DNA of 64,000 bases from a virus: the IMG/VR virus record IMGVR_UViG_3300042446_001683; one strand, 5' to 3'. The notes beneath the pieces are model-generated. The model had not been told where the DNA came from. It saw nothing but the letters and a program-made list of their open reading frames with translations, and ran no database searches. Shown here piece after piece: positions 1-64,000 of the stretch. The position numbers and the translations under genes are program-made. Positions within the stretch are counted from its first letter, which is position 1; every line of letters begins with the position of its first letter.

Positions 1-542
1 CTCATGAAATGATTGAAGAATACTTAAATGGTGAAGAATTAAAATTTTTAAGTCCATATGGTGTACCACAATATGATCCAAATGTTTGGATTATGTTCTT
101 ACGTTTTGTAGATTTTTGGGAGACATATAACCCTAAACTAATAGAGACAGAAGTACATTTATTCTCAGATGAATTAAAAGTAGCTGGTACATGTGATTTA
201 GTTTGTGAAATTGATGGTAAGTTATGGATCATTGACTTTAAAACATCTAACCATCTACAAACAGTATATGAATTACAAACAGCTGTTTACAAACAATGTT
301 ACAAAGAATGTTATGGTTTAGAAGCTGATCATGCTGCTGTATTATGGTTAAAATCATCTAAACGTAAGGCTAGTAAAGATAAAATGCAAGGTAAAGGATG
401 GGAAATAGCTGAATCAGAACGTACATTTGAAGAAAATTTAGAAATATTCAAAACAGTACGTAAGTTATTTGATCTTGAAAATCCTAAGTCCGCACCCGTG
501 TTTGAGTCGTTTAGAACTACCGCAAAACGAGAAGACTTGTAA
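1..542 (+). CDS. PD-(D/E)XK RecB/Cas4-like exonuclease (5'-truncated by window edge)
   Basis: Motifs GTCDL...IIDFKTS and LQTAVY; the frame is open upstream of the ATG at 9 (H-E-M-I-E). Confidence 0.8.
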   Translation, partial: HEMIEEYLNGEELKFLSPYGVPQYDPNVWIMFLRFVDFWETYNPKLIETEVHLFSDELKVAGTCDLVCEIDGKLWIIDFKTSNHLQTVYELQTAVYKQCYKECYGLEADHAAVLWLKSSKRKASKDKMQGKGWEIAESERTFEENLEIFKTVRKLFDLENPKSAPVFESFRTTAKREDL

Positions 543-558
543 TATTTATGATAAAATG

Positions 559-588
559 TTTGGCTTCGCCAAATTTTTTTATTATATT
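559..588 (+). promoter_or_regulatory. Class A promoter TTTGGC-N18-TATATT overlapping a terminator-like hairpin (TTTGGC-TTC-GCCAAA then T7)
   Basis: Same bipartite motif recurs at 7 intergenic sites; resembles the Bacteroidota -33 TTTG / -7 TAnnTTTG promoter. Confidence 0.65.
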
Positions 589-595
589 TAGCAAG

Positions 596-1393
596 ATGAT
601 AAAACTAACTGACTTACTAAAAGAAGTACAAAATAAACCAAAAGCCATAATAATGGCTGGAGGAGCATCAGTAGGTAAATCAACAATCCTAAAAACAATT
701 GATTCTCAATTAAAAGGATTTGAAAACTTAAATGCAGACAAATATGTAGAAGATAAAGACTCACCAATGTTTGGTAATTTATCTGCTGCCTCATCTCAAA
801 TAAGAAAACAAGATTTACCTAACGCTATAGCAGCTAAACGTAATTTAATTTACGATACCACAGCATCCAATCTATCTACACTTCAACCAACATTAGATAT
901 GTTAAATGAAGGTGGATATGATGTTATGATGTTGATGGTTTATGCTCATCCTATAGTATCATTTTTAAGAAACTATAAGCGTGAACGTAAAGTACCAGCT
1001 GCTGGTGTTTTAGGTACTTGGGCTAATGTTTATAATTTATTAGATGAATATAAAAATATATTTGGAGACAATTTTATTTTAGTAAATACACCATCAGGCC
1101 CAGAAGAAGAAGCAGAAATTGCTAACTTTGAAAAAGCATATAAAGACGGTACTCTAAAAGAATATTTTGACAGTTTATTATCTACAGGTCAATTTACTTC
1201 ATCATTCAGAAAAGATGATACTGAGTTATCACCTGAAGAAAAAGCTAAACGAGAAAAATCAAGAGAAAAAACAAAACAACAACTTTATCAAAACATTGAT
1301 AAAATAGCTAATACTTACGGGGATATTCAATCTAAATTGAATCCCATAGATAGTAAACAATTACCTACTGTTGTTAATAATTTTATTAAATGA
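596..1393 (+). CDS. P-loop kinase, zeta-toxin/AAA_33-like, with putative capsid-targeting leader MIKLTDLLKE
   Basis: Walker A AGGASVGKST, LNAD, YDTT, RERKVP; start moved to ATG 596 because 548-595 spans promoter/terminator sequence. Confidence 0.75.
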   Translation: MIKLTDLLKEVQNKPKAIIMAGGASVGKSTILKTIDSQLKGFENLNADKYVEDKDSPMFGNLSAASSQIRKQDLPNAIAAKRNLIYDTTASNLSTLQPTLDMLNEGGYDVMMLMVYAHPIVSFLRNYKRERKVPAAGVLGTWANVYNLLDEYKNIFGDNFILVNTPSGPEEEAEIANFEKAYKDGTLKEYFDSLLSTGQFTSSFRKDDTELSPEEKAKREKSREKTKQQLYQNIDKIANTYGDIQSKLNPIDSKQLPTVVNNFIK

Positions 1394-3033
1394 GCTCATT
1401 AGTTAAATCACTTATATTACCATTTTTAACTGAGGTTGATTCTTTAGGTGAAGGATTAACTGTAGGTTTATTTGGAGGTGGGTTTCAACCACCAACTAAG
1501 GGTCATCTTGAAGTAGTTAAAAAAGCTATAGAAAAATATAACCCAAACAAATTTATTATATTTGTTGGAACAGGAGGAGGAAGATCAGATATTACTCAAG
1601 ATCAATCATTAGCTATATGGAACATCTATAAAAAGTATCTACCAGATAATGTTGAAATTATACCTTCACCTAACCCAGTATCTTCAATTTATAGATATGC
1701 TAAAGAGCATCCATTTGAGGATATTAAATGGTTTTTAGGATCTAGACAAGGTAATAACCAAGATTTTGAAGATTTTTATAAACGCTCTAAAGCGGTAGAT
1801 ACTCGTGATAATTTAGAAGCAATTAATATTGTCACTGCTAATGATGTTAGTGGTACTAAAGCTAGACAGGTACTAACAGATAAAGAATCATTATTTAACT
1901 ACTTACCAATTGAGTTATCAGATAGTGAAAGAGAAGAAGTATATAGTATACTTAATCCAATGTCTGAAAGTGAAGAAATAACAACTTGGGTTAATGAGGT
2001 TGTACCTGAACCTGAGATTGATGATATTGATGACTATGCTGATAGTGTTTTAAATCCAATTGATATTGACATACCACCTCATTTTATTGATAGAGTTAAT
2101 GATAAACGTAATCGTCCTGGAATTAAAACAGACGAGCTATATGATTTCTTTGATAAACTATCAGATGAAAAAGATGAGTTAGCTAATTTATTAGACCAAG
2201 GAGAAGTAGTAGCAACAGACTCAGATACTGATATTAATATCCCATTAACTAAAGATATTAAAAAAAGTCAATTACGTGATAAAGTAGTAGCGGTAGCTAA
2301 AACTATAATGCGTAAACCTAATTTTCAAACTACAAGTACTAAATTAACATTTGAACAGATTCAAGATGACAGTATAGTTTGTGATGATTGTGGTTGGACT
2401 TGGAAGATAAAAGATGGTGGTGATGATTTATTCATATGTCATAAATGTGGACATGATAATACTCCTAAAGAAACAAATAATTTCTTTGAACCAATCCAAG
2501 ACAAACAATTAGATTTAAACATATCATCAGAACCTACTAGAGTAGATTACTATAAAGATTATTATAAGAATTTATCACCATCAGATTTTAAAGTTGACAA
2601 AGATAAAGACAAAATAATAATATCCAATATTAGTAAAAAAGGTTTAGAAAATAATACTGACTTTATAAAAAAATTAGTATCACTAACAAGTTACATGATG
2701 GATCATATTAATATTGAACCATTACCAGATGTTAATTTTGTTGAAGATGATGTTAAGAATGCTGATGATTTCTTTGGTAAAACAGCGTATTATAACCCAA
2801 ATGATAAATCAATCACGTTATACACACTAAAACGTCATCCTAAAGATGTATTGCGCTCTTTTGCACATGAAATGGTACATCATAAACAAAATTTAGAAGG
2901 AAAATTAAATGATATACAAGGTCAAAATATAAATGAAGACGATTATCTAAAAGAATTAGAACGTGAAGCATATGAGTATGGTAATGGTTTATTATTTAGA
3001 GGTTGGGAAAATTCAATAAAGAAAAATGATTAA
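1390..3033 (+). CDS. Multidomain protein: HIGH-class nucleotidyltransferase + HFxDR..KTIMRK domain + Zn ribbon + zincin (HExxH) peptidase
   Basis: GGGFQPPTKGH and SGTKAR; HFIDRVND..VAKTIMRK; CDDC..CHKC; FAHEMVHHKQ..LEREAYE. Confidence 0.75.
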   Translation: MSSLVKSLILPFLTEVDSLGEGLTVGLFGGGFQPPTKGHLEVVKKAIEKYNPNKFIIFVGTGGGRSDITQDQSLAIWNIYKKYLPDNVEIIPSPNPVSSIYRYAKEHPFEDIKWFLGSRQGNNQDFEDFYKRSKAVDTRDNLEAINIVTANDVSGTKARQVLTDKESLFNYLPIELSDSEREEVYSILNPMSESEEITTWVNEVVPEPEIDDIDDYADSVLNPIDIDIPPHFIDRVNDKRNRPGIKTDELYDFFDKLSDEKDELANLLDQGEVVATDSDTDINIPLTKDIKKSQLRDKVVAVAKTIMRKPNFQTTSTKLTFEQIQDDSIVCDDCGWTWKIKDGGDDLFICHKCGHDNTPKETNNFFEPIQDKQLDLNISSEPTRVDYYKDYYKNLSPSDFKVDKDKDKIIISNISKKGLENNTDFIKKLVSLTSYMMDHINIEPLPDVNFVEDDVKNADDFFGKTAYYNPNDKSITLYTLKRHPKDVLRSFAHEMVHHKQNLEGKLNDIQGQNINEDDYLKELEREAYEYGNGLLFRGWENSIKKND

Positions 3034-3526
3034 ATTAAAAGAGTTATTAGAAGAAGTTGAAAACAACAAATATACTATCTATTGTGATTTAGATGGGGTA
3101 TTAGTTGATTTTGAAAAAGGTTATGAAGAAGCAACAGGCAAACCAATGTCTGCCGCAGGTGAAGGTCCTGAGTTTTGGGAACCAATACATAAAATGGGAG
3201 CTTCATTTTGGATCAAATTAAAATGGTTACCTGATGGACAAACATTATGGAATTATATTAAACCATTTAATCCAACATTACTATCAGCACCTTCACAAGA
3301 AGAATCATCTAAAATAGGTAAACGAGTATGGAAGAAAAATAACTTACCTGATGCTAAAATGATTTTAACACCAGCAAGATTCAAACAAAAATACTCAGGG
3401 GAAAATAAAATACTTATTGATGATATGGAAAAAAATATACAACAATGGAGAGATAAAGGTGGAATAGGAATATTACATACATCTACAGCAGATACAATTA
3501 AACAATTAAAAGAACTAGGATTATGA
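3026..3526 (+). CDS. HAD-family 5'(3')-deoxyribonucleotidase-like protein with leader MIKLKELLEE
   Basis: CDLDGVLVDF motif I, LLSAP, ILIDD motif IV. Confidence 0.8.
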   Translation: MIKLKELLEEVENNKYTIYCDLDGVLVDFEKGYEEATGKPMSAAGEGPEFWEPIHKMGASFWIKLKWLPDGQTLWNYIKPFNPTLLSAPSQEESSKIGKRVWKKNNLPDAKMILTPARFKQKYSGENKILIDDMEKNIQQWRDKGGIGILHTSTADTIKQLKELGL

Positions 3527-3978
3527 AATACAGTTTAGTAAAACTATTAGAAAATGAGGGAGATGAAGCAACATTTTCAATCAATAAACAAACAAATGAT
3601 TTATTGTTAACCCCAATTGGTTCAACTATTGAAAAAGTAAAAGAAGCAATTAAGAATCCTAAGAATTATGAAAAACTATTTGCTAAGATTTCTAAATCAG
3701 CTTTAGAAGATTACTTTGGCCCACAAAATCCAGCCAAAAGAAAATCATTAGAAAAACAAAGAGGAGAAGCATTTCCCACTAAAACGGCTGCTGAAATAAA
3801 TAAATTTAAAGAAAAGTTAGCAAATCCTAATAAATTTAACTTTGAAGTTGAAGGTGAGTCTTTAAGATTCCCTCAATCTAAAAATACACTTACTTTAGTT
3901 CAAATGGAAAATGATTTAAAAGTAATTTTAGATAGTGCTAAAATAAAATGTAATATAGAAAAGGTTCCATCAAAGTAA
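3523..3978 (+). CDS. Hypothetical protein (leader MKYSLVKLLENE)
   Basis: 151-aa ORF tightly coupled to its neighbours. Confidence 0.6.
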   Translation: MKYSLVKLLENEGDEATFSINKQTNDLLLTPIGSTIEKVKEAIKNPKNYEKLFAKISKSALEDYFGPQNPAKRKSLEKQRGEAFPTKTAAEINKFKEKLANPNKFNFEVEGESLRFPQSKNTLTLVQMENDLKVILDSAKIKCNIEKVPSK

Positions 3979-3982
3979 TATT

Positions 3983-4552
3983 ATGGCTGAAAATGTTTTG
4001 AAAAAAGAATTTAAGGAGAAAGATGTACAACGTCTTCGTAACCTTATGCAAGGTAAATATGGTGAAAAAGCTACTGTAGGTACTGGTTATACTAAACAAT
4101 ATGAACATCATGAAGAAGGAGATGTATGGGAAGAAGATGATCGTACTTGGACTATTAAAAATGGTATTAAACAAAATATCACTAAATTAGACAAAGCTAA
4201 AGAGTCTCTTCACTTACCATTATTTTGCCCATGTTGTAATGGAATGATGAAACATAGGTATGATAAGCAGTTTTTTATACAGTATAAAAGATGTTTTAAT
4301 TGTCAAATTGAATTTGAAACTGATCTTAAAAAGAAAGGCTTATGGGTAGAGTACGAAAAACTCATAATCAACTCAGATATTGATGGACTTATAAATGAAT
4401 TTAATATTTGGGTTGATGAAGAAATGAATACTAAAAATGAGTCATTTATAACTGAAGCAGGTGATATGGAACGTTGGTCTGGTAATGCTAAACAAAAACT
4501 TCTTGAAAGTAAAGAAGAAACCATTAAGTATCTTGAGAGCTTGAAAAAATAG
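3983..4552 (+). CDS. Hypothetical Zn-finger protein
   Basis: CPCC...CFNC; GDVWEEDDRTWTIKNGIK. Confidence 0.6.
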   Translation: MAENVLKKEFKEKDVQRLRNLMQGKYGEKATVGTGYTKQYEHHEEGDVWEEDDRTWTIKNGIKQNITKLDKAKESLHLPLFCPCCNGMMKHRYDKQFFIQYKRCFNCQIEFETDLKKKGLWVEYEKLIINSDIDGLINEFNIWVDEEMNTKNESFITEAGDMERWSGNAKQKLLESKEETIKYLESLKK

Positions 4553-4577
4553 CCGATATTTATATATAAAATTAAAC

Positions 4578-4940
4578 ATGGATTTTGTAAAACTAATATC
4601 ATATTTATTCCATTCTCGTACCCAAGCTCACATATTCCATTTACAAACACAGTCATATGCTGAGCATATGGCTTTAAATGTTTACTATGATGGAATTGTA
4701 CCATTAATTGATGGTATTGTAGAAGCATACCAAGGTAAATACGGTATTGTAAAAGGTTACTCTAATTTTAATCTAATGGAGTATAATAATACTCAACAAG
4801 TAGTAGCGTACTTAGACGCATTATGTAAAGCAGTTTATGAAGTATACCAATCAACTGAGGACACTAACATACAAAATTTACTAGATGGAATTACAGATTT
4901 AATTAAATCAACTATCTACAAATTACAAAACTTACGATAA
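4578..4940 (+). CDS. Ferritin/Dps-like four-helix protein (DUF5856-like)
   Basis: H-x-x-H-L...YAEHMAL..YY...D..VEAYQGKYG and C-terminal YKL pattern. Confidence 0.7.
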   Translation: MDFVKLISYLFHSRTQAHIFHLQTQSYAEHMALNVYYDGIVPLIDGIVEAYQGKYGIVKGYSNFNLMEYNNTQQVVAYLDALCKAVYEVYQSTEDTNIQNLLDGITDLIKSTIYKLQNLR

Positions 4941-5149
4941 TGGCTTTTAAATATAAATTAACTGAAGACAAATATGCTGGAACACAAGGCATGTTTAAAG
5001 ATCTTTTAGATAAATGGAATGCTGAAGATAAAGAAAAAGAAGCTGAAATAGCTAAACTCCCTCAAAATCTTCAAGATAAGATTAAAGGCATCGCTAAAGA
5101 AGCATTATCTAAAAAGAAATGTTATGAGTGCAAAACCATTAAAAAATAA
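4940..5149 (+). CDS. Small hypothetical protein (MAFKYKLTE leader)
   Basis: 69-aa ORF with TAATG coupling to the previous gene. Confidence 0.5.
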   Translation: MAFKYKLTEDKYAGTQGMFKDLLDKWNAEDKEKEAEIAKLPQNLQDKIKGIAKEALSKKKCYECKTIKK

Positions 5150-5169
5150 CATATTTATAATAAAATACA

Positions 5170-5532
5170 ATGAGTACTAAATTAAAATCATTAATACAAC
5201 AAATCATCAAAGAGGAAGTTGCTTTATTTGAAAAGAAAAAGAAAAAAGACGAATTACCTCCTCTAGATGTTGATGTTGATGTTGACGCTGAAGTAGCACC
5301 CGCTGAAGAAGCACCTATAGATGACTTATCTACTGACCCAAATATAGACATGAATATGGGAGCAGATATGGGTGGTGATTCAATTGAAAAACAAGTTGGC
5401 CAAGGCTTACAAACAGCATTAGACGCTGCTAAGCAACTACCAGACGGAGAAAATAAAGATAAATTAGTACGTCAAATTGGAAACACCGCTTTATTCTTTT
5501 TGAAAACACAAATCACTAAAGATCAAGCATAA
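5170..5532 (+). CDS. Acidic hypothetical protein with leader MSTKLKSLIQQIIKEE
   Basis: ORF preceded by ATATTTAT motif at 5151. Confidence 0.6.
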   Translation: MSTKLKSLIQQIIKEEVALFEKKKKKDELPPLDVDVDVDAEVAPAEEAPIDDLSTDPNIDMNMGADMGGDSIEKQVGQGLQTALDAAKQLPDGENKDKLVRQIGNTALFFLKTQITKDQA

Positions 5533-5555
5533 TATAAACCAAACAAATAAAATCT

Positions 5556-5729
5556 ATGAACAGTCAAGAGTTATTAGAAAGAATGCAAGAGTTATTCGAG
5601 TTATTAGTAGCAGAACACTCAAAACCAGCAAAAGCAGCACATGGACGTGCTCGCAAAACAGCAGGTGAGATTAAGAAGGTAATTGCGGAATACCGTAAAG
5701 CTTCTACTGCTGAAGACAAAGCGAAATAA
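5556..5729 (+). CDS. Histone H1-like (Hc1-type) small basic protein, 57 aa, not in the ORF track
   Basis: Hand translation MNSQELLERMQELFELLVAEHSKPAKAAHGRARKTAGEIKKVIAEYRKASTAEDKAK matches the Hc1 core pattern KAA..RARK...E..K....RK.S; A-rich upstream region; followed by a hairpin. Confidence 0.7.
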   Translation: MNSQELLERMQELFELLVAEHSKPAKAAHGRARKTAGEIKKVIAEYRKASTAEDKAK

Positions 5730-5749
5730 GAATTGTAAATTTGAGTTAT

Positions 5750-5775
5750 AGGGGAGCAATGCTCCCCTTAACTTT
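5750..5775 (+). terminator. Probable intrinsic terminator
   Basis: AGGGGAGC-AAT-GCTCCCCT stem followed by TAACTTT. Confidence 0.6.
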
Positions 5776-5788
5776 AAAATAAATAGAT

Positions 5789-6457
5789 ATGCCATACAAA
5801 TTAAAAGGCAAATGTGTTTATAATAAAGAGACAGGTAAGAAGAAAGGATGTTCTTCATCTGTTAAAAAAGCTAAGGCTTATATGAGAGCTCTATATGCTT
5901 CTGAACCTATTAATGAGGGATTATCAGACGCAGTCTTAGACAGAGCAAAAGATGTATACTCAGCTATGAAAGCTGATGATAAAGCAATAATGAATGCTGT
6001 TGCTAAACATGGTAATAGCGCAGAAAATATATTGTGGGGTCGCGCAATCAACACAGCTAAAAAACAAGTACAGACTATGAGTGATACTAAATTAAAAGAA
6101 GTAATTAAAAAAGCATTATCTACACCTCCAGTAAGTGAGAAAAAAAGTAAAGAATTTCCTGACTTAACAGGTGATGGTAAAGTAACTAAAGCTGATATAT
6201 TAAAAGGACGTGGGGTAGATCTTAAAGAAGAAGTTGATTATGAAGGAGAAATGGCTAAATCTGAATTATATCGCTTAGTTAAAAACTCTCAAGAGTTAAT
6301 GCAAATGTTAGATGACGATACTCAATTAGAAGCATGGGTACAAAGTAAGATCACTAAAGCAGCTGACTATATAGCATCAGTTAGCCAATATTTAGGATTT
6401 CAAGCAGCTAACAAGCCAGAAATAGACGAAAGAACAGAATACACTTTAGATAAATAA
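5789..6457 (+). CDS. Modular putative internal head protein
   Basis: Basic Cys module, PINE junction, internal leader-like MSDTKLKEVIKKAL, EF-hand-like DLTGDGKVTKADIL, LKEE junction, YEGEMAKSEL..WVQSKITKAADY domain. Confidence 0.6.
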   Translation: MPYKLKGKCVYNKETGKKKGCSSSVKKAKAYMRALYASEPINEGLSDAVLDRAKDVYSAMKADDKAIMNAVAKHGNSAENILWGRAINTAKKQVQTMSDTKLKEVIKKALSTPPVSEKKSKEFPDLTGDGKVTKADILKGRGVDLKEEVDYEGEMAKSELYRLVKNSQELMQMLDDDTQLEAWVQSKITKAADYIASVSQYLGFQAANKPEIDERTEYTLDK

Positions 6458-6458
6458 A

Positions 6459-7016
6459 ATGGCAAGTAAAAAGGAACTAGTAGATAAAATACAAGCTATA
6501 GCTAAACGTGTTTATGCTGCTAAAACAGCAGGTGAAACATCAATAGAAGCACAAGAAGATACATTTGGTGTTACACCAGATGATGTTAACTTTGAGGAAG
6601 AATTATTTCCTGTATTAGCTAAATTTCCTAAACTAAAAGAAGTTATAATAGATTTACTTACAGACCAATATGGAGATTTTATATCTGATATATGGTGGGT
6701 AGCTCCTCGTCCTACTACATTTAAAATTATATTAGCTAATGATCAACATTTCTATCTAATATACACTGAACGTTCTTGGATTGCTCAAGTTGAAGGTAAA
6801 AAATTCTATTTAGCTAGTTTAAATGAAGAACAACGTGCTGCAGCAGCTATAGCTCGTATATTACGCTATGGTGGAGGAGCAGAACCAGATAAAGACTCAC
6901 CAGTAGGTGAAGTACCAACAGGAGGAGAAATACCAGCAGATGAAACAACCCCAGAAACACCAACTGAAGAAACACCACCAACTGAAGAAACACCTGAAGA
7001 AACATTACCAGCATAA
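6459..7016 (+). CDS. Hypothetical protein with E/T/P-rich C-terminal repeat
   Basis: VAPRPTTFKI core; ETTPETPTEETPPTEETPEET tail. Confidence 0.6.
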   Translation: MASKKELVDKIQAIAKRVYAAKTAGETSIEAQEDTFGVTPDDVNFEEELFPVLAKFPKLKEVIIDLLTDQYGDFISDIWWVAPRPTTFKIILANDQHFYLIYTERSWIAQVEGKKFYLASLNEEQRAAAAIARILRYGGGAEPDKDSPVGEVPTGGEIPADETTPETPTEETPPTEETPEETLPA

Positions 7017-7018
7017 TA

Positions 7019-7345
7019 ATGAAAAAATTAAATAAGTTCCTTAATCATCCTGTATTACCTTGGGTATTAGTAATATTATTAGTGTCATTATTAATTATAA
7101 AAAGTCTTAAACCAGACCCAAGACCAGTAACACCTCCAGTTGATAATCGTATAGATAGTTTAAGTCATATTGTAGATTCATTGAATAAATCATATATTAA
7201 ACTAAAACAAGATTATGATAGTGCTCAATTAAATGTTAAAACAGAAATCCAATATATCCAAATAAAAAATGCTAAAGACATTTCTAATATCCATAATTTT
7301 ACTATTGACCAACGTGATAGCATGTGGTCAACACTTAACCCCTAA
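7019..7345 (+). CDS. Putative i-spanin (Rz-like)
   Basis: N-terminal TM segment, Pro-rich linker, coiled coil; overlaps the next gene by 77 nt. Confidence 0.5.
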   Translation: MKKLNKFLNHPVLPWVLVILLVSLLIIKSLKPDPRPVTPPVDNRIDSLSHIVDSLNKSYIKLKQDYDSAQLNVKTEIQYIQIKNAKDISNIHNFTIDQRDSMWSTLNP

Positions 7346-7721
7346 ACGTATTGTCTTTAGCGGTGATACTGGTATATTTTTTACTAATAAACAAGAAATT
7401 GAGTTATTAGTAAAATTTAAACAACTTGAGGGTTGTAAACTTGAAATTGAAAAATGGAAAAGATATGCTAATGATGCTGATTTACAAATTGATAGAGAAA
7501 GAGAAGCATATACTTATTTAAATAAAGAGTATAAAAGTTTATTAACTGTATCTAAAGACTTCCAAAAGAAATATAATGATGAATATACTGCTCATGAGAA
7601 TACAAAAATTAAATTAGATAAAGCTGTTAATATTAAAAACAAATGGGTTAAATCAACATTTATAACAGGTGGAGTAGCAGTAATAATTATAGCACCTTTA
7701 GTTTATTTATTAGTTCATTAA
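7269..7721 (+). CDS. Putative spanin-like lipoprotein with C-terminal TM
   Basis: Signal peptide with lipobox VIAC (Cys19), coiled coil, hydrophobic C-terminus. Confidence 0.5.
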   Translation: MLKTFLISIILLLTNVIACGQHLTPKRIVFSGDTGIFFTNKQEIELLVKFKQLEGCKLEIEKWKRYANDADLQIDREREAYTYLNKEYKSLLTVSKDFQKKYNDEYTAHENTKIKLDKAVNIKNKWVKSTFITGGVAVIIIAPLVYLLVH

Positions 7722-7733
7722 ATATTTATCAAT

Positions 7734-8933
7734 ATGAATATATTTGATAAATTCCTACATAGCGTTTCTTACAAATTCCCTAAGGGTTACCCAGATATGA
7801 GTAACCCTACTGATATTTCATTACTTGAATCTTTAATAAGTGAAGTATTAGGGCAAAGTGTAAGTTTAAATGAAGGTAGTATGAAACAAAATACAGTTAA
7901 AGCAATTCAAACTATTCTTAATTCAGAATTAGGTAAAAAATATAATTTTAAACCTCAAACAGATTGGTCTCGTTTAGGAAATATGGACAAAATATCTCCA
8001 GATCAATTCTTAGAAATTATTAAAAATACTTTTAATAATCCTCAAGTAACTATACTTAAACCTAAAGAAGGAGAAAATCCAAGTTCTAAATATAATATGT
8101 ATTTATTCACTACTTCTGAAGGTCCTGTTAAAATAATATTATCTGGTGGGGCTAATTTAGGTGAAAAATATGAAAGCAACTTCTATGATAAAATTAAATC
8201 ATCAGCTGGTACTTCATTAGAAGATATAACTGACCCTGATTTAAGAGAATTATACAATAAAATAGGCATTGATCCTGAAGATATCACCCCAGAACAAGTA
8301 ATACAAACTGGAAATAAAGGTACTAAACGTCCTATTGATTTTAATGGTCCTGAAAATAAAGGAGAAACAATATCAGATATAACAATTTTACCTGACACTT
8401 ATCTATCTATTAAAAATATAGCAGGTAGTGGATTTTATAATGGAGGAATCATTCCATTTATTGTCTTTGAAGATGGTAAAGTAGTTTATGATCCTAGTAA
8501 ATTTAATATTAAACCTGTTATAGCTCAATTATTTGAAACACTTAATATTGATCCTGAAAAGGTAGCCCAAGGATTAAATGAATATGCTACTAAACAAGGT
8601 GATATGTCTAACACATATGAAAATATAAGTGTAACTAATTCTGAAGATCTTAAAAAATTCATAGCATCAGGATATGATTATGGATACTGGTATGTTCGTG
8701 AAAAAGATAAAGGATTATTTGTTTATGATAATAGAACAGAAGATGATGTCTATAAATTTGTTGGTGATATAAAAAATGTTAGTGTTAAGTATCCTAATAA
8801 AGAGACAAAAACATTAACAGTAAAACTAATAGCAGACAGCCCAGTATTAGGCCCAGTAAATTATCTTATTGAAATACGAGATACTCAAGGTAAAGGAATA
8901 TTACCACTAAGTTTAAAAATAAGAACAACATGA
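7734..8933 (+). CDS. Putative PD-(D/E)XK restriction-endonuclease-like protein with N-terminal pro-region
   Basis: GEKYE helix, ISDITI...YLSIK motif; pro-region ends at SLNE. Confidence 0.5.
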   Translation: MNIFDKFLHSVSYKFPKGYPDMSNPTDISLLESLISEVLGQSVSLNEGSMKQNTVKAIQTILNSELGKKYNFKPQTDWSRLGNMDKISPDQFLEIIKNTFNNPQVTILKPKEGENPSSKYNMYLFTTSEGPVKIILSGGANLGEKYESNFYDKIKSSAGTSLEDITDPDLRELYNKIGIDPEDITPEQVIQTGNKGTKRPIDFNGPENKGETISDITILPDTYLSIKNIAGSGFYNGGIIPFIVFEDGKVVYDPSKFNIKPVIAQLFETLNIDPEKVAQGLNEYATKQGDMSNTYENISVTNSEDLKKFIASGYDYGYWYVREKDKGLFVYDNRTEDDVYKFVGDIKNVSVKYPNKETKTLTVKLIADSPVLGPVNYLIEIRDTQGKGILPLSLKIRTT

Positions 8934-9574
8934 AACAACTAATAATAGAAGCAATAAAATCAGCTTTACTAGAACAACCTAATGTTGCTCCAACATTAAA
9001 TGAATCTAAACAATATAATTCTCCTATATCTGAGGAAATGAGATACCATATCTCTAATAAAATCCAAATCCATGAAAATATATTTCGTCCTGGTTCTAAA
9101 TCACATATAGAGTTAATTCATGAAGCTCGTATACTATGGAAACAAGGTATTATTGAACTTCAAGCTGAAGATAAAAAATTATTTGAAAATACAGATTTAG
9201 GTCGTTTTGGGATGTTTGAAGGTGAAATAGTACCTTTAGACTTACCAATGATGGAATTAGAAATATTAACAGAAGTAGAATTAGAAGAAGAAAAGAAACA
9301 ACCAGCGTTAGGTAAACCAAAACGTGGTGGTTCTAAAAAATTCTATGTTTATGTTAAAGATCCTAAAACCAAACGTATTAAAAAAGTATCATTTGGTATG
9401 GCAGGTGGTGGACTACGTGCTAAATTAAATAACTCTAAGGCACGCTCAGCATTTTCTAAACGTCATAACTGCCCACAAAAGAAAGATAGAACAAAAGCTA
9501 GTTACTGGTCATGTCGTCTTCCTCGTTACGCAAAGTTATTAGGATTTAAAACAACATTTTCAGGATTCTGGTGA
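8930..9574 (+). CDS. Two-module putative head protein with basic C-terminal KVSFG..RHNC..YWSCR domain
   Basis: Leader MKQLIIEAIKSALLE; acidic junction EILTEVELEEE before the basic module. Confidence 0.6.
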   Translation: MKQLIIEAIKSALLEQPNVAPTLNESKQYNSPISEEMRYHISNKIQIHENIFRPGSKSHIELIHEARILWKQGIIELQAEDKKLFENTDLGRFGMFEGEIVPLDLPMMELEILTEVELEEEKKQPALGKPKRGGSKKFYVYVKDPKTKRIKKVSFGMAGGGLRAKLNNSKARSAFSKRHNCPQKKDRTKASYWSCRLPRYAKLLGFKTTFSGFW

Positions 9575-9575
9575 T

Positions 9576-10034
9576 ATGAATATTACACAATTAATAGAAC
9601 AAATTCTTTTAGAAGAAAAGAAAAAAGCAGATCGCTGCAAACGTATTGCTGATCGTCGCTATGATAAACCATCTGCTTATAAGTCAGGTGCTATTGTTAG
9701 ATGTCGTAAAGGTAAAATTTGGAAAGACTTAAAAGAAACAGATGATCCACAATCTGGTAAAGCAGCTCCTTATGGATCAGGATATGCTAGATTAAAAGAA
9801 GTAATTCAAAAAATATTAAATGAAGACGAATCACTTTATAAATGGTTTAAACGTAGAGGTGCTAAAGGTAAAGAAGGTGGATGGGTAGATTGTAATGCAC
9901 CTGATGGAAAAGGTGGATATAAATCTTGTGGTAGAAAAGAAGGCGAAAAACGGGCTAAATACCCATCATGTCGTCCTACACCAGCTGGATGTAAAAAGAA
10001 AGGCAAAGGTAAAACTTGGGGTAAAACAAAATGA
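9576..10034 (+). CDS. Basic Cys-rich modular protein
   Basis: Leader MNITQLIEQILLEE; modules SAYKSGAIVRCRK, GKAAPYGSGY and WF..W..C..CGR..YPSCRP separated by LKE/LNE. Confidence 0.6.
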   Translation: MNITQLIEQILLEEKKKADRCKRIADRRYDKPSAYKSGAIVRCRKGKIWKDLKETDDPQSGKAAPYGSGYARLKEVIQKILNEDESLYKWFKRRGAKGKEGGWVDCNAPDGKGGYKSCGRKEGEKRAKYPSCRPTPAGCKKKGKGKTWGKTK

Positions 10035-10390
10035 TTAAATTAGTAGATATACTAAATAAAATCCTATTAGAAGGTGATCCTAAAGTAGGTACTGGTAAAA
10101 AACCTAAAGGTTCAGGTCGTCGTTTATACACAGATGAAGATCCAACGGACACAGTACGTATTAAATTTAAAACTGTTCAAGATATTAAAGATACTTTATC
10201 TAAAACATCATTTAAGTCAAAACCACACGCTCGTAAATCCCAAATTATTAATTTAATTCACCAACGTGTTAGAGCGGCTTATGGTAGAGCTAAAGATCCT
10301 GAAGTAAAAAAACGTTTAAAAAATGCTTTAGAATACATCACAACTAAAAAAGAAGCATCTAAAAAGAAAACTAAATCTATAAAAAAATAA
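10031..10390 (+). CDS. Basic protein (RRLYTDEDP domain) with leader MIKLVDILNKILLE
   Basis: 119-aa Lys/Arg-rich ORF. Confidence 0.6.
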   Translation: MIKLVDILNKILLEGDPKVGTGKKPKGSGRRLYTDEDPTDTVRIKFKTVQDIKDTLSKTSFKSKPHARKSQIINLIHQRVRAAYGRAKDPEVKKRLKNALEYITTKKEASKKKTKSIKK

Positions 10391-10391
10391 T

Positions 10392-11015
10392 ATGTTAAAT
10401 ATTGATATCCCTAGTTTTAAAGCTTTAGTACGTAAATCATATTTTACAAAAAATTCAAAAGACACTGAGATTTTTTTAAACGTATATGTTTTTGGGGCCC
10501 AATCTATATCTGGGAAAATATTAACATTCCATGTTATGACTGATGATGGAATGGTCCGTAATAGAGTACCAATATCAGAAATATACACCAAAGTACCAAA
10601 AAATGATATCCCATTCCATTATAAACAATTATGGGATTGTTTCTCAGAAAATGTAGCTGTTATAGCTTATGACTTCTTAGCATATCATAAAGCACAAGTT
10701 GTATTAAAAGATGGTTCTAAAATTTGGGGTACATATTTATTTACTATAGATTGGTATAACAACCCATATAGTGATGAACCTTCAGATTATAAATGTGGTC
10801 ATATATTTAAAGCAGATGATGGATATTTACTTTGTCAACCTAATAATAGAATATTTTGGAAAGACTCAAATTGGGTAACTAAATCTCTCCCAGAAGATTT
10901 AAAACAATTTAAAGTAGATACTGAACTACCATCAGTTGAAAATCAATCTGATAGATGGGTAACTGAAGATGGGGATGCATTTTATTATGATGTTAATAGA
11001 ATAATAAATAAATAA
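10392..11015 (+). CDS. Hypothetical phage protein
   Basis: QLWDCFS, YLFTIDW, KCGHI and QPNNRIFW motifs. Confidence 0.6.
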   Translation: MLNIDIPSFKALVRKSYFTKNSKDTEIFLNVYVFGAQSISGKILTFHVMTDDGMVRNRVPISEIYTKVPKNDIPFHYKQLWDCFSENVAVIAYDFLAYHKAQVVLKDGSKIWGTYLFTIDWYNNPYSDEPSDYKCGHIFKADDGYLLCQPNNRIFWKDSNWVTKSLPEDLKQFKVDTELPSVENQSDRWVTEDGDAFYYDVNRIINK

Positions 11016-11039
11016 CCCATATTTATAATAAATTTTGTA

Positions 11040-14000
11040 ATGAGTAATATTCATAAATTAATAGAACATTTAGTTAACAATTGGTCAAACAATTTATCTG
11101 AGGCATTAGCTCCAAGAGTTAAGCAACAGTTAATGGATAAATTTAAGCAAGAAGCAGATGATTTTAACATTACAATCTCAGATACAAATTTAAGTGACTA
11201 TATTGACTATTTTGATACTCGATTAAAAAATAATCCTAAAGTAACTGAAAAAGATTTAGCTAAGTACCCATTAAAATCATTAATTAAACTTGTATCAGCT
11301 TATAAAGGTTCAAGTAAAGAAGATGATGATGAAGATGTATCAAATATACCAGACGTTGTTTATAATGAAAATGGTCTTATAATTTATAGTGGTCATAATG
11401 AAGAAAACTGTTTAAAGTTTGGTAGAGGTGAGCAATGGTGTATCACTAAAGGATCATTTGGTAATTATCGCTATGATTCAAATAGAAAAAATCCAACATT
11501 TTATTTAGTAAAAGATACTAACTTACCAAATAGTGATAGAAAAAGTTTCTTTGTTGTTGTAGTAGGTAGTGATAATACTTACAAAGTATCAGATAGATCA
11601 AACAATGATGTTGGTGGTAGAGGAACAGAATGGAACAGATGGGAACCATGGTCATTTGTTGAACAAAATTTCCCATCAGTTCAAGGTTTAGAAAGAATAT
11701 TTAGATACATTCCTGTTAGTAAAGTTGAGCTATCAACTCGTCAATATGCTAATCAAGCTATGACTGTTGAAGAATGGGAAGTAGCACCACCAGATTTTAA
11801 AGAACGATATCTTATTATTAGAAAAGGAAAAACACTTTTTTCTGATATATCTAATGAAAAGTTTGTAAAAACTATTCTCCCAGACAATCAAGATATGGCT
11901 ACAGTAGTAGCTAAAAACTATGGGATGATAGATTTAAATACTTTATTACAAGAATTTGATTCTTTCTCTAACCAAAATCAAAAATCAATCATAGCTAACG
12001 CTCGAAGATTTACAAAAGTATCTACAGAAACTTTAAAATCACGTGGTATTCCTTTTTCAGCTAAAAAAGCAGTAGTTAATGGTGGATTACTTGATGTTCC
12101 TAATAGTGAAAGATACTATGTTTCTAATGATGATAAGGCTATAATTAAATTAAAATTTAATGGTGATGATGTATCAATGGGTTTATTTACTGAGAAAGAT
12201 ACATATCCTAATGTTAAAATAAACACTCGTACAAGTAGTATATTAAAAAGTTTACCTAGATTTGATGAGATGCCTTTTGATGCTTTATTAAAGTTAACAA
12301 AAGATAATCTTTTACCTAAAGACACTGTTGATAAAGTAATTGAAAAATCAAAAGAAGAAGACTCTAAATCAGCTATCGTAACAGCTAATACTGATGAAGG
12401 CGAGATAGTGTTAGATACAAATACTTTTAAAGCATATAAACCTGAAAATGGAGAATATACACCAGTACCATTTGAAGATGACTCTGTTCAAAGTATATTA
12501 AAATCAGACACAGTAGGTAGTGGTATTCAAGATGGTATTATAAGGATGATTTCAAAATTTGATAGCATCCCTTCATCAATACCTATGTCAACTATATCCT
12601 CAATAGTGAAACAAACTCCATCAGAAAAAAGAATAGTAAGAAAAGGAGATGATAATTTCATAATAATACCTAGTAGTACAGGGAATGAACTTAATTTATG
12701 GAATACAAATAATCCTTTAGATAGAAGTTCTGTAGCATTTAATTATAGAGAAGATGGAAGATTTGGTAGTGGAAAAATGGCAAATCAAGAAATATGGTCT
12801 GAATATTTTAATTATTTAAGATCTCAAAATTTAGCTTATGATTCTACTCAACTCCTTCCTTTAGCTAGTTCTCAATATTACGCTGGAGCAAAATTCTTAG
12901 CAGCTAATCCTCCTTTAACAGCTGATAACACATACAAACCTGCTCAATATGAAGGAACATGGTATATTATAAATCAAAATAATCCATCTGAGAGTAGAAA
13001 ACTTAGTCCACAAACAGGTAATTTACTTAGAGCTAATCTTACCCCAGCTAAAGTAGCTATAATACTAGGAACAAGACCACCTGCGGGAGCAGTTAGAGGT
13101 ACTAGAACACCTAGAACAGCAACCGCAGCAGCGGCTACACCACCTACAACTACTGGCCAAGTAAATGATGCTGTACGACAAGCAATTGTTGGAGCAGGTT
13201 TAGAACAAGGATTTACTGCCTTACCAGCTCCACTTAGAAGTAGAATATTATCAGGTACATTAGTAGCTAATGACAATGGAGTAGCAGGTCGTAATAGAGC
13301 ATTAGGAGACAGAGGACGAGTTACTAGAATTATATCTGCTGGTCAAAGTAGAATGTATATCATTCGTTTAGCTAGTGGTACTATGATAGGACAAGCATCA
13401 TTCCAACCTGAGGCAAGACACTTTATTATAACCGCTACTAGCGCGTTTAATATGGGTAGAGTAGGTAACTTTATAGATGCTTTAACAGCTCGTAACTTAC
13501 GTGAAACAGAAGACATATTACGAATAGCAATGGGAGCAGCAACACCAGAAGAACTAGAGGAAATTAAATCTAAAGTTAAAACTAAACCTTATAAAGATTT
13601 AGAAGTAACTAATGAACATATTATTCGTGAGTTTGATGAGAATATTGATCCTATTGAATTAAAATGGCATCGTGATAATGAAAACCGAATAGTAGAAATT
13701 GTAGGTAAAACTGATTGGAAAATACAATTAGAAAATCAACTACCAATTTCTATGAATCAACCTATTACAATACCTAAAGGTGAATGGCATCGTGTTATTA
13801 AAGGTAATGGTAAGTTAACTTTAAAGATAATTAAAGAAGAATCTACTCAATACAATATTGAAGGATTATTATTAACTAACACTGAAGATCGTCCACAAAA
13901 AGATATATTATCTGATATACGCTCATTACCTGGTATAACAATTGTATCAAGTAAAGATTATGACTTATCAGGTGAATCATCTGCATTTAGCAATCCTAAC

Positions 14001-14153
14001 TACTATACAATAATTAAAATGAAAGTAGATCCACATCCATATCCTAATGGATTTAAAGATGAAGATTTACAACAATTATTTACTGACATTAGAGCAATTA
14101 AAGGTGTTAGAAATTTCAAATTAAATAAATCTGTAGAGAAAAAAACTGTATAA
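11040..14153 (+). CDS. Large polyprotein-like protein: WCIT domain, central region, cupin domain, C-terminal small domain
   Basis: GEQWCIT..FYLV; cupin WHRD..W..QL..IPKGEWHRVIKG (about 13584-13840); junctions NLSE, NLRE, IIKEE. Confidence 0.65.
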   Translation: MSNIHKLIEHLVNNWSNNLSEALAPRVKQQLMDKFKQEADDFNITISDTNLSDYIDYFDTRLKNNPKVTEKDLAKYPLKSLIKLVSAYKGSSKEDDDEDVSNIPDVVYNENGLIIYSGHNEENCLKFGRGEQWCITKGSFGNYRYDSNRKNPTFYLVKDTNLPNSDRKSFFVVVVGSDNTYKVSDRSNNDVGGRGTEWNRWEPWSFVEQNFPSVQGLERIFRYIPVSKVELSTRQYANQAMTVEEWEVAPPDFKERYLIIRKGKTLFSDISNEKFVKTILPDNQDMATVVAKNYGMIDLNTLLQEFDSFSNQNQKSIIANARRFTKVSTETLKSRGIPFSAKKAVVNGGLLDVPNSERYYVSNDDKAIIKLKFNGDDVSMGLFTEKDTYPNVKINTRTSSILKSLPRFDEMPFDALLKLTKDNLLPKDTVDKVIEKSKEEDSKSAIVTANTDEGEIVLDTNTFKAYKPENGEYTPVPFEDDSVQSILKSDTVGSGIQDGIIRMISKFDSIPSSIPMSTISSIVKQTPSEKRIVRKGDDNFIIIPSSTGNELNLWNTNNPLDRSSVAFNYREDGRFGSGKMANQEIWSEYFNYLRSQNLAYDSTQLLPLASSQYYAGAKFLAANPPLTADNTYKPAQYEGTWYIINQNNPSESRKLSPQTGNLLRANLTPAKVAIILGTRPPAGAVRGTRTPRTATAAAATPPTTTGQVNDAVRQAIVGAGLEQGFTALPAPLRSRILSGTLVANDNGVAGRNRALGDRGRVTRIISAGQSRMYIIRLASGTMIGQASFQPEARHFIITATSAFNMGRVGNFIDALTARNLRETEDILRIAMGAATPEELEEIKSKVKTKPYKDLEVTNEHIIREFDENIDPIELKWHRDNENRIVEIVGKTDWKIQLENQLPISMNQPITIPKGEWHRVIKGNGKLTLKIIKEESTQYNIEGLLLTNTEDRPQKDILSDIRSLPGITIVSSKDYDLSGESSAFSNPNYYTIIKMKVDPHPYPNGFKDEDLQQLFTDIRAIKGVRNFKLNKSVEKKTV

Positions 14154-14154
14154 A

Positions 14155-14757
14155 ATGAACAAAGAATTTTTAAAAATGCAAAAAACGGCTGGTTTAATAA
14201 CTGAAAGCCAATATGCTACTCTAATAGTAGAATCTGAAGAGCAAGAAATAGATCAAGCATTATCATCAGGAGTTAACGCTTTACAAGATTTAAGTTCTTT
14301 AGATGAAATTGAAGAACAACCTCTTGAAGAATCAGTTGTAGGTTTAGTAATTAGTGGATTATTAGCCGCTCCAAAATTAATAGAATGGTTAGGAAAAGGT
14401 ATAAGTATTATAACTAGACCATTTGTTGGTAAAGATGAAAATACTGTAGCCAAAAATATTATTAAATTTGGCCATAAATGGGAAAAATTTTATATAAAAG
14501 CTATAATAGCTGCTATTAAATTTACTAAATTTGGTAAACAATTATGGATGTTACCTGATAATAAAATAGATGAACAAAAATTAGTATCACTAGCTAAAAT
14601 ATTATATGGTGTAATTCTAAGTATAGCAGCTGGTAACGCTTTAAAAACTGTATTAAGTAGTTCTCATCCTATCTTAACAGCTATTGAAAGTGCTTTAGGT
14701 GGGGTTAAAGCGATAGAAATAGCTCAAATAGCATCTAAAGTTAAAGGACAAATTTGA
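14155..14757 (+). CDS. Putative internal head protein with hydrophobic helices and N-terminal FLKMQKTAGLITE motif
   Basis: Motif shared with the scaffold C-terminus; hydrophobic segment follows PLEE. Confidence 0.6.
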   Translation: MNKEFLKMQKTAGLITESQYATLIVESEEQEIDQALSSGVNALQDLSSLDEIEEQPLEESVVGLVISGLLAAPKLIEWLGKGISIITRPFVGKDENTVAKNIIKFGHKWEKFYIKAIIAAIKFTKFGKQLWMLPDNKIDEQKLVSLAKILYGVILSIAAGNALKTVLSSSHPILTAIESALGGVKAIEIAQIASKVKGQI

Positions 14758-14792
14758 TAAAAACACACATATTTATAATAAAATAAAACAAA

Positions 14793-16244
14793 ATGGAAAT
14801 TAACAGACTACGTTCAATCATAAGAGAATCAATTAGCAACAATCTTAAAGAGATTGAAGATGTTGCAGAAAACGCAGCAATGGAAGCTAAATTAAATGCT
14901 TACACTGAAGCTATTGATAAAGTAAACAAAAAAATTGAAATGGCTGAAAGCCTTGAAGAAATGCAAGAATTAGTAGATCCTACTAAATTAAATGAACTTA
15001 AAAAACATTTAAAAACTCTTGAAAAATCTAAAGAAAAATTAGAAAAGGTTAAAGCTAAGAAAAACAAAGGTAAAGAAGTAGTAACTGACGAACCAGTTGA
15101 AGAAGCTGAAGTTGAAGAAGGAAGTGCAATGGATAGTATGGATAATGCTATAGTTCCTGAAATGGATTACACAATGGAGGAAGAAGAAGCAATAAATGAA
15201 TCATTCCTTAAAATGCAAAAATTAGCAGGTGTAATTACTGAAGCTCAATACAATCAAAAAAAAAGATTAATTGAGAATCAATTAGAAGAAATATCATTAT
15301 CTGGAGCTTTAAATAAAGTTAAAGATAAGATAGCAAGTTTACCTGCTTTTGATAAACTTATTAATTCTGTTGTGACTAAAATGTCTGAAAAAGACAAAGA
15401 AAACTTTAAAGCTAAATTTAATTTAGCTGAAGCTAAAGGTGCTCCTTCTTTAGAAGATATAATGACTAAAGTAGATGCTATCAACCTAGATAAAGATGCT
15501 AAAACTCCTGAAGATTTAAAAGAAGGAGCTGAAGAAACAGTAGACAAAATAGCATACGAAGTTGTAAGATTAGTTAAAAATTTAACTGGTCTAAACCTAT
15601 TAGCATTAGGTGGTCTTCCATTTGGATTTGTTATTAACTATTTAATAGATATGAGTCCATGGAGTTTCGGAGCATTCGTAGGCCCAGTTATTAGTTTAGT
15701 AGCATCATTAATAATCCATGGTATATCCAGAAAAATTTTAGGAATATCTCCAGATGATGAACTAATTGGAGAATCTGAAGACCAACAAGAAGCACCAACA
15801 CCAGAAAAAATAGCAAAAGATATTGCTAATAATATAGATCAATTAAAATCAAATCCTAAATTAAAAGCTATAGCTGATAAGATAGCTGCTGACCCAAAAG
15901 CAACAGAAGAATTAAATAAAATATTAGCTAAATTTAATATTTCTTTAAATGAAGGAGATATTGATGTTAATCCTCAAGATGTTTATAAAATAGCTTTAGC
16001 TTTTGCTAAAAAAGCAAAAACATTAGGTGAAGAAGAAGGTAATTATGGAGCATTATTTTTAGGTGGTTTATTTGGAGGAGGTGCTTTAGCTCGTTATATA
16101 GCTAGTCTTGGAGATATTATAACCCCAGAAATGAAAATGTTAGGATATTCTCCGTCTCATATGACAGCTGCTGTCCTTGGAGGTTTAGCAGCCGCTGCTT
16201 TATTAATGATAGGCCAGTATATATATGACAATTACAAAAAATAA
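14793..16244 (+). CDS. Putative internal head polyprotein with membrane-type segments and internal FLKMQKLAGVITE motif
   Basis: Leader MEINRLRSIIRES; many [IL]xE junctions; two Gly-rich hydrophobic hairpins. Confidence 0.6.
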   Translation: MEINRLRSIIRESISNNLKEIEDVAENAAMEAKLNAYTEAIDKVNKKIEMAESLEEMQELVDPTKLNELKKHLKTLEKSKEKLEKVKAKKNKGKEVVTDEPVEEAEVEEGSAMDSMDNAIVPEMDYTMEEEEAINESFLKMQKLAGVITEAQYNQKKRLIENQLEEISLSGALNKVKDKIASLPAFDKLINSVVTKMSEKDKENFKAKFNLAEAKGAPSLEDIMTKVDAINLDKDAKTPEDLKEGAEETVDKIAYEVVRLVKNLTGLNLLALGGLPFGFVINYLIDMSPWSFGAFVGPVISLVASLIIHGISRKILGISPDDELIGESEDQQEAPTPEKIAKDIANNIDQLKSNPKLKAIADKIAADPKATEELNKILAKFNISLNEGDIDVNPQDVYKIALAFAKKAKTLGEEEGNYGALFLGGLFGGGALARYIASLGDIITPEMKMLGYSPSHMTAAVLGGLAAAALLMIGQYIYDNYKK

Positions 16245-16254
16245 ATAACATATA

Positions 16255-16329
16255 GACAGATTCATAGCCTGTCGATTTAATAAAAATACTAAGGAGCTGT
16301 GGCCCACCCAAAAGGTGGGCCACCTTAGT
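16255..16329 (+). ncRNA. Candidate structured RNA (two hairpins with possible pseudoknot) or strong terminator
   Basis: GACAG/CTGTC stem; ACTAAG/CTTAGT plus a 10-bp GTGGCCCACC/GGTGGGCCAC stem; loop CATAGC complementary to GCTGTG. Confidence 0.4.
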
Positions 16330-16357
16330 TTGGCTTTTAAAATAAATTTATTATATT
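16329..16357 (+). promoter_or_regulatory. Class A promoter TTTGGC-N17-TATATT
   Basis: Recurrent motif just upstream of ATG 16366. Confidence 0.6.
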
Positions 16358-16365
16358 AATATTAT

Positions 16366-17646
16366 ATGAATAAGAAAATAGTAATTATAGGTGCGGGAGT
16401 AGCGGGTATAAACGCAGCTACTAAATTAGTCGATAACGGCTACCCAGGTGAATTAATCACCATTATAGACAAAGGAAATGATCCACATAATCGTTTACCT
16501 GAAGAGGTAATGACTGGTATGTTAGGCGCTGGTGGGTGGTCAGATGGTAAATTAACATACCATACTGCTATCGGAGGTGTACTATCAAAGTACTGCGGTG
16601 AAGAGAAAGCAATGGAATTAATGGATCAAGTTATTAGTAACTTTAGACGTTTCCATCCTAAACCAGAAGAAATATTTTGCTCTGACCCACAAGCAGAACC
16701 TGATTTTATTAAACCATATTTTGGATTACGTTTATTCCCAGTATGGCATATTGGTTCAAATTATCTACATGAAATTGCTAAAACATGGTATTCATATTTA
16801 ATTAACAAAGGTGTAAAATTTAAATGGAATACTGAAGTATCAGCCATTGATTTTAAAACTGAGTATATTGATATTAAGGATAGTTTAGAAGTAATATCAT
16901 ATGATGAATTAATATTTGCAGTAGGTAAATCAGGTATTGACTTTGGTAAAAAATTAGCAGACGAATATAACTTACCAACAGAACCAAAATCAGTACAAAT
17001 TGGAGTTCGTTTTGAAGCACCACAAAAATACTTCCAAAAATTAATTGATGTTAGTTATGATTTTAAACTATATCAAAAATTCAATAATGTATCATTACGT
17101 TCATTTTGTACTAACAATAACGCAGCTTATGTAGCGGTAGAAGAAACATATGGTGATATTACTTATAATGGTCATGCTAAAAAAGGTGAAGAATTTAGAA
17201 ATGATATGACTAACTTTGGTATATTAATGGAAATTAAAGGTATTGAAAATCCATTTGAATGGTCAAGAGAAGTAGTAAGTAAATTACAATTTAGAAATAT
17301 TGGGTTATATTATAGTCCATCTCGTACACCATCACAAACATCTGAAGGTGAAAGTATTAATACAGTTCAAGTTGGTAATCTAAACCAATTTAAAGAAGTA
17401 ATGGGTGAATATGCTGATTACATTATTAACTTTATTGACCAAATGAATAAAATATTTAAGTTTGGTAATGATTGGGGAATGTATATACCTGAAGTTAAGT
17501 ATTTAAGTCCTGAACCATTAGTAGATTATAAAAACTTAGCATTAACTGATTATCCTAATGTGCATTTTGTAGGAGATGCTTTATCTGCTCGTGGAATTAC
17601 AGTAAGTGGAGCGCAAGGAATATATGTAGCTGAGTCGCTCTTATAA
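16366..17646 (+). CDS. NAD(P)/FAD-dependent oxidoreductase
   Basis: GAGVAG Rossmann motif, GAGGWSDGKL, IGVRFE, RSFC, FVGD..GIT.S. Confidence 0.85.
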   Translation: MNKKIVIIGAGVAGINAATKLVDNGYPGELITIIDKGNDPHNRLPEEVMTGMLGAGGWSDGKLTYHTAIGGVLSKYCGEEKAMELMDQVISNFRRFHPKPEEIFCSDPQAEPDFIKPYFGLRLFPVWHIGSNYLHEIAKTWYSYLINKGVKFKWNTEVSAIDFKTEYIDIKDSLEVISYDELIFAVGKSGIDFGKKLADEYNLPTEPKSVQIGVRFEAPQKYFQKLIDVSYDFKLYQKFNNVSLRSFCTNNNAAYVAVEETYGDITYNGHAKKGEEFRNDMTNFGILMEIKGIENPFEWSREVVSKLQFRNIGLYYSPSRTPSQTSEGESINTVQVGNLNQFKEVMGEYADYIINFIDQMNKIFKFGNDWGMYIPEVKYLSPEPLVDYKNLALTDYPNVHFVGDALSARGITVSGAQGIYVAESLL

Positions 17647-17670
17647 AGACTATACATAACATTTGACATG

Positions 17671-17705
17671 AAGGGTTTGGCTTTGCCGGACCCTTTTGTT
17701 ATATT
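17671..17705 (+). promoter_or_regulatory. Terminator hairpin fused with class A promoter TTTGGC-N18-TATATT
   Basis: AAGGGTTTGGC-TTT-GCCGGACCCTT stem contains the TTTGGC box at 17676; TATATT at 17700. Confidence 0.65.
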
Positions 17706-17726
17706 TAGCTATAATTATAAATACTT

Positions 17727-18920
17727 ATGGCGAATTTACAAGAAGACCTATCAAGAATAGGCAAACAATTAATGTTTAGTGAACCATTCTACGGTATATT
17801 CATGTCAACTCTTAATAAAGTTGTAAGAAAGGATTTACCTACTGCTGGAGTTTCTAAAAATAACATTAATTATCAACTAGCTATCAATGAGGAATTTTGG
17901 AACTCATTAGATAATGACAAAAAGAAGATAGGTCTATTAAAACATGAGCTACTTCATATATGTTTTAACCACTTAGAAGATAGAGAGTGGTTTCCTAATC
18001 ATGAATTACATAATATAGCTGCGGATTTAGAAATTAATCAATATCTAACACCAGAGTATTATCCAACAGATGATATTATATTATTATCGTCATTTCCCGA
18101 ATTAAATCTACCTGAGAAAGCTGGTACTAAAGTGTATTATGGATTGTTACAACAAGCATTAGATAAAGGTACAAGTCCATCATTACAAGCATTAATGGAT
18201 AGTTTAACAGGAATGGATGGTGGTTTACACCCAACATGGAAAGAATTTGATGGTATGGGTGAAGCTGATGCCAAATTAGCTAAAGCGCAAATTGAACATC
18301 AAATTAAAGAAATTGTTAATTCACAAAATAATCAAGGTAGAGGATTCATACCTGATGAATTACAAAGTTGGATTGATAATATGTTTGAAGAAACAGAATC
18401 TTCATATGATTGGAAGTCATATTTTAGACGATTCTGTGGTACATCTTCAAAAACATATACTAAAAAAACAAGACGTAAACTAAATAAACGTTTCCAAGAA
18501 AACCCAGCATTGAAAATCAAAACTAAAAAGAAAATATTAGTAGGAGTTGACACATCAGGTTCAGTTGGTGAAAAAGATTTAATTGAGTTCTTTAATGAAA
18601 TTAATCACATGTATAAAACTGGTGTATCAATTACTGTAGCTGAAGGTGATGCTGATATTCATAATGTATATGAGTATAAAGGAGATGTGCCTGACAAAAT
18701 AACAGGTAGAGGTGGTACTGATATGAATCCATTTATTACATATTTTAATAAGCATAGGGAGTTTAACAGCTTAATCATATTAACTGATGGCTATATAGGC
18801 GAAAATGAAGTTAAGACATTTAAACCAATGATGATGGTTATATGTTCAAATGGTGATGATATAGAAACAGTAAAAGGAAATGGATGGGGCCACACAATCA
18901 AGATAAGTTTGGCTTCTTAA
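17727..18920 (+). CDS. HExxH metallopeptidase-like + VWA domain protein (DUF2201-like)
   Basis: LKHELLH, NIAADLEIN, VDTSGS MIDAS, GRGGTD, LTDG. Confidence 0.85.
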   Translation: MANLQEDLSRIGKQLMFSEPFYGIFMSTLNKVVRKDLPTAGVSKNNINYQLAINEEFWNSLDNDKKKIGLLKHELLHICFNHLEDREWFPNHELHNIAADLEINQYLTPEYYPTDDIILLSSFPELNLPEKAGTKVYYGLLQQALDKGTSPSLQALMDSLTGMDGGLHPTWKEFDGMGEADAKLAKAQIEHQIKEIVNSQNNQGRGFIPDELQSWIDNMFEETESSYDWKSYFRRFCGTSSKTYTKKTRRKLNKRFQENPALKIKTKKKILVGVDTSGSVGEKDLIEFFNEINHMYKTGVSITVAEGDADIHNVYEYKGDVPDKITGRGGTDMNPFITYFNKHREFNSLIILTDGYIGENEVKTFKPMMMVICSNGDDIETVKGNGWGHTIKISLAS

Positions 18921-18937
18921 AATACAAATGTTATATT
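18908..18937 (+). promoter_or_regulatory. Class A promoter TTTGGC-N18-TATATT
   Basis: Recurrent motif. Confidence 0.65.
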
Positions 18938-18958
18938 TAATTAAAATAAATAAAGGTT

Positions 18959-20152
18959 ATGGCAAAACAAAAAACAAAACACGCTGAAGTGTCTCTAAAC
19001 ATTAAAGAGGCAAAACAATTCTTAAAACACATCATAAATAACAATCGTTATTTACAATCGAATGGTAAGTTACCTGTAGCCGTTGAGGTAGTTGGTGACT
19101 CTGGTATTGGTAAAACATCAACAATTTTACAATTAGCCAAAGAAACAGATCTAAACTTTGTTAAGTTGAACTTAGCTCAAATTGAGGAGCTAGGTGACTT
19201 AGTAGGTTTTCCAATCCGCCAATTTGAAGTATGTAAAACTGATAATGACTGTTTATGGATTGACGAACATGCAGTAGAAGAGTATACTAAACAAGGTTAC
19301 AAATTTACAGGTCTAAATCGTATGAGTTACTGTCCACCTGAATGGATTAGTGGCAAAACTAATGGAGGTATCTTATTATTAGATGACTGGAACCGCGCTG
19401 ATGTTAGGTTTATTCAAGCTGTTATGGAGTTAATTGATAGACAACAGTATATTAGTTGGACATTACCTAAAGATTGGCATATTATATTAACAAGTAACCC
19501 GGATAATGGAGACTATTTAGTTAATAGTATTGATAGTGCTCAAAAAACACGATTCATCTCAGTTAATCTTAAATTTGATATTAATTGTTGGAGTGAGTGG
19601 GCTGAAGATGCTACAATAGATAGTAGATGTATTAACTTCTTACTTAAACATCCAGAATTGGTATCAACTAATACTAACTCAAGAAGTATTACAACATTCT
19701 TTAATTCAATCTCATCATTAAATTCATTTGATAGTGAGTTAGGTTTAATTCAAATGATTGGTGAGGGTAGTGTTGGGCCTGAGTTCACAACTATGTTCAC
19801 AATGTTTATTAATAATAAATTAGATAAAATCATCTCACCAGAAACTATTATGACTCATGAAAGTGAGGAGTATGTTTTAAATACTTTAAAAGGTATTATT
19901 GGTAAGGGTGATAAATATAGAGCAGATTTAGCATCAATTTTATCAACTCGTATTGTTAACTTTAGCTCATATTATGCTAAGAATAATAAAGTTGAAAAAC
20001 CATATATTGATCGTTTAGCGTTTTTAATGAATGAAGAGTTGTTTGCTATGGATTTAAAATATAAAATTGTAAAAACAACTTACAATAACAACCCATCAGC
20101 TTTTAAATCATTAATGTTAAATAAAACTTTAATTCAATTTTTAACTAAGTAA
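18959..20152 (+). CDS. MoxR-like AAA+ ATPase
   Basis: GDSGIGKT Walker A, LLLDDWNRA Walker B, LTSNP, DSAQKTRF; adjacent to the VWA gene. Confidence 0.85.
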   Translation: MAKQKTKHAEVSLNIKEAKQFLKHIINNNRYLQSNGKLPVAVEVVGDSGIGKTSTILQLAKETDLNFVKLNLAQIEELGDLVGFPIRQFEVCKTDNDCLWIDEHAVEEYTKQGYKFTGLNRMSYCPPEWISGKTNGGILLLDDWNRADVRFIQAVMELIDRQQYISWTLPKDWHIILTSNPDNGDYLVNSIDSAQKTRFISVNLKFDINCWSEWAEDATIDSRCINFLLKHPELVSTNTNSRSITTFFNSISSLNSFDSELGLIQMIGEGSVGPEFTTMFTMFINNKLDKIISPETIMTHESEEYVLNTLKGIIGKGDKYRADLASILSTRIVNFSSYYAKNNKVEKPYIDRLAFLMNEELFAMDLKYKIVKTTYNNNPSAFKSLMLNKTLIQFLTK

Positions 20153-20154
20153 TT

Positions 20155-21264
20155 ATGAAAAATCAAAATATAGGACATTTAACAACTGTTAATTCTGGTC
20201 ACCCTCACCGCATCGAAATATTTAATGTAGGTTACAATTTAATAGGAGGTATTATACCTGAAGATTATCAAACTAAAATTAAAAATTTCTTAAATGAAAT
20301 AAAAGATAATAAATTAACTGATGACAGTGCAGTATATATTACTCCATTATCTGAGTTACCTTCATATAAACTTAAAAATTATATTGAAGAAAATAAGTTA
20401 AATATAACTACTGCTCGTAAACTTGAGAAATTAGATACTCTAATTATTAATAAAGAATTTATTGAAAATCATTACCATAATATTACAGTATGGGATAGTC
20501 TTACAAGAACATATTTAACTAATCATATAACTGACTATTTAGTATTTCCAATAAATGTTTTAATAGAAGATCCTAAATTTAAAAAACATATCAATCCAAT
20601 GAAAAATAAATGGAATGATATAACTATAAAAGGAAAAAAACATATTACTCATTATTGTGTATCAATGAATGAATATAATAATATATGTTCTAAAATTCCT
20701 GCCTTCCAAACTATTAAAGATAAAGCTACAATACATAGAGGAATTAGACTTGAAGGATCACACGGTTCTAAAAAAGCATTTGATAGTTTAGAGTTTTATA
20801 TTAATCTATTAGATAATGTTAAAAAACATAATTTAAAAGTTGTATTTGATTCAAATGTAAATGAAGATATTAATAAAGGATTAGTTATTGATTTTGATAT
20901 ATTCCAAAATTTATATGGAATGTTAAAAAGTACTGATACTGGTAATTGGGAGGTAGCAAAAGAAATTATTGCTAACTGTGAGTTTGAAGCATCAAAATCT
21001 TATATTATAGCTTTATATAATATGTTTATGGATTTGCGTAAAACAAGTCCTAATAAAAATTATAATTTAGTTAAAAAAGTATTAGATACTAAAAAATTAG
21101 GCATAAGAATACAATATAGAGGATATGTTCCGGCATTTGAATCATTGTTAGCACATTTTAGTGATAAATGTCCTGAGTTGATCCCACAATTAATGCCTTG
21201 TTTAATTTATCGTATAAACGACTTAGCTAAAAAAGAAGTAATTAAAGAGATAACACTTGCCTAA
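20155..21264 (+). CDS. Hypothetical protein
   Basis: 369-aa ORF coupled to the AAA gene. Confidence 0.6.
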   Translation: MKNQNIGHLTTVNSGHPHRIEIFNVGYNLIGGIIPEDYQTKIKNFLNEIKDNKLTDDSAVYITPLSELPSYKLKNYIEENKLNITTARKLEKLDTLIINKEFIENHYHNITVWDSLTRTYLTNHITDYLVFPINVLIEDPKFKKHINPMKNKWNDITIKGKKHITHYCVSMNEYNNICSKIPAFQTIKDKATIHRGIRLEGSHGSKKAFDSLEFYINLLDNVKKHNLKVVFDSNVNEDINKGLVIDFDIFQNLYGMLKSTDTGNWEVAKEIIANCEFEASKSYIIALYNMFMDLRKTSPNKNYNLVKKVLDTKKLGIRIQYRGYVPAFESLLAHFSDKCPELIPQLMPCLIYRINDLAKKEVIKEITLA

Positions 21265-21286
21265 TATTTATACGTAAACAATATTA

Positions 21287-21769
21287 ATGGCTAAAGTAGT
21301 ACTTTTAAGTTGTACCAAATCAAAGACTAAACATGCAGCTCCAGCACAGGAGCTGTATTCTGCTTCTCCAATGTTCCAAAAAACATTAGAATATGGTAAA
21401 TCACTCAAACCAGATAAAATGTATATCTTATCTGCTAAACATCATTTAGTTCCTTTAACTAAGAAATTAGAACCTTACGATAAAACTCTTAAGGAAATGC
21501 CTAAAGATGAGAAAGAAAAATGGGGTGAAGAAACAATTAAACAGATGAAGTCAGCAGGTATTAATCCTGAAAAAGATCAATTTGTATTCTTAACAGGAAG
21601 CGAGTACATGAAACCATTAGCCAAATACATCCCAGATGGCAATACAGAAAAACCAATGGAAGGTAAACGTTTTGGAGAGCGTTTAAAGTGGTTAAACTCA
21701 CAAGTACAAAAATTAACTGAAGCATTTAAACGTTTAAAAAATCTTATATATGAAAGTCTCAAAAAATAA
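21287..21769 (+). CDS. DUF6884/YaaA-like protein
   Basis: LLSCTKSK..APAQELYS.S.MF..ILSAKH.L..YD.TL pattern. Confidence 0.7.
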   Translation: MAKVVLLSCTKSKTKHAAPAQELYSASPMFQKTLEYGKSLKPDKMYILSAKHHLVPLTKKLEPYDKTLKEMPKDEKEKWGEETIKQMKSAGINPEKDQFVFLTGSEYMKPLAKYIPDGNTEKPMEGKRFGERLKWLNSQVQKLTEAFKRLKNLIYESLKK

Positions 21770-21989
21770 ATTAAACGAATATATTCAATTATATTTAAAC
21801 GACTTAGAAGACTATGGCGACAGTCAAACTGATTTATTAATAGCTGAATCAACATTAAATACATTCAAGTTATTATTAGTTGAATCTAATCAAGATGTTC
21901 CAACTATATTACGTGAAGCTATAACAAAGTCAGAACATGAACAGCGTGAAGTGTTTGAAGATTTCTTAGATTATCTAGAAAATATATAA
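21750..21989 (+). CDS. Small acidic hypothetical protein
   Basis: 79-aa ORF. Confidence 0.5.
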   Translation: MKVSKNKLNEYIQLYLNDLEDYGDSQTDLLIAESTLNTFKLLLVESNQDVPTILREAITKSEHEQREVFEDFLDYLENI

Positions 21990-21995
21990 CACTTG

Positions 21996-22025
21996 TTTGG
22001 CTATTAGGGATAAAGATGTTATATT
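21996..22025 (+). promoter_or_regulatory. Class A promoter TTTGGC-N18-TATATT
   Basis: Recurrent motif. Confidence 0.65.
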
Positions 22026-22044
22026 TAATAAATAAATTAATAAC

Positions 22045-22299
22045 ATGAAAGAAGTAAAACCATTAGTTGTAGATGAAACATTAAAAACAAAAAAATTCAC
22101 ATCACCTGACGGCACAGTACGTCATATTAAAGATGGTAAGTTACATAACTGGGAAGGCCCAGCATTAATTACACCAGAAGGTAAAGAAGAATATTATATT
22201 AATGGTGTTCAACATACTAAGGACAGTCATAAAAAAGCTAGAAAAGATGGAGTTGGATTACCATGGTATAAATCAGGTGTAGCTAAACAAAGATTCTAA
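22045..22299 (+). CDS. Small MORN-variant-like repeat protein
   Basis: GKLHNWEGPALI..G.EEYYING. Confidence 0.6.
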   Translation: MKEVKPLVVDETLKTKKFTSPDGTVRHIKDGKLHNWEGPALITPEGKEEYYINGVQHTKDSHKKARKDGVGLPWYKSGVAKQRF

Positions 22300-22854
22300 A
22301 TGAAAATAGGTTTTATTCTTCCTGGACGAGAGTTTTCAGAAAAATTTATAAACAGTTGGACAAGTACATTAAAATCAATCCCTAAAGAATGGGATTGGTT
22401 TCTAGTTACTGGGTATGTTCCAAATGTATTCTATAATAGACAAGCATTACTTGATAGAGCTAAAATGTTAAGACCAACTCACTATATGTGGATTGATAGT
22501 GATCAAGTATTTAATTTTCAAATGCTTGAAAGACTAATAAATCATAACTTACCTATAGTCTCAGGGATATATAAGAAAACACCAGATATATTTGCTTGCT
22601 GTGGGCTAGATGGTCGAACATTAACTGTTAATGATATTGAAGGACAAACGGATTTAATTGAGGTTAAAGCAAATGGAATGGGTTTTATGTTAGTTAAACG
22701 TGAAGTACTTGATTATATAGTTGATCCATTTGAACCTATTGATCCTGATCAATGGGAAGATTTTACTTTTCAAGAAAAAGCTAGGCAAAGAGGATTTAAG
22801 TCATATATTGATCCTACAATTATAGTAGGACATGAAAAAAAGATAGTATTATGA
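22300..22854 (+). CDS. GT-A fold glycosyltransferase
   Basis: WIDSD DxD motif, IVSGIY, GMGFMLVKREV, ED..F, VGHEK. Confidence 0.8.
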   Translation: MKIGFILPGREFSEKFINSWTSTLKSIPKEWDWFLVTGYVPNVFYNRQALLDRAKMLRPTHYMWIDSDQVFNFQMLERLINHNLPIVSGIYKKTPDIFACCGLDGRTLTVNDIEGQTDLIEVKANGMGFMLVKREVLDYIVDPFEPIDPDQWEDFTFQEKARQRGFKSYIDPTIIVGHEKKIVL

Positions 22855-23381
22855 AAATAGGATTTTGTGGAACAATGAGTGTAGGTAAATCTACATTAGT
22901 AAATGCATTAAAGGAATTACCTGAATTTAAAGATTATTATTTTGCTACTGAGCGTAGTAAATATTTACGTGATTTAGGTATTCCATTAAACACTGACAGT
23001 ACATTAAAAGGACAAACAATATTCTTAGCTGAACGCTGTTCTGAGTTAATGAGAGAAAATGTTATCACTGATAGAACAATTATTGATGTAATGTCATTTG
23101 CTAAATGTGCTCAATCAATTAATAGTGATGATAAAATAGCATTTACTAAATATGCTGCCCCATTAATTTGGGAGTATGATTATATATTCTATGTATCACC
23201 AGTTGGAGTTGATATAGAAGATAATGGGGTTAGAGAAACAGATGCTGGTTATCGTAAGTTAATTGACATAACTATTAAAGGTACTATAAGTGAGAATTTA
23301 AATCAAATTAAAAACTTAGCATTCATATCAGGTACTACTGAAGAAAGAATTAAACAAGTTAAATCTTGTCTAGGTTTTTGA
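22851..23381 (+). CDS. NadR/AAA_28-like P-loop nucleotide kinase
   Basis: GTMSVGKSTL, ITDRTIID, EDNGVRE. Confidence 0.75.
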   Translation: MKIGFCGTMSVGKSTLVNALKELPEFKDYYFATERSKYLRDLGIPLNTDSTLKGQTIFLAERCSELMRENVITDRTIIDVMSFAKCAQSINSDDKIAFTKYAAPLIWEYDYIFYVSPVGVDIEDNGVRETDAGYRKLIDITIKGTISENLNQIKNLAFISGTTEERIKQVKSCLGF

Positions 23382-23406
23382 TATTTATACGCAAAAACTA
23401 AACACA

Positions 23407-23913
23407 ATGAAATTATCTGAATTAAAAAAACATATTGAAGAAAATATTGTTGAAATCTTAGGTGAAGTAGATGCTGATAGAACAAGAGGTACTGTTGTTG
23501 TAGCTAAAAATACACCTCCAACAGAACTTAAAAAGCTAACAGCACAAGGAGTTGATGTGGAATTAAAATCAATGGAAGAAGCTAAAGATGAAGATGAAGA
23601 AGTAGAAGATACTTATGGTAAAGAAGATGAAGATGATAAAAAAGACGCTAAAATAGCTAACGCTGAACCAACAAAAGCTGAACTTAAGAAATTAGATAAA
23701 GAGTTTAGTTCAACTAAATTAGCTAAATCATTATCACCTGCTGATAAAGAAAGATTAGACAAGCTAGAGTCAGGTATTAAGAAAAAATTAGCTAACCCAA
23801 CTAAAGAAAATATTGAAATTGTTAGACAACTTATCAAGAAGCCAGAAATTAAAAAGTTGTTTAAAGATGGAGGTAAAGATCTTAAAGCATTAATATCTGA
23901 CGTTATCAGATAA
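23407..23913 (+). CDS. Hypothetical protein with leader MKLSELKKHIEE
   Basis: ATATTTAT at 23381; acidic/basic low-complexity ORF upstream of the terminase. Confidence 0.55.
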   Translation: MKLSELKKHIEENIVEILGEVDADRTRGTVVVAKNTPPTELKKLTAQGVDVELKSMEEAKDEDEEVEDTYGKEDEDDKKDAKIANAEPTKAELKKLDKEFSSTKLAKSLSPADKERLDKLESGIKKKLANPTKENIEIVRQLIKKPEIKKLFKDGGKDLKALISDVIR

Positions 23914-23937
23914 TACCTCCCTTAATAAGGGTTACTT

Positions 23938-25509
23938 ATGAGTCAAGACATAAAACAAATAATTCGTGAAGAATACCTGAAGTGCGCCTCTAATCCGGCG
24001 CACTTTATGCGTAAATACTGCTATATTCAACACCCACAACGTGGTAGAGTATTATTTAACCTATACCCATTTCAAGATAAAGTACTTAACTTATGGAAAG
24101 ATAATCCATACGATATAATACTTAAATCAAGACAATTAGGTATATCTACTCTAGTAGCAGGTTACTCTTTATGGTTAATGTTATTCCATAAGGATAAAAA
24201 TATCTTATGTATAGCAACTAAACAAGAAACAGCTAAAAACATGGTGACGAAAGTTAAATTCATGTTTGAAAACTTACCTTCTTGGTTAAAAATAACAGCT
24301 GAGGAAAATAATAAATTAACATTACGACTAAGTAATGGCTCCCAGGTTAAAGCAGTATCAGCAGCTGGTGATGCAGGTCGATCTGAAGCAGTTTCTTTGC
24401 TGATTATAGATGAGGCCGCGTTTATTGATGGTATTGGTGAGATTTGGGCATCTGCTCAACAAACCTTAGCAACAGGTGGTGGAGCAATTGTGTTATCTAC
24501 CCCATATGGTACTGGTAATTGGTTCCATCAAACATGGGTTAAAGCAGAAGCAGGTGAAAACCAATTTTTACCTATTAAATTACCATGGTATGTTCATCCT
24601 GAGCGAGATGAGAATTGGAGGAAACGACAAGATGAATTATTAGGTGATCCTAGAATGGCGGCTCAAGAATGTGACTGTGATTTTAGTACATCTGGTGATG
24701 TAGTATTTTATCCTGAGTATATAGACTTTATTGCTCAAACTTATATTAAGGATCCCTTGGAGAGGCGCGGAGTCGATCATAACTTATGGATATGGGAACC
24801 AGCAGATTATAGTCGTAGTTATATAGTTGTAGCAGACGTTGCTCGAGGAGATGGAAAAGATTTCTCAGCATTTCATATTATAGATGTTGAAACAAATACT
24901 CAAGTAGGTGAATATAAAGGACAATTATCACCTAGAGAATTTGGTTATTTGTTAGTAGCAATAGCCACAGAGTATAATGAAGCACTATTAGTTGTTGAAA
25001 ATGCTAATATAGGATGGTCAACAATTGAAGCAGTTCAAGAAAGAGGATATAGAAATTTATACCATTCTCCAAAAACTGAAGCTACAAACGCTGATTCTTA
25101 TTTAGATAAGTATGATGATCCATCAAAAATGACACCTGGATTTACAATGTCTTTAAAAACAAGACCACTTGTAATTAGTAAATTTAGAGAGTATATTGGA
25201 GATAAAAGTGTTATCATACAATCTAAACGATTATTAGAAGAAATGAAAGTGTTTATTTGGAGAAACGGCAGACCAGAAGCACAATCAGGATACAATGATG
25301 ATTTAGTTATGAGTTTTGGAACAGCAATGTACATAAGAGACACAGCTCTTAAATTTAAAACACAAGGAATGGATTTAACTCGTGCAATGCTTAGTAACAT
25401 TACTGTAGTTAAAACAAACCAACAAGGTATTTACGGAACAACATTCAACAACAATCCATACAAAATGGATTTTGGACATGGATCTGAAGACATTAGTTGG
25501 TTATTATAA
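23938..25509 (+). CDS. terL: Terminase large subunit (T4 gp17-like)
   Basis: KSRQLGIST Walker A, IIDEAAF Walker B, STPYG, ADVARG nuclease, NDDLVMS. Confidence 0.95.
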   Translation: MSQDIKQIIREEYLKCASNPAHFMRKYCYIQHPQRGRVLFNLYPFQDKVLNLWKDNPYDIILKSRQLGISTLVAGYSLWLMLFHKDKNILCIATKQETAKNMVTKVKFMFENLPSWLKITAEENNKLTLRLSNGSQVKAVSAAGDAGRSEAVSLLIIDEAAFIDGIGEIWASAQQTLATGGGAIVLSTPYGTGNWFHQTWVKAEAGENQFLPIKLPWYVHPERDENWRKRQDELLGDPRMAAQECDCDFSTSGDVVFYPEYIDFIAQTYIKDPLERRGVDHNLWIWEPADYSRSYIVVADVARGDGKDFSAFHIIDVETNTQVGEYKGQLSPREFGYLLVAIATEYNEALLVVENANIGWSTIEAVQERGYRNLYHSPKTEATNADSYLDKYDDPSKMTPGFTMSLKTRPLVISKFREYIGDKSVIIQSKRLLEEMKVFIWRNGRPEAQSGYNDDLVMSFGTAMYIRDTALKFKTQGMDLTRAMLSNITVVKTNQQGIYGTTFNNNPYKMDFGHGSEDISWLL

Positions 25510-25535
25510 TATTTATATACATAATTTAATATAAA

Positions 25536-27419
25536 ATGGCAGATACAAGTGTATTTACACGACTAAGACGATTATTCTCTACTGATGTTATCATCAGAAA
25601 TGCTGGGGGTAACGAACTTAAAGTAATGGATGTTAACAGTATTCAAGCTACTGGAGAATATCAAACTAACTCACTAATAGACCGTTATAGTCGTATTTAC
25701 TCTAACAATAGTACATCACTTTATGGTGCTCAATTAAATCTTAATTGGAAATATCTACGTACTCAAATCTATTCTGATTATGATGCAATGGATACTGACG
25801 CTATTATCGCGTCTGCTTTGGATATAATCGCGGACGAATGTACCCTTAAGAATGATATGGGTGAAGTACTTCAAATTAAGAGTAGCGACGAAGATATACA
25901 AAAAATACTATATAATTTATTCTATGATGTATTAAACATTGAATTTAATTTATGGTCTTGGATTAGACAAATGTGTAAGTATGGTGATTTTTTCTTAAAA
26001 TTAGAAATAGCTGAAAAATTTGGTGTATATAATGTTATACCATATACCGCTTATCATATTGCTCGTGAAGAAAATTACGACCCTAAAAATCCAGCTGAAG
26101 TAAGATTTGCATTTAGCGCTGATGGATTCTCAGGCGGAACAGGATTTTATGGAGTAACAGGACAAGGTAATTATAGTTCAAATAAACAGGACAATAAGAT
26201 ATACTTTGACAACTATGAAATGGCTCACTTCAGATTAATTACTGATGTAAACTATTTACCTTATGGTCGTTCTTATTTAGAACCAGCTCGTAAGTTATTT
26301 AAACAATACATTTTGATGGAAGATGCAATGTTAATCCATCGTATTTGTCGCGCCCCAGAAAAACGTATTTTTTATATTAATGTTGGTTCTATTCCTCCAA
26401 ATGAAGTAGAAAACTTCATGCAGAAGACTATCAACACAATGAAGAAAACTCCATTAGTTGATCCTCAAACAGGTGAATATAATTTAAAGTATAACCAACA
26501 AAATATGTTGGAAGACTTTTACATACCAGTTAGAGGTAATGATTCATCTACTAAGATTGAACCTACTAAAGGTATGGATTATAATGGTATTGAAGACGTA
26601 GCGTACCTAAGAGACAAGTTATTTGCTGCTTTAAAAGTACCTAAAGCATTTATGGGTTATGAAAAAGACCTAACCGGTAAAGCAACATTAGCAGCAGAAG
26701 ATATTCGTTTCGCTCGTACAATTGATCGCATTCAACGTATTATATTATCTGAGTTAAATAAAATAGCATTAGTTCACTTATATACTCAAGGGTATAGAAA
26801 CGAAGGTTTAACAAACTTTGAATTAGATTTAACTACTCCTTCTATCATTTATGATCAAGAAAGAATAGCATTAATGAAAGAAAAAGTAGATTTAGCTCGT
26901 AATATTATTGAAACTAAGATATTACCTACTGATTGGATTTATGATAATGTATTCCACTTAAGTCAAGATCAATTTGATGAATATCGTGATTTAATTGCTG
27001 AGGATCAAAAACGTATCTTTAGAATGAAACAAATTGAAAACGAAGGCAATGACCCATTAGAATCAGGTAAATCATATGGTACACCTCATGATTTAGCCGC
27101 GTTATATGGTTCAGGTCGTTACAATAGTGGGGTACCTGATGGATATGGTGATGATCTTACTTTAGGTCGCCCTAAAGAAAAAGCATCTACTATTGGTACT
27201 CAAGACAATTACTTAGGAGTTGATAGATTAGGTAGTAAAGGTATGAAGAAAGGTGATGATACTGGTGAAGATAAATCATTAAGAAATAATTTTAAAGGTG
27301 GATCACCATTAGCATTAGAAAATCTCCAAAAGAAAACACTACTTGAATCAATGGATAAAAAACTTGTATTTAAAAAAGACGATTCTTCGTTATTAGATGA
27401 ATCTCAAATACGAGAATAA
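25536..27419 (+). CDS. gp20: Portal protein (T4 gp20-like)
   Basis: MEDAMLIHRICRAPEKRIFYI, EDFYIP.RG, LFAALKVP, EDIRFARTI. Confidence 0.95.
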   Translation: MADTSVFTRLRRLFSTDVIIRNAGGNELKVMDVNSIQATGEYQTNSLIDRYSRIYSNNSTSLYGAQLNLNWKYLRTQIYSDYDAMDTDAIIASALDIIADECTLKNDMGEVLQIKSSDEDIQKILYNLFYDVLNIEFNLWSWIRQMCKYGDFFLKLEIAEKFGVYNVIPYTAYHIAREENYDPKNPAEVRFAFSADGFSGGTGFYGVTGQGNYSSNKQDNKIYFDNYEMAHFRLITDVNYLPYGRSYLEPARKLFKQYILMEDAMLIHRICRAPEKRIFYINVGSIPPNEVENFMQKTINTMKKTPLVDPQTGEYNLKYNQQNMLEDFYIPVRGNDSSTKIEPTKGMDYNGIEDVAYLRDKLFAALKVPKAFMGYEKDLTGKATLAAEDIRFARTIDRIQRIILSELNKIALVHLYTQGYRNEGLTNFELDLTTPSIIYDQERIALMKEKVDLARNIIETKILPTDWIYDNVFHLSQDQFDEYRDLIAEDQKRIFRMKQIENEGNDPLESGKSYGTPHDLAALYGSGRYNSGVPDGYGDDLTLGRPKEKASTIGTQDNYLGVDRLGSKGMKKGDDTGEDKSLRNNFKGGSPLALENLQKKTLLESMDKKLVFKKDDSSLLDESQIRE

Positions 27420-27456
27420 CAACTTCATATATATTTATAGATAAATTATTGCTAAA

Positions 27457-28311
27457 GTGAATATAAAACACTCGAAGTACAAAAATACTGGAATCCTTTT
27501 TGAATTGTTAGTAAGACAAATCACAGCTGATACCTTATCTGGCAAGGAATCACCAGCAACAACAATTCTTAAGAAATACTTTACTAAAACTGAATTAGGT
27601 AAAGAATACAAGTTATACGAAAATTTCTTTAAGTATACTAACATTAGTGAAGCTAAAGCCAATATGGTTTTAAATACGCTTATTGAAAGTTCAAAACACT
27701 TAAATCGCTCAACTCTTAAGAGACAAAAGTATAATCTTATTAAGGAGATTAAAAATCATTATAATTTAGAGGATTTCTTTAAAATGAAATTACCTAATTA
27801 TAAAGCTCAAGCTTCATTATTTACTTTATTAGAAGTATATAATAGTGAAAACTTATCTAATCCAACTCAAATTATTGAGAATAAGACAGCACTTTTAGAA
27901 TACTTAACACAATCTACTATAGATAAAAAAGAAGTTAAAAACAGTATCTTAGAAGAATTTAAACATCAAGATAAAGATATTCGTATATTAACATATCGAG
28001 TATTACTTGAAAAGTTTAATGATAAGTATGCTGATTTAAATGAAAATCAAAAGAATACTTTAAAAGAATTTATTAACAGTATTGATAGTACTTCAAAATT
28101 AAAAGAATTCTACAATACTAAAATAAATGAAATTAAAAGTACATTAGGTACTTTAAATAAAAAAATTACTGATAAAGCTATTCAAATTAAAATAAATGAA
28201 GTTATAAACATTCTACCTAGTTTAACTAAGAATGAAAAAGTTAATGATGATCATTTAATTAATCTCTTACAATACTATGCGTTAGTAGAAGAGTTAGAAT
28301 CAGCAAAATGA
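27457..28311 (+). CDS. Head-module hypothetical protein (GTG start)
   Basis: IKHSKYKNTGILFELL N-terminus; lies between portal and protease. Confidence 0.6.
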   Translation: MNIKHSKYKNTGILFELLVRQITADTLSGKESPATTILKKYFTKTELGKEYKLYENFFKYTNISEAKANMVLNTLIESSKHLNRSTLKRQKYNLIKEIKNHYNLEDFFKMKLPNYKAQASLFTLLEVYNSENLSNPTQIIENKTALLEYLTQSTIDKKEVKNSILEEFKHQDKDIRILTYRVLLEKFNDKYADLNENQKNTLKEFINSIDSTSKLKEFYNTKINEIKSTLGTLNKKITDKAIQIKINEVINILPSLTKNEKVNDDHLINLLQYYALVEELESAK

Positions 28312-28778
28312 GTAAACGAGATAAAATAAAAGATTTAGTCGTTAAACGCTTAAAAGAAGAAAGCGCTACAGGTACTGGAGCGTCTTTCACAGCTGGTGAA
28401 GGAATAAATTACGCCACACCAGTAGCAGGTAAAGCTAAAAATTACTATTATAAATTAGGCTTTAAACCTGTTAAAACTACAAAACCTAAAAGTTTTGATA
28501 TAAAAAAATTATGGGAAGAAGAAACTCCTGAATTTGATGTTGAATCATTTATAGTTTCATTACCAACAGAAGACGAAAAACTAAAAGAATATATAGCAGG
28601 ACGTTTAGGTGACTTTAACCTACTATCAGGAAAATTAAAAGAACTTATAACATTAATTAGAGACGCTAAAAAAGAAACAATAGCATCATATAAACAAAAT
28701 CCTCAATATAGAGCAGTATATGGTACTGATTTAGCAGTTTCGTTAGTAGACAATTTGATAAAATTATTTAAAAAATAA
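28308..28778 (+). CDS. Putative prohead core/internal protein
   Basis: Leader ..VKRLKEE; GEG.NYATP motif. Confidence 0.55.
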   Translation: MSKRDKIKDLVVKRLKEESATGTGASFTAGEGINYATPVAGKAKNYYYKLGFKPVKTTKPKSFDIKKLWEEETPEFDVESFIVSLPTEDEKLKEYIAGRLGDFNLLSGKLKELITLIRDAKKETIASYKQNPQYRAVYGTDLAVSLVDNLIKLFKK

Positions 28779-28780
28779 AC

Positions 28781-29716
28781 ATGGAACAAACACTTCAATC
28801 ACAATATAACCTTATTAAAGAAGGTAAAGGTAACAAAGCAGTATTTTTAAAATCTGCTTATCGTTTATTCCCAGACATGTTATCACCTGTTAACACATTC
28901 GAGGATACTGTTAAAATTCTTAAAAACAGAAGCATTATCAGTGAAAATGTAGGTGGATTAGTTACAACTGGTAAAAAACAAGATTGGCATGCTATTTTTA
29001 ATGAGAACATGACTGCTCTTAAAGAAGAAAAAGAAGCTAAAGCTGAAGAAAAAGAAACTACTAAAGAAGTTACAGACATGGCTACTCGTGGATATGATTA
29101 TAAAGACGAGAAAAACTATGATAACATATTTGGTCAAGAATTCTTAAAAGGATACTACACTGAAATGAAAGATCCTAAAAACTCTGATAAAAATGTTGAA
29201 GAATTAAAAGCAATTGTAGCTAAAAACTTAGCTAAAGATATTAATTTTTATGTTAAAGATGGTCAATTTGGAATTAAAGGAGTAGGATATACAACTGAAG
29301 CACCTGGGTTAGGTACACCTAAGGAACCTAAAGGTAAATTTAAATCATCAGGATATGGTGACTTAAAAGAATCAGTATTACGTTCTCAAATTCAACTTCT
29401 AATTAAAGAAGTATTAAATGAACTCCCTCCTTTAGAAGCAGGTGAGATGGGAGTATATGAAGGTGAACCAGTATTTATTATAGCTGTGTCTATGCATGCT
29501 AAAACAAATAAAGACGAACCTCAACCATTTTCATACACTATTGAAAAAAATGGTAAAATATACAGAGAAGTTCCTATTAGTGCTGTCACACCAGCATCAT
29601 TAGCTGAAGCTGAAGATAAAAAAGAAGATAAAGAAGAAGCTAAAAAGAAAAAAGAAGACCTTAAAAAGTTAGATGCAGAGTGGAAGAAAAAATTAAAAAC
29701 TGGTGATATAGACTAA
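28781..29716 (+). CDS. Putative prohead core/internal protein
   Basis: Multiple [IL]xE junctions; VAKNLAKD.NFY domain. Confidence 0.55.
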   Translation: MEQTLQSQYNLIKEGKGNKAVFLKSAYRLFPDMLSPVNTFEDTVKILKNRSIISENVGGLVTTGKKQDWHAIFNENMTALKEEKEAKAEEKETTKEVTDMATRGYDYKDEKNYDNIFGQEFLKGYYTEMKDPKNSDKNVEELKAIVAKNLAKDINFYVKDGQFGIKGVGYTTEAPGLGTPKEPKGKFKSSGYGDLKESVLRSQIQLLIKEVLNELPPLEAGEMGVYEGEPVFIIAVSMHAKTNKDEPQPFSYTIEKNGKIYREVPISAVTPASLAEAEDKKEDKEEAKKKKEDLKKLDAEWKKKLKTGDID

Positions 29717-29717
29717 T

Positions 29718-30326
29718 ATGAAACAAGTATTAATAGAAACCCAATTTTTTACTGCTAAACCTTTAAAATTAGTTGAAGGTACTGTACCAACAAGTAATCC
29801 ACTTGTTGAAGGTATCTTAGCTACTTGTGAGGTTAAAAATGGTAACGGTCGTTACTATTCAAGAGAATTGTGGGAACGTGAGATGGATAAATATATGGAA
29901 AATGTTAATGCTAATAGAGCATTAGGTGAATTAGACCACCCAGACTCATCTATTATTAACTTAAAAAATGTATCTCATAATATCAAGAAAATTTGGTGGG
30001 ACGGAGATAATGTAATGGGTGCTATTGAACTATTACCTACACCATCAGGTAATATCTTAAGAGCATTATTTGAAAACAAAATACCAGTAGGTGTATCATC
30101 ACGTGGTATGGGTTCATTAAAACAAATGGGTGATTTAATGGAAGTACAAGATGATTTTGAACTATTATGTTGGGATTTTGTATCTACACCTTCTAACCCA
30201 GGATCATACATGAAAGAAAAAGGTATGATGAATGAATCTAAAAATATCCAACATAACAAATATATTAAAGCAAATTCTATTATCACTGAAATACTTTGTG
30301 CTAATGGAACATGCCCAATATTTTAA
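29718..30326 (+). CDS. gp21: Prohead protease (T4 gp21-like)
   Basis: NGNGRYY, ALGELDHP, VSH, GVSSRGMGS, WDFVSTPS. Confidence 0.95.
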   Translation: MKQVLIETQFFTAKPLKLVEGTVPTSNPLVEGILATCEVKNGNGRYYSRELWEREMDKYMENVNANRALGELDHPDSSIINLKNVSHNIKKIWWDGDNVMGAIELLPTPSGNILRALFENKIPVGVSSRGMGSLKQMGDLMEVQDDFELLCWDFVSTPSNPGSYMKEKGMMNESKNIQHNKYIKANSIITEILCANGTCPIF

Positions 30327-30354
30327 CCCCTCCTAGAATAGTATTTTAGGACTG

Positions 30355-30385
30355 ATGTCTCTCGAAAGAGAGACATTTCTTTTTT
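30355..30385 (+). terminator. Intrinsic terminator
   Basis: ATGTCTCTC-GAAA-GAGAGACAT followed by a T-tract. Confidence 0.8.
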
Positions 30386-30526
30386 ATAAAAGGTGACTTT
30401 ACATAAATCCATATATATGTATGCTCAAATATGCTACCACAATCTACTATGTAGCATCTATTATTAAACAATCTATTACGTTTCTTAATAAACGTATTTC
30501 CAAAACAATTTAATTGAGGACAAAAA

Positions 30527-31588
30527 ATGAACAGAGAAATGCTCAAAGAAGCAATCGCTGAGGCTAAGACCATTAAGGAAACTGCTATCGCGAATGCAAA
30601 AGCTGCTCTTGAAGAAGCATTCACTCCACAACTTACAGCTATGTTTGCTGAAAGATTAAACGAGGAAGATGCTGAAAAAGAGTTAGAAGAAAACTACAGT
30701 GTGGAAGAAGAAGGATTAGAGGAAACTTTTAATCTAGATGAAATCCTAGCTGAGTTAGAAATGACTGACGAAGCTGATGAAACAGTTTCTGAAGATGACA
30801 TGGGAATAGATGAAGATCTAATGCTCGAAGAAATGTCAGATGAAGAAATTGAAGAGTTAGTAATGAAAGTTATTGATGACATGATCCAAACTGGTAAGCT
30901 TATGCCTGGAGAAGGTGAAGAAGAAGAAGGTGAAGAAGACTTAGAGGACGTTGAAGATTTAGACGGTGAAGAAGTTGAAATCGAAGACGAAGAAATTGAA
31001 CTTGATGAACTTTTAAACGAACTTCTTGATGAAGAAAAAGTATCTGAGACATCATTTGCAGATCCTCAAACTTTACAATTAGTAGCCCAAGCCGCAGATT
31101 TTTTAAACATCAGTAAGGACGCTGTAATGGCAATAGTAGCAGGTTTGCCTGCGACAGTAGCAGCAGCTGGATTCTTAAGAGGTTTATTAAGAGGCAAAAA
31201 GGAAGCTACTAAAGAAGAAGTTGAAAAAACAGCTGACACTAAAGAAATGGAAGAAACTATCGCTGAGTTAAGAAATGAACTAAACGAAGTTAATCTATTA
31301 AATGCTAAGTTACTTTACACTAACAAAATCTTTAAAGCTAAGAATCTTACCGAATCAGAAAAAATAAAGGTTTTAAACACGTTTGACAAAGCAGAAACTG
31401 TAAAAGAAGTTAAATTAGTATTCGAAACATTGACTGAATCTTTCAAAGCAGTAGCTAAGAAAGCACCAATTAAAGAATCACTAGGATCAGCTTCTAGAAG
31501 TATCGCTCCAGCTCAAACAAAACAACCAATTATTGAAGTAAACGATGCATTTGCTCGTATGCAAAGATTAGCTGGTATTAAAAAATAA
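30527..31588 (+). CDS. Prohead scaffold/core protein (T4 gp22-like position)
   Basis: Highly acidic coiled coil between protease and capsid genes; NLLNAKLLYTNK; C-terminal RMQRLAGI. Confidence 0.8.
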   Translation: MNREMLKEAIAEAKTIKETAIANAKAALEEAFTPQLTAMFAERLNEEDAEKELEENYSVEEEGLEETFNLDEILAELEMTDEADETVSEDDMGIDEDLMLEEMSDEEIEELVMKVIDDMIQTGKLMPGEGEEEEGEEDLEDVEDLDGEEVEIEDEEIELDELLNELLDEEKVSETSFADPQTLQLVAQAADFLNISKDAVMAIVAGLPATVAAAGFLRGLLRGKKEATKEEVEKTADTKEMEETIAELRNELNEVNLLNAKLLYTNKIFKAKNLTESEKIKVLNTFDKAETVKEVKLVFETLTESFKAVAKKAPIKESLGSASRSIAPAQTKQPIIEVNDAFARMQRLAGIKK

Positions 31589-31619
31589 AATTAATAAAAA
31601 CAAAAACCCGATTTAAAAA

Positions 31620-33317
31620 ATGGAAACAATTCAATCATTAGTCGAGTCCGCAAATCCATGGAAGTCACTTCAAGGTGACGCTGCTAGATTAGCAAACAAA
31701 TGGAGCAAAACCGGCCTTTTGGAAGGTTTAGGCGAAGACGTAAACAAAAACAACATGGCTTTGATGTTGGAAAACCAAGCAAAGCAATTAGTAATTGAAA
31801 CCTCACAAGTTAACGGAGGATCAGCTACATTCACTTCTGGTACATCTGGTGAGAACTGGGCTGGAATCGCATTACCATTAGTACGTAAGGTATTTGGTCA
31901 AATCGCAGCGAAAGAATTCGTTAGCGTTCAACCAATGAACTTACCTTCTGGTCTTGTATTCTTCTTAGATTTCCAATATGGTACTACTAAGAACCCATTC
32001 ACAAGTGGTAACTCTTTATATGGTAACCGTAACCCATCTAGCGCTACTCCATTCGCTACAACTGCTGTATCTGGTGGTTTATATGGTGGTGGTCGTTTCG
32101 CTTACTCTACTAACCAATTCTCAGCTTCTTATGCTTTAACTACTGGTTCAAACTTCACTCAATCTTATGCGGCTATTGCTAACTCAGTATGGGCTGCTTT
32201 AGGATATGATTCTGATTTATCTGCTTCTGTAGCTTCTGGTAACATTTGGAAATTAACATTAGGTACTTTAGGTGCAGTTTCTGCTTCTTTAGATCCAGAT
32301 GGAGTTAGAGCATTTACAGTTTCTGGATCAGGTAATACTACAAACTTACTTCCAGCTAATGTATTATCTAACTACACTACTTTTGATGGTACTACTTTAA
32401 CATTCTATTTGACTGGTAGTACTCAAGATCCAGGAGGTGCTATTGCCCCAGTATTATTCTACAACAAGAGAACTACTGACAACACTCGTGGTGACTTTGA
32501 AGATACAGCTGCTGGAACAACTTCAGTACCTAACTCTTTAAGTAACACTAGTATTGGATCAGCAATTCCTGAGATTAACATCTCTATGCAATCTCAAGCT
32601 ATTACTGCTAAGACTAAAAAGTTAAAAGCAGCATGGACTCCAGAATTTGCACAGGATTTAAACGCTTACCAAAACTTGGATGCTGAAGCTGAATTGACTA
32701 ACATTATGAGCGAGTACATCTCTTTAGAGATTGATCTTGAAATCTTAGACATGTTAATCGAGGATGTTCCTTCATCTAACACTGAGTACTGGTCAGCTGT
32801 TAACAACGTTACTGCTACTGCTACATCTGCTCCAACCGCAAGTTTAGGTTTCTTCAATACTCAAGGTGCTTGGTTCCAAACTCTTGGTACTAAGATTAAC
32901 AAATTGAGCAACAAGATTCACCAATTAACTCTTCGTGGTGGTGCTAACTTCTTAGTAGTATCTCCAACTATTTCAACTATCTTAGAGTCAATCCCAGGAT
33001 TCGCTGCTAACAGCAATGGCGCTGAAGATATGGAATATGCATTTGGTGTACAAAAAGCTGGTCAATTTAACAGCCGCTTTACTGTTTATAAGAATCCTTA
33101 CATGACAGAAAATACTATCTTAGTAGGTTTCCGTGGTAAGCAGTTCTTAGAGGCAGGTGCTGTATTTGCTCCATATATTCCGTTGATCATGACACCTCTT
33201 ATCTACGATCCAACTACCTTCACTCCACGTAAAGGATTGTTGACTCGTTTCGCTAAGAAGATGTTACGTCCTGAATTCTATGGTAAGATCTACATAGCTG
33301 GTTTGAACACCCTATAA
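31620..33317 (+). CDS. gp23: Major capsid protein (T4 gp23-like)
   Basis: LENQ, LVRKVF, VQPMNLPSGLVF, KTKKLKAAWTPEFAQDL, FAPYIPL, FTPRKGLLTRFA. Confidence 0.95.
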   Translation: METIQSLVESANPWKSLQGDAARLANKWSKTGLLEGLGEDVNKNNMALMLENQAKQLVIETSQVNGGSATFTSGTSGENWAGIALPLVRKVFGQIAAKEFVSVQPMNLPSGLVFFLDFQYGTTKNPFTSGNSLYGNRNPSSATPFATTAVSGGLYGGGRFAYSTNQFSASYALTTGSNFTQSYAAIANSVWAALGYDSDLSASVASGNIWKLTLGTLGAVSASLDPDGVRAFTVSGSGNTTNLLPANVLSNYTTFDGTTLTFYLTGSTQDPGGAIAPVLFYNKRTTDNTRGDFEDTAAGTTSVPNSLSNTSIGSAIPEINISMQSQAITAKTKKLKAAWTPEFAQDLNAYQNLDAEAELTNIMSEYISLEIDLEILDMLIEDVPSSNTEYWSAVNNVTATATSAPTASLGFFNTQGAWFQTLGTKINKLSNKIHQLTLRGGANFLVVSPTISTILESIPGFAANSNGAEDMEYAFGVQKAGQFNSRFTVYKNPYMTENTILVGFRGKQFLEAGAVFAPYIPLIMTPLIYDPTTFTPRKGLLTRFAKKMLRPEFYGKIYIAGLNTL

Positions 33318-33345
33318 ACTAATCTTAGATAATATCTAACAATTG

Positions 33346-33370
33346 AGCCCAGAGTAATCTGGGCTTTTTT
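33346..33370 (+). terminator. Intrinsic terminator after the capsid gene
   Basis: AGCCCAGA-GTAA-TCTGGGCT followed by a T-tract. Confidence 0.85.
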
Positions 33371-33398
33371 GTTGATATTTATACACAAATAATAAGTC

Positions 33399-34094
33399 AT
33401 GACAGATTTCAACCGAAGTGAGGAGGCTAAAAATATCTTTAAAGAAAAAAGAAAGCCTAAAAATCCGATTAGTTTTAAAATACAACTAAACGAAGAACAG
33501 AAAGAAGCAAAGCAAGTCATCTTAGATAATCCTGTCACACTATTAAAAGGTATGGCCGGATCAGGTAAAACATTAGTTGCTTGTCAAGTTGCTTTAGATT
33601 TAATGTTTAGAAAAGACATTGAACGAATCATCATTACCAGACCTACAGTAGCGAAAGAAGAAATAGGTTTCTTACCTGGTGACTTAAAAGAAAAAATGGA
33701 CCCATGGTTAGCTCCTATCTATGCTAACTTACATATGTTATATGATAAGACTAAAATAGAAAAAATGGTAGCAGACGGACAAATTGAAATTGTACCATTT
33801 GCATTTATGAGAGGTAGAACATTTCCTGACGCTGTAGTAATAGTAGATGAATGTCAAAACATTACTCATGGTCAAACAGAAATGATATTAGGTCGCCTTG
33901 GTAAAGGTGGTAAAATGATATTTTGTGGAGACATTACTCAAACAGACTTAAAACAAAAGAAAGATAGTGGTATTGGTTTCTTTACTCGTTTAGAAGCATC
34001 TATTAAAGGAGTAAAAGTAGTAACATTAAAAACAAACCACAGACATGAAATTGTAGAACCTATACTTGGTTTATATGCTGAGTACAGAGATTAG
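33399..34094 (+). CDS. phoH: PhoH-family ATPase
   Basis: GMAGSGKT, IGFLPG, FMRGRTF, DECQN, GDITQTD, HRH. Confidence 0.95.
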   Translation: MTDFNRSEEAKNIFKEKRKPKNPISFKIQLNEEQKEAKQVILDNPVTLLKGMAGSGKTLVACQVALDLMFRKDIERIIITRPTVAKEEIGFLPGDLKEKMDPWLAPIYANLHMLYDKTKIEKMVADGQIEIVPFAFMRGRTFPDAVVIVDECQNITHGQTEMILGRLGKGGKMIFCGDITQTDLKQKKDSGIGFFTRLEASIKGVKVVTLKTNHRHEIVEPILGLYAEYRD

Positions 34095-34116
34095 ATATTT
34101 ATAACTAAAACACAAC

Positions 34117-35295
34117 ATGAATATTCCTATATATCCAGGTTCTAGTTCATTTTTTCCTGGTTTAACACCATTCGGATTTTATGACTATGATTATCAATTT
34201 CAAACTGATGCTGATAAAGTAGTTACCTTTGTTGCTCGTCGATTAGGATATCCTATTATGGAAGTTGAACTACAGGATTTAAACTTCTATGCAGCTTTTG
34301 AAGAAGCTATTACTACATATGGTAATGAGATCTACGCTTATCAAGCGATGGACAACATGCTAACACTAGAGGGTGCACCTGCGGATACAAGTGTAAATAA
34401 CGCGCTTATTACGCCTAATATGGCTACTATAGTACGTTTATCACAGCAATATGCTGAAGAAGCAGGAGCAGGTGGAAATGTAACTTACTATAGTGGAGCG
34501 CTAGCTTTAACACCTGGAGTCTCAACCTATAATTTAACAGAATGGGCAGTAAGCCAAAGCATATCAGGTGGAATTGAAATTAAAACTGTATTCTATCAAA
34601 ATTTACCTGCAGTTAGTCAAATGTATGCTCCATTTGGAGGATTTGGAGGACTAGGAGGAGTACCAGCAGCTGGTTTATATGGTGGAATGTATGGTGGAGG
34701 ATATGGTGGTGGGTACCTAATGATGCCAGTGGCATATGATGCTGCTGTAGTACAAGGTATAGAAATGAGTAACACAATCCGACTTTCAGCTTATACTTTT
34801 AATATTATTAACAATAAAATCACTGTATTTCCTGTACCATCAATTAATGATACTAGAGATGGATTCTTATGGTTTGAATATATTAAAGTACAAGATAGAA
34901 TAAATAATAGTATTGCTCAACCTGGAGGAAGTGCTAATAATCCTGATTATTTAGTAACAAACCCATCAAATGCTCCATATACTAATCCAACTTATAGTTT
35001 AATTAATTCTATTGGTCGTCAATGGATATTTGAGTATTGTTTAGCATTATGTAAAGAAATGTTAGGATATGTTAGAGGTAAATACTCTACAGTTCCAATT
35101 CCTGATCAAAACTTAACTTTAAACCAATCAGACTTACTATCATCAGCTACAGCTGATAAGGCAGCTTTATTAGAAAGATTAAGAGCATATTTAGGAGATA
35201 TGTCTAAAAAATCACAATTAGAAAGAAGAGCACAAGAAAGTGATTTTAGAAGACAAGAAATTAACAATGTACCAATGACTATATTTATCGGATAA
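34117..35295 (+). CDS. Neck protein (gp13-like)
   Basis: RRLGYPIMEVEL, LCKEMLG.VRGKY; position after the capsid gene. Confidence 0.75.
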   Translation: MNIPIYPGSSSFFPGLTPFGFYDYDYQFQTDADKVVTFVARRLGYPIMEVELQDLNFYAAFEEAITTYGNEIYAYQAMDNMLTLEGAPADTSVNNALITPNMATIVRLSQQYAEEAGAGGNVTYYSGALALTPGVSTYNLTEWAVSQSISGGIEIKTVFYQNLPAVSQMYAPFGGFGGLGGVPAAGLYGGMYGGGYGGGYLMMPVAYDAAVVQGIEMSNTIRLSAYTFNIINNKITVFPVPSINDTRDGFLWFEYIKVQDRINNSIAQPGGSANNPDYLVTNPSNAPYTNPTYSLINSIGRQWIFEYCLALCKEMLGYVRGKYSTVPIPDQNLTLNQSDLLSSATADKAALLERLRAYLGDMSKKSQLERRAQESDFRRQEINNVPMTIFIG

Positions 35296-35804
35296 TGGCA
35301 CTTTTTGGCAGCGCAAGAGATATTTCAATGTTTAGAAAAATCAACCGTGAGTTGTTAGGAGACATTATTACCCAACAAGTAGCTATATACAAATATGTTT
35401 TAGATAAAACTAAAGTAAACATGTATGGTGAAGCCTCAGGTGGTAAATTCTTTGATGGTCCGATATTATTAAATGCTTTAATTGAAGTAGCTGATAATAC
35501 GAGTCCTACAAGTGAATTTGGTGTTGATTTTGATTGGAGTATTAAAGTAGCATTTTTAAGAGATGATCTAGTAGATGCTAATGTACAGCCTGAAGTAGGT
35601 GATGTTTTCTTATATCAAGAAAGTTATTTTGAGGTAGATAATACAGTCCATACTCAATATTTCGCTGGTAAAGATCCTGATTATCCATACTCTCAAAATC
35701 CACTAAACCCAAATTTAGAAAATTTTGGGTACAATGTAAGTTTAGTTTGCAGTACCCATTACATAGCAGCAGACCGTGTTAATATTATTAAACAAAGATT
35801 ATAA
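35295..35804 (+). CDS. Neck/head-completion protein (gp14-like)
   Basis: NMYGE, FGVD, PEVGD; synteny. Confidence 0.65.
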   Translation: MALFGSARDISMFRKINRELLGDIITQQVAIYKYVLDKTKVNMYGEASGGKFFDGPILLNALIEVADNTSPTSEFGVDFDWSIKVAFLRDDLVDANVQPEVGDVFLYQESYFEVDNTVHTQYFAGKDPDYPYSQNPLNPNLENFGYNVSLVCSTHYIAADRVNIIKQRL

Positions 35805-36685
35805 TGGCTAAGCAAAGAAAAGTAACACCAAAAACACAAAGAGAAATAAGTGAGTCTTTACAAGAACCACTTACACCTGGTGGTATTGGATTTGCTCCTA
35901 CTGGTAATCCTAATGACTCTAATAATGTTAATAGAGCTAATCAAACATCCTTTAAAGATGACACTGTAAAACCATTCTCAGTAGGTTTAGAAGACTTAGA
36001 CTGGGCTGTGATGTATTATTTTCAAAATGTTATTAGACCAACAGTTAAACAAAATGATGAACTAATACCAGTTCCTATAATATATGGTTCACCTGAAAAA
36101 TGGAAATCATTCCAAAAAGATGGATATTATAGAGATTTAAATGGTAGAATAATGGCTCCATTGTTAATGTTTAAAAGAAATAATATTGATAAAAATAGAA
36201 GTGTAGCTAATAAATTAGATGCTAATCAACCTAACAATATAGCTATATCAGGTAAAAAATACAGCCAACAAAATGCTTATAGTAAATTTAACATACTAAA
36301 CGGGATTAAACCTGAGCAAACATTATACGCTACAGTTGTACCTGATTATTTAACAGTGACATATGACTGTGCTGTGTTTACTTACTATAATGAGCAATTA
36401 AATAAAATAATTGAAGCAGTTGAATACGCATCAGATGCATATTGGGGTGATCCTGAACGTTTTAAGTTTAAAACAAATGTAGACTCATTCACATCAACTG
36501 TAGAATTATCAGATACTGCTGAAAGAATAGTTAAGAGTACTTTTACTCTTAAAATGTTTGGATACATCATACCAGATACAATACAAAAAGATACTTCATT
36601 TATAGGTAAATTTTCTAATAGAAATAAATTAGTAGTGACATCTGAAGTTGTTTCAAACATTAATGATTTACCAAACAATTCATGA
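35804..36685 (+). CDS. Tail terminator/sheath stabiliser (gp15-like)
   Basis: VPIIYGSPEKW, QLNKIIE; synteny. Confidence 0.65.
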   Translation: MAKQRKVTPKTQREISESLQEPLTPGGIGFAPTGNPNDSNNVNRANQTSFKDDTVKPFSVGLEDLDWAVMYYFQNVIRPTVKQNDELIPVPIIYGSPEKWKSFQKDGYYRDLNGRIMAPLLMFKRNNIDKNRSVANKLDANQPNNIAISGKKYSQQNAYSKFNILNGIKPEQTLYATVVPDYLTVTYDCAVFTYYNEQLNKIIEAVEYASDAYWGDPERFKFKTNVDSFTSTVELSDTAERIVKSTFTLKMFGYIIPDTIQKDTSFIGKFSNRNKLVVTSEVVSNINDLPNNS

Positions 36686-36706
36686 TATTTATAACAAATT
36701 AATTTT

Positions 36707-36958
36707 ATGGAAAATAAAGTTTTAACACAAGAAGAAATTCAATCTTTAAAAACAATTCAAACTAACCAATCAAATTTAGTTCAATCATTAGGGACAATAG
36801 AATATAGTATTCAACTTTTAGAATTAGATAAGCAAACTCTTAAGTTACAACTCCAAAAACAAGTTGAAGAAGAAACAAAAGTAGCTAAAGAACTTCAAGA
36901 AAAATATGGTAATGGGAATATTGATTTAGAAAAAGGAGAATTTATACCGGTCTTATAA
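36707..36958 (+). CDS. Small coiled-coil hypothetical protein
   Basis: LQEKYG.GNIDLEKGEF C-terminus. Confidence 0.6.
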   Translation: MENKVLTQEEIQSLKTIQTNQSNLVQSLGTIEYSIQLLELDKQTLKLQLQKQVEEETKVAKELQEKYGNGNIDLEKGEFIPVL

Positions 36959-37009
36959 TTTTGACAATTTTTAAGATATTTATAATAAAATCAAACACAT
37001 AACAAAAAC

Positions 37010-39208
37010 ATGGCAGAAACTTTAGTATCACCAGGTGTATTAGCAAGAGAGAATGATAGTTCATTTGTTTCTCAAGGCCCAATAACCGCAGGAGCAGCTA
37101 TTATAGGTCCAACAGTGAAAGGACCAGTAGAATTACCTACAGCTGTTACTTCATACTCACAGTTTGAGCAAATATTCGGTTCATCATTTCAAAGTGGTAG
37201 TCCTGCTCAAACATATTCTTATTTCACTTCCATAGCAGCTTATAATTACTTTAATAACGGTGGAACATCATTATTAGTAGCTCGCGTAGTGACAGGATCA
37301 TATACCTCAGCTACAGCAAGTGCCGCTAACGGTGTAACTGGAGTAGGAGGAAATTATGCTTCAGCTTCATTTACAGTATTAGGCCCATACACAGCTTCTG
37401 GAGCCGGACAAGTTTTTGGTGGAACTATTAAAATAAATGTACCAACAAACATTTCTGGAGAAACTGTTAATTATTGGTTGCAACCATCATGGGGTGGATG
37501 GCAAGAATATGACGCTGGTTCAAATACTGGATTTGTTAGTATGTCAGCTAATCCATCAATAGATGAATGGGGTGGTAAAATGGCAAACTTCATTAATAGT
37601 TCTTCTATTAATAGTGTCACAAACGAAGTATATACTTTATTCTCAGCTTCATATAACACAGGTACAGATGTTCTTACTATATGGAGTAGAACTTCAAGTT
37701 CATTATTAAATGGTACTACTGTTAGATACGGATTTGCTCCATTTAATTACATTTACGCTGGAGCTTCTGATAGTGCTTTCTCAGCAAGTGTAAGCTTAGG
37801 AGGTGGATATGCTGGAGTATTATCAACTTCATTTACTTTAGAAACTTTATCTGAAGGTATTATAATGAATAGTGATAGTACACAAGACTCAGCTGGAGCA
37901 TTACTAAGTGGATCATCAGATAATATCCGATATCAAATTGTTAACTCTAATGCTACTTCAGGAACATTTGATTTATTAATACGTCAAGGTAATGATAACA
38001 CTTTAGAGCCAACAGTATTAGAAACATGGACTAATTTATCTTTAGATCCATTCTCTACAAACTATATATCTAAAGTAATAGGAGATCAATACTATACATT
38101 ACAAACTGATAGTGGAACAGGAACAAAATATTTACAATTAACTGGTAATTATCCGAACATATCAAAATATGTGAGAGTAGGTAGTGTTAACTATACAACA
38201 CCAAACTACTTCCAAAATAACGGAACATTCAACCCAGCATATACAGCTTCTTTACCTACTAATGCAAGTGGTGCATTTGGTGGAGCTTTAGGAGATATAA
38301 AAGCTGGAGCTAATTTTTATAATGCTGTTAATGCTAGTAATACTCAAGGTTTAGTAGGAGAAAATTATGATAACATGATTGCTTTATTAGCTAACCAAGA
38401 TGATTACAAGTATAATGTAATATTAACTCCTGGTTTGTATGATGCAGGTTATACTTCTCAAGTAACAAATATTATAACTAATACTCAAAACAGAGGAGAT
38501 GCTATTTATGTAATTGACCCAGTAGCTTATGGTGCAGGAAGTGTTACTACAGTTACAGCTCAAGCTGCTACTAGAAATACATCATATGCTGCTGAATACT
38601 GGCCATGGTGTCAAATTCAAGACCCAGCAACTGGACAAAACGTTTGGGTACCAGCTTCAACATTAATAGGTGGAGTTTATGCTTATAATGATAATGTTTC
38701 TGAGCCATGGTTCGCACCAGCAGGTATAAACAGAGGTGGATTATCTCAAGTAATTAGAGCTGAAAGACGTTTACCACAAGGTGATAGAGATACTTTATAT
38801 ACTGGAAAAGTAAACCCAATAGCTACATTCCCAGGAACTGGAGTAGTAGTATACGGACAAAAGACATTACAAACAAGAGCAAGTGCTTTAGATCGTGTAA
38901 ATGTTCGTCGTCTATTAATCGCTCTTAAGAACTATATCTCTCAAGTTGCTAATAACTTAGTATTTGAACAAAATACAGCTGCTACAAGAAATAACTTCTT
39001 AGCACAAGTTAACCCATACTTAGAGTCAGTTCAACAAAGACAAGGATTGTATGCTTTCCGAGTAATAATGGATGATAGTAATAATACTCCAACAGTAATT
39101 GATCAAAATCAAATGGTAGGACAAATTTATTTACAACCTACTAAAACTGCTGAATTTATTTACTTAGATTTCAATATTACACCAACTGGAGCAACTTTCC
39201 CAGCATAA
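37010..39208 (+). CDS. gp18: Tail sheath protein (gp18-like)
   Basis: SPGVLAREND, PWFAPAGINRG, VNPI, YGQKTL, RVNVRRL, FEQN. Confidence 0.95.
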   Translation: MAETLVSPGVLARENDSSFVSQGPITAGAAIIGPTVKGPVELPTAVTSYSQFEQIFGSSFQSGSPAQTYSYFTSIAAYNYFNNGGTSLLVARVVTGSYTSATASAANGVTGVGGNYASASFTVLGPYTASGAGQVFGGTIKINVPTNISGETVNYWLQPSWGGWQEYDAGSNTGFVSMSANPSIDEWGGKMANFINSSSINSVTNEVYTLFSASYNTGTDVLTIWSRTSSSLLNGTTVRYGFAPFNYIYAGASDSAFSASVSLGGGYAGVLSTSFTLETLSEGIIMNSDSTQDSAGALLSGSSDNIRYQIVNSNATSGTFDLLIRQGNDNTLEPTVLETWTNLSLDPFSTNYISKVIGDQYYTLQTDSGTGTKYLQLTGNYPNISKYVRVGSVNYTTPNYFQNNGTFNPAYTASLPTNASGAFGGALGDIKAGANFYNAVNASNTQGLVGENYDNMIALLANQDDYKYNVILTPGLYDAGYTSQVTNIITNTQNRGDAIYVIDPVAYGAGSVTTVTAQAATRNTSYAAEYWPWCQIQDPATGQNVWVPASTLIGGVYAYNDNVSEPWFAPAGINRGGLSQVIRAERRLPQGDRDTLYTGKVNPIATFPGTGVVVYGQKTLQTRASALDRVNVRRLLIALKNYISQVANNLVFEQNTAATRNNFLAQVNPYLESVQQRQGLYAFRVIMDDSNNTPTVIDQNQMVGQIYLQPTKTAEFIYLDFNITPTGATFPA

Positions 39209-39246
39209 AGATTAATTATATAGATATTTATAATAAATAAAAAGAC

Positions 39247-39735
39247 ATGGCAATATTAGACGCAAACGAAATATTCTTCACAGCCTTTGAACCAAAACAG
39301 GCTAACAGATTCATCCTTTATATGGATGGTATTCCTAGCTATATAGTTAAAGGAGTAAACGCTGTAACACTGACTCAAGGTGAAGTAACATTGAACCATA
39401 TTAACGTATACAGAAAAGTTAAAGGAAAAACAACTTGGGGTAACATTCAAATGACATTATTTGACCCAATTACACCTTCCGGAGCTCAATCAGTAATGGA
39501 ATGGGTTCGTTTACATCACGAATCAGTAACAGGTAGAGATGGATACTCTGACTTCTATAAAAAGGATTTAGTACTAGATGTATTAGGACCTGTAGGTGAT
39601 GTAGTAAGTGAATGGATTATTAAAGGTGCCCTTATAACTGAAGCTAACTTTGGTGATTATAGTTGGGATACAGAAAACCAAGCAGTGAATATACAATTAA
39701 CATTGACAATGGATTACTGCGTATTAAACTTCTAA
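39247..39735 (+). CDS. gp19: Tail tube protein (gp19-like)
   Basis: FEPKQANRF, W..I..TL.D, YKKD; follows the sheath gene. Confidence 0.85.
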   Translation: MAILDANEIFFTAFEPKQANRFILYMDGIPSYIVKGVNAVTLTQGEVTLNHINVYRKVKGKTTWGNIQMTLFDPITPSGAQSVMEWVRLHHESVTGRDGYSDFYKKDLVLDVLGPVGDVVSEWIIKGALITEANFGDYSWDTENQAVNIQLTLTMDYCVLNF

Positions 39736-39756
39736 TCTCAAAATCATATTTTAAAA

Positions 39757-39787
39757 GAGCTCGCATATTTTGCGAGCTTCTTTTTTT
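39757..39787 (+). terminator. Intrinsic terminator
   Basis: AGCTCGCA-TATTT-TGCGAGCT followed by a T-tract. Confidence 0.85.
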
Positions 39788-39831
39788 CTTATATATTTAT
39801 ATATGATATCAAGTTATAACTAATAAAAGCT

Positions 39832-40563
39832 ATGAGCGAAAATAAATTAAACATTCCAACAGAAGTTGTTGAACTTCCATCATTAGGATTAATCTATCCT
39901 GAATCATCACCATTATCAAGTGGTAAAATTGAAATGAAATATATGACGGCTAGAGAAGAAGATATTCTTACTAACCAAAACTATATATCAAAAGGAACAG
40001 TACTAGACAAATTAATGCAATCACTTATAGTCTCAGATATAAATTATGATGAGTTATGTGTTGGTGACAAAAACGCTGTTATGGTAGCTGCCCGTGTATT
40101 AGGATACGGTAAAGATTACTCAGTAACATATGGTGGTGAACAATATATTATTGACTTATCATTATTAGATAATAAATCATTAGATAAGAAATTATTTAAA
40201 AAAGGAGTAAACGAATTTGATTTTACTTTACCTCATACTAATACTCCTATTACATTTAAACTTTTAACTCATGGTGATGAAAAGAAAATTAGCCAAGAAA
40301 TCGAAGGTTTAAAGAAAATCAATAAAGACACCTCACCAGAATTATCTACTCGTTTAAAATACATAATTACATCAGTAAATGGTGATCGTGAATTAAAAAC
40401 AATTAGAGAATTTGTTGATAATTACTTATTAGCTCGTGATTCAAGAGCGTTAAGAGAATATATTAGACAAGTTCAACCTGATGTTGATTTAACATTTACT
40501 ACAAATGATGGAGAGGAGGCTATCATTCCAATCAATTTAAACTTTTTTTGGCCTGACATCTGA
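39832..40563 (+). CDS. Baseplate-hub/tail assembly chaperone (T4 gp26-like)
   Basis: VELPS.G..Y, MTAREEDIL, AR..GYG; ends NFFWP. Confidence 0.75.
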   Translation: MSENKLNIPTEVVELPSLGLIYPESSPLSSGKIEMKYMTAREEDILTNQNYISKGTVLDKLMQSLIVSDINYDELCVGDKNAVMVAARVLGYGKDYSVTYGGEQYIIDLSLLDNKSLDKKLFKKGVNEFDFTLPHTNTPITFKLLTHGDEKKISQEIEGLKKINKDTSPELSTRLKYIITSVNGDRELKTIREFVDNYLLARDSRALREYIRQVQPDVDLTFTTNDGEEAIIPINLNFFWPDI

Positions 40564-40834
40564 TAACATCTCTGTAGTAAGAGCTAATTTATTTATTCAA
40601 ATTCATGAAATTGTTTTTCATGGTCAAGGTGGATATGATTGGGATACTATATATAACATGCCTTCATGGTTACGTAAGTTTACATTCAATCGAATACAAA
40701 CTTATTATAAAGAACAAAATAACGAACAGAATGAAGATTTAGCATCTCAATCTAAAAAGATAAAAGAAGGTAAAGTTGATTTACCATCTCATTTTAAAGG
40801 AAAAATAGATAATAAAAAAATAGCCAAGTATTAA
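40541..40834 (+). CDS. gp51-like chaperone extension in the +1 frame with no upstream ATG; probably reached by frameshift
   Basis: Hand translation TFFGLTSDNISVVRANLFIQIHEIVFHGQGGYDWDTIYNMPSWLRKFTF...; the frame opens just before the T7 run at 40543-40549. Confidence 0.7.
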   Translation, partial: TFFGLTSDNISVVRANLFIQIHEIVFHGQGGYDWDTIYNMPSWLRKFTFNRIQTYYKEQNNEQNEDLASQSKKIKEGKVDLPSHFKGKIDNKKIAKY

Positions 40835-40847
40835 AACTTGGCTTTTT
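40822..40847 (+). terminator. Probable intrinsic terminator
   Basis: AGCCAAGT-ATTAAA-ACTTGGCT followed by TTTT. Confidence 0.65.
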
Positions 40848-40873
40848 CTATATTTATTACATATATCTAAATT

Positions 40874-43303
40874 ATGGCTCAAGTATCTCTTAACGAATTA
40901 GAAGAATTAAAAAAACTATATCAACAGATTGATGCCCTTACAACGCAACAAGCTGAAGCAGAAGCTAACCGAGTTCAACAACTAGGAAATGCTAGCCAGC
41001 AATTAGCTCGATTACGTAAAGAATACAATGACCTTACCTCAGATATTTCAAGATCTTTAGATATATTCAGATCTATAACTCAAGAAATAAGTAAACAGAA
41101 TTTAGGTATAAATGAATCTAAAAAAGGATATAATGGGTTATCATCTATAGCTGAGAAAGTCCAAAGTCATCAAAAAGGAATATCTGAATTATCTTCTAAA
41201 GATGTTGCTGAACTTCAGAAAAAAGTTAAACAAGAACAATTAAGATTATCTAATGCTCAAAGTTTATTACAAAATAAAGAGCAAGAGTTAACAATTGAAA
41301 AACAACAAAAAGAAGCACTTGCTGCTCAACAAGCAGCTGGAATAGCTTATTTACAAAATCTTCAACAAACTGGAAATATATCAAGCAACCAGTTAAATCG
41401 ATTAAATGCTTTAATAAAAGCACAAGATAAAAATAATAAACAAATAGATTCTTTAAATACTAAACTTTTTGATGTTCAAACTGCATTTTCAAATAATGAA
41501 GCTATCATTAATGAAACAGATGCTGGACTTAGAGATTTAAATTTAACTCTTGAAAGAACTTTTAAACAAGCTCAAAATGTTGAAAAAGCTTTAGGTTTAG
41601 GTGGTAATGCTGCTAAGGGAATAGAAAAAGCTTTAAACAGTGTAGGTTTAGGTGATTTAGCTAGTAAATTAGGTTTAGACGAGGTTAATAAAAAAATGAA
41701 AGAAACCGCTGACAGAGTTACTGAAGGTGGGGAGAAAGCAGCTGGTTTTGGAGGTAAAATTAGAGTTTTAGGGGCGGGTATAGCTGAGATGGGTAAACAA
41801 CTAGCTAAAGGTCTTTTAGACCCATTAGCTATATTAGGTTTCTTATTAAAAGGATTTTTAGCTCTAGATAAAGCCCAAACTGAATTTACTAGAGAAACAG
41901 GACATAGTATTGATTTTGTCGATACACTAAATACTAGTTTAATATCCTCAGCTGATTATATTAGGGCAGCTACTGAATTAACTAAACAGTTTGGTTTGGC
42001 AGCAGATGCTATTTTTACAAAAGAAACTCTTCAAGAAGCTACTGAAATGGTAGAATTGATGGGTGTTACTAATGAACAAGCAGGTGAATTAGCTCGATTA
42101 TCTAAAATATCAGGTACTGAATTAAAAGCTAATAATGAAAAAATTATGGCTTCTTATAGTAGTTTTGTTAAATTAAACAAAACAGGTATAAGTGCTAAAT
42201 CTGTATTTAATGATGTCGCTAAAGTATCTAGTACTATAGCTATGTCATTTAAAGGTAACACAGTAGAAATTGCTAAATCAGTAATGGAAGCTAGGAAATT
42301 AGGATTAAGTCTTGAACAAGTTGATAAAGTAGCAGAATCATTACTTAATTTTGAAGATAGTATAGCTGCTGAATTAGAAGCAGAATTATTAACTGGTAAG
42401 CAAATTAATCTAGAACAAGCTAGGTTATATGCATTAAACAACGATATAGCGGGTTTAACCAAGGAAATAGGTAATAACCAGGAAATCATCGCTTCATTCT
42501 CTTCAGGTAATCGTATCCAACAAGAAGCAATAGCTAAGACTTTAGGTATGAGTAGAGAAGAAATGTCTAAAATGATTTATGATTCACAAATAGCTAATGG
42601 TTTAACAGAAGAACAAGCAGCTAAATTAGCAGATGTATCTTTAGAAGACATGAAACGATTAAGTATACAAGAAAGTATAAATAAATCTATAGAAAAAATG
42701 TCTGAAGCATTAGCTGGTCCTCTATCTATGTTAGCTGAAATGTTAAGTCATAGTACTATCTTGTATGGGATAATGGCAGGGATTGGAATTATTATGGCTA
42801 ATCAAATAGTAGCGAGCACAATAGCGTTTGGAAAAAGTTTAGCTACAGCTATACCTAAATTAACAGCTATATTAGGTTTAGAAAGTGGAATAGCTGCCGC
42901 TAAAATAGCAGTAAATCCATTTTTATTAGTGGCAGGTGCCGCAGCTGCTATAGGATTAGGAGCTTTAATTAATTCTGCTTCAAAACCAAAAACACCTGGA
43001 TTAGCAGAAGGAGGTACTGTATTAAGCGAAGGAGCTATTATGGTAGGAGAAGAAGGACCTGAAATTATGACCGCAAAACCAGGTGCAACTGTCACACCAT
43101 TAAATTCATTAAACGCGGCTAAAACTGGAGGAAATGGAGGATCTGATGCAGCTATATTAAATGAAATTAAAAACTTACTACAACAAATAGCATCAACACC
43201 TGGTACAGTTATGTTAGATGGAACTAAAATAGGAACAGCATTAACTCCGTTTGTAAACCAAACAAACATTCAAACACAAGTTAAAACAGGCGCTAATTTA
43301 TAA
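40874..43303 (+). CDS. Tape measure protein
   Basis: Long Ala/Leu-rich helical protein, LLNFEDSIAAELEAELLTG, C-terminal LAEGG..VGEEGPE; follows the chaperone. Confidence 0.8.
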   Translation: MAQVSLNELEELKKLYQQIDALTTQQAEAEANRVQQLGNASQQLARLRKEYNDLTSDISRSLDIFRSITQEISKQNLGINESKKGYNGLSSIAEKVQSHQKGISELSSKDVAELQKKVKQEQLRLSNAQSLLQNKEQELTIEKQQKEALAAQQAAGIAYLQNLQQTGNISSNQLNRLNALIKAQDKNNKQIDSLNTKLFDVQTAFSNNEAIINETDAGLRDLNLTLERTFKQAQNVEKALGLGGNAAKGIEKALNSVGLGDLASKLGLDEVNKKMKETADRVTEGGEKAAGFGGKIRVLGAGIAEMGKQLAKGLLDPLAILGFLLKGFLALDKAQTEFTRETGHSIDFVDTLNTSLISSADYIRAATELTKQFGLAADAIFTKETLQEATEMVELMGVTNEQAGELARLSKISGTELKANNEKIMASYSSFVKLNKTGISAKSVFNDVAKVSSTIAMSFKGNTVEIAKSVMEARKLGLSLEQVDKVAESLLNFEDSIAAELEAELLTGKQINLEQARLYALNNDIAGLTKEIGNNQEIIASFSSGNRIQQEAIAKTLGMSREEMSKMIYDSQIANGLTEEQAAKLADVSLEDMKRLSIQESINKSIEKMSEALAGPLSMLAEMLSHSTILYGIMAGIGIIMANQIVASTIAFGKSLATAIPKLTAILGLESGIAAAKIAVNPFLLVAGAAAAIGLGALINSASKPKTPGLAEGGTVLSEGAIMVGEEGPEIMTAKPGATVTPLNSLNAAKTGGNGGSDAAILNEIKNLLQQIASTPGTVMLDGTKIGTALTPFVNQTNIQTQVKTGANL

Positions 43304-43334
43304 TATTTATAATAAACTTAAAAACTACAAAATC

Positions 43335-43616
43335 ATGGGATTATTAGATTTACTTCAAAACCAAGGATCTACCTTAACAGCTTATGATGGGACTACTCCT
43401 AGTATTAATCCACTAGCTACTCCTCAATCTCAAATGCATACTGGGTATTCAATTAATGGCACTAACGCTAATGTTGTCAATGGATCATATCAAGAGTACT
43501 TAGATGGTACTGCTAACTTTTTACCAACACCATCACAATTAGATTTAAATGGTGCTACCCCAAATATCTCTCCAAGCGGACAAGGGTTACCATATTTGAA
43601 TAATTTACCTGGATAA
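43335..43616 (+). CDS. Small tail/baseplate-associated protein
   Basis: MGLLDLL..GS, SQLDLNG.TP; synteny. Confidence 0.55.
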   Translation: MGLLDLLQNQGSTLTAYDGTTPSINPLATPQSQMHTGYSINGTNANVVNGSYQEYLDGTANFLPTPSQLDLNGATPNISPSGQGLPYLNNLPG

Positions 43617-45811
43617 TGGGATTAATTGATTTAAGAACTGATCTTAAATCTCTCAGATATGGTAATGATCAAAGAGGAGGTGGTTCAAGTAACCAACCTT
43701 ACATTACCACTTCCATACCTGAGGGTTTTGCTCCAACGTCAACAGATTTTTTGTTACGTAATGGATATTTAAACCCTGTTAACTCATTCCAGGATGTAAA
43801 AAGATTATCTAAATTCTTTACTGATACAAAAACTCCTAATGGTTTATTATTCACTATTAAACAACAATTATTAGAGAGACAAAATCCTAAATTAGTTAAT
43901 ATTAATAGAATTTATAATCCATTAGGAACATTAGCTCAAGCTGGTTTAAATTCTTTAGGTTTTCATGTTAATAAACAAGGTTTAAACCCATCAGAACCAT
44001 CATATTTTAATGGTGGAACTTATGGTTATTACTACGCTACTAGAGGATTAGGTACAAATCCTCAATCTCAATTTTTACAAGGTGAAGGATATGAAAATAG
44101 ATTAACTATAGCATATACTGCTAAAATAGAAAAAAAACCATTAGGTTCTTTAACTATTAATCCTTTTGGTATAACAAATTTATCTGGGGAAAATATTCTA
44201 TTATCATATTCTGGAGGTCCTAATGCTCCATTAGGATTAGGGATAACTAATATTAGAATTAAAAATCCTACTCGTACTGTAGATTTACCTAAAGATAGAA
44301 CTACATTTAGACTTAAAATAGGTGGAGACAATATTGCTAATAAAAATTATTTAACATATACTGGTAAACCAAATATCAATTGGGTTCTTGATGAGTATAA
44401 ACTTAATATATCTAATCAGGTTATATTTGATTTAGATTTAGAAAATAATCAAGATATATTATTTACAAATAATGTTAGTAATATATTAAATAGAAGCAAT
44501 GATAATGTTGTAAGTACATTATATGCTCCTATATCTGCTAAAGAAAGTACATTAGAAATAAACAGACTAGGATCAGATCCTTCTAAACCAGAATATTATA
44601 CTCCTACTAGTTTAAGAGTTAGTAATTATGGTTACCAAGTATCATCATCTGGAGTAACTGAAGCAGCTATAAATAGATTTAAACTAGTAACAGACAGAAA
44701 TAGTACAACACTCCCACTTGAAAATAGAAATGATCTATACTTTTCAGATGCTAATATAGCAGGTTTTGTTGGAGCTTTTCCAAAGAATGTTGATGAAAGT
44801 AATAATGTTCGTACTTTTTCAACTACACAATTATTAGACGCTGAGTCTGCTGGAAAATTAAAAGATACAGATTTTGGGACAAATGTTATAGATTTTAGAT
44901 CAACAATTGATGCTAGTTTAGGTGGTGGTAAAATTGTATCTACTAACTATAGTTTTTTTAACAGAGAAAATAAAAGCCAAGACCAAGAAGGATATGGTAC
45001 TAGTAAAACCTCATTTAAAGGAAATTATACAGCAGATAGAGGAAGAGTATTAAACCCAAATATAGCTATATCAAATGATCAATTTGAAATAGGTAAAAAC
45101 GGAGAAGATATTATAGATTTTAACTTTAGAATACTTAATCCAGCAAACACAGGAAATAATAGATTAATTGATTTTAGAGCATATCTTGAATCATGGAGTG
45201 ATGGAGTAAAAGCTGATTATAATCCTGTTAAATACATGGGTAGAGCTGAAAGTTTTTATAAATATGGTGGATTTTCAAGAGATTCTTCTATTGAATTTTT
45301 AGTTCCTGCTTTATCAAGAGGAGATATGATTTCTAATTATCGTAAAGTTAATATGATGATGTGGGCATGTGCTCCTAATTACTCTAGTATAGGATTAATG
45401 AGAGGTAATATTACTGAAGTGTCAATGGGTTCTTATTTTAGAAGTATGCCTTCTATTATTAAAAGTGTAGATGTGGTTGAAATAGATGGAATGGGATGGG
45501 ATATAAATCGAAACCAAGAAGGTAAGGTCATTGACTTCCCAGCAGAATATAAAGATAGTATAGGCTTTCAAGATCCTAAAGATTTTGCACCACCAACAGC
45601 TGATGATTTTTTTACTGGGCAGTTGCCAAAAGGATTAAAAATAACAGTTCAATTCACTCCACTCCATCAATTCACCCCAGAATATGGTCAAGCATTTATA
45701 GGTCAAAATCAAACATATGCTGGTCCATTATGGAATCAGGAAAGCACAATTAATAGAAGTGTATTCTTTTCTTCTGAAGAAAGAAATTATTTTCAAGCAT
45801 CACCAAAATGA
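43616..45811 (+). CDS. Baseplate/tail-tube initiator-like protein
   Basis: C-terminal FRAYL..WSD..Y.GRAE.FY.Y.GFSR tube-like domain. Confidence 0.6.
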   Translation: MGLIDLRTDLKSLRYGNDQRGGGSSNQPYITTSIPEGFAPTSTDFLLRNGYLNPVNSFQDVKRLSKFFTDTKTPNGLLFTIKQQLLERQNPKLVNINRIYNPLGTLAQAGLNSLGFHVNKQGLNPSEPSYFNGGTYGYYYATRGLGTNPQSQFLQGEGYENRLTIAYTAKIEKKPLGSLTINPFGITNLSGENILLSYSGGPNAPLGLGITNIRIKNPTRTVDLPKDRTTFRLKIGGDNIANKNYLTYTGKPNINWVLDEYKLNISNQVIFDLDLENNQDILFTNNVSNILNRSNDNVVSTLYAPISAKESTLEINRLGSDPSKPEYYTPTSLRVSNYGYQVSSSGVTEAAINRFKLVTDRNSTTLPLENRNDLYFSDANIAGFVGAFPKNVDESNNVRTFSTTQLLDAESAGKLKDTDFGTNVIDFRSTIDASLGGGKIVSTNYSFFNRENKSQDQEGYGTSKTSFKGNYTADRGRVLNPNIAISNDQFEIGKNGEDIIDFNFRILNPANTGNNRLIDFRAYLESWSDGVKADYNPVKYMGRAESFYKYGGFSRDSSIEFLVPALSRGDMISNYRKVNMMMWACAPNYSSIGLMRGNITEVSMGSYFRSMPSIIKSVDVVEIDGMGWDINRNQEGKVIDFPAEYKDSIGFQDPKDFAPPTADDFFTGQLPKGLKITVQFTPLHQFTPEYGQAFIGQNQTYAGPLWNQESTINRSVFFSSEERNYFQASPK

Positions 45812-46110
45812 ACCGTTACAAAAGTACTAGAATAATAAATCAACCTGAAACTAATATTAAGTATTATAGAGATACTAAATATCCGGTTATACCTTTATCA
45901 ATAAATGACATTTATGTTATTACAGGTGAAGGAGATAGATATGACAAATTAGCTCAACAATATTATGAAGACAGCAGTTTGTGGTGGGTTATTTCTATAG
46001 CAAATGATAATTTATCTCAAAATTCTCTATTTCCTCCAATAGGAGCACAAATACGTATACCAGTAAACATAAGTGGAATTATAAATAGTTATAATTTACT
46101 AAATCAATAA
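45808..46110 (+). CDS. LysM-like baseplate protein (gp53-like)
   Basis: GDRYDKLAQQYY.DSSLWWVISIAN..G.QIRIP. Confidence 0.8.
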   Translation: MNRYKSTRIINQPETNIKYYRDTKYPVIPLSINDIYVITGEGDRYDKLAQQYYEDSSLWWVISIANDNLSQNSLFPPIGAQIRIPVNISGIINSYNLLNQ

Positions 46111-46114
46111 GGTT

Positions 46115-49100
46115 ATGGCAACTAGAAGCATTATAGGTCCTGGATTCGAAGATTGGGTTCAAAAGCAAATCTCTGTCCGACAGAATGTAAATAAACTAGA
46201 TAACAGAAATAGACAGGAATTAATGTATCAAAATGTTAATACAGCATTTTTACGTCTAACTTCTGGTGTTAATATAGCCACAGGCTTTGATTCTAATAAC
46301 ACTCCAACAGGATATGATAATGGAGCTGAAGCCAAGACATATCAATTATTTAATACTCGATTTAATAATCAATTTGCAGCTGGAGTAGGTATTGGTGCTC
46401 TTAACTCAGCTTATGGTTTCCAATCTACACCTGACTACGGATTTGTACCACCCCCAGGTTTAATATCAGCTGATGTTAAATCATTAAATAGAGGTGCACT
46501 TCGTGATGCTACAATAAACTTAGTATGTCATAGTGCTACTCAATTTGAAATTATAGACCAACTATATCTTAGATTAGGATATTCTATGTTATTAGAGTGG
46601 GGTTGGTCTACTTATTTTGATAACAGTAATAATTACCAAAATGCTACTACTCAAGTAGATGTTGTTAATAAATTTTTAACAACAGGTACTGACCAAAAAT
46701 CACTTTTAGAAGAGATCCAAAAACAAAGAGAAGCATCAGATGGAAATTATGATGCAATGTTTGGTTTAGTTAAGAATTTTTCTTGGAATTTAGAAAAAGA
46801 TGGAAGCTATAATATTACTTTAAATTTAGTATCAGTAGGAGATATAATAGAGTCTTTAAAAGGAAATGTATCTCATCCTGCTGCTTCACAAACAATTCAA
46901 GCACCACCAGAAGACGAACCTCCATTACAATATAATGCTGACAAATCTACTTTAAATAGAATATTATTTTATTTATCAAGTAAACTTCCACCAGATACTA
47001 TATCAATAACAGGTGGATGGGCTTCATTCCTTCAAGGAAATCAAACTACAGCTGATGAAATTGGAAAGCTTATTGGTTTAACACCTAACCAACGTAATGA
47101 TAGACCAAATAGTCAAGGTGATGTAATAGCATTTATATTCCCACAGTTATTAGGAGTAAAACAAACTAATGCTGGGTATAATGCTCAATATTATATGAAG
47201 CTAGGGCTACTTTTAAGAAGTCTTCAAAACTTTTGTTTATTATATGATACATCTAAACCAGATGATGGAAGTGGAAGTAATGTATCTCCATTATTTAATA
47301 TAAATTTCGAGGAAGAAGAAAACTTTATGTTTACTTTTCCAAGACATGGTAGTTTAGATCCTAGAGTATGTTTAATAGATGTTATAAAAGACTTAGATGA
47401 AGGTACCCCTCCAATTATAAACAATAATAATTCAACAGGAGTTATTATGAGTACCAAAACATATACTTGGAGAGCTATTAATGTACAAATTGGTAATCAA
47501 AATCAACCTTCTTTTAGTGATCCTAATTGGATATTTTTATCTCCAGATATAGCACCTTCCGCAGGAGTTTTAGGTTTTTTTAAATCAAATCTATTAGGAG
47601 AATATTATAATGGTGGTATTCTTTTTGATGGAGGACCTGTTATTGATGGTGATAAAAAAGATGCAAAAGTTAAATCATACACTCCTTCCACAACTAATTT
47701 ACTACAAATTAATCAATCACCATCACCCGGGGCATCAAATACTGTAGCTACAGTTTATCCACCTTCAACATGGTCACCTGTTTTAATAGCTGGTAGTGAT
47801 CTTTTAGTTGATAGATTAAATAGTAATATAAATTCTGTTAGTTTACTAAATGATCTTGTAAATGATGCTAGTGGGATTAGAAGTAGAATAGCTACAACCC
47901 CTGTATCTTTAGATATAGGTCTTAATCGTGAAGCTATTGTTAAACTTGAAGAAAAAATTGCGTATAATGAACAATTTAGCTATAAAGGAAGTGTCTCTGG
48001 TACAGAATATACTGATAATAAATTTTGGATAAAAGAAGTAATAGTAACAACTGTCACATATCTTGATGCTAATGCTGGATATAATGATACTAATGTTAAC
48101 AACAACTCAGAAGAAGTTACTTTAGATACTCAAAATAATCTATTTAGTAATATAAGACCAGGTATTAATTATAGAGTTGATAAAGATAACTATCCATTCA
48201 TTGGTAGAACAATGAATATGTACGTTAATATGAATTTTATAGCTAAAACGTTAGAACAATTTATTGATGCTAAATATGGAGCTATATCTATGTATGACTT
48301 TTTAGATAAATTAATGACAGGTATTCAACAAGCTTTAGGTAATGTAAATAACTTTAATATAAGCTATGATGAAGTAACTAATACTTTTAGTATCATAGAC
48401 GGTACATTTATCCCAGGCTTAGATTTATATAAACCAGAAGCTTTTAAAAATAAACCTGTTGAATTTATTACTCATACATTAGATTCAAGTGCTGGTAGTT
48501 TTATGAGAGACGCTACAGTTAAAACTCAATTATCAAATAATTTTGCTACTCAAGTAACTGTTGGAGCTCAAGCTAATGGGAATGTTGTAGGTGAAAATGC
48601 TACTGCTTTAAGTAGATGGAATGTAGGTTTAGTAGATAGAATTATTTTAGAAAAAGATACTAAAAATGGCGCCAAAGGTACTACCACAGCAGATATAGAC
48701 CAAAAATTCTATGTGAATATAGGTCTAGTACAAAACTTATATACAGCTATTAATGACGGAAACATTACAGATCAACAAATAGATGGCTCAAGAGACGCGG
48801 CTGTTGATTTATTTAAATATGAAACTGGTTTGTATACTAAAGAAGGATTTATACCTGGTATTGGATTTATACCTATTAACGCTGAATTAACAATGGATGG
48901 ATTAAGCGGTATGAGAATATATGAATCATATACTGCTGATACTCGATTACTTCCTCCTAAATATAAAGATGCAATCCAATTTATTATAACAGGAGTATCT
49001 CATCGTATTCAAAATAATGATTGGACCACTACTATAACAAGTATCTCAGGACCTAAATATACTGGAAGAGGATCTACAAAAGCTCTACCAGCTATTAAAA

Positions 49101-49714
49101 CTCATGGTTTAAAAACACCTCCAAAAAGATCAGATACTAAAAATGACGGACCTAATGGAGAGTTCCCAATAGGTAATGATAATGTACAAAGTAATGGAAC
49201 TCCAAGTGGTAAGCATGAGGAAATAATTTTAAAAGCAATGCAAGCTGCTTTCTCTAAAGGCCAAACTAAAGGACAATGTGCTAGAGGAACTGGAACTATG
49301 GCTATAAATGTTGCTGAAATATTAAAAGGAGCAAAACCTAGAGAAATGAGAAAAGGTGACTCAGGTGGAGTATCAGCTAAAGATTCTGCTCATCATGATA
49401 AATTAGTTAATTTAGGTTGGACAAAATATACATTTACTGGATTAACAAAGGCTCAAGCTATAGATTTAGTTAAAAATGGACCAAAAGATAGTAGTGGAAA
49501 AGTAATACCATGGGTAGCTGGAGACGCAGTTTGTTACTGGAATACAGATGGAATAGGATCAAATTTCCACTCTCAATATTACCAAAATAAATTATATACT
49601 AAGTATAATTGGGCTACTGATAATGATGATAATTACAAAACAGATTTTGTTTATAAGAGTAAAAAAGCTGATAAATGGAATGTTGTAGTACTTAAAATAC
49701 CTATTTTAGGATAA
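46115..49714 (+). CDS. Baseplate hub protein with C-terminal CHAP/NlpC-like amidase
   Basis: LRLGYSMLLEWGW hub motif, LTMDGLSG..F.ITGVSH; C-terminal GQCARG..GDAV..HSQ catalytic pattern. Confidence 0.65.
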   Translation: MATRSIIGPGFEDWVQKQISVRQNVNKLDNRNRQELMYQNVNTAFLRLTSGVNIATGFDSNNTPTGYDNGAEAKTYQLFNTRFNNQFAAGVGIGALNSAYGFQSTPDYGFVPPPGLISADVKSLNRGALRDATINLVCHSATQFEIIDQLYLRLGYSMLLEWGWSTYFDNSNNYQNATTQVDVVNKFLTTGTDQKSLLEEIQKQREASDGNYDAMFGLVKNFSWNLEKDGSYNITLNLVSVGDIIESLKGNVSHPAASQTIQAPPEDEPPLQYNADKSTLNRILFYLSSKLPPDTISITGGWASFLQGNQTTADEIGKLIGLTPNQRNDRPNSQGDVIAFIFPQLLGVKQTNAGYNAQYYMKLGLLLRSLQNFCLLYDTSKPDDGSGSNVSPLFNINFEEEENFMFTFPRHGSLDPRVCLIDVIKDLDEGTPPIINNNNSTGVIMSTKTYTWRAINVQIGNQNQPSFSDPNWIFLSPDIAPSAGVLGFFKSNLLGEYYNGGILFDGGPVIDGDKKDAKVKSYTPSTTNLLQINQSPSPGASNTVATVYPPSTWSPVLIAGSDLLVDRLNSNINSVSLLNDLVNDASGIRSRIATTPVSLDIGLNREAIVKLEEKIAYNEQFSYKGSVSGTEYTDNKFWIKEVIVTTVTYLDANAGYNDTNVNNNSEEVTLDTQNNLFSNIRPGINYRVDKDNYPFIGRTMNMYVNMNFIAKTLEQFIDAKYGAISMYDFLDKLMTGIQQALGNVNNFNISYDEVTNTFSIIDGTFIPGLDLYKPEAFKNKPVEFITHTLDSSAGSFMRDATVKTQLSNNFATQVTVGAQANGNVVGENATALSRWNVGLVDRIILEKDTKNGAKGTTTADIDQKFYVNIGLVQNLYTAINDGNITDQQIDGSRDAAVDLFKYETGLYTKEGFIPGIGFIPINAELTMDGLSGMRIYESYTADTRLLPPKYKDAIQFIITGVSHRIQNNDWTTTITSISGPKYTGRGSTKALPAIKTHGLKTPPKRSDTKNDGPNGEFPIGNDNVQSNGTPSGKHEEIILKAMQAAFSKGQTKGQCARGTGTMAINVAEILKGAKPREMRKGDSGGVSAKDSAHHDKLVNLGWTKYTFTGLTKAQAIDLVKNGPKDSSGKVIPWVAGDAVCYWNTDGIGSNFHSQYYQNKLYTKYNWATDNDDNYKTDFVYKSKKADKWNVVVLKIPILG

Positions 49715-49724
49715 AAAATTTAAG

Positions 49725-50270
49725 ATGGCTTATATACCTAAAAATAAAATAAAATCTAACCAATATTCTAATGGAGAATATGCTTATTTAGATCCTTTTA
49801 GACCAAATAATCAAGGATTTGAATATTATGGTAATTATTACACTTTATTTAATGGAAAAGCATTTACTGGAAAATTCCCAGGAGATGGAGATAATTTACC
49901 TCTTATAAAAAGACCTATTGAAGGCCCAACAAATGATTACATACCACCTTCACTTACTACTTCTTCTACCCCACCACTTTATCCAACAGAAAAAGACTAT
50001 GAGTATGGAACTTTTATTAGATATTTTTCTAAAAAAAGAAATGAATATATTTTTGAAGAAATTACACAAGACCAGTACAATACATTAAATGCAAATAAAA
50101 ATCCTAGATATTTTGTGTATAAACCATTTTATATTAAATGGATGTTAACTGGTGATATTCAAACTGTGACTAATTTTAATTATTATTCCATAACTAGTAC
50201 TGAGGTAAAAGAAAATGTTTATGGATTAAATGAGTTTTTAAAAATGGACTATATCAAATACTATAGATAA
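49725..50270 (+). CDS. Baseplate-associated hypothetical protein
   Basis: YIPK..IK.N.YS.GE, PT..DY..G.F.RYF.KKRN. Confidence 0.55.
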   Translation: MAYIPKNKIKSNQYSNGEYAYLDPFRPNNQGFEYYGNYYTLFNGKAFTGKFPGDGDNLPLIKRPIEGPTNDYIPPSLTTSSTPPLYPTEKDYEYGTFIRYFSKKRNEYIFEEITQDQYNTLNANKNPRYFVYKPFYIKWMLTGDIQTVTNFNYYSITSTEVKENVYGLNEFLKMDYIKYYR

Positions 50271-51517
50271 TGGCAGAATTTTTTCCTATAGATGTTAATT
50301 TCCAATCTTACTCAGGATCATTTTCTGGGTCATTTTTTGGTGATGGAAGTGGGATTACAGGTATAAGTGCTTCTTTCTTTTCAGGAAGTGTTACAAATGC
50401 TATAAGTGCTTCTTATGCAGCTAATGGTGGAGTAACTCAATTATTAGCTGGTGCTAATATATCCTTATCGCCAACTAATGGGGTTGGGCAAGTTACAATT
50501 AGTTCAACAGCTGGTGGAGGAGGATTTAATACAGCAACAGGATCCTATGGATCTTTTTATGACACAACAACTCAAACTAATGTTGCTGGTACTGCTCGCT
50601 CAATGTCTCTTAATACAACAGATATTACAAATGGTGTATCTGTTTCTGGTTCTACAAATCCTTTTAACACATATATTAAAGTAGCAAATGCTGGTGTATA
50701 TGATATACAATTTTCTGCTCAAGTAGATAAAACAGATAGTGGAACTGATGAGATATGGATATGGATTAGAAAAAATGGATCAAATTTAACATATACAGCA
50801 ACATCAGTACAACTCCAAGGAAACGGAGCTCATTATGTCGCAGCGTGGAATTTCTTTGTAAATGCAGCTGCAGGTGATTACTTTCAACTAATGTGGTATT
50901 CACCAGACGCAAATGTACGTTTACATGCTGAACCAGCATTTGGAGTAGTGCCAGGTATTCCTTCTTTAATAGTAACTGCAAACCGTGTAGACCAATTTTT
51001 ATCAAACACAGGTTCATTCAGTGGATCATTTACAGGCTCATTATTTGGTACTGCAAGTTGGGCTACTAGTGCCGCAACAGCTTCATCAGTGAATGGTGCT
51101 ACTATTAATAATACCGCTTGGACTTCATACACCCCAGTTTGGACAGCAGCATCTGTAAATCCTGTAATTGGAAATGGAACAATAACAGGTCAATATAAAG
51201 TAATTGGTAAGACGTGTTTTGTAAGAGGTAATGTAGCAATGGGATCAACTACAACATTTGGCACTGGGGAATGGTATATATCAATGCCATTTACAGCGTC
51301 ACACGCAGATGCTATATTAATGACAGCAAATTTACTAGATAATGGAACAGCATGGTACAATGCCACAGTAAATGGAGCACGCGCTGGATTTAATTATAAA
51401 ACAGCTATACAATACCAAGCTGTTGGAGGCACGGCTAATGACATAAACGCAACTCAACCATTTACTTGGGCTAATAGTGATAGATTCCTTTGGAATGGAA
51501 GTTTTGAAATAGCATAA
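50270..51517 (+). CDS. Tail fibre/structural protein
   Basis: SGS/SAS-rich, beta-rich domains, WTSYTP..G.Y..IGK C-terminal fibre domain. Confidence 0.65.
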   Translation: MAEFFPIDVNFQSYSGSFSGSFFGDGSGITGISASFFSGSVTNAISASYAANGGVTQLLAGANISLSPTNGVGQVTISSTAGGGGFNTATGSYGSFYDTTTQTNVAGTARSMSLNTTDITNGVSVSGSTNPFNTYIKVANAGVYDIQFSAQVDKTDSGTDEIWIWIRKNGSNLTYTATSVQLQGNGAHYVAAWNFFVNAAAGDYFQLMWYSPDANVRLHAEPAFGVVPGIPSLIVTANRVDQFLSNTGSFSGSFTGSLFGTASWATSAATASSVNGATINNTAWTSYTPVWTAASVNPVIGNGTITGQYKVIGKTCFVRGNVAMGSTTTFGTGEWYISMPFTASHADAILMTANLLDNGTAWYNATVNGARAGFNYKTAIQYQAVGGTANDINATQPFTWANSDRFLWNGSFEIA

Positions 51518-51553
51518 AATAATAAACAATAATATTTATAGCAAAATACTACT

Positions 51554-51943
51554 ATGTCAGCAGGAAGATATTCATTTACAATAGAACAAGGAACTACATT
51601 CCAATTAGAACTAATATATAAGGATAGCAACCAAACCCCAGTTGATTTAACTGGGTATAGTGGGCGAATGCAATTACGCCCTACAGTAGATTCTAATACT
51701 ATTTATCTTACATTATCTAGCTCTTTAAATGCTGATGGTACTGGCCTAAATTTTAGCGGTAGCAGTGGAACTAATCCACCATCATCTGGCTCTATCGGAA
51801 TATATATAGCTTCATGTACCTCGTCATTACTCAACTTTACTAACGCTTATTACGACTTAGAAATATATTCTGGTAGTAACTGCCCATATACTGTAAGATT
51901 AATTGAAGGACAAGTTCAACTTTCTAAAGAAGTAACTAGATGA
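51554..51943 (+). CDS. BppU-N-like beta-sandwich structural protein
   Basis: IEQGTTF, PVDLTGY...MQ.R, YYDLEI, RLIEG. Confidence 0.65.
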   Translation: MSAGRYSFTIEQGTTFQLELIYKDSNQTPVDLTGYSGRMQLRPTVDSNTIYLTLSSSLNADGTGLNFSGSSGTNPPSSGSIGIYIASCTSSLLNFTNAYYDLEIYSGSNCPYTVRLIEGQVQLSKEVTR

Positions 51944-52155
51944 GAGTTATAGAAGTAGTAACTCAAGGTCCTATAGGTCCTCAAGGTCCTGCTGGTCCTG
52001 TAGCTACAGGATCATTATCCTTATCTAATGTCTTAACTTTAATCCCACAACATCCTTTACCAGCAGGAGTAGCCACAGGATCATTTGCCGTATCATCAAG
52101 TATACCTTCAAAACCTTATTTCTTTGATGGAACAAGTTGGAATGCTCTTTATTGA
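51940..52155 (+). CDS. Small structural protein with short collagen-like repeat
   Basis: GPIGPQGPAGP; PYFFDGTSW. Confidence 0.55.
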   Translation: MRVIEVVTQGPIGPQGPAGPVATGSLSLSNVLTLIPQHPLPAGVATGSFAVSSSIPSKPYFFDGTSWNALY

Positions 52156-52189
52156 TATTTATAATAAATCTAACACGTGGTAAAGTTTC

Positions 52190-52720
52190 ATGAGTAACAC
52201 AGTAAAAGATAATTCTTCATTTAATTATATAACAGTTATTCCTGAATCTGGGAATAACATTACTGTCACTCAACCTCTTGTTAATGTAATTGAAATAGCT
52301 ACAGTAGGACCACAAGGACCAGCAGGACCTCCTGGAACAGGAAGTAGTGGTCCGTTTGTAGATTTTGGTTCATATTGGGGAGCAACTGATAATTTACAAG
52401 TCACAGGTTCATTTAATACAACTGGGTCTGTTTTATTTGTAAGTACTAATTCTAGTATAGTATCTAATCCTGCTTTTGCAAGTAATGATTTCTTTTTAGT
52501 AAGAAACTTAATTACTACTTTTGTAATAAATGATGGAATACAAATCACATCATCAGCAAATAATCCTATACAAGTATTAGGTACTAATAATAATAATTTA
52601 TTACAAGTATCACAAAGTGGATTAATAATATTTTCTACATCATCAACAACTCCTTCAGGTGTTGCACCTAATGGAGGTATTTTATTTACTTCAACAAACT
52701 TTTTTGTAGGAATAGATTAA
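52190..52720 (+). CDS. Structural protein with short collagen-like repeat
   Basis: GPQGPAGPPG. Confidence 0.55.
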   Translation: MSNTVKDNSSFNYITVIPESGNNITVTQPLVNVIEIATVGPQGPAGPPGTGSSGPFVDFGSYWGATDNLQVTGSFNTTGSVLFVSTNSSIVSNPAFASNDFFLVRNLITTFVINDGIQITSSANNPIQVLGTNNNNLLQVSQSGLIIFSTSSTTPSGVAPNGGILFTSTNFFVGID

Positions 52721-52767
52721 TCTAGTATCTTTTATATATATTTATAACAAAACAAAAAACATAAAAA

Positions 52768-54495
52768 ATGGCAACTTGGAAGAAAGTCATAGTCTCCGGA
52801 TCAAACGCGGAGCTTAATCAAATAACAGCTAGTGGTGGAGTTAATGCTACATTACCTAGTGCACAGCAAGCTAATTTTGTATCATACAACCCATCAACAG
52901 GTCAATTAGGATATTTTGGTACTGGCTCTCTTACAGCTGCAACCGCATCTTATGTTACTGCTTCTGGTGTTGCTGGTCCATTTGGAGCAAATAGTATTTT
53001 AACTGCTTCATATGCTACAACAGCATCATTTGTAACACAAGCAGTAAGTGCTTCGTTTGCAACATTAGCCCAAACTGCTAATACTGCATCTTATGTATTA
53101 CAAGCAGTAAGTGCTTCATTTGCTACAAATGCTTCTCAATTAAATGGTCAAGCAGCTTCTTTTTATCAAAACGCATCTAATATCAATGCAGGTACTTTAG
53201 GAAATTCTTTCCTACCAGCTGCAATTAGTGTTACATCAGTTTCAGCTTCATTTACCGGTTCATTAACAGGTGCTTTAACTGGGACTGCTTCTTTTGCAAC
53301 AAGTGCTTCTCAAGCCACAACAGCAACAAATGCTGTAAATACAGCTGTAACTGATACAACTACAGGAACAGGCCCTTATTATGTAACATTTGTTGATGGT
53401 ACTACAGGAAATAGAGCACAATTAGTTGACTCAGCAGGATTAACATTTAATGCTACAACAAACACATTATCTACAACTGCCTCTCAAGCTATAACAGCTT
53501 CTTACGCCTCAGCAGGAGTAGTATCAGCTAATTTAACTCAAGGTACAGGTGTAACTGCTTTCACTTATAATGGTGGAACAGCTCAAACTGTAGCTGTAAG
53601 TGGAGCATCAGCATTAAGTACTAATGCTATCACTAAATGGACTGGAGCTGCATTTGCTAACTCAAGTTTAACAGATAATGGTACAACAATTACAGGTGCT
53701 ACCTCTATTCAATTAACAGGAGCTTCTTCAGCATTAACAGGTTCATTTACTGGATCTCATTTTGGTCCATTAACTGGAACAGCTTCATTTGCCACATCAG
53801 CTTCTTCAGCTATATCAGCTTCTTATGTATTACAGGCTGTTAGTGCCTCATTCGCTACTTTAGCCCAAACTGCTAACACAGCTTCATTTGTTGTAACAGC
53901 TCAAACTGCAAGTTATGTGTTACAAGCAGTAAGTGCTTCATTCGCAACATTAGCACAAACTGCTAACTCAGCGTCTAATATTACAAATGCTATTACTAAT
54001 GCCGCTGATAATAGATTATTAACAGCAAACGTTGGTGGTACTATTAATGGTGAATCTAACTTAACATTTGATGGTACTACATTATCTGTAACTGGTAATG
54101 CTACATTAACAGGTAACTTAACAGTAGCGGGAACAGCATCGTTTACAAACACTGATAACTTAAACATTAGAGATAAATTTATCTTAATTAATAGTGGATC
54201 AGCAACATTATCAGACTCAGGTTGGATAACACAATACAACGCGGCAGGATCTGGATCAGCATTTTACTTAGATGCAGGTACAGGTACTGATCATGGCCCA
54301 TATGGTCGTTTCGCTGTAGCATTTGATACATTAGGAACCACAACTGCACCAACAGTTAGTGAGTATGTAGTAACAGCAAAAATCAACCAAGCTTCAAACC
54401 CATCAAATGCTGTTCCTCCAACATGGGGTACAGGATCAAATGGATCTGGTAATATGTGGATTACAAATGCTGGGGATATTTTCATTTACGGATAA
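52768..54495 (+). CDS. Tail fibre protein (TAS/SAS-repeat shaft)
   Basis: MATWKKVIVSGS start; repeated QAVSASFATLAQTANTASY; GNLTVAGT..NL.I.DKFI.IN. Confidence 0.7.
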   Translation: MATWKKVIVSGSNAELNQITASGGVNATLPSAQQANFVSYNPSTGQLGYFGTGSLTAATASYVTASGVAGPFGANSILTASYATTASFVTQAVSASFATLAQTANTASYVLQAVSASFATNASQLNGQAASFYQNASNINAGTLGNSFLPAAISVTSVSASFTGSLTGALTGTASFATSASQATTATNAVNTAVTDTTTGTGPYYVTFVDGTTGNRAQLVDSAGLTFNATTNTLSTTASQAITASYASAGVVSANLTQGTGVTAFTYNGGTAQTVAVSGASALSTNAITKWTGAAFANSSLTDNGTTITGATSIQLTGASSALTGSFTGSHFGPLTGTASFATSASSAISASYVLQAVSASFATLAQTANTASFVVTAQTASYVLQAVSASFATLAQTANSASNITNAITNAADNRLLTANVGGTINGESNLTFDGTTLSVTGNATLTGNLTVAGTASFTNTDNLNIRDKFILINSGSATLSDSGWITQYNAAGSGSAFYLDAGTGTDHGPYGRFAVAFDTLGTTTAPTVSEYVVTAKINQASNPSNAVPPTWGTGSNGSGNMWITNAGDIFIYG

Positions 54496-54513
54496 TAAAA
54501 AACTAGAAAAGTT

Positions 54514-54711
54514 ATGTCAATGCTCGACGATCTCAGAAATAAGTTTCAACCAACAGAAAAACAGGTTGATACTAACCAACTAAGCCAACAAGAATTAGAA
54601 TACTTGCTTACCCTCTTAAAAAATGTAAATTTAAGAGGGGAGCATGTTGAAATGTTCTACGAATTAGTTTTGAAACTACAAAAACAATATTTAGATTATC
54701 CATCTAAATAA
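54514..54711 (+). CDS. Small helical protein (possible fibre chaperone)
   Basis: 65-aa ORF between fibre genes. Confidence 0.5.
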   Translation: MSMLDDLRNKFQPTEKQVDTNQLSQQELEYLLTLLKNVNLRGEHVEMFYELVLKLQKQYLDYPSK

Positions 54712-54729
54712 TAATAAAAATAAAAAGTT

Positions 54730-54978
54730 ATGGATTTATTCGCGGTAGATTTTAGTTTTAACGAACTACAATTCCTTAGACAATCATTAGATTTAGTAAC
54801 AATTAAAGGTACAGATGCTAAATTCTTAGCTAGTCTTCAAATTAAAATTGAGACTGAACTAGCAGAGATCCAGCGGATGTTAACTCAACAAGATGTTGAG
54901 AAACAAGCTGCACTTCAGGAGATTATTGAAAGAGAAGAGAAGAAAGCTAAAAAACAGTCATCCAATATTCCTTCGTAA
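54730..54978 (+). CDS. Small coiled-coil protein (possible fibre chaperone)
   Basis: LRQSLD.VTIKG.DA..LA.LQ.KIE. Confidence 0.5.
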   Translation: MDLFAVDFSFNELQFLRQSLDLVTIKGTDAKFLASLQIKIETELAEIQRMLTQQDVEKQAALQEIIEREEKKAKKQSSNIPS

Positions 54979-54995
54979 TATTTATAATAAACATC

Positions 54996-55057
54996 TGTTG
55001 TTGGCCGTAAGGAAGTAGGCATATACATGGCATAAATGTATGTATCTAACCACAACA
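54996..55057 (+). ncRNA. Candidate three-way-junction RNA in the 5' leader of a tail fibre gene
   Basis: P1 TGTTG-T-TGG/CCA-CAACA, P2 CC-GTAA-GG (GNRA loop), junction AAG, P3 TAGG.ATATACAT/ATGTATGT.TCTA; begins about 10 nt after ATATTTATA. Confidence 0.45.
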
Positions 55058-55070
55058 TTATAATATTACT

Positions 55071-58000
55071 ATGCCAAACTGGAAAAAAGTCGTTGTATCT
55101 GGCTCAAACGCCATATTAAATTCTGTCACAGCCTCATTTACAGGTTCATTAACTGGTGCTTTAATAGGTACAGCATCTTGGGCAACTAACGCTACAAACG
55201 CTGTAGTAACTGTAACAACAGCAAACTCTGACATGTATCTTGGTTTGGCTTCTACGACAGGAGTTACGGGTATATTAGCAGATACTTCAGGTATTACCTA
55301 CAATCCTAGCACTAATACGTTAGGAGGAGCATATACTTCAACCGGTACTCATAAAGGAACTTTTCAAGTAAATTCAATCAATACGGCAGGAACCTACTAT
55401 CCAGTATTTGCTGGTGGCGCAGGCGATACTATACTATATGCAGATGGCGATGCTACTTTTAATTACAATCCAGGTGGAAATTTATTGAGTGTAGGGGCTG
55501 TTAGCGCCACTTCACTCACGGGATCGCATCTAGGAAACACAGTTGGGACAGCATCATGGGCTACTAATTCTTCTACTGCTTCTTTTGTTAACACACTAAA
55601 CCAAAATGTATTAATTACAGGTAGTGTTACTATAGGATCAAGTAGTTTAGGACCAAGTGAAAATACATTAACTCTAGGAGCACGTGATAGTGTAAATGAA
55701 GGAGGTCAAATAGGATTTAATGCTCCTGGTGGGACTTACACATCCGCTTCATTTATCGATCTTTATCAAAACAGAATTAGAATACTCAAAGGTACAAACG
55801 CTAGTAGTACTGGTGAAGTTATTACTTGGAATCTTGGTACCCTTCAAATGGTGTTACCTGCATATACTAATGCATCATCATTCCCAGGAACAGCCACAGC
55901 AAACTTAGCAGTTGACTCAAGTGGTAATGTAATAACAGTATCTACAGCAGGTGGAGCAGCATTCCCATTTACCGGCTCCGCTCTAATAACAGGTAGTTTA
56001 GGAGTTACAGGCTCAACTTCAATACAAGGAACACTTAATCAAGGATCAGCTTCAATTGCATCAGGATTATTCTCTCATGTACAAGGACTATTAACTACAG
56101 CATCAGGAATCTATTCACATGCTGAAGGAGATAGTACACACGCATCTGGATCGTATTCACATGCAGAAGGATCTCTTAGTCGAGCATTTGGAAACTATTC
56201 ACACGCAGAAGGTAGTAATTCATTAGCTGAAGGTAATTATTCACACGCAGAAGGTACTAGTTTAGCAATTGGAGATGTTTCACACGCAGAAGGAGTAGGA
56301 ATAGCAGTTGGAGACTATTCACACGCTGAAGGAACAGGAACAACATCTGGATCGTATTCACACGCTGAAGGTAATGGTACAATAACATCTGGATCCTACT
56401 CTCACGCAGAAGGTAGTACTACTAATGCAATTGGAAATAGTTCACACGCGGAAGGTTCAAGTACCAAAACAGGAATTACAACTGCATACGCATCAACTGT
56501 ATCTTCTGGAGTTGTAACTTTAAACTCTACATATGGTGATGTAAGCCTAGAGTTTGCAACTGATAATAACTTATTATTATACGATACTCCATTTGATGCT
56601 ATTTATGGAACATCCACTTTTATTATAAGTCAATCTTATTTTTCATCTCCAAACACAATTGTAGAATTAGTTGATACAAGTGTAACTACTACAACAGCAT
56701 ATGTAGGTAGTTTAAATTATGGAGTAAGCGGCTGGATCGGCGATTCAACTATACCTGGAGATTATTCACACGCAGAAGGAAATACTAGCGCAGCAGTTGG
56801 AGGATCTTCACATGCAGAAGGTCGAGAAACAATAGCAGTAGGAGCATCTTCACATGCTGAAGGACGTGGTACTAATGCAATTGGAGGTGGTTCACACGCA
56901 GAAGGTTATCTTACAATAGCAGTTGGAGGATTTTCACACGCAGAAGGTGTTGAAACTCAAGCAATTGGAGATGTTTCACACGCAGAAGGAGAAGGTACAA
57001 TAGCATCTGGATTTGCTTCACACGCTGAAGGTGCAGAAACTAAAGCAATTGGACCATATTCACATGCAGAAGGTCGAAGGACATCAGCATCTGGAGACTG
57101 GTCACACGCTGAAGGTGCTAATACTAAAGCCCTTGGAACCTGGTCACACGCAGAAGGATTAGGTACAGTAGCATCAGGCTCATATCAACACGTCCAAGGA
57201 CAATATAACATATCTTCATCAGCAGAAAGTGCATTTATTATAGGAAATGGAATTAATGATGCTAACCGATCAAACTTAGTCTTTGCCTCTGGTTCACAAT
57301 TTCAAATTACTGGTTCTGCTTTAATAACAGGTAGTTTAGGGGTAACTGGATCATTTAACCAAGGTTCAGCCTCATTAGCATCAGGTTTATTCTCTCATGT
57401 ACAAGGATTAGCCAACACAGCATCAGGAATTTATTCTCATGCAGAAGGAAATAGTACACACGCATCTGGATCATATTCACACGCTGAAGGATTAGGTACA
57501 ATAGCATCTGGATCATGGTCACACGCTGAAGGTCGAAGTGCAATATCAATTGGAGCATTTTCACACGCAGAAGGTCGAGATACAGTAGCATCTGGATCCA
57601 ATTCGCATGCAGAAGGTAATAATACACAAGCAATTGGAGACAATTCACATGCAGAAGGTGCCGCTACTCAAGCAATTGGACAAGGATCTCATGCTGAAGG
57701 ATTTAATACAGTAGCATCAGGCTCATATCAACACGTCCAAGGTCAATATAACCTATTCTCATCAGCAGAAAGTGCATTTATTATAGGAAATGGAACTAGT
57801 GGCGCTGCTAGATCAAATCTAGTCTTTGCCTCTGGTTCACAATTCCAAATTACAGGCTCATTAAGAGTAAGTGGTAGTATTACTGGTTCATTATTTGGAA
57901 CAGCATCATGGGCACAAAGCGCTTCAAATGCTATTATAGCAATAGATGCAACATCAGCAGAAGCAGCTAAAACTGTACGAACAATATCAAGTAGTGTAAA

Positions 58001-58562
58001 TGCTGTTTTTTATCCTACATTTGTAGATTCTAATAACACACCAGCATCAAATGAAGCTTTATACACCTCAGATAGAATAACTTTTAATCCTGGAGGGCAA
58101 GTTTTAAATGTCCGAGGACTTTCTGCACAAAATATCCAAGTCACAAGTTCATTAACTGTTAGCGGTTCATTAATATTTACACCACCAACATCTCCTGCAT
58201 TTAATGGTGAAATAGTAAGATTTGGAGCAGGTACACTAACAACAGGACAACTATACTTTCTTAGTTCATCTGGTACATGGTCACTTGCAAATGCTAATTC
58301 AACAGGTAGTAGTACAGGTATGTTAGGTATAGCAGTTGGCTCATCACCAACAACACAAGGATTATTAGTTAGAGGATATGCGGCTAGTTCTTCATATACA
58401 ACAGCAACTGGATCAATTTTGTATGTTGCTACTTCATCTGGTTTAATAACAGCAACACCACCTTCTTCATCAAACCATGTAGTTAGAGTTATTGGGTATA
58501 AAACAACTTTATCAGACACAATTTATTTCACACCAGACCCAACTTGGGTAACATTAGCATAA
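55071..58562 (+). CDS. Long tail fibre/adhesin with YadA-head-like SHAEG repeats
   Basis: MPNWKKVVVSGS start; dozens of approximately 14-aa xxAxGxxSHAEG repeats. Confidence 0.8.
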   Translation: MPNWKKVVVSGSNAILNSVTASFTGSLTGALIGTASWATNATNAVVTVTTANSDMYLGLASTTGVTGILADTSGITYNPSTNTLGGAYTSTGTHKGTFQVNSINTAGTYYPVFAGGAGDTILYADGDATFNYNPGGNLLSVGAVSATSLTGSHLGNTVGTASWATNSSTASFVNTLNQNVLITGSVTIGSSSLGPSENTLTLGARDSVNEGGQIGFNAPGGTYTSASFIDLYQNRIRILKGTNASSTGEVITWNLGTLQMVLPAYTNASSFPGTATANLAVDSSGNVITVSTAGGAAFPFTGSALITGSLGVTGSTSIQGTLNQGSASIASGLFSHVQGLLTTASGIYSHAEGDSTHASGSYSHAEGSLSRAFGNYSHAEGSNSLAEGNYSHAEGTSLAIGDVSHAEGVGIAVGDYSHAEGTGTTSGSYSHAEGNGTITSGSYSHAEGSTTNAIGNSSHAEGSSTKTGITTAYASTVSSGVVTLNSTYGDVSLEFATDNNLLLYDTPFDAIYGTSTFIISQSYFSSPNTIVELVDTSVTTTTAYVGSLNYGVSGWIGDSTIPGDYSHAEGNTSAAVGGSSHAEGRETIAVGASSHAEGRGTNAIGGGSHAEGYLTIAVGGFSHAEGVETQAIGDVSHAEGEGTIASGFASHAEGAETKAIGPYSHAEGRRTSASGDWSHAEGANTKALGTWSHAEGLGTVASGSYQHVQGQYNISSSAESAFIIGNGINDANRSNLVFASGSQFQITGSALITGSLGVTGSFNQGSASLASGLFSHVQGLANTASGIYSHAEGNSTHASGSYSHAEGLGTIASGSWSHAEGRSAISIGAFSHAEGRDTVASGSNSHAEGNNTQAIGDNSHAEGAATQAIGQGSHAEGFNTVASGSYQHVQGQYNLFSSAESAFIIGNGTSGAARSNLVFASGSQFQITGSLRVSGSITGSLFGTASWAQSASNAIIAIDATSAEAAKTVRTISSSVNAVFYPTFVDSNNTPASNEALYTSDRITFNPGGQVLNVRGLSAQNIQVTSSLTVSGSLIFTPPTSPAFNGEIVRFGAGTLTTGQLYFLSSSGTWSLANANSTGSSTGMLGIAVGSSPTTQGLLVRGYAASSSYTTATGSILYVATSSGLITATPPSSSNHVVRVIGYKTTLSDTIYFTPDPTWVTLA
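56070..57740 (+). repeat. Coding tandem repeats of about 42 bp (TCACACGCAGAAGG core) with block duplications
   Basis: Visible repetition encoding SHAEG; duplicated blocks at about 55971-56170/57309-57490 and 57165-57316/57708-57860. Confidence 0.85.
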
Positions 58563-58563
58563 T

Positions 58564-59391
58564 ATGGGAATACAGATTCTAAATAAAGACGTAAGTGTTA
58601 TTTCTAATGTTATGGTAACACCAAAAGCAAGTATTGGTAGTATATTTGGTACAACTGGTTGGGCAAGTGGAGGTGGATTTGCACCTGGAGATTTTGCTTT
58701 TAATGATGGGAATATTGATTACACAACAAATACTGTGACTTTTACTAAAAGTGGTAGGTTGTATATTGAAGGTGTTGCTGATGGTGAACAGGAATCACAA
58801 GGTTATCTAAATGGTCAACAAATGTTTTTCTATTCAATATCTGCAAGTGCAATAGCAAACCCAAATCAATTTAACGACTTGAATGGTGCTTATAATGACT
58901 TATTTTATTTTGGAAGATATGGAGTATTTGATGTAAGTATTGGTAATACTATGTATTTTATTAACTTTGGTGCAGGTAGTCCTTTTGATTCTTCTGTGGG
59001 TACTGCAACCTTTAGAATTAATAGTTTTACAGGAACACTTATTGATAGTTTTACAGCAACTAAGGTTGGAGGTTGTTATCTTACAACAGCAACAGTTCAG
59101 TTTAAAGGATTGTTAGATGACGGTCCTGAGTTAACGGCAATGAGAACATTGAGAGAGCATTACAGAGGTGACGTGTATTACGATGATTTGATTGCAGAGT
59201 ATTACCAAAATGCAGGATTAATTATTCAAGGAATTGAGAACAGCTTAGATCCAAGTGTTGACTACGAATTTATTTATCAAAGTGTTCTAAAAGTTAAAGA
59301 CTACGTAGACCAATCTATGTGGATAGAGGGGTGGAATGAATATTACGAAACCTATTTAACTTTAAAAGCCAAATATATTATAAATGTTTAA
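58564..59391 (+). CDS. Fibre-associated protein with C-terminal CFI-box-CTERM-like domain
   Basis: GGCYLTTA......DD.PEL..MR.LRE.Y....LIAEYY. Confidence 0.6.
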   Translation: MGIQILNKDVSVISNVMVTPKASIGSIFGTTGWASGGGFAPGDFAFNDGNIDYTTNTVTFTKSGRLYIEGVADGEQESQGYLNGQQMFFYSISASAIANPNQFNDLNGAYNDLFYFGRYGVFDVSIGNTMYFINFGAGSPFDSSVGTATFRINSFTGTLIDSFTATKVGGCYLTTATVQFKGLLDDGPELTAMRTLREHYRGDVYYDDLIAEYYQNAGLIIQGIENSLDPSVDYEFIYQSVLKVKDYVDQSMWIEGWNEYYETYLTLKAKYIINV

Positions 59392-59412
59392 TGTTTATAC
59401 ACTTTAATAAAA

Positions 59413-59442
59413 CTTGGCTTATAAAATCTTTATTATTATATT
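59413..59442 (+). promoter_or_regulatory. Class A promoter CTTGGC-N18-TATATT
   Basis: Recurrent motif at the start of the replication module. Confidence 0.65.
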
Positions 59443-59459
59443 ATTAGAAAATAAAGGTT

Positions 59460-60737
59460 ATGTATTGGTTAGTAGAAACTAAAGATCAATTAAGAGAATT
59501 TTTTAATCAGGACTATAAAGAAGTCTTTGTTGAGATTATTCCTTATCATAACCATATTCATCCTGCTTTAAATGATGTATGTTTAGTCTATATTAGACCA
59601 ACTTATGATTCTAAAGGATATATGTTTTGTATTGACCACAGTGAAACAATGTCACTTGGAAAAACATATCTTGAAAAATTATTAAAACATATAGACACAG
59701 TTTATGTTAGGGATAAAAAATCATTTCTATACTACTTTCAATTAAATAAAGTAACAGATATTTCTTCTATTAAACATATAGAAACACCATCTGAACCTGT
59801 ATTTGATATTTTTTATAGGAAACATCCTAATAAAACAGATATTAATAAAATAATTCCTATAGTTAAGCATTATGAGGTTTGTGAGAATATTTATACTCAA
59901 CTCCAACAAATTATATTGGACCCAAAACCAGAATATGTTAAATTTTATAATAAAGGTGCTTTAGCATTTTTTGGAATTGAAAAGAATGGAATTAAAATTA
60001 ATGAAGACAAGTTTTATAAATACTATGAACCAAATAATAGCTTATACTCGATACACGATAGTAGGGTGTTTACTCAATATAACCTTAATACTACAACCAG
60101 ACGCCCATCCAATGCATTTAATAGCATTAACTTCGCTGCTCTAAAGAAAGACAACCACTCAAGAGCAAGCTTTATACCACAAAACAATGAATTTCTTGAA
60201 ATTGATATTTCTGCATACCATCCGACTTTGGCTGGACAACTGGTTTCTCATGAATTTAGTAACCCTGATATTCACGCTGATTTTGCTAGCATGTATGGCG
60301 TAGACTACGCTAAAGCAAAAGAACTAACATTTAAGCAGTTATATGGAGGAGTATTTGAAGAATACAAATCACTTCCATTTTTCCAAAAAATTCAAACATA
60401 TGTTCAAAAACAATGGAAATTGTTTAATGAACAAGGCTTTATTAACGCCCCTATATCAGGTTATATGTTTAAAAAGGATTCATTAGAGAATATGAATCCA
60501 CAAAAATTATTCAATTATATTTTACAAAACCTAGAAACATCTACAAACATAAGTATACTACTTAAGATTCATAAGATATTAACAGGTAAAAATACTAAAA
60601 TAGTTTTATACACATATGACTCATTTCTACTTGATTGGGATGAAGATGAAGAGCAAGAATTAGAACAGATCAAAAATATATTTAAGGAAATGAAGTTATC
60701 AATAAAAATTAATGGAGGGAAGAATTATGACTTTTAA
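59460..60737 (+). CDS. Compact, divergent family A DNA polymerase-like protein
   Basis: TTTRRPSN, motif A EIDISAYHP, motif B KAKELTFKQLYG, NYILQ, motif C YTYDSFL. Confidence 0.75.
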   Translation: MYWLVETKDQLREFFNQDYKEVFVEIIPYHNHIHPALNDVCLVYIRPTYDSKGYMFCIDHSETMSLGKTYLEKLLKHIDTVYVRDKKSFLYYFQLNKVTDISSIKHIETPSEPVFDIFYRKHPNKTDINKIIPIVKHYEVCENIYTQLQQIILDPKPEYVKFYNKGALAFFGIEKNGIKINEDKFYKYYEPNNSLYSIHDSRVFTQYNLNTTTRRPSNAFNSINFAALKKDNHSRASFIPQNNEFLEIDISAYHPTLAGQLVSHEFSNPDIHADFASMYGVDYAKAKELTFKQLYGGVFEEYKSLPFFQKIQTYVQKQWKLFNEQGFINAPISGYMFKKDSLENMNPQKLFNYILQNLETSTNISILLKIHKILTGKNTKIVLYTYDSFLLDWDEDEEQELEQIKNIFKEMKLSIKINGGKNYDF

Positions 60738-61170
60738 ATCAAACTATGATATGTATGACGCGAACAACGCTAATATTAAGGATTTGAATAATAAGTTATT
60801 TTGCACATTCACAAGTGGTGAGGAATTAGATGAGTTGGTAAGTGAATTATCTACTGTCTACACTATCATGTACAACAAAATGTTTGTGTTATTTGTTAAA
60901 AGCACAAATGAATATGTTATCACATATAATGTCGATCAAGGTAATGTAAATTCAATCCCCGAGAATACAATTCTAGTTCATCGTAAAAAAGAAACCAATA
61001 CACTTTATACTATAAACGCTCTAAATGAACTTATTAAAAAGTTGAATGGAGGAGTAGTTGATATGGCTTATAGAGTAAATTGGCCTCACTATAAAAATAG
61101 TATATTATTAACCCAACATAATGAATTAAAACAATTGAATACAAAGGTATTCAAGATCATTGAATTATAA
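60727..61170 (+). CDS. Hypothetical phage protein (start uncertain: 60712/60727/60751)
   Basis: LFCTF, TYNVD, HRKKETNTLYTINALN. Confidence 0.6.
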   Translation: MTFKSNYDMYDANNANIKDLNNKLFCTFTSGEELDELVSELSTVYTIMYNKMFVLFVKSTNEYVITYNVDQGNVNSIPENTILVHRKKETNTLYTINALNELIKKLNGGVVDMAYRVNWPHYKNSILLTQHNELKQLNTKVFKIIEL

Positions 61171-61230
61171 GGTACGTAACGTTAAAGAAACACTACGAGA
61201 AAAGGCATTTTAAAAGCTTGTATTAGCTAA

Positions 61231-61260
61231 CTTGGCCTATTAATAAAAATGTAGTATATT
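61231..61260 (+). promoter_or_regulatory. Class A promoter CTTGGC-N18-TATATT
   Basis: Recurrent motif. Confidence 0.65.
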
Positions 61261-61289
61261 AAATAGTAACAATTTAAAACCAAATAAAA

Positions 61290-62138
61290 ATGGACATCAA
61301 TGCGATTAAACAGAGATTAAGCTCTCTACAGTCATCAGGCGCCAAGAAAGAAAAGGTTGACTATTCCAAGTATTATTGGAAGCCTAAAGCCGAAGGTAAG
61401 TATCAAATCCGAGTGGTACCTTCAGTATTAAACAAGAGTAACCCATTTCAAGAAGTGTTCGTACACTACGGGTTCTCAAAATTCCCAATTTATGCTCTAA
61501 CCAACTGGGGTGAAAAAGATCCAATTGTTGAGTTTGCAAAATCACTTCGTACTACACAAGAAAAAGAAAACTGGCAATTGGCTAAGAAATTAGATCCAAA
61601 AATGAGAGTTTTTGCTCCTGTAGTTGTTCGTGGTGAAGAAGAAAAAGGTGTTCGCCTTTGGGAGTTCGGAAAAGAAATCTATATGCAATTATTAGGTATT
61701 GCTGAGGATGAGGATTATGGAGATTTCACTGACATCAACGAAGGACGTGACTTTACAGTTGATGTAGTAACAGGTGATATTGGTGGTCGTCAAGGATTGA
61801 AATCATCAATTCGTGTTAAACCTAAAACGTCACCACTAGGTTCTGATAAAGAAACTATCAAAATGTGGTTAACTGAGCAACCAAATGTTCTTGAGTTACA
61901 ACGCAAAACTGCGTTTGATGATCTTAAAACTATTTTAGCTAATTTCTTAAACCCAGAGGTTGAAGAGACAGTAGCAGTTGAAGTAGATGAAGATGAAGAT
62001 CCGATCATGGCTAAAGCACAAGAAGAGCCTAAAACAAACTATAGTTTAAAGGCAGCACCAGTAGCTAAGGTATCTAAAGCGGATAAGTTCGATGCTTTGT
62101 TTGACGACGAAGAAGAAGGCGAAGGCTCACCATTCTAA
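61290..62138 (+). CDS. Single-stranded DNA-binding protein (gp32-like)
   Basis: WKP..G...IRVVP, VRGEEE.GV.LWEFGK, D..EGRDF; acidic tail ending PF. Confidence 0.8.
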   Translation: MDINAIKQRLSSLQSSGAKKEKVDYSKYYWKPKAEGKYQIRVVPSVLNKSNPFQEVFVHYGFSKFPIYALTNWGEKDPIVEFAKSLRTTQEKENWQLAKKLDPKMRVFAPVVVRGEEEKGVRLWEFGKEIYMQLLGIAEDEDYGDFTDINEGRDFTVDVVTGDIGGRQGLKSSIRVKPKTSPLGSDKETIKMWLTEQPNVLELQRKTAFDDLKTILANFLNPEVEETVAVEVDEDEDPIMAKAQEEPKTNYSLKAAPVAKVSKADKFDALFDDEEEGEGSPF

Positions 62139-62154
62139 ATAAATAAAAACTTAT

Positions 62155-63240
62155 ATGGCCAAAAAGAAAGAATCTTTAATGACAGCGGTCTCTGCTGAAA
62201 TGAAAGCTAGTTTTAATCTAGATAAATTTAAAGAGAAAAAATTACTTAACACAACTGTTAAGTTTAAAGAACAAAGATGGATTCCATTCTCTGAAGCATT
62301 ACAAGATTCAACTTCACTTCCAGGTGCAGCGGTAGGACATATTAATCTCTTAAGAGGACACAGTAACACAGGTAAAACAACAGCATTACTTGAGTTGGCA
62401 ATTAATGCCCAGAAAATGGGCATTTTGCCTGTGTTTATTATTACAGAGATGAAATGGTCTTGGGAACATGCTAAACAAATGGGTTTCCAAGTTGAAGATG
62501 TTGTAGATGAATCAACAGGAGAAGTGTTAGACTATAAAGGATTCTTCCTATATACTGATAGAAGTTCATTAGGGACTATTGAAGATGTAGCAGAATTTAT
62601 AGCTGACTTGTTAGATGAGCAAAAGAAAGGTAATTTACCTTATGACTTATGCTTCTTCTGGGACTCAATTGGCTCTATACCTTGTAAAATGAGTGTTGAA
62701 CAGAATAAAAACAATCCAATGTGGAATGCAGGTGCAGTATCACAACAGTTTGGTAATTTTATTAATCAACGTTTCCCATTATCAAGGAAAGAATCATCAC
62801 CATATACAAATTCAATGGTTGCAATTAATAAGATCTGGGTCGCACCAGCTGAAAATATGTTTGCTCAACCTAAAATGAAAATGAAAAACGGTGAGACAAT
62901 GTTTTTAGACGCTTCAATTGTATTAACATTTGGTAATATTACTAATAGTGGTACAAGTAAATTAAAAGCAACTAAGGATGGTAAAGAAGTTGAATTCGCA
63001 GTTCGTACTAAAGTAGCAGTAGATAAAAATCATGTCACAGGATTACAAACTAAAAATACAGTTGTAGCTACAATACACGGTTTTATTCAAGATGATAACA
63101 AGGATATTGCTGACTATAAGAAACAACATGCTCATGAATGGGTGCATATTTTAGGTAGTATTGATGGAATTGGTCTCGCTGAAGATAAGTCCGAATGGGA
63201 TGAGAGTAAAGAGAACATTACATTAATTGACGAAGAATAA
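62155..63240 (+). CDS. recA: RecA/UvsX-like recombinase
   Basis: GHSNTGKTT Walker A, FIITE, FWDSIGS Walker B, VDKNH. Confidence 0.85.
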   Translation: MAKKKESLMTAVSAEMKASFNLDKFKEKKLLNTTVKFKEQRWIPFSEALQDSTSLPGAAVGHINLLRGHSNTGKTTALLELAINAQKMGILPVFIITEMKWSWEHAKQMGFQVEDVVDESTGEVLDYKGFFLYTDRSSLGTIEDVAEFIADLLDEQKKGNLPYDLCFFWDSIGSIPCKMSVEQNKNNPMWNAGAVSQQFGNFINQRFPLSRKESSPYTNSMVAINKIWVAPAENMFAQPKMKMKNGETMFLDASIVLTFGNITNSGTSKLKATKDGKEVEFAVRTKVAVDKNHVTGLQTKNTVVATIHGFIQDDNKDIADYKKQHAHEWVHILGSIDGIGLAEDKSEWDESKENITLIDEE

Positions 63241-63241
63241 A

Positions 63242-64000
63242 ATGGATAAAAAAGATTTATTCCGGTTATTAGATAATATTAAACCAGGAGACGATGAAGA
63301 AGTCACAGGTACATTTTCAAAACATGATAAAGTATTAATTATAGATGGTTTAAATCTATTCTTAAGAAACTTCGCAGTATTGAATTATGTTAACCAGGGA
63401 GGAGTTCATGTTGGTGGTTTAGGTGGTTTTTTAAGATCATTAAGTTTTCTAATTAACACAAATAAACCTACATCTGTGTATATTGTATTCGACGGAGTGG
63501 GTTCTTCCATAAACAGGAAGAACTTACTCCCGGAATACAAATCAGGTAGGAATCAAACCCGAATGACTAACCATGATACATTTGATGATTTAGATGAAGA
63601 ACATGAGTCTAAAGTAAATCAAATTTCTCGACTCATTCACTATTTAAGGTGTTTACCTGTCAATCTAATTATGCTCGATAAGGTCGAGGCAGATGACATT
63701 ATAGCGCATTTATCCCGTTATATGGCCACTAAATACGACAGCAAATGCACAATTGTGTCGGCGGATAAAGATTTCTTACAACTAGTAGACGATAACATAA
63801 CAGTTTATAGTCCTATGGTTAAAGAATATTATACACCAAAACTAGTAAAAGAAAAATTTGGCCTCCCAGCTCATAATTTTATCTTATATAAGACATTAAT
63901 GGGTGATAATTCAGATAAAATACCAGGAGTACAAGGATTAGGACCTAAAAAGTTATTTAAATTGTTCCCTGAATTAGCAGATAGAGAAATGACTTTAGAA
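63242..64000 (+). CDS. 5'-3' exonuclease / T4 RNase H-like (3'-truncated by window edge)
   Basis: Hand translation: LIIDGLN, VFDG, RK..LPEYKSGR, EADDII, SADKDFLQL, GDNSDKIPGVQGLGPK. Confidence 0.9.
   Translation, partial: MDKKDLFRLLDNIKPGDDEEVTGTFSKHDKVLIIDGLNLFLRNFAVLNYVNQGGVHVGGLGGFLRSLSFLINTNKPTSVYIVFDGVGSSINRKNLLPEYKSGRNQTRMTNHDTFDDLDEEHESKVNQISRLIHYLRCLPVNLIMLDKVEADDIIAHLSRYMATKYDSKCTIVSADKDFLQLVDDNITVYSPMVKEYYTPKLVKEKFGLPAHNFILYKTLMGDNSDKIPGVQGLGPKKLFKLFPELADREMTLE

Follow-up and report, generated by a model that had tools for sequence, protein, structure and literature searches.

Gene content of the accessory cluster

The window, i.e., the complete 64,000-nucleotide stretch of DNA that was analyzed, belongs to a phage that is a Flavobacterium-type relative of T4, with a genomic G+C content of 30%. 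Its closest cultured relative is Flavobacterium phage vB_FspM_immuto (NC_055915), hereafter referred to as immuto. Positions 596-16244 hold a cluster of 21 ORFs, a number of which start with short N-terminal leaders ending in [IL]-x-E. Three leader types are distinguishable by sequence: class A of approximately 10-14 residues (type MIKLTDLLKE), class B of approximately 20 residues (type MKKSQLRQIIKE..), and a third type of the form ..AG[LI]ITE. All tagged genes described below lie on the plus strand.

The first gene (596-1393) encodes a P-loop kinase that is zeta/PezT- and adenylate-kinase-like (PF06414, 1e-12) and whose Foldseek matches are P-loop kinases. It carries the class A tag MIKLTDLLKE, with a predicted cut after Glu10. 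The first ATG of this ORF, at position 548, is located inside a promoter-like motif (542-549), and 16 orthologues, among which the tag is invariant, begin with the decapeptide at the position equivalent to 596. The adjacent gene (1390-3033) specifies a multidomain NMNAT-like nucleotidyltransferase (PF01467, 3e-5) with a possible leader ending in L-T-E at residue 15. This leader is shared only by the 92-94% relatives; the orthologues of immuto and L008 have different starts. The third gene (3026-3526) encodes a HAD 5'-3' deoxyribonucleotidase of the NT5C type (PHROG 2643, 6e-25) with a variant class A tag and a predicted cut after Glu9/10. These matches bear out the kinase, nucleotidyltransferase and HAD labels that a sequence-only reading of this DNA had assigned. 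Its nuclease and cupin labels were not recovered, as profile searches found neither in 596-16244, and its peptidase label comes down to a weak Peptidase_M91 match, below the cut-off, in the 1390-3033 product.

Further tagged genes encode a 151-aa protein without assigned family whose N-terminus forms a 12-aa leader ending in L-x-E-x-E (3523-3978), and an acidic 120-aa protein, also without assigned family, with a class B leader of approximately 20 residues that is retained in the L007 orthologue (5170-5532). Three translationally coupled tagged genes (8930-9574, 9576-10034 and 10031-10390) encode small, very basic proteins (pI 9.7-10.3), the second of which is a DUF5872 protein whose profile begins past the leader. 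L007, L008 and immuto retain these leaders, and, judged by analogy, the three proteins are the best counterparts of the T4 internal proteins.

The gene at 11040-14153 corresponds to two individual ORFs of L006 and L007, fused here into one. Its 1037-aa product, for which Pfam, PHROG and PDB searches returned no match, starts with a leader-like segment of 21-31 residues with candidate sites at Glu9 and Glu21. It is followed by a gene (14155-14757) for a 200-aa protein with hydrophobic, Gly-rich segments and the third leader type, ..MQK.AG[LI]ITE (predicted cut after Glu17), a motif with which the immuto ORFs at 25061 and 111675 and an L007 ORF at 13551 also begin. The last tagged gene (14793-16244) encodes a 483-aa chain of three modules, whose Atlas model is poorly ordered (pLDDT 0.42). 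Module 1 carries a class B-like 20-aa leader, modules 2 and 3 contain transmembrane-like segments, and the joints bear ..AGVITE at approximately residue 150 and ..ISLNE at approximately residue 385. In L006, L007 and immuto these modules are separate ORFs, each headed by the motif that is internal here.

No credible tag was recognized in the plus-strand ORFs at 3983-4552, 4940-5149, 5789-6457, 6459-7016 and 7734-8933, nor in those at 7019-7345 and 7269-7721, whose N-termini are signal-peptide or lipobox-like. A Dps-like DUF5856 protein (4578-4940, plus strand), an Hc1 histone-like protein (5556-5729, plus strand) and a PHROG 'ferredoxin' (10392-11015) are likewise untagged. The leader is thus not common to the whole ~15 kb, as had been proposed, since about nine of the 21 ORFs lack it. 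Credible tags are present on about 10-12 of the 21, and the cluster is a mix rather than a uniform cargo cassette, in which the remaining ORFs are probably ordinary late accessory genes.

A promoter-like motif common to late genes

A late-promoter-like motif, ATATTTAT, precedes the kinase gene on the plus strand (542-549). Of its 26 plus-strand copies in the window, 21 are followed by a start codon at a distance of 12-39 nt, whereas the fraction of the window so placed would predict approximately one. The cluster is served by six copies (542, 4556, 5151, 7722, 11019 and 14769), including those belonging to the 5170 (5151) and 11040 (11019) genes. Others precede the gene at 23407, the portal gene, the gene at 27457 and most tail genes, so that the claim of a motif shared between the cluster and the structural genes holds. 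The motif is also found in immuto, where it precedes the TerL, sheath and tube genes as well as two tagged genes that are isolated among early genes.

Enrichment of the leader motif

Thirteen of the 21 cluster ORFs contain [IL]-x-E within their first 20 residues, compared to a mean of 6.4 when each N-terminus was shuffled, and none of 2000 shuffles reached 13. The head module (23407-33317) shows the same pattern, with 8/9 ORFs against 3.3 expected (P=0.001), in agreement with the earlier statement that protease, scaffold and capsid share it. By the same count, the untagged late genes at 16366-23381 score 3/9 and the tail ORFs 3/24 (4.2 expected). On its own [IL]xE is weakly specific, matching ~17-19% of any N-termini and 19% of internal 20-aa windows; TerL matches it in this phage and has no match in immuto. 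Two related patterns, the reverse motif E-x-[IL] and [IL]xD, displayed no comparable enrichment in the N-terminus test. Lys, Leu, Ile and Glu are generally enriched at N-termini and [IL]xK is common in the cluster as well (43%), yet the preference for Glu over Lys at the third position of the cluster leaders exceeds the share due to composition. A stricter pattern, [ILV]xx[ILV][ILV]xE, occurs in six cluster ORFs against 0.6 expected, and the bodies of the cluster proteins contain 62 [IL]xE sites against 57 expected, i.e., no excess.

The complete genome of immuto provides a replicate. Its syntenic cluster carries [IL]xE in 14/20 ORFs (P<0.001) and its head module in 7/9, compared to 3/30 for neck and tail, 2/15 for the baseplate, 13/77 for replication and nucleotide genes and 11/61 for glycosyltransferase and early genes. 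The predicted enrichment over early and replication proteins is therefore observed (14/20 versus 24/138 replication, metabolic and early ORFs together). On these sequence data, leader tags are restricted to head genes and the accessory cluster.

Portability of the leaders and their position outside the fold

A search of viral contigs returned 102 occurrences of the exact class A decapeptide of the kinase, of which 89 coincide with ORF starts and place it at the head of 14 unrelated families; the class B 12-mer, which runs on to a second [IL]xE at residues 18-20, heads 17. The leader codons vary synonymously and the upstream contexts are unrelated, which argues for selection on the peptide rather than on the DNA. 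Among the 92-94% relatives, the body is exchanged behind a constant leader at 3523 (in L003 and L005), 10031 (in L005, with the same first 10 residues), 14155 (in L004) and 23407 (in L002). Such exchange behind an unchanged leader has likewise been described for T4-type internal proteins (PMC3012670). The earlier observation that unrelated proteins share [IL]-x-E leaders is confirmed, and all of the N-termini it quoted are found at the coordinates it gave.

According to structure prediction, the leaders stand outside the folded domains. AF2 models give the leaders of the NT5C protein and the kinase (residues 1-10) pLDDT values of 56 and 54, respectively, against more than 85 for the cores (more than 95 in NT5C); strand 1 of the kinase starts at residue 16 and the NT5C fold at approximately residue 15. 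PHROG and Pfam profiles begin downstream of the leader, that of PHROG 2643 at residue 12. Among 111 NT5C homologues, 104 carry [IL]xE at most 16 residues before strand 1, on at least three distinct types of N-terminal extension, while two are leaderless. Furthermore, the immuto orthologue of the L008 gene at 2839 is tagless, and its first residue is exactly the predicted P1'. The leader is not always N-terminal, since in the L008 orthologue of 8930 a leader-like segment sits behind a 43-aa extension.

A 574-aa protein starts with the class A tag in 19 related contigs, where its gene lies between those of protease and scaffold and adjoins a class-B-like gene. An S77 protease is present in three of four long tag-bearing contigs, a co-occurrence for which shared ancestry within a single phage lineage may be explanation enough.

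Head module and prohead protease

The gene directly upstream of TerL (23407-23913, plus strand) encodes a 168-aa charged protein with a class B leader ending in L-G-E at residue 20. Family searches with this protein returned no match, and its gene occupies the position expected of the small terminase. Three head-core genes fill the interval between portal and protease (27457-29716, plus strand), the position of T4 gp67 and gp68. The first of these (27457-28311) contains 16 [IL]xE sites against 5.2 expected, and its immuto counterpart 14 against 5.6.

The prohead protease (29718-30326, plus strand) belongs to the T4 gp21 family (Peptidase_S77; PF03420, 9e-29), with 34% identity to gp21 by BLASTP. 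In a lineage-wide alignment its catalytic His74 and Ser127 align with H85 and S140 of T4, and its own N-terminus contains L-I-E at residue 7, the T4 counterpart being LIE-9. It is followed by an acidic scaffold protein, the gp22 analogue (30527-31588, plus strand), with 18-21 [IL]xE sites against 11-12 expected. Overall, [IL]xE is 1.6-3 fold more frequent than expected in the core proteins; in T4, gp22 has 16 sites against 5.7 expected, and gp21 and gp68 likewise show an excess. The gp23-type major capsid protein (31620-33317, plus strand; PF07068, 2e-72, from residue 78) has an N-terminal propeptide of approximately 60 residues, and its invariant Glu60 aligns with Glu65 of T4 gp23, the known cleavage site behind a 65-residue propeptide (PMC5694885, PMC9026906). 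The gp21 protease cleaves after Glu in I/LxE (PMC12991175).

Proposed role of the leaders and alternative explanations

The existence of the tag, its portability, its position outside the fold and its protease-motif end are established at the sequence level. The interpretation that we favor, with a probability of roughly 0.6, is that the short leaders are capsid-targeting propeptides of the T4 kind. Tagged proteins would be synthesized late, from a promoter type common to head and tail genes, and the amphipathic leader would dock them onto the scaffolding core while the prohead is being assembled. The gp21-family serine protease would then remove the leader after the Glu of [IL]-x-E while concurrently trimming the capsid propeptide and cutting up the core proteins. 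Together with the DNA, the mature proteins would remain packaged, and some of them at least would follow it into the host. The candidate cargo comprises the P-loop kinase, the NT5C nucleotidase, the three basic proteins, the two membrane-segment proteins, the 1037-aa protein and several unassigned ones. Every prediction of capsid targeting that could be tested on sequence was borne out: a gp21-family protease with its catalytic residues, a portable tag on many unrelated families, a late-promoter-type motif, a tag outside the fold and missing from some orthologues, leader enrichment relative to replication and early genes in the complete immuto genome, and, in relatives, tagged genes between protease and scaffold. 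The cargo set as first proposed was overstated, given the ~10-12 tagged ORFs among 21. Kinases, nucleotidases and NMNAT-like enzymes are normally cytoplasmic and metabolic, with no obvious need for packaging, which counts against the favored reading, as do the 43-aa extension ahead of the leader-like segment in L008 and the class B leader on a gene in the small-terminase position.

The signal itself is hard to attribute to AT-rich codon usage, translation-start constraints in a host without Shine-Dalgarno sequences or post hoc choice of examples. The general richness of N-termini in Lys, Leu, Ile and Glu and the low G+C content would suit such functionless leaders, but shuffling within N-termini abolishes the signal, within the same genomes it is missing from genes for tail, replication and early functions, and identical 10- and 12-residue peptides with varied codons head 14 and 17 unrelated families. 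This reading is very improbable and, given the shuffle test, the immuto replicate and the portability, is refuted for practical purposes. A functional leader could instead dock to a partner other than the prohead, such as a modifying enzyme (RiPP-like), a chaperone, a membrane or some different late assembly, with the terminal [IL]xE arising as a by-product of the amphipathic helix. Both [IL]xE and [IL]xK are common in amphipathic helices with a high content of Leu, Ile, Lys and Glu, consistent with the 43% noted above, and immuto encodes GroEL/GroES as a chaperone candidate. We nevertheless consider this unlikely, as a Pfam search of the cluster and its surroundings yielded no enzyme of the maturase type (radical SAM, cyclase, etc.), the preference for Glu over Lys goes beyond composition, for which the shuffle test controls, the motif directly precedes the fold in at least three unrelated NT5C extension types, and it is enriched in head core proteins with tags absent from tail and replication proteins.

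Cleavage by the head protease need not imply delivery. The tagged proteins might be accessory constituents of the core or scaffold, or late proteins resembling zymogens, which the protease trims or degrades during maturation and which for the most part do not stay in the head, in the manner of T4 gp67, gp68 and gp22; no enzyme payload would then be injected. True core proteins do bear the same motif, relatives have tagged genes inside the head module, and a number of the tagged proteins are charged, show little order and match no known family. Against this, the folded enzymes (kinase and NT5C) have a single N-terminal site and bodies without [IL]xE excess, which points to trimming rather than degradation, and T4 Alt demonstrates that an enzyme can be retained in the head and injected (PMC9026906). 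We regard the absence of delivery as rather improbable.

Comparison with known systems

Immuto resembles the present phage in its syntenic late cluster (kinase-like, NadR-type nucleotidyltransferase, NT5C and other genes), syntenic head module, leader classes, enrichment pattern and promoter-like motif. It differs in that capsid protein identity is only 55% and that some orthologues are tagless (gp089) or carry a tag of another class. In the immuto record these genes are annotated as hypothetical or metabolic, with no mention of the leaders, and a literature search found no paper on immuto virion proteins.

As in T4, an N-terminal peptide of 10-20 residues is common to otherwise unrelated proteins, has at its end the [IL]-x-Glu site recognized by proteases of the gp21 family and stays conserved in front of highly variable sets of putative cargo. 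Also shared are small basic proteins as candidate cargo and the gp20 portal, gp21 protease, gp22-like scaffold and gp23 capsid, the last with a homologous propeptide cleavage site. The T4 internal-protein tag MKTYQEFIAE (two copies in T4) has no sequence similarity to the leaders, which, together with the weak specificity of [IL]xE, speaks against the capsid-targeting reading. The class A tag does resemble the cleaved 10-aa propeptide of T4 gp24, MAKINELLRE (PMC5694885). Unlike T4, this phage uses at least three tag classes in parallel, tags head at least 14 and at least 17 families across the lineage, including a P-loop kinase and an NT5C nucleotidase, and tag motifs also occur at the joints of multi-module proteins; moreover, the host is a Flavobacterium-type bacterium.

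The giant phages phiKZ, 201phi2-1 and SPN3US possess processed ejection or inner-head proteins and a gp21-like protease (PMC5694885, PMC7411985, PMC10052503). There, too, Glu is the residue after which a gp21-type protease cuts many of the head proteins. Paralogues with identical N-terminal residues and propeptides with multiple sites occur, and the mature portion of certain ejection proteins contains membrane segments, as do the 14155 and 14793 products. Their motif, however, is mostly (S/A/G)-x-E, their propeptides often exceed 100 residues, and the genome considered here is ~160 kb. Giant phages also process the portal, which here, as in T4, has no site.

Genomic organization and phage relatives

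The window has a G+C content of 30% and nearly all of its coding capacity lies on the plus strand. Its T4-type head module, encoded on this strand, comprises TerL (23938-25509), a gp20-type portal protein (25536-27419; PF07230, 4e-69), three genes without assigned function between portal and protease (27457-29716), a gp21-type prohead protease of the Peptidase_S77 family (29718-30326; PF03420, 9e-29), an acidic scaffold protein (30527-31588) and a gp23-type capsid protein (31620-33317; PF07068, 2e-72), and is followed downstream by contractile tail genes. When the head module was compared with GenBank phages by megablast, no DNA-level match was returned, relatives being detected only at the protein level. 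Among cultured phages the closest relative is vB_FspM_immuto of Flavobacterium (NC_055915; hereafter immuto), which exhibits 55% capsid protein identity and is syntenic over the head module and over a cluster of accessory late genes at 596-16244.

Enrichment of [IL]xE motifs at N-termini

Various proteins of this cluster begin with a short leader, or tag, that ends in [IL]-x-E, and every N-terminus quoted in the sequence-only reading was found in the window. ORFs with an [IL]xE motif ending within the first 20 residues were counted and compared with a null in which each N-terminus was shuffled separately with its composition kept. In the cluster the motif was observed in 13 of 21 ORFs (shuffle mean 6.4), a number reached in 0 of 2000 shuffles, and in the head module in 8 of 9 (shuffle mean 3.3; P 0.001). 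The late genes at 16366-23381 gave 3/9 (shuffle mean 1.6; P 0.19) and the tail genes 3/24 (shuffle mean 4.2; P 0.84), while 19% of internal 20-residue windows contained the motif. By the same criterion, the complete immuto genome yielded 14/20 for the syntenic cluster (P<0.001) and 7/9 for the head (P=0.003), as compared to 13/77 for replication and nucleotide genes, 11/61 for glycosyltransferase and early genes, 2/15 for the baseplate and 3/30 for neck and tail. The proposal that the leaders mark capsid cargo would, by its own terms, have been refuted by a lack of enrichment over early and replication genes, and the immuto counts do not refute it. The within-N-terminus shuffles, together with the tail, replication and early controls, lead us to reject a compositional artefact.

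Since the genes at 16366-23381 are untagged, the tag is not general to late non-structural genes. This untagged stretch encodes an FAD/NAD(P) oxidoreductase, a DUF2201 metallopeptidase/VWA protein with a MoxR-type AAA ATPase, a DUF6884 protein and an AAA_28 (NadR kinase-like) protein; the latter, together with an NMNAT-like gene at 1390, hints at NAD salvage.

Gene content of the cluster

The credibly tagged genes are those of a P-loop kinase (596-1393) and of a HAD 5'-3' deoxyribonucleotidase (NT5C; 3026-3526), the genes at 3523, 5170, 11040, 14155 and 14793, and those at 8930, 9576 and 10031, which specify three small proteins (pI 9.7-10.3) that are the closest match to the basic internal proteins of T4. 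The genes at 1390 and 4940 are doubtfully tagged. The idea that the whole cluster carries the tag thus holds for the credibly tagged set between 596 and 14793, and fails for the untagged genes at 3983, 4578, 5556, 5789, 6459, 7019, 7269, 7734 and 10392. Furthermore, the labels ‘cupin’ and ‘nuclease’ previously assigned to cluster members could be linked to no ORF in 596-16244; a PD-(D/E)XK nuclease is encoded by the ORF at 9-542, which is cut by the window start.

Among the untagged genes, 4578-4940 encodes a Dps/ferritin-like DUF5856 protein (PHROG 858) and 5556-5729 a 57-aa homologue of the chlamydial Hc1 histone-like protein (PF07432, 2e-7), whose N-terminal [IL]xE lies inside the domain; both may be DNA-compacting proteins. 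Two overlapping small ORFs, 7019-7345 and 7269-7721, have hydrophobic, signal-peptide-like N-termini, and their products are predicted to be membrane or exported proteins within the late cluster. The second of these starts with a lipoprotein-like signal (..LLLTNVIAC).

A putative late promoter shared with the structural genes

The motif ATATTTAT(A) occurs in 26 plus-strand copies, of which 21 are positioned 12-39 nt before a start codon. As stated in the sequence-only reading, cluster and structural genes share this motif: it stands ahead of the majority of head and tail genes and of the cluster genes at 596, 4578, 5170, 7734, 11040 and 14793, the distance of 12-39 nt applying to both. In immuto, ATATTTAT is located before the genes for TerL, sheath, tube and hub, while in the early region of that phage it precedes two genes, with class A and ..AGIITE leaders. 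The late promoter motif of T4 is TATAAATA, and ATATTTAT is read as its putative analogue. The longest kinase ORF begins at an ATG at 548, inside a copy of ATATTTAT (542-549), and in orthologues of the kinase the leader decapeptide is the very start, at the position that matches 596. The kinase start is therefore placed at 596 and not at 548, and an automatically annotated product would be 16 residues too long.

The GroES gene of immuto (40247-40600; loci L001/L009) has a late-promoter-like motif 48 nt upstream, which suggests that chaperonin expression may be timed with capsid protein folding, a case for which T4 gp31 is the comparison.

Leaders as portable peptides

Three types of leader were distinguished in the window: class A, of approximately 10-14 residues, at 596, 3026 and 10031; class B, a 20-residue pattern, at 5170, 14793 and 23407; and a third type, ..MQK.AG[LI]ITE, at 14155 and on several ORFs in relatives. 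The kinase decapeptide MIKLTDLLKE, searched in back-translated form in IMG/VR, returned 102 sites, 89 of which are at ORF starts with no in-frame ATG upstream, and the ORFs headed by it represent, once the leader is removed, 14 families that are mutually unrelated by BLASTP. Similarly, the class B 12-mer MKKSQLRQIIKE, taken from immuto, was found on 17 unrelated families, where it runs on to a conserved second site of the ..VLNE type at residues 18-20. In contigs 92-94% identical to the window the leader is kept and the body replaced at 3523, 10031, 14155 and 23407. Because such swapped bodies confound a crude count of substitutions in the leader versus the 35 codons that follow, this count was not used as evidence.

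Sharing of this kind may also arise from a DNA cassette that combines a promoter with first codons, of which the PeSL elements of T4 are an example. The same leader residues are encoded here by differing codons, the upstream DNA is unrelated between tagged genes, and some of these genes have their own promoter motif while others overlap the preceding stop codon and are translationally coupled. These observations rule out a shared cassette, and the conserved unit is the peptide rather than the DNA.

Separation of leader and folded domain

The tag can be separated from the folded domain of the cargo. Family profiles (Pfam, PHROG) start downstream of the leader, and the match of NT5C to PHROG 2643 begins at residue 12. 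Of 111 NT5C homologues with a readable N-terminus, 84 possess a class A leader and others have at least two further extension types; an [IL]xE is present within the 16 residues before the first strand in 104 of the 111, whatever the extension type, and only two begin directly at the fold. AlphaFold2 models the NT5C leader as a helix with a pLDDT of 56, compared to above 95 for the core; in the kinase, whose Foldseek neighbours are zeta/PezT, adenylate and polynucleotide kinases, residues 1-10 have a pLDDT of 54 and strand 1 begins at residue 16. A further case is provided by the gene at 2839 of the related locus L008, which carries a 14-residue class A leader, while its immuto orthologue gp089 (53% identity, 305 residues) is leaderless and starts exactly at the predicted P1' residue, i.e., the residue after the predicted cut.

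In the same locus, the orthologue of 8930-9574 (L008 7461-8219) has a 43-aa Cys-rich, zinc-ribbon-like extension before the leader-like segment, and this internal leader represents either a joint between two modules or an exception to the rule that leaders are strictly N-terminal.

The prohead protease and its predicted cleavage sites

The protease (29718-30326) is 34% identical to T4 gp21, which cleaves after Glu in I/LxE and whose catalytic residues are H85 and S140 (PMC12991175). These align with His74 and Ser127, and a lineage-wide alignment indicates that the catalytic His and Ser are invariant. Every protease of the lineage starts with ..[LV][LI]IE at residue 6-8, and T4 gp21 likewise has LIE-9 near its N-terminus (PMC9026906). 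Among the 120 matches listed in the search for protease homologues all were at least 95% identical, and diversity was taken from the related loci.

Outside the first 20 residues, [IL]xE motifs are in excess in the core proteins by 1.6-3 fold, with 6 versus 2.2 expected in the protease and 18 versus 11 expected in the scaffold. The product of 27457-28311 ranks first in this respect (16 versus 5.2 expected), followed by those of the cluster ORFs 9576-10034 and 8930-9574 in second and third place. The T4 core shows a like excess (gp22, 16 vs 5.7; gp21, 7 vs 2.4; gp68, 5 vs 1.9). T4 gp23 matures by cleavage after residue 65 (PMC5694885), and its ..L-T-E65 corresponds in the alignment to an invariant Glu, in V-I-E60 in the window and V-S-E in immuto, so Val at P3 is probably tolerated by the protease. 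For a possible retention of the cut after Glu in this lineage, the alignment and the core excess are indirect evidence. The portal protein lacks an N-terminal site, which is also the case in T4, whose portal is not processed (PMC5694885).

A 574-residue protein encoded between protease and scaffold bears a class A tag in 19 related contigs, and the gene after it has a class-B-like leader. In L045, one of these loci, the 574-residue protein was considered as a scaffold homologue, an assignment that was rejected as the true scaffold is located further downstream. An S77 protease is encoded by three of four long tag-bearing contigs (41-78% complete), a co-occurrence that could result from shared descent.

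Leaders as candidate targeting propeptides

For the credibly tagged set, T4-type targeting and cleavage of the leaders is the reading that we favour, with a probability of about 0.6. Wherever they could be checked at the sequence level, the features predicted for such a propeptide appear to be present, the exception being homology to the capsid-targeting sequence (CTS) of T4 itself. The T4 CTS consists of IPIII residues 1-10, with residues 8 and 10 required for processing (PMC9026906). The T4 internal-protein tag MKTYQEFIAE, present in two copies in T4, is unrelated in sequence to the leaders described here, and the only T4 similarity of pattern is to the gp24 propeptide MAKINELLRE, which has the class A pattern. 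The leaders are therefore regarded as an analogue or a distant variant, and not as the tag of T4.

A shared leader can also serve another machine, such as a RiPP-like modifying enzyme. Pfam and PHROG searches of every ORF between 9 and 23381, however, identified no radical-SAM, cyclase or similar maturase, and the S77 protease is the only consistent partner that was found for tagged genes. A Sec or lipoprotein signal peptide would have a positive N-terminal region and then an uncharged hydrophobic core, and this reading was rejected for the leaders, whose amphipathic sequence contains Asp, Glu or Lys at intervals of 2-4 residues; N-termini resembling signal peptides are confined to 7019-7345 and 7269-7721, neither of which has the tag.

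Beyond targeting and cleavage, a wider scheme of plug-in delivery, with a large enzyme payload, is offered tentatively and is in our estimate less likely than not as a whole. According to this scheme, an abundant freshwater and Baltic lineage of Flavobacterium-type T4-like phages would load into the prohead any protein that bears a short tag from a set of two or three; the head protease would release it there, and injection with the DNA would follow. The cargo would include folded enzymes (the kinase and the deoxyribonucleotidase) and chains of modules cut at tag-like joints, and cargo genes would be swapped behind the tag even among near-identical genomes.

If true, the injected proteome would be much larger and more enzymatic than that of T4. 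If the tags act as proposed, protein delivery by T4-type phages would extend beyond a handful of small internal proteins, and phages that are common in natural waters would possess a general and evolvable route by which ready-made enzymes enter the host at infection. The kinase, the nucleotidase, the basic DNA-binding proteins and the membrane-active modules would then be candidate early effectors, the combination of tag and gp21-type protease would constitute a simple sequence rule to predict virion cargo from metagenomes, and the 10-residue tag would be usable to load foreign proteins into phages of Bacteroidota. Because immuto, a close relative, and its host, Flavobacterium sp. LMO8, are in culture, the reading is directly testable.

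Composite ORFs and a further N-terminal motif

The ORF 14793-16244 encodes a chain of three modules, each of which has an ORF to itself in relatives. The joints of the chain display ..AGVITE and ..ISLNE motifs that are N-terminal leaders elsewhere, and two of the modules contain membrane-type segments. This arrangement would fit a polyprotein or ejection protein cut by the protease, by analogy with SPN3US gp47 (PMC5694885). ESM Atlas searches with this product and that of 8930-9574 gave matches only in phage clusters without names, and the model was poorly ordered, while PDB sequence searches with the products of 11040-14153, 14793-16244 and 1390-3033 returned nothing usable.

The 1037-aa ORF 11040-14153 is a fusion: the related loci L006 and L007 have two ORFs with a gene for a 72-84 aa class-B-leader protein between them, and the fused ORF is without that small gene and approximately 340 residues of the second ORF. 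Finally, one more N-terminal motif that recurs, the fourth, consists of ..F[DN]LKKFL.ENKLT.. and a subsequent ..L[LK]E; it is absent from the window and is present on several small ORFs in immuto (103806, 117631 and 118632) and L008 (12465), one of which is located just upstream of TerL.

Follow-up and report, generated by a model that had tools for sequence, protein, structure and literature searches.

A scaffold-tail peptide on unrelated late proteins of a distant T4-like phage: a candidate removable prohead-loading tag

Head genes and motif carriers of the window

The window, by which we mean the whole stretch of 64,000 nucleotides of IMG/VR virus record IMGVR_UViG_3300042446_001683, stems from a distant T4-like myophage. 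It encodes a protease of the gp21 type, a capsid protein of the gp23 type and a portal of the T4 type. All features described here lie on the + strand. The head module includes the portal protein of the T4 gp20 family (25536..27419; Pfam Portal_T4, E 3.6e-69), the prohead protease of the T4 gp21 family (29718..30326; Pfam Peptidase_S77, E 8.8e-29), which is the presumed enzyme for cutting after Glu in [LI]xE sites, and the major capsid protein of the gp23 family (31620..33317; Pfam Gp23, E 1.9e-72), a candidate docking partner for the peptides discussed below. At the gp22 position lies a gene (30527..31588) for a protein of 353 amino acids, 94 of them Asp or Glu. A preliminary description of this DNA called the protein the scaffold, a label that is supported by the gene order (protease, scaffold, capsid), the composition and the density of cut sites, whereas similarity to T-even gp22 is not detectable (BLASTP E 0.28). 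The protein matches no Pfam or PHROGs family, and its AF2 model is helical with disordered acidic linkers. It holds 21 [LI]xE sites, and scaffolds are enriched in such sites (density 0.057, against 0.031 expected).

The scaffold candidate ends in FARMQRLAGIKK-stop. Its last 16 residues, V338-K353 (nt 31538-31585), contain the motif F-x-[KR]-M-Q-[KR]-x-A-G-[ILV], and a cut site, I-I-E (nt 31529-31537), lies six residues ahead of the motif F. A six-frame scan of the window gave exactly three matches, one each in the scaffold candidate, ORF 14155 and ORF 14793, so that the placement of the motif in these three proteins, as originally noticed, is confirmed by translation; looser patterns yielded no additional copies in the same scan. 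The back-translated DNA pattern matched three times in the window, compared with 0.00 times on average in 100 shuffled versions that preserve its dinucleotides. The thought that an AT-rich genome produced the three matches by chance, to which we would give next to no credence, is already refuted by this control and is also at odds with the retention of the motif in thousands of homologues.

The first carrier, ORF 14155 (14155..14757, 200 amino acids), starts with M-N-K-E-FLKMQKTAGLITE, an N-terminal tag of residues 1-17 (nt 14155-14205) that ends in I-T-E. Past the tag, an acidic disordered stretch with more [LI]xE sites runs up to about residue 58, followed by a conserved, all-helical body with two hydrophobic segments; the AF2 model has a helix at 3-11, a break at 12-16, pLDDT below 50 for residues 29-59 and a helical domain at 59-197. 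No PDB fold match and no Pfam or PHROGs match was obtained, and in the alignment of homologues the body is conserved while leaders are swapped. The second carrier, ORF 14793 (14793..16244, 483 amino acids), has an internal tag (nt 15192-15242) in a region that reads I-N-E-S-FLKMQKLAGVITE. The tag is preceded by an acidic coiled-coil-like module (residues 1-137) and followed by a variable C-terminal part with Gly/Ala-rich hydrophobic segments. Among the 120 homologues listed, the acidic module and tag are near-invariant and the part beyond the tag measures 109-381 amino acids; the C-terminal domain is also found alone behind a different leader (P0257, P0269), and in one relative (G001) the gene is split right after the tag. 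I-T-E stands immediately after both non-scaffold copies and I-N-E just ahead of the internal one, in line with the cut sites reported earlier around the latter. The two carriers align by BLASTP across the tag and some 25 residues beyond it only, which bears out their description as unrelated proteins.

Expression of the carriers may be late. The late-promoter-like motif ATATTTATA occurs at 11019..11029, about 20 nt upstream of ORF 11040, and again at 14769..14779, 23 nt upstream of the second carrier. Since the stop codon of ORF 11040 abuts the start of the first carrier, these two genes probably form one operon, and the motif thus precedes both carrier operons. It is also present 18-38 nt upstream of the portal, sheath, tube and other structural genes and, elsewhere, ahead of 41-47 of 113 N-terminal carriers.

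Distribution of the scaffold tail and of the tag

All of the 120 best homologues retain the scaffold tail, as do 44 + 74 related loci in IMG/VR; the tail is also present in the cultured Flavobacterium phage immuto, whose capsid protein is 55% identical to that of the window, as well as in Mel-JY01, RM378 and LR756508. In all relatives examined, out to Rhodothermus phage RM378, the protein encoded between the protease and capsid genes ends in the motif; it is absent from T-even gp22, gp67 and gp68. Mel-JY01 and RM378 carry the motif on the scaffold alone, without any copy elsewhere, and LR756508 shows no more than a single, doubtful internal one. Judged from these sequences, the copy on the scaffold is probably the ancestral form of the peptide. 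This distribution fits the earlier proposal that the other proteins mimic the scaffold tail. One contig, G006, combines a drifted scaffold tail (R-M-R-E-L-A-F-G...) with a still canonical cargo tag, and the two are therefore not strictly co-constrained; the co-variation comparison comprises six independent pairs, too few for such an analysis.

In the window's own clade the peptide, followed by I-T-E, is found at the start of, or inside, unrelated proteins, with the consensus x-N-x-E-F-L-x-M-Q-K-L-A-G-x-I-T-E. Five complete or near-complete relatives have 2-6 copies each, all on the coding strand, against no match for the reversed pattern in the same five. In IMG/VR loci there are 132 carriers, the tag mostly lying 7-13 residues from the start Met, and BLAST groups 116 mature parts into 59 clusters, with hardly any match to Pfam or PHROGs. 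A 31-column profile retrieved 1,569 cluster representatives (E<=1e-3) from 1.84 billion proteins clustered at 50% identity; 143 of the 154 copies in the best 150 of these matches are N-terminal. Flavobacterium phage immuto has a carrier as well (immuto35A_187). We found the motif in no published paper.

The tag is conserved, portable and characteristic in its position and cut-site context. The motif was seen in 148 distinct contexts: in 120 of them [LIVM]xE follows, another 23 represent scaffold C-termini, and the other 5 are variants. The count of I-T-E is inflated by several retrievals that had I-T-E in the query, and the unbiased subsets are smaller. A second [LI]xE follows within 15 residues in 110 of 146 cases, and the residues past the cut site, S/N-Q/E-Y-K, are conserved too. 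The peptide is encoded by 121 distinct nucleotide versions with freely chosen synonymous codons, and selection thus acts on the peptide and not on the DNA. The body of ORF 14155, about 140 amino acids, also occurs behind variants of the tag and behind leaders of two other types, each of which has [LI]xE at its end. Many other genes of the window genome have amphipathic [LI]xx[LI][LI]xE leaders.

[LI]xE sites are scarcer in tagged bodies than expected (observed/expected ratio 0.72; n=118, Wilcoxon p 7.7e-6), while other ORFs of the window have a ratio of 1.14 (not significant). Indirectly, the depletion would point to exposure of the bodies to the protease and hence to presence in the head. A hydrophobic segment occurs in about 11% of the carriers, equal to background. 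Most mature cargos are acidic, with a median pI of 4.6, unlike the internal proteins of T4, which are basic; a role as degradable parts of the core, and not as cargo for delivery, is conceivable for them.

Comparison with known capsid-addressing peptides

According to single-chain AF2 predictions with pLDDT of about 70, both the scaffold tail and the tag of ORF 14155 adopt a helix (338-348 and 3-11, respectively) followed by five non-helical residues, and the predicted helix is amphipathic, with hydrophobic moments of 0.39-0.65. The scaffold of phage 80alpha and the CpmB protein of SaPI1 have a comparable helix-and-hook in their C-terminal 16 residues (RIIK motif), with which both bind the same place on the capsid protein N-arm, in competition with each other (Dearborn et al. 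2017, PMC5644958). The two systems have in common a conserved peptide at the extreme scaffold C-terminus, a second protein bearing a copy of the last ~16 scaffold residues, and a shape, predicted in our case, of an 11-residue amphipathic helix with a 5-residue hook. The 80alpha scaffold ends in ...ARQKRIIKN and some relatives of the window phage in ...ARMQKLAGIIKN or ...LAGIIK, a stretch too short to indicate homology; a PDB sequence search gave no match. There are also clear differences. Phage 80alpha has a siphovirus-type head and a different protease, CpmB is a size-redirecting scaffold of a satellite rather than cargo, and the 80alpha motif is always C-terminal and is not excised as a tag, whereas the tag described here is mostly N-terminal with a cut site. 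Coat binding is proven for 80alpha and is an inferred property of the window peptide.

The capsid-targeting sequence (CTS) of T4 is found on IPII and IPIII, and also on the propeptides of IPI, Alt and gp24, and is removed by gp21 (Mullaney & Black 1996, via the reviews PMC5694885, PMC3012670, PMC9958956). It was shown to package GFP and a nuclease, and the literature gives its target as the scaffolding core rather than the coat (PMC5694885, PMC3012670). Like the CTS, the tag is a short leader of 10-20 residues on otherwise unrelated, fast-evolving small proteins, conserved in front of diverse bodies, accompanied by a T4-type head gene set and ending at a Glu site where a gp21-family protease is predicted to cleave. 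It has no resemblance to M-K-T-Y-Q-E-F-I-A-E, copies the C-terminal tail of the scaffold, and is also found internally and at C-termini; furthermore, it occurs on more than 1,500 protein clusters instead of a handful of proteins and shares its lineage with at least two other leader classes. Packaging by the CTS was established by experiment, whereas the tag is known from sequence.

Head proteins of the giant phages phiKZ and SPN3US have long N-terminal propeptides that are cut after Glu by a related prohead protease, and paralogues with identical N-termini are thought to use these in targeting (PMC5694885). The N-terminal location and the Glu site of a related protease are similar to what is seen here, but those propeptides mostly comprise 80-130 residues with A/S-x-E sites, as compared to a short tag with [LI]xE. 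We know of no link between them and a scaffold terminus.

A likeness to encapsulin cargo-loading peptides had also been suggested. These peptides lie at the C-terminus, stay on their cargo and need neither scaffold nor protease. As a functional analogy the suggestion holds, in that a short peptide on diverse cargo would dock inside an HK97-fold shell; it fails with respect to position (143/154 N-terminal), removability (the I-T-E site behind the tag) and scaffold use, as this phage has scaffold and protease genes. The T4 CTS and the helix-and-hook of 80alpha and CpmB are closer precedents.

Proposed role, alternatives and implications

How the peptide would dock, be cleaved off and effect packaging, and which partner it would bind, we infer as follows. 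The original copy would be the amphipathic helix of about 11 residues plus hook formed by the last 16 residues of the gp22-position scaffold, which would dock the scaffold to a partner within the growing head; phage 80alpha suggests, as an analogy, that this partner is most likely the capsid protein, bound at its inner face or its N-arm. In the clade of the window, many unrelated late proteins may have received a copy of this peptide, at the N-terminus or where two modules join, with an I-T-E site placed directly behind it. A tagged protein would then co-assemble into the prohead via the docking site of the scaffold itself, after which the gp21-type protease would cut behind the Glu and once more 8-15 residues further on, so that the tag is shed and the mature protein is set free within the head. 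That the peptide serves in general as a prohead-loading tag removed by the protease we regard as likely; for the complete statement, with a copied scaffold docking tail and the coat as partner, the balance is even. The cargo-mimicry reading of the preliminary description is thus sustained as far as a portable module is common to the scaffold tail and unrelated proteins, is bracketed by cut sites, and is found with swapped leaders and with bodies that avoid cut sites, while docking and release stay conditional.

The partner of such a clip-off tag might instead be the scaffolding core, with scaffold tails contacting each other or another core protein and tagged proteins joining likewise, as T4 internal proteins reportedly do. 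This version, to which we give perhaps a quarter of our confidence, would agree with the description of the T4 CTS as directing proteins into the core (PMC5694885, PMC3012670) and with the tagging at or near the C-terminus, as in the scaffold, of small acidic core-like proteins and of the acidic N-terminal module of ORF 14793; a loose helix-helix contact would also make the lack of co-variation in G006 easier to accept. On the other hand, scaffold C-termini with structurally resolved contacts, e.g. that of 80alpha, bind coat protein (PMC5644958), and the predicted helix-plus-hook agrees with that case.

Two further explanations do without loading by a scaffold docking site, and we consider both improbable. 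The peptide might be a docking site for the prohead protease that recruits the enzyme to the scaffold and aids nearby Glu cuts, with no addressing to the head; there is always a cut site next to the motif, frequently one on either side, and conservation extends past the cut. The cut site is, however, downstream of the motif in cargos and upstream in the scaffold, which would be odd for one exosite, homologous bodies carry quite different leaders with only the [LI]xE ending in common, and the depletion of cut sites already implies exposure to the protease. Slightly more remote still is a leader unrelated to the capsid, involved in host-factor binding, translation or stability control, membrane targeting or linkage in recombination, its likeness to the scaffold tail being accidental or left over from the duplication of a gene fragment. 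In the hyperplastic regions of T4-type phages, genes are indeed shuffled by way of conserved 5' cassettes, hydrophobic segments occur in both window carriers, and carriers have been recognized by sequence alone. Against this stand the background frequency of hydrophobic segments among carriers in general, the free variation of synonymous codons, by which the DNA is not the conserved entity, the motif at the extreme scaffold C-terminus across very distant phages, and the cut-site context and depletion, which point to the head protease.

According to the 2023 review by Rao and colleagues (PMC9958956), the mechanisms that sort proteins into the core of T4-type proheads 'remain mysterious', and the core still awaits a solved structure. 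A leader that visibly copies a scaffold docking peptide provides a concrete, testable model in which cargo uses the binding sites of the scaffold, and Flavobacterium phage immuto, growing on Flavobacterium sp. LMO8, is a cultured relative suitable for such tests. It is conceivable, as a tentative generalization, that capsid-targeting leaders of T4-type phages are copies of scaffold termini, and that internal proteins occupy scaffold docking sites on the coat lattice; the C-terminal tail may have given the tag and the N-terminal helix of the scaffold the [LI]xx[LI][LI]xE leaders. If so, copying of scaffold termini would explain core localisation, and the 1,500+ tagged families would represent a large, mostly unknown repertoire of injected proteins. 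The tag of 17 residues could become a packaging handle for phage engineering. It defines a very large set of phage proteins (>1,500 clusters at 50% identity), small, without annotation and for the most part acidic, which, if they are packaged and injected, would be candidate early anti-defence or take-over factors of abundant aquatic phages.

Motif copies and head genes of the window

The window (64 kb, 32% G+C) is a portion of a large phage and encodes a prohead protease of the T4 gp21 family (29718-30326; Pfam Peptidase_S77, E 8.8e-29), a major capsid protein of the gp23 family (31620-33317; Pfam, E 1.9e-72) and a T4-type portal (25536-27419; Pfam, E 3.6e-69). Identity of the capsid protein to its counterparts is 55% in the cultured Flavobacterium phage vB_FspM_immuto (immuto), 46% in Microcystis phage Mel-JY01, 45% in LR756508, an uncultured phage of 484 kb, and 34% in Rhodothermus phage RM378. 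These identities, together with the Pfam matches of the head proteins, indicate a distant T4-like myophage.

Between the protease and capsid genes lies ORF 30527-31588, a very acidic protein (353 aa, 94 Asp+Glu) that is called the scaffold on the basis of position and composition only. It carries 21 [LI]xE sites, has no Pfam or PHROGs family, and its similarity to T-even gp22 is not significant (E 0.28). The AF2 model predicts a helical protein with disordered acidic linkers. Residues 198-221 (window 31118-31189) are hydrophobic and rich in Ala and Gly (Kyte-Doolittle 2.05 over 19 residues), a feature that is unusual in scaffolds and may bear on membrane-based assembly.

Translation placed the motif F-x-[KR]-M-Q-[KR]-x-A-G-[ILV] where the preliminary description had located it, at the end of the scaffold and on two carriers, ORF 14155 (14155-14757, +) and ORF 14793 (14793-16244, +). 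The pattern search proposed there found the strict motif three times in the six-frame translation of the window and nowhere else in it. Looser patterns gave no extra matches, and a back-translated DNA pattern matched three times, against 0.00 expected from 100 shuffles of the window. In the scaffold, the motif makes up the final 12 residues, with I-I-E six residues ahead of F. The tag of ORF 14155 spans residues 1-17, the last three of them I-T-E; that of ORF 14793 lies within the protein, with I-N-E on one side and I-T-E on the other. The carriers were rightly described as unrelated proteins, since they are similar only across the tag and about 25 residues behind it.

Probable selection on the peptide, and its cut sites

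Selection appears to act on the peptide and not on the DNA, because synonymous codons vary freely and conservation extends beyond the positions that were searched for. Among 121 distinct nucleotide versions of the 60-nt tag region, there is free variation in the codons for Leu, Ala, Gly, Ile and Thr, and positions outside the query are conserved (F at -3 in 105 of the 121; S/N, Q/E and Y behind the Glu).

An [LI]-x-E rule for cleavage by T4 gp21 was reportedly set out by Black, Showe and Steven in 1994. Proteases of the family to which the prohead protease of the window belongs cleave C-terminal to Glu (PMC5694885). The loci fetched contain 148 distinct contexts of the motif, a set that is partly biased by the inclusion of I-T-E in the query: in 120 the next residues are [LIVM]xE, 23 are C-termini of scaffolds, and the other 5 are variants. 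Copies retrieved independently of the I-T-E query are nearly all followed by I-T-E as well; three large proteins and a variant with I-N-E are the exceptions. In 110 of 146 cases a second [LI]xE lies no more than 15 residues further on, and where residues precede the tag, [LI]xE usually stands immediately ahead of F. With cut sites on both sides, the tag would thus be excisable as a 13-17-mer, as in the scaffold. Behind the tag, the bodies are depleted of [LI]xE: 132 sites were observed where shuffles led one to expect 182 (ratio 0.72; Wilcoxon p 7.7e-6; n=118). The observed/expected ratio is 1.14 in other window ORFs (p 0.18), and scaffolds show a 1.8-fold enrichment. This is the pattern to be expected if tagged proteins have to withstand the protease by which the scaffold is broken down.

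Distribution, age and exchange of the tag

A scan of IMG/VR with M-Q-K-x-A-G-[LIV]-I-T-E matched at least 116 stretches. Among the matches listed there are 132 carriers in loci, most of which have the motif beginning 7-13 residues past the start Met; in a minority the tag is internal behind ...[LM]-N-E-S, as in ORF 14793, or close to the C-terminus. The 116 mature parts of at least 35 aa from these listed carriers fall into 59 BLAST clusters, and 60 representatives gave four weak single Pfam matches and no PHROGs match. A 31-column profile built from 116 tags and searched against 1.84 billion clusters at 50% identity found 1,569 representatives at E<=1e-3, of which 140 reach E<=1e-10; in its best 150 matches, 143 of 154 copies are N-terminal. 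The non-scaffold copies form a huge, portable family of leaders. Five complete or near-complete relatives (140-163 kb) have 2-6 copies apiece, every one on the coding strand (the reversed pattern gave 0 copies in the same five), and therefore the three copies in the 64-kb window are a typical number.

On the scaffold, the motif is retained widely: the 120 best of at least 8,000 homologues all end in it, with P-I-I-E ahead, as do the scaffolds of 44 IMG/VR loci retrieved with the scaffold. In 74 further loci, retrieved with the capsid protein (57-79% identity), the tails end in the motif or in variants that keep R-[MWF]-[QK]-x-L-A-G-[IL] and stop one to a few residues later. The scaffold C-termini are ...R-W-Q-K-L-A-G-I-I-K in immuto, ...R-M-K-K-L-A-G-I-V-K in Mel-JY01, ...R-I-K-R-L-A-G-L in RM378 and ...R-M-Q-K-L-A-D-I-S in LR756508; T-even gp22 is without a comparable C-terminus. 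Immuto has a single carrier, immuto35A_187. Scans of the whole records yielded no non-scaffold copy in Mel-JY01 and RM378 and at most one, internal and doubtful, in LR756508, which suggests that the scaffold copy came first and is probably older than the copies on other proteins. In one relative (G005, IMGVR_UViG_3300034061_003277; loci L181, L186) two proteins have the motif as C-terminus, the scaffold and a second protein of at least 385 aa that ends ...F-T-R-M-Q-K-L-A-G-V-I-K. The scaffold and capsid genes are in the same frame in some related loci.

Other phages have the conserved body of ORF 14155 (about 140 aa) behind a number of distinct leaders, each ending in [LI]xE: the scaffold-tail tag itself, variants such as K-R-L-Q-Q-L-A-G-I-I-N-E, the dissimilar F-D-Y-K-K-Y-L-A-N-N-P-L-L-T-E, and an amphipathic type, M-K-R-S-E-L-V-G-L-V-R-E-L-M-A-E. 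Such interchange of leaders on one body would be expected of address labels. Homologues of ORF 14793 have a near-invariant acidic module and tag, and the part behind them measures 109-381 aa; the hydrophobic C-terminal domain of ORF 14793 stands alone behind an amphipathic leader in P0257 and P0269. The relative G001 has this gene split, a 171-aa acidic protein stopping just past the tag and the next ORF opening with a new copy, and in some contigs the acidic module and tag form the C-terminus of a larger protein.

Several further arrangements were seen. The third leader class, M-D-T-F-D-Y-K-K-Y-L-A-N-N-P-L-L-T-E, is that of the ORF 14155 homologues P0139-P0159 and does not occur in the window. 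Unrelated window ORFs at 548, 3026, 5170, 8930, 9576, 10031, 14793 and 23407 have an amphipathic N-terminal [LI]xx[LI][LI]xE leader (e.g. M-I-K-L-K-E-L-L-E-E), which ORF 14793 combines with its internal tag, and the N-termini of the scaffold (30527) and capsid protein (31620) resemble it. Directly behind I-T-E, 13 carriers end in a second conserved tail, E-E-Y-K-x-x-L-W-Y-x-x-Y-stop (L058, L062, L090, L128, L129, L135, L140, and the C-termini of proteins of about 349 aa in L067, L087 and L161); some of them, at 57-60 aa, are tag and tail and nothing more. In L167 (G001), L178 (G005), L147, P0289, P0290 and P0345 the tag opens large proteins (about 480-1,000 aa); 15-20 residues separate it from the next [LI]xE, and three have a second, canonical copy near the C-terminus.

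Regarding expression, ATATTTATA (often ATATTTATAATAAA) precedes the genes for portal, sheath and tube and about a dozen others on the + strand, as well as carrier 2 and ORF 11040, the stop of which abuts carrier 1; the distance to the start codon is 18-38 nt (+ strand, window 4557, 5152, 11020, 14770, 21265, 23382, 25510, 27432, 33376, 34096, 36977, 39225, 39794, 51533, 52156 and 52739). In related loci the motif stands at the same distance before 41-47 of 113 carriers with an N-terminal tag, and we infer that it is the late promoter of this phage. It is the reverse complement of the T4 late promoter TATAAATA, which was rejected as the carrier promoter, being upstream of only 7 of the 113 whereas the motif common to structural genes is ATATTTATA. 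ORF 11040 (11040-14153), directly 5' of carrier 1, encodes 1,037 aa with a Pro/Thr/Ala-rich linker and gave no family match.

Probable role, docking partner and cargo

We consider it likely that the peptide is a prohead-loading tag that copies the scaffold tail and is removed by the protease. For the scaffold tail, AF2 (32 homologues) predicts a helix at 338-348 (11 residues) followed by five non-helical residues, with a disordered stretch (309-336) separating the tail from the remainder. For ORF 14155 (27 homologues) it predicts that residues 3-11 are helical and the next five (A-G-L-I-T) a break, that 29-59 are acidic and disordered, and that 59-197 form a helical domain. This predicted layout of helix plus five residues resembles that of the 80alpha scaffold and SaPI1 CpmB, whose 16 C-terminal residues form an 11-residue amphipathic helix and a 5-residue hook on the capsid N-arm and compete for that site (PMC5644958). 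The 80alpha scaffold ends ...A-R-Q-K-R-I-I-K-N and some window relatives end ...A-R-M-Q-K-L-A-G-I-I-K-N, a suggestive likeness in a stretch too short for proof of homology; a sequence search of solved structures found no similarity.

The coat would seem the better candidate for the partner of a loading tag, given the precedent of 80alpha and the shape that AF2 predicts. Docking on the scaffolding core, for which literature descriptions of the T4 capsid-targeting sequence speak, is the less probable choice, but a serious one; core localisation was described as not understood in a 2023 review of the T4 head (PMC9958956). One contig has a scaffold tail that now reads R-M-R-E-L-A-F-G and a cargo tag that is still canonical. 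This argues against a very tight shared constraint, and in this one informative contig tail and tag do not co-vary. Comparison of the scaffold tail (M vs W/F) with capsid-protein columns gave about 10 changes on the tree; the supported independent pairs numbered only 6, which is not enough for a scan by column. That the peptide serves as a protease exosite, or has a role outside the capsid, is less likely than the loading tag.

The proteins that would be loaded are small, with a median of 116 aa in the mature form, and most are acidic, with a median pI of 4.6. The idea of a membrane leader was abandoned, as carriers have hydrophobic segments at the background rate (7 of 59 and 14 of 132, about 11%, against 6 of 59 window ORFs). 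Since both window carriers have hydrophobic Gly/Ala-rich segments, these two might act on membranes after ejection. Pfam and PHROGs gave no match to them, the AF2 model of ORF 14155 matched no PDB fold (best Foldseek E 0.5), and the ESM Atlas returned only viral hypothetical proteins, below 0.9, which support no function.

The motif strings were not found in a search of papers and preprints. The kinds to which the tag would belong are already known, the capsid-targeting sequence from T4 and scaffold-tail mimicry from CpmB; the present variant is not.
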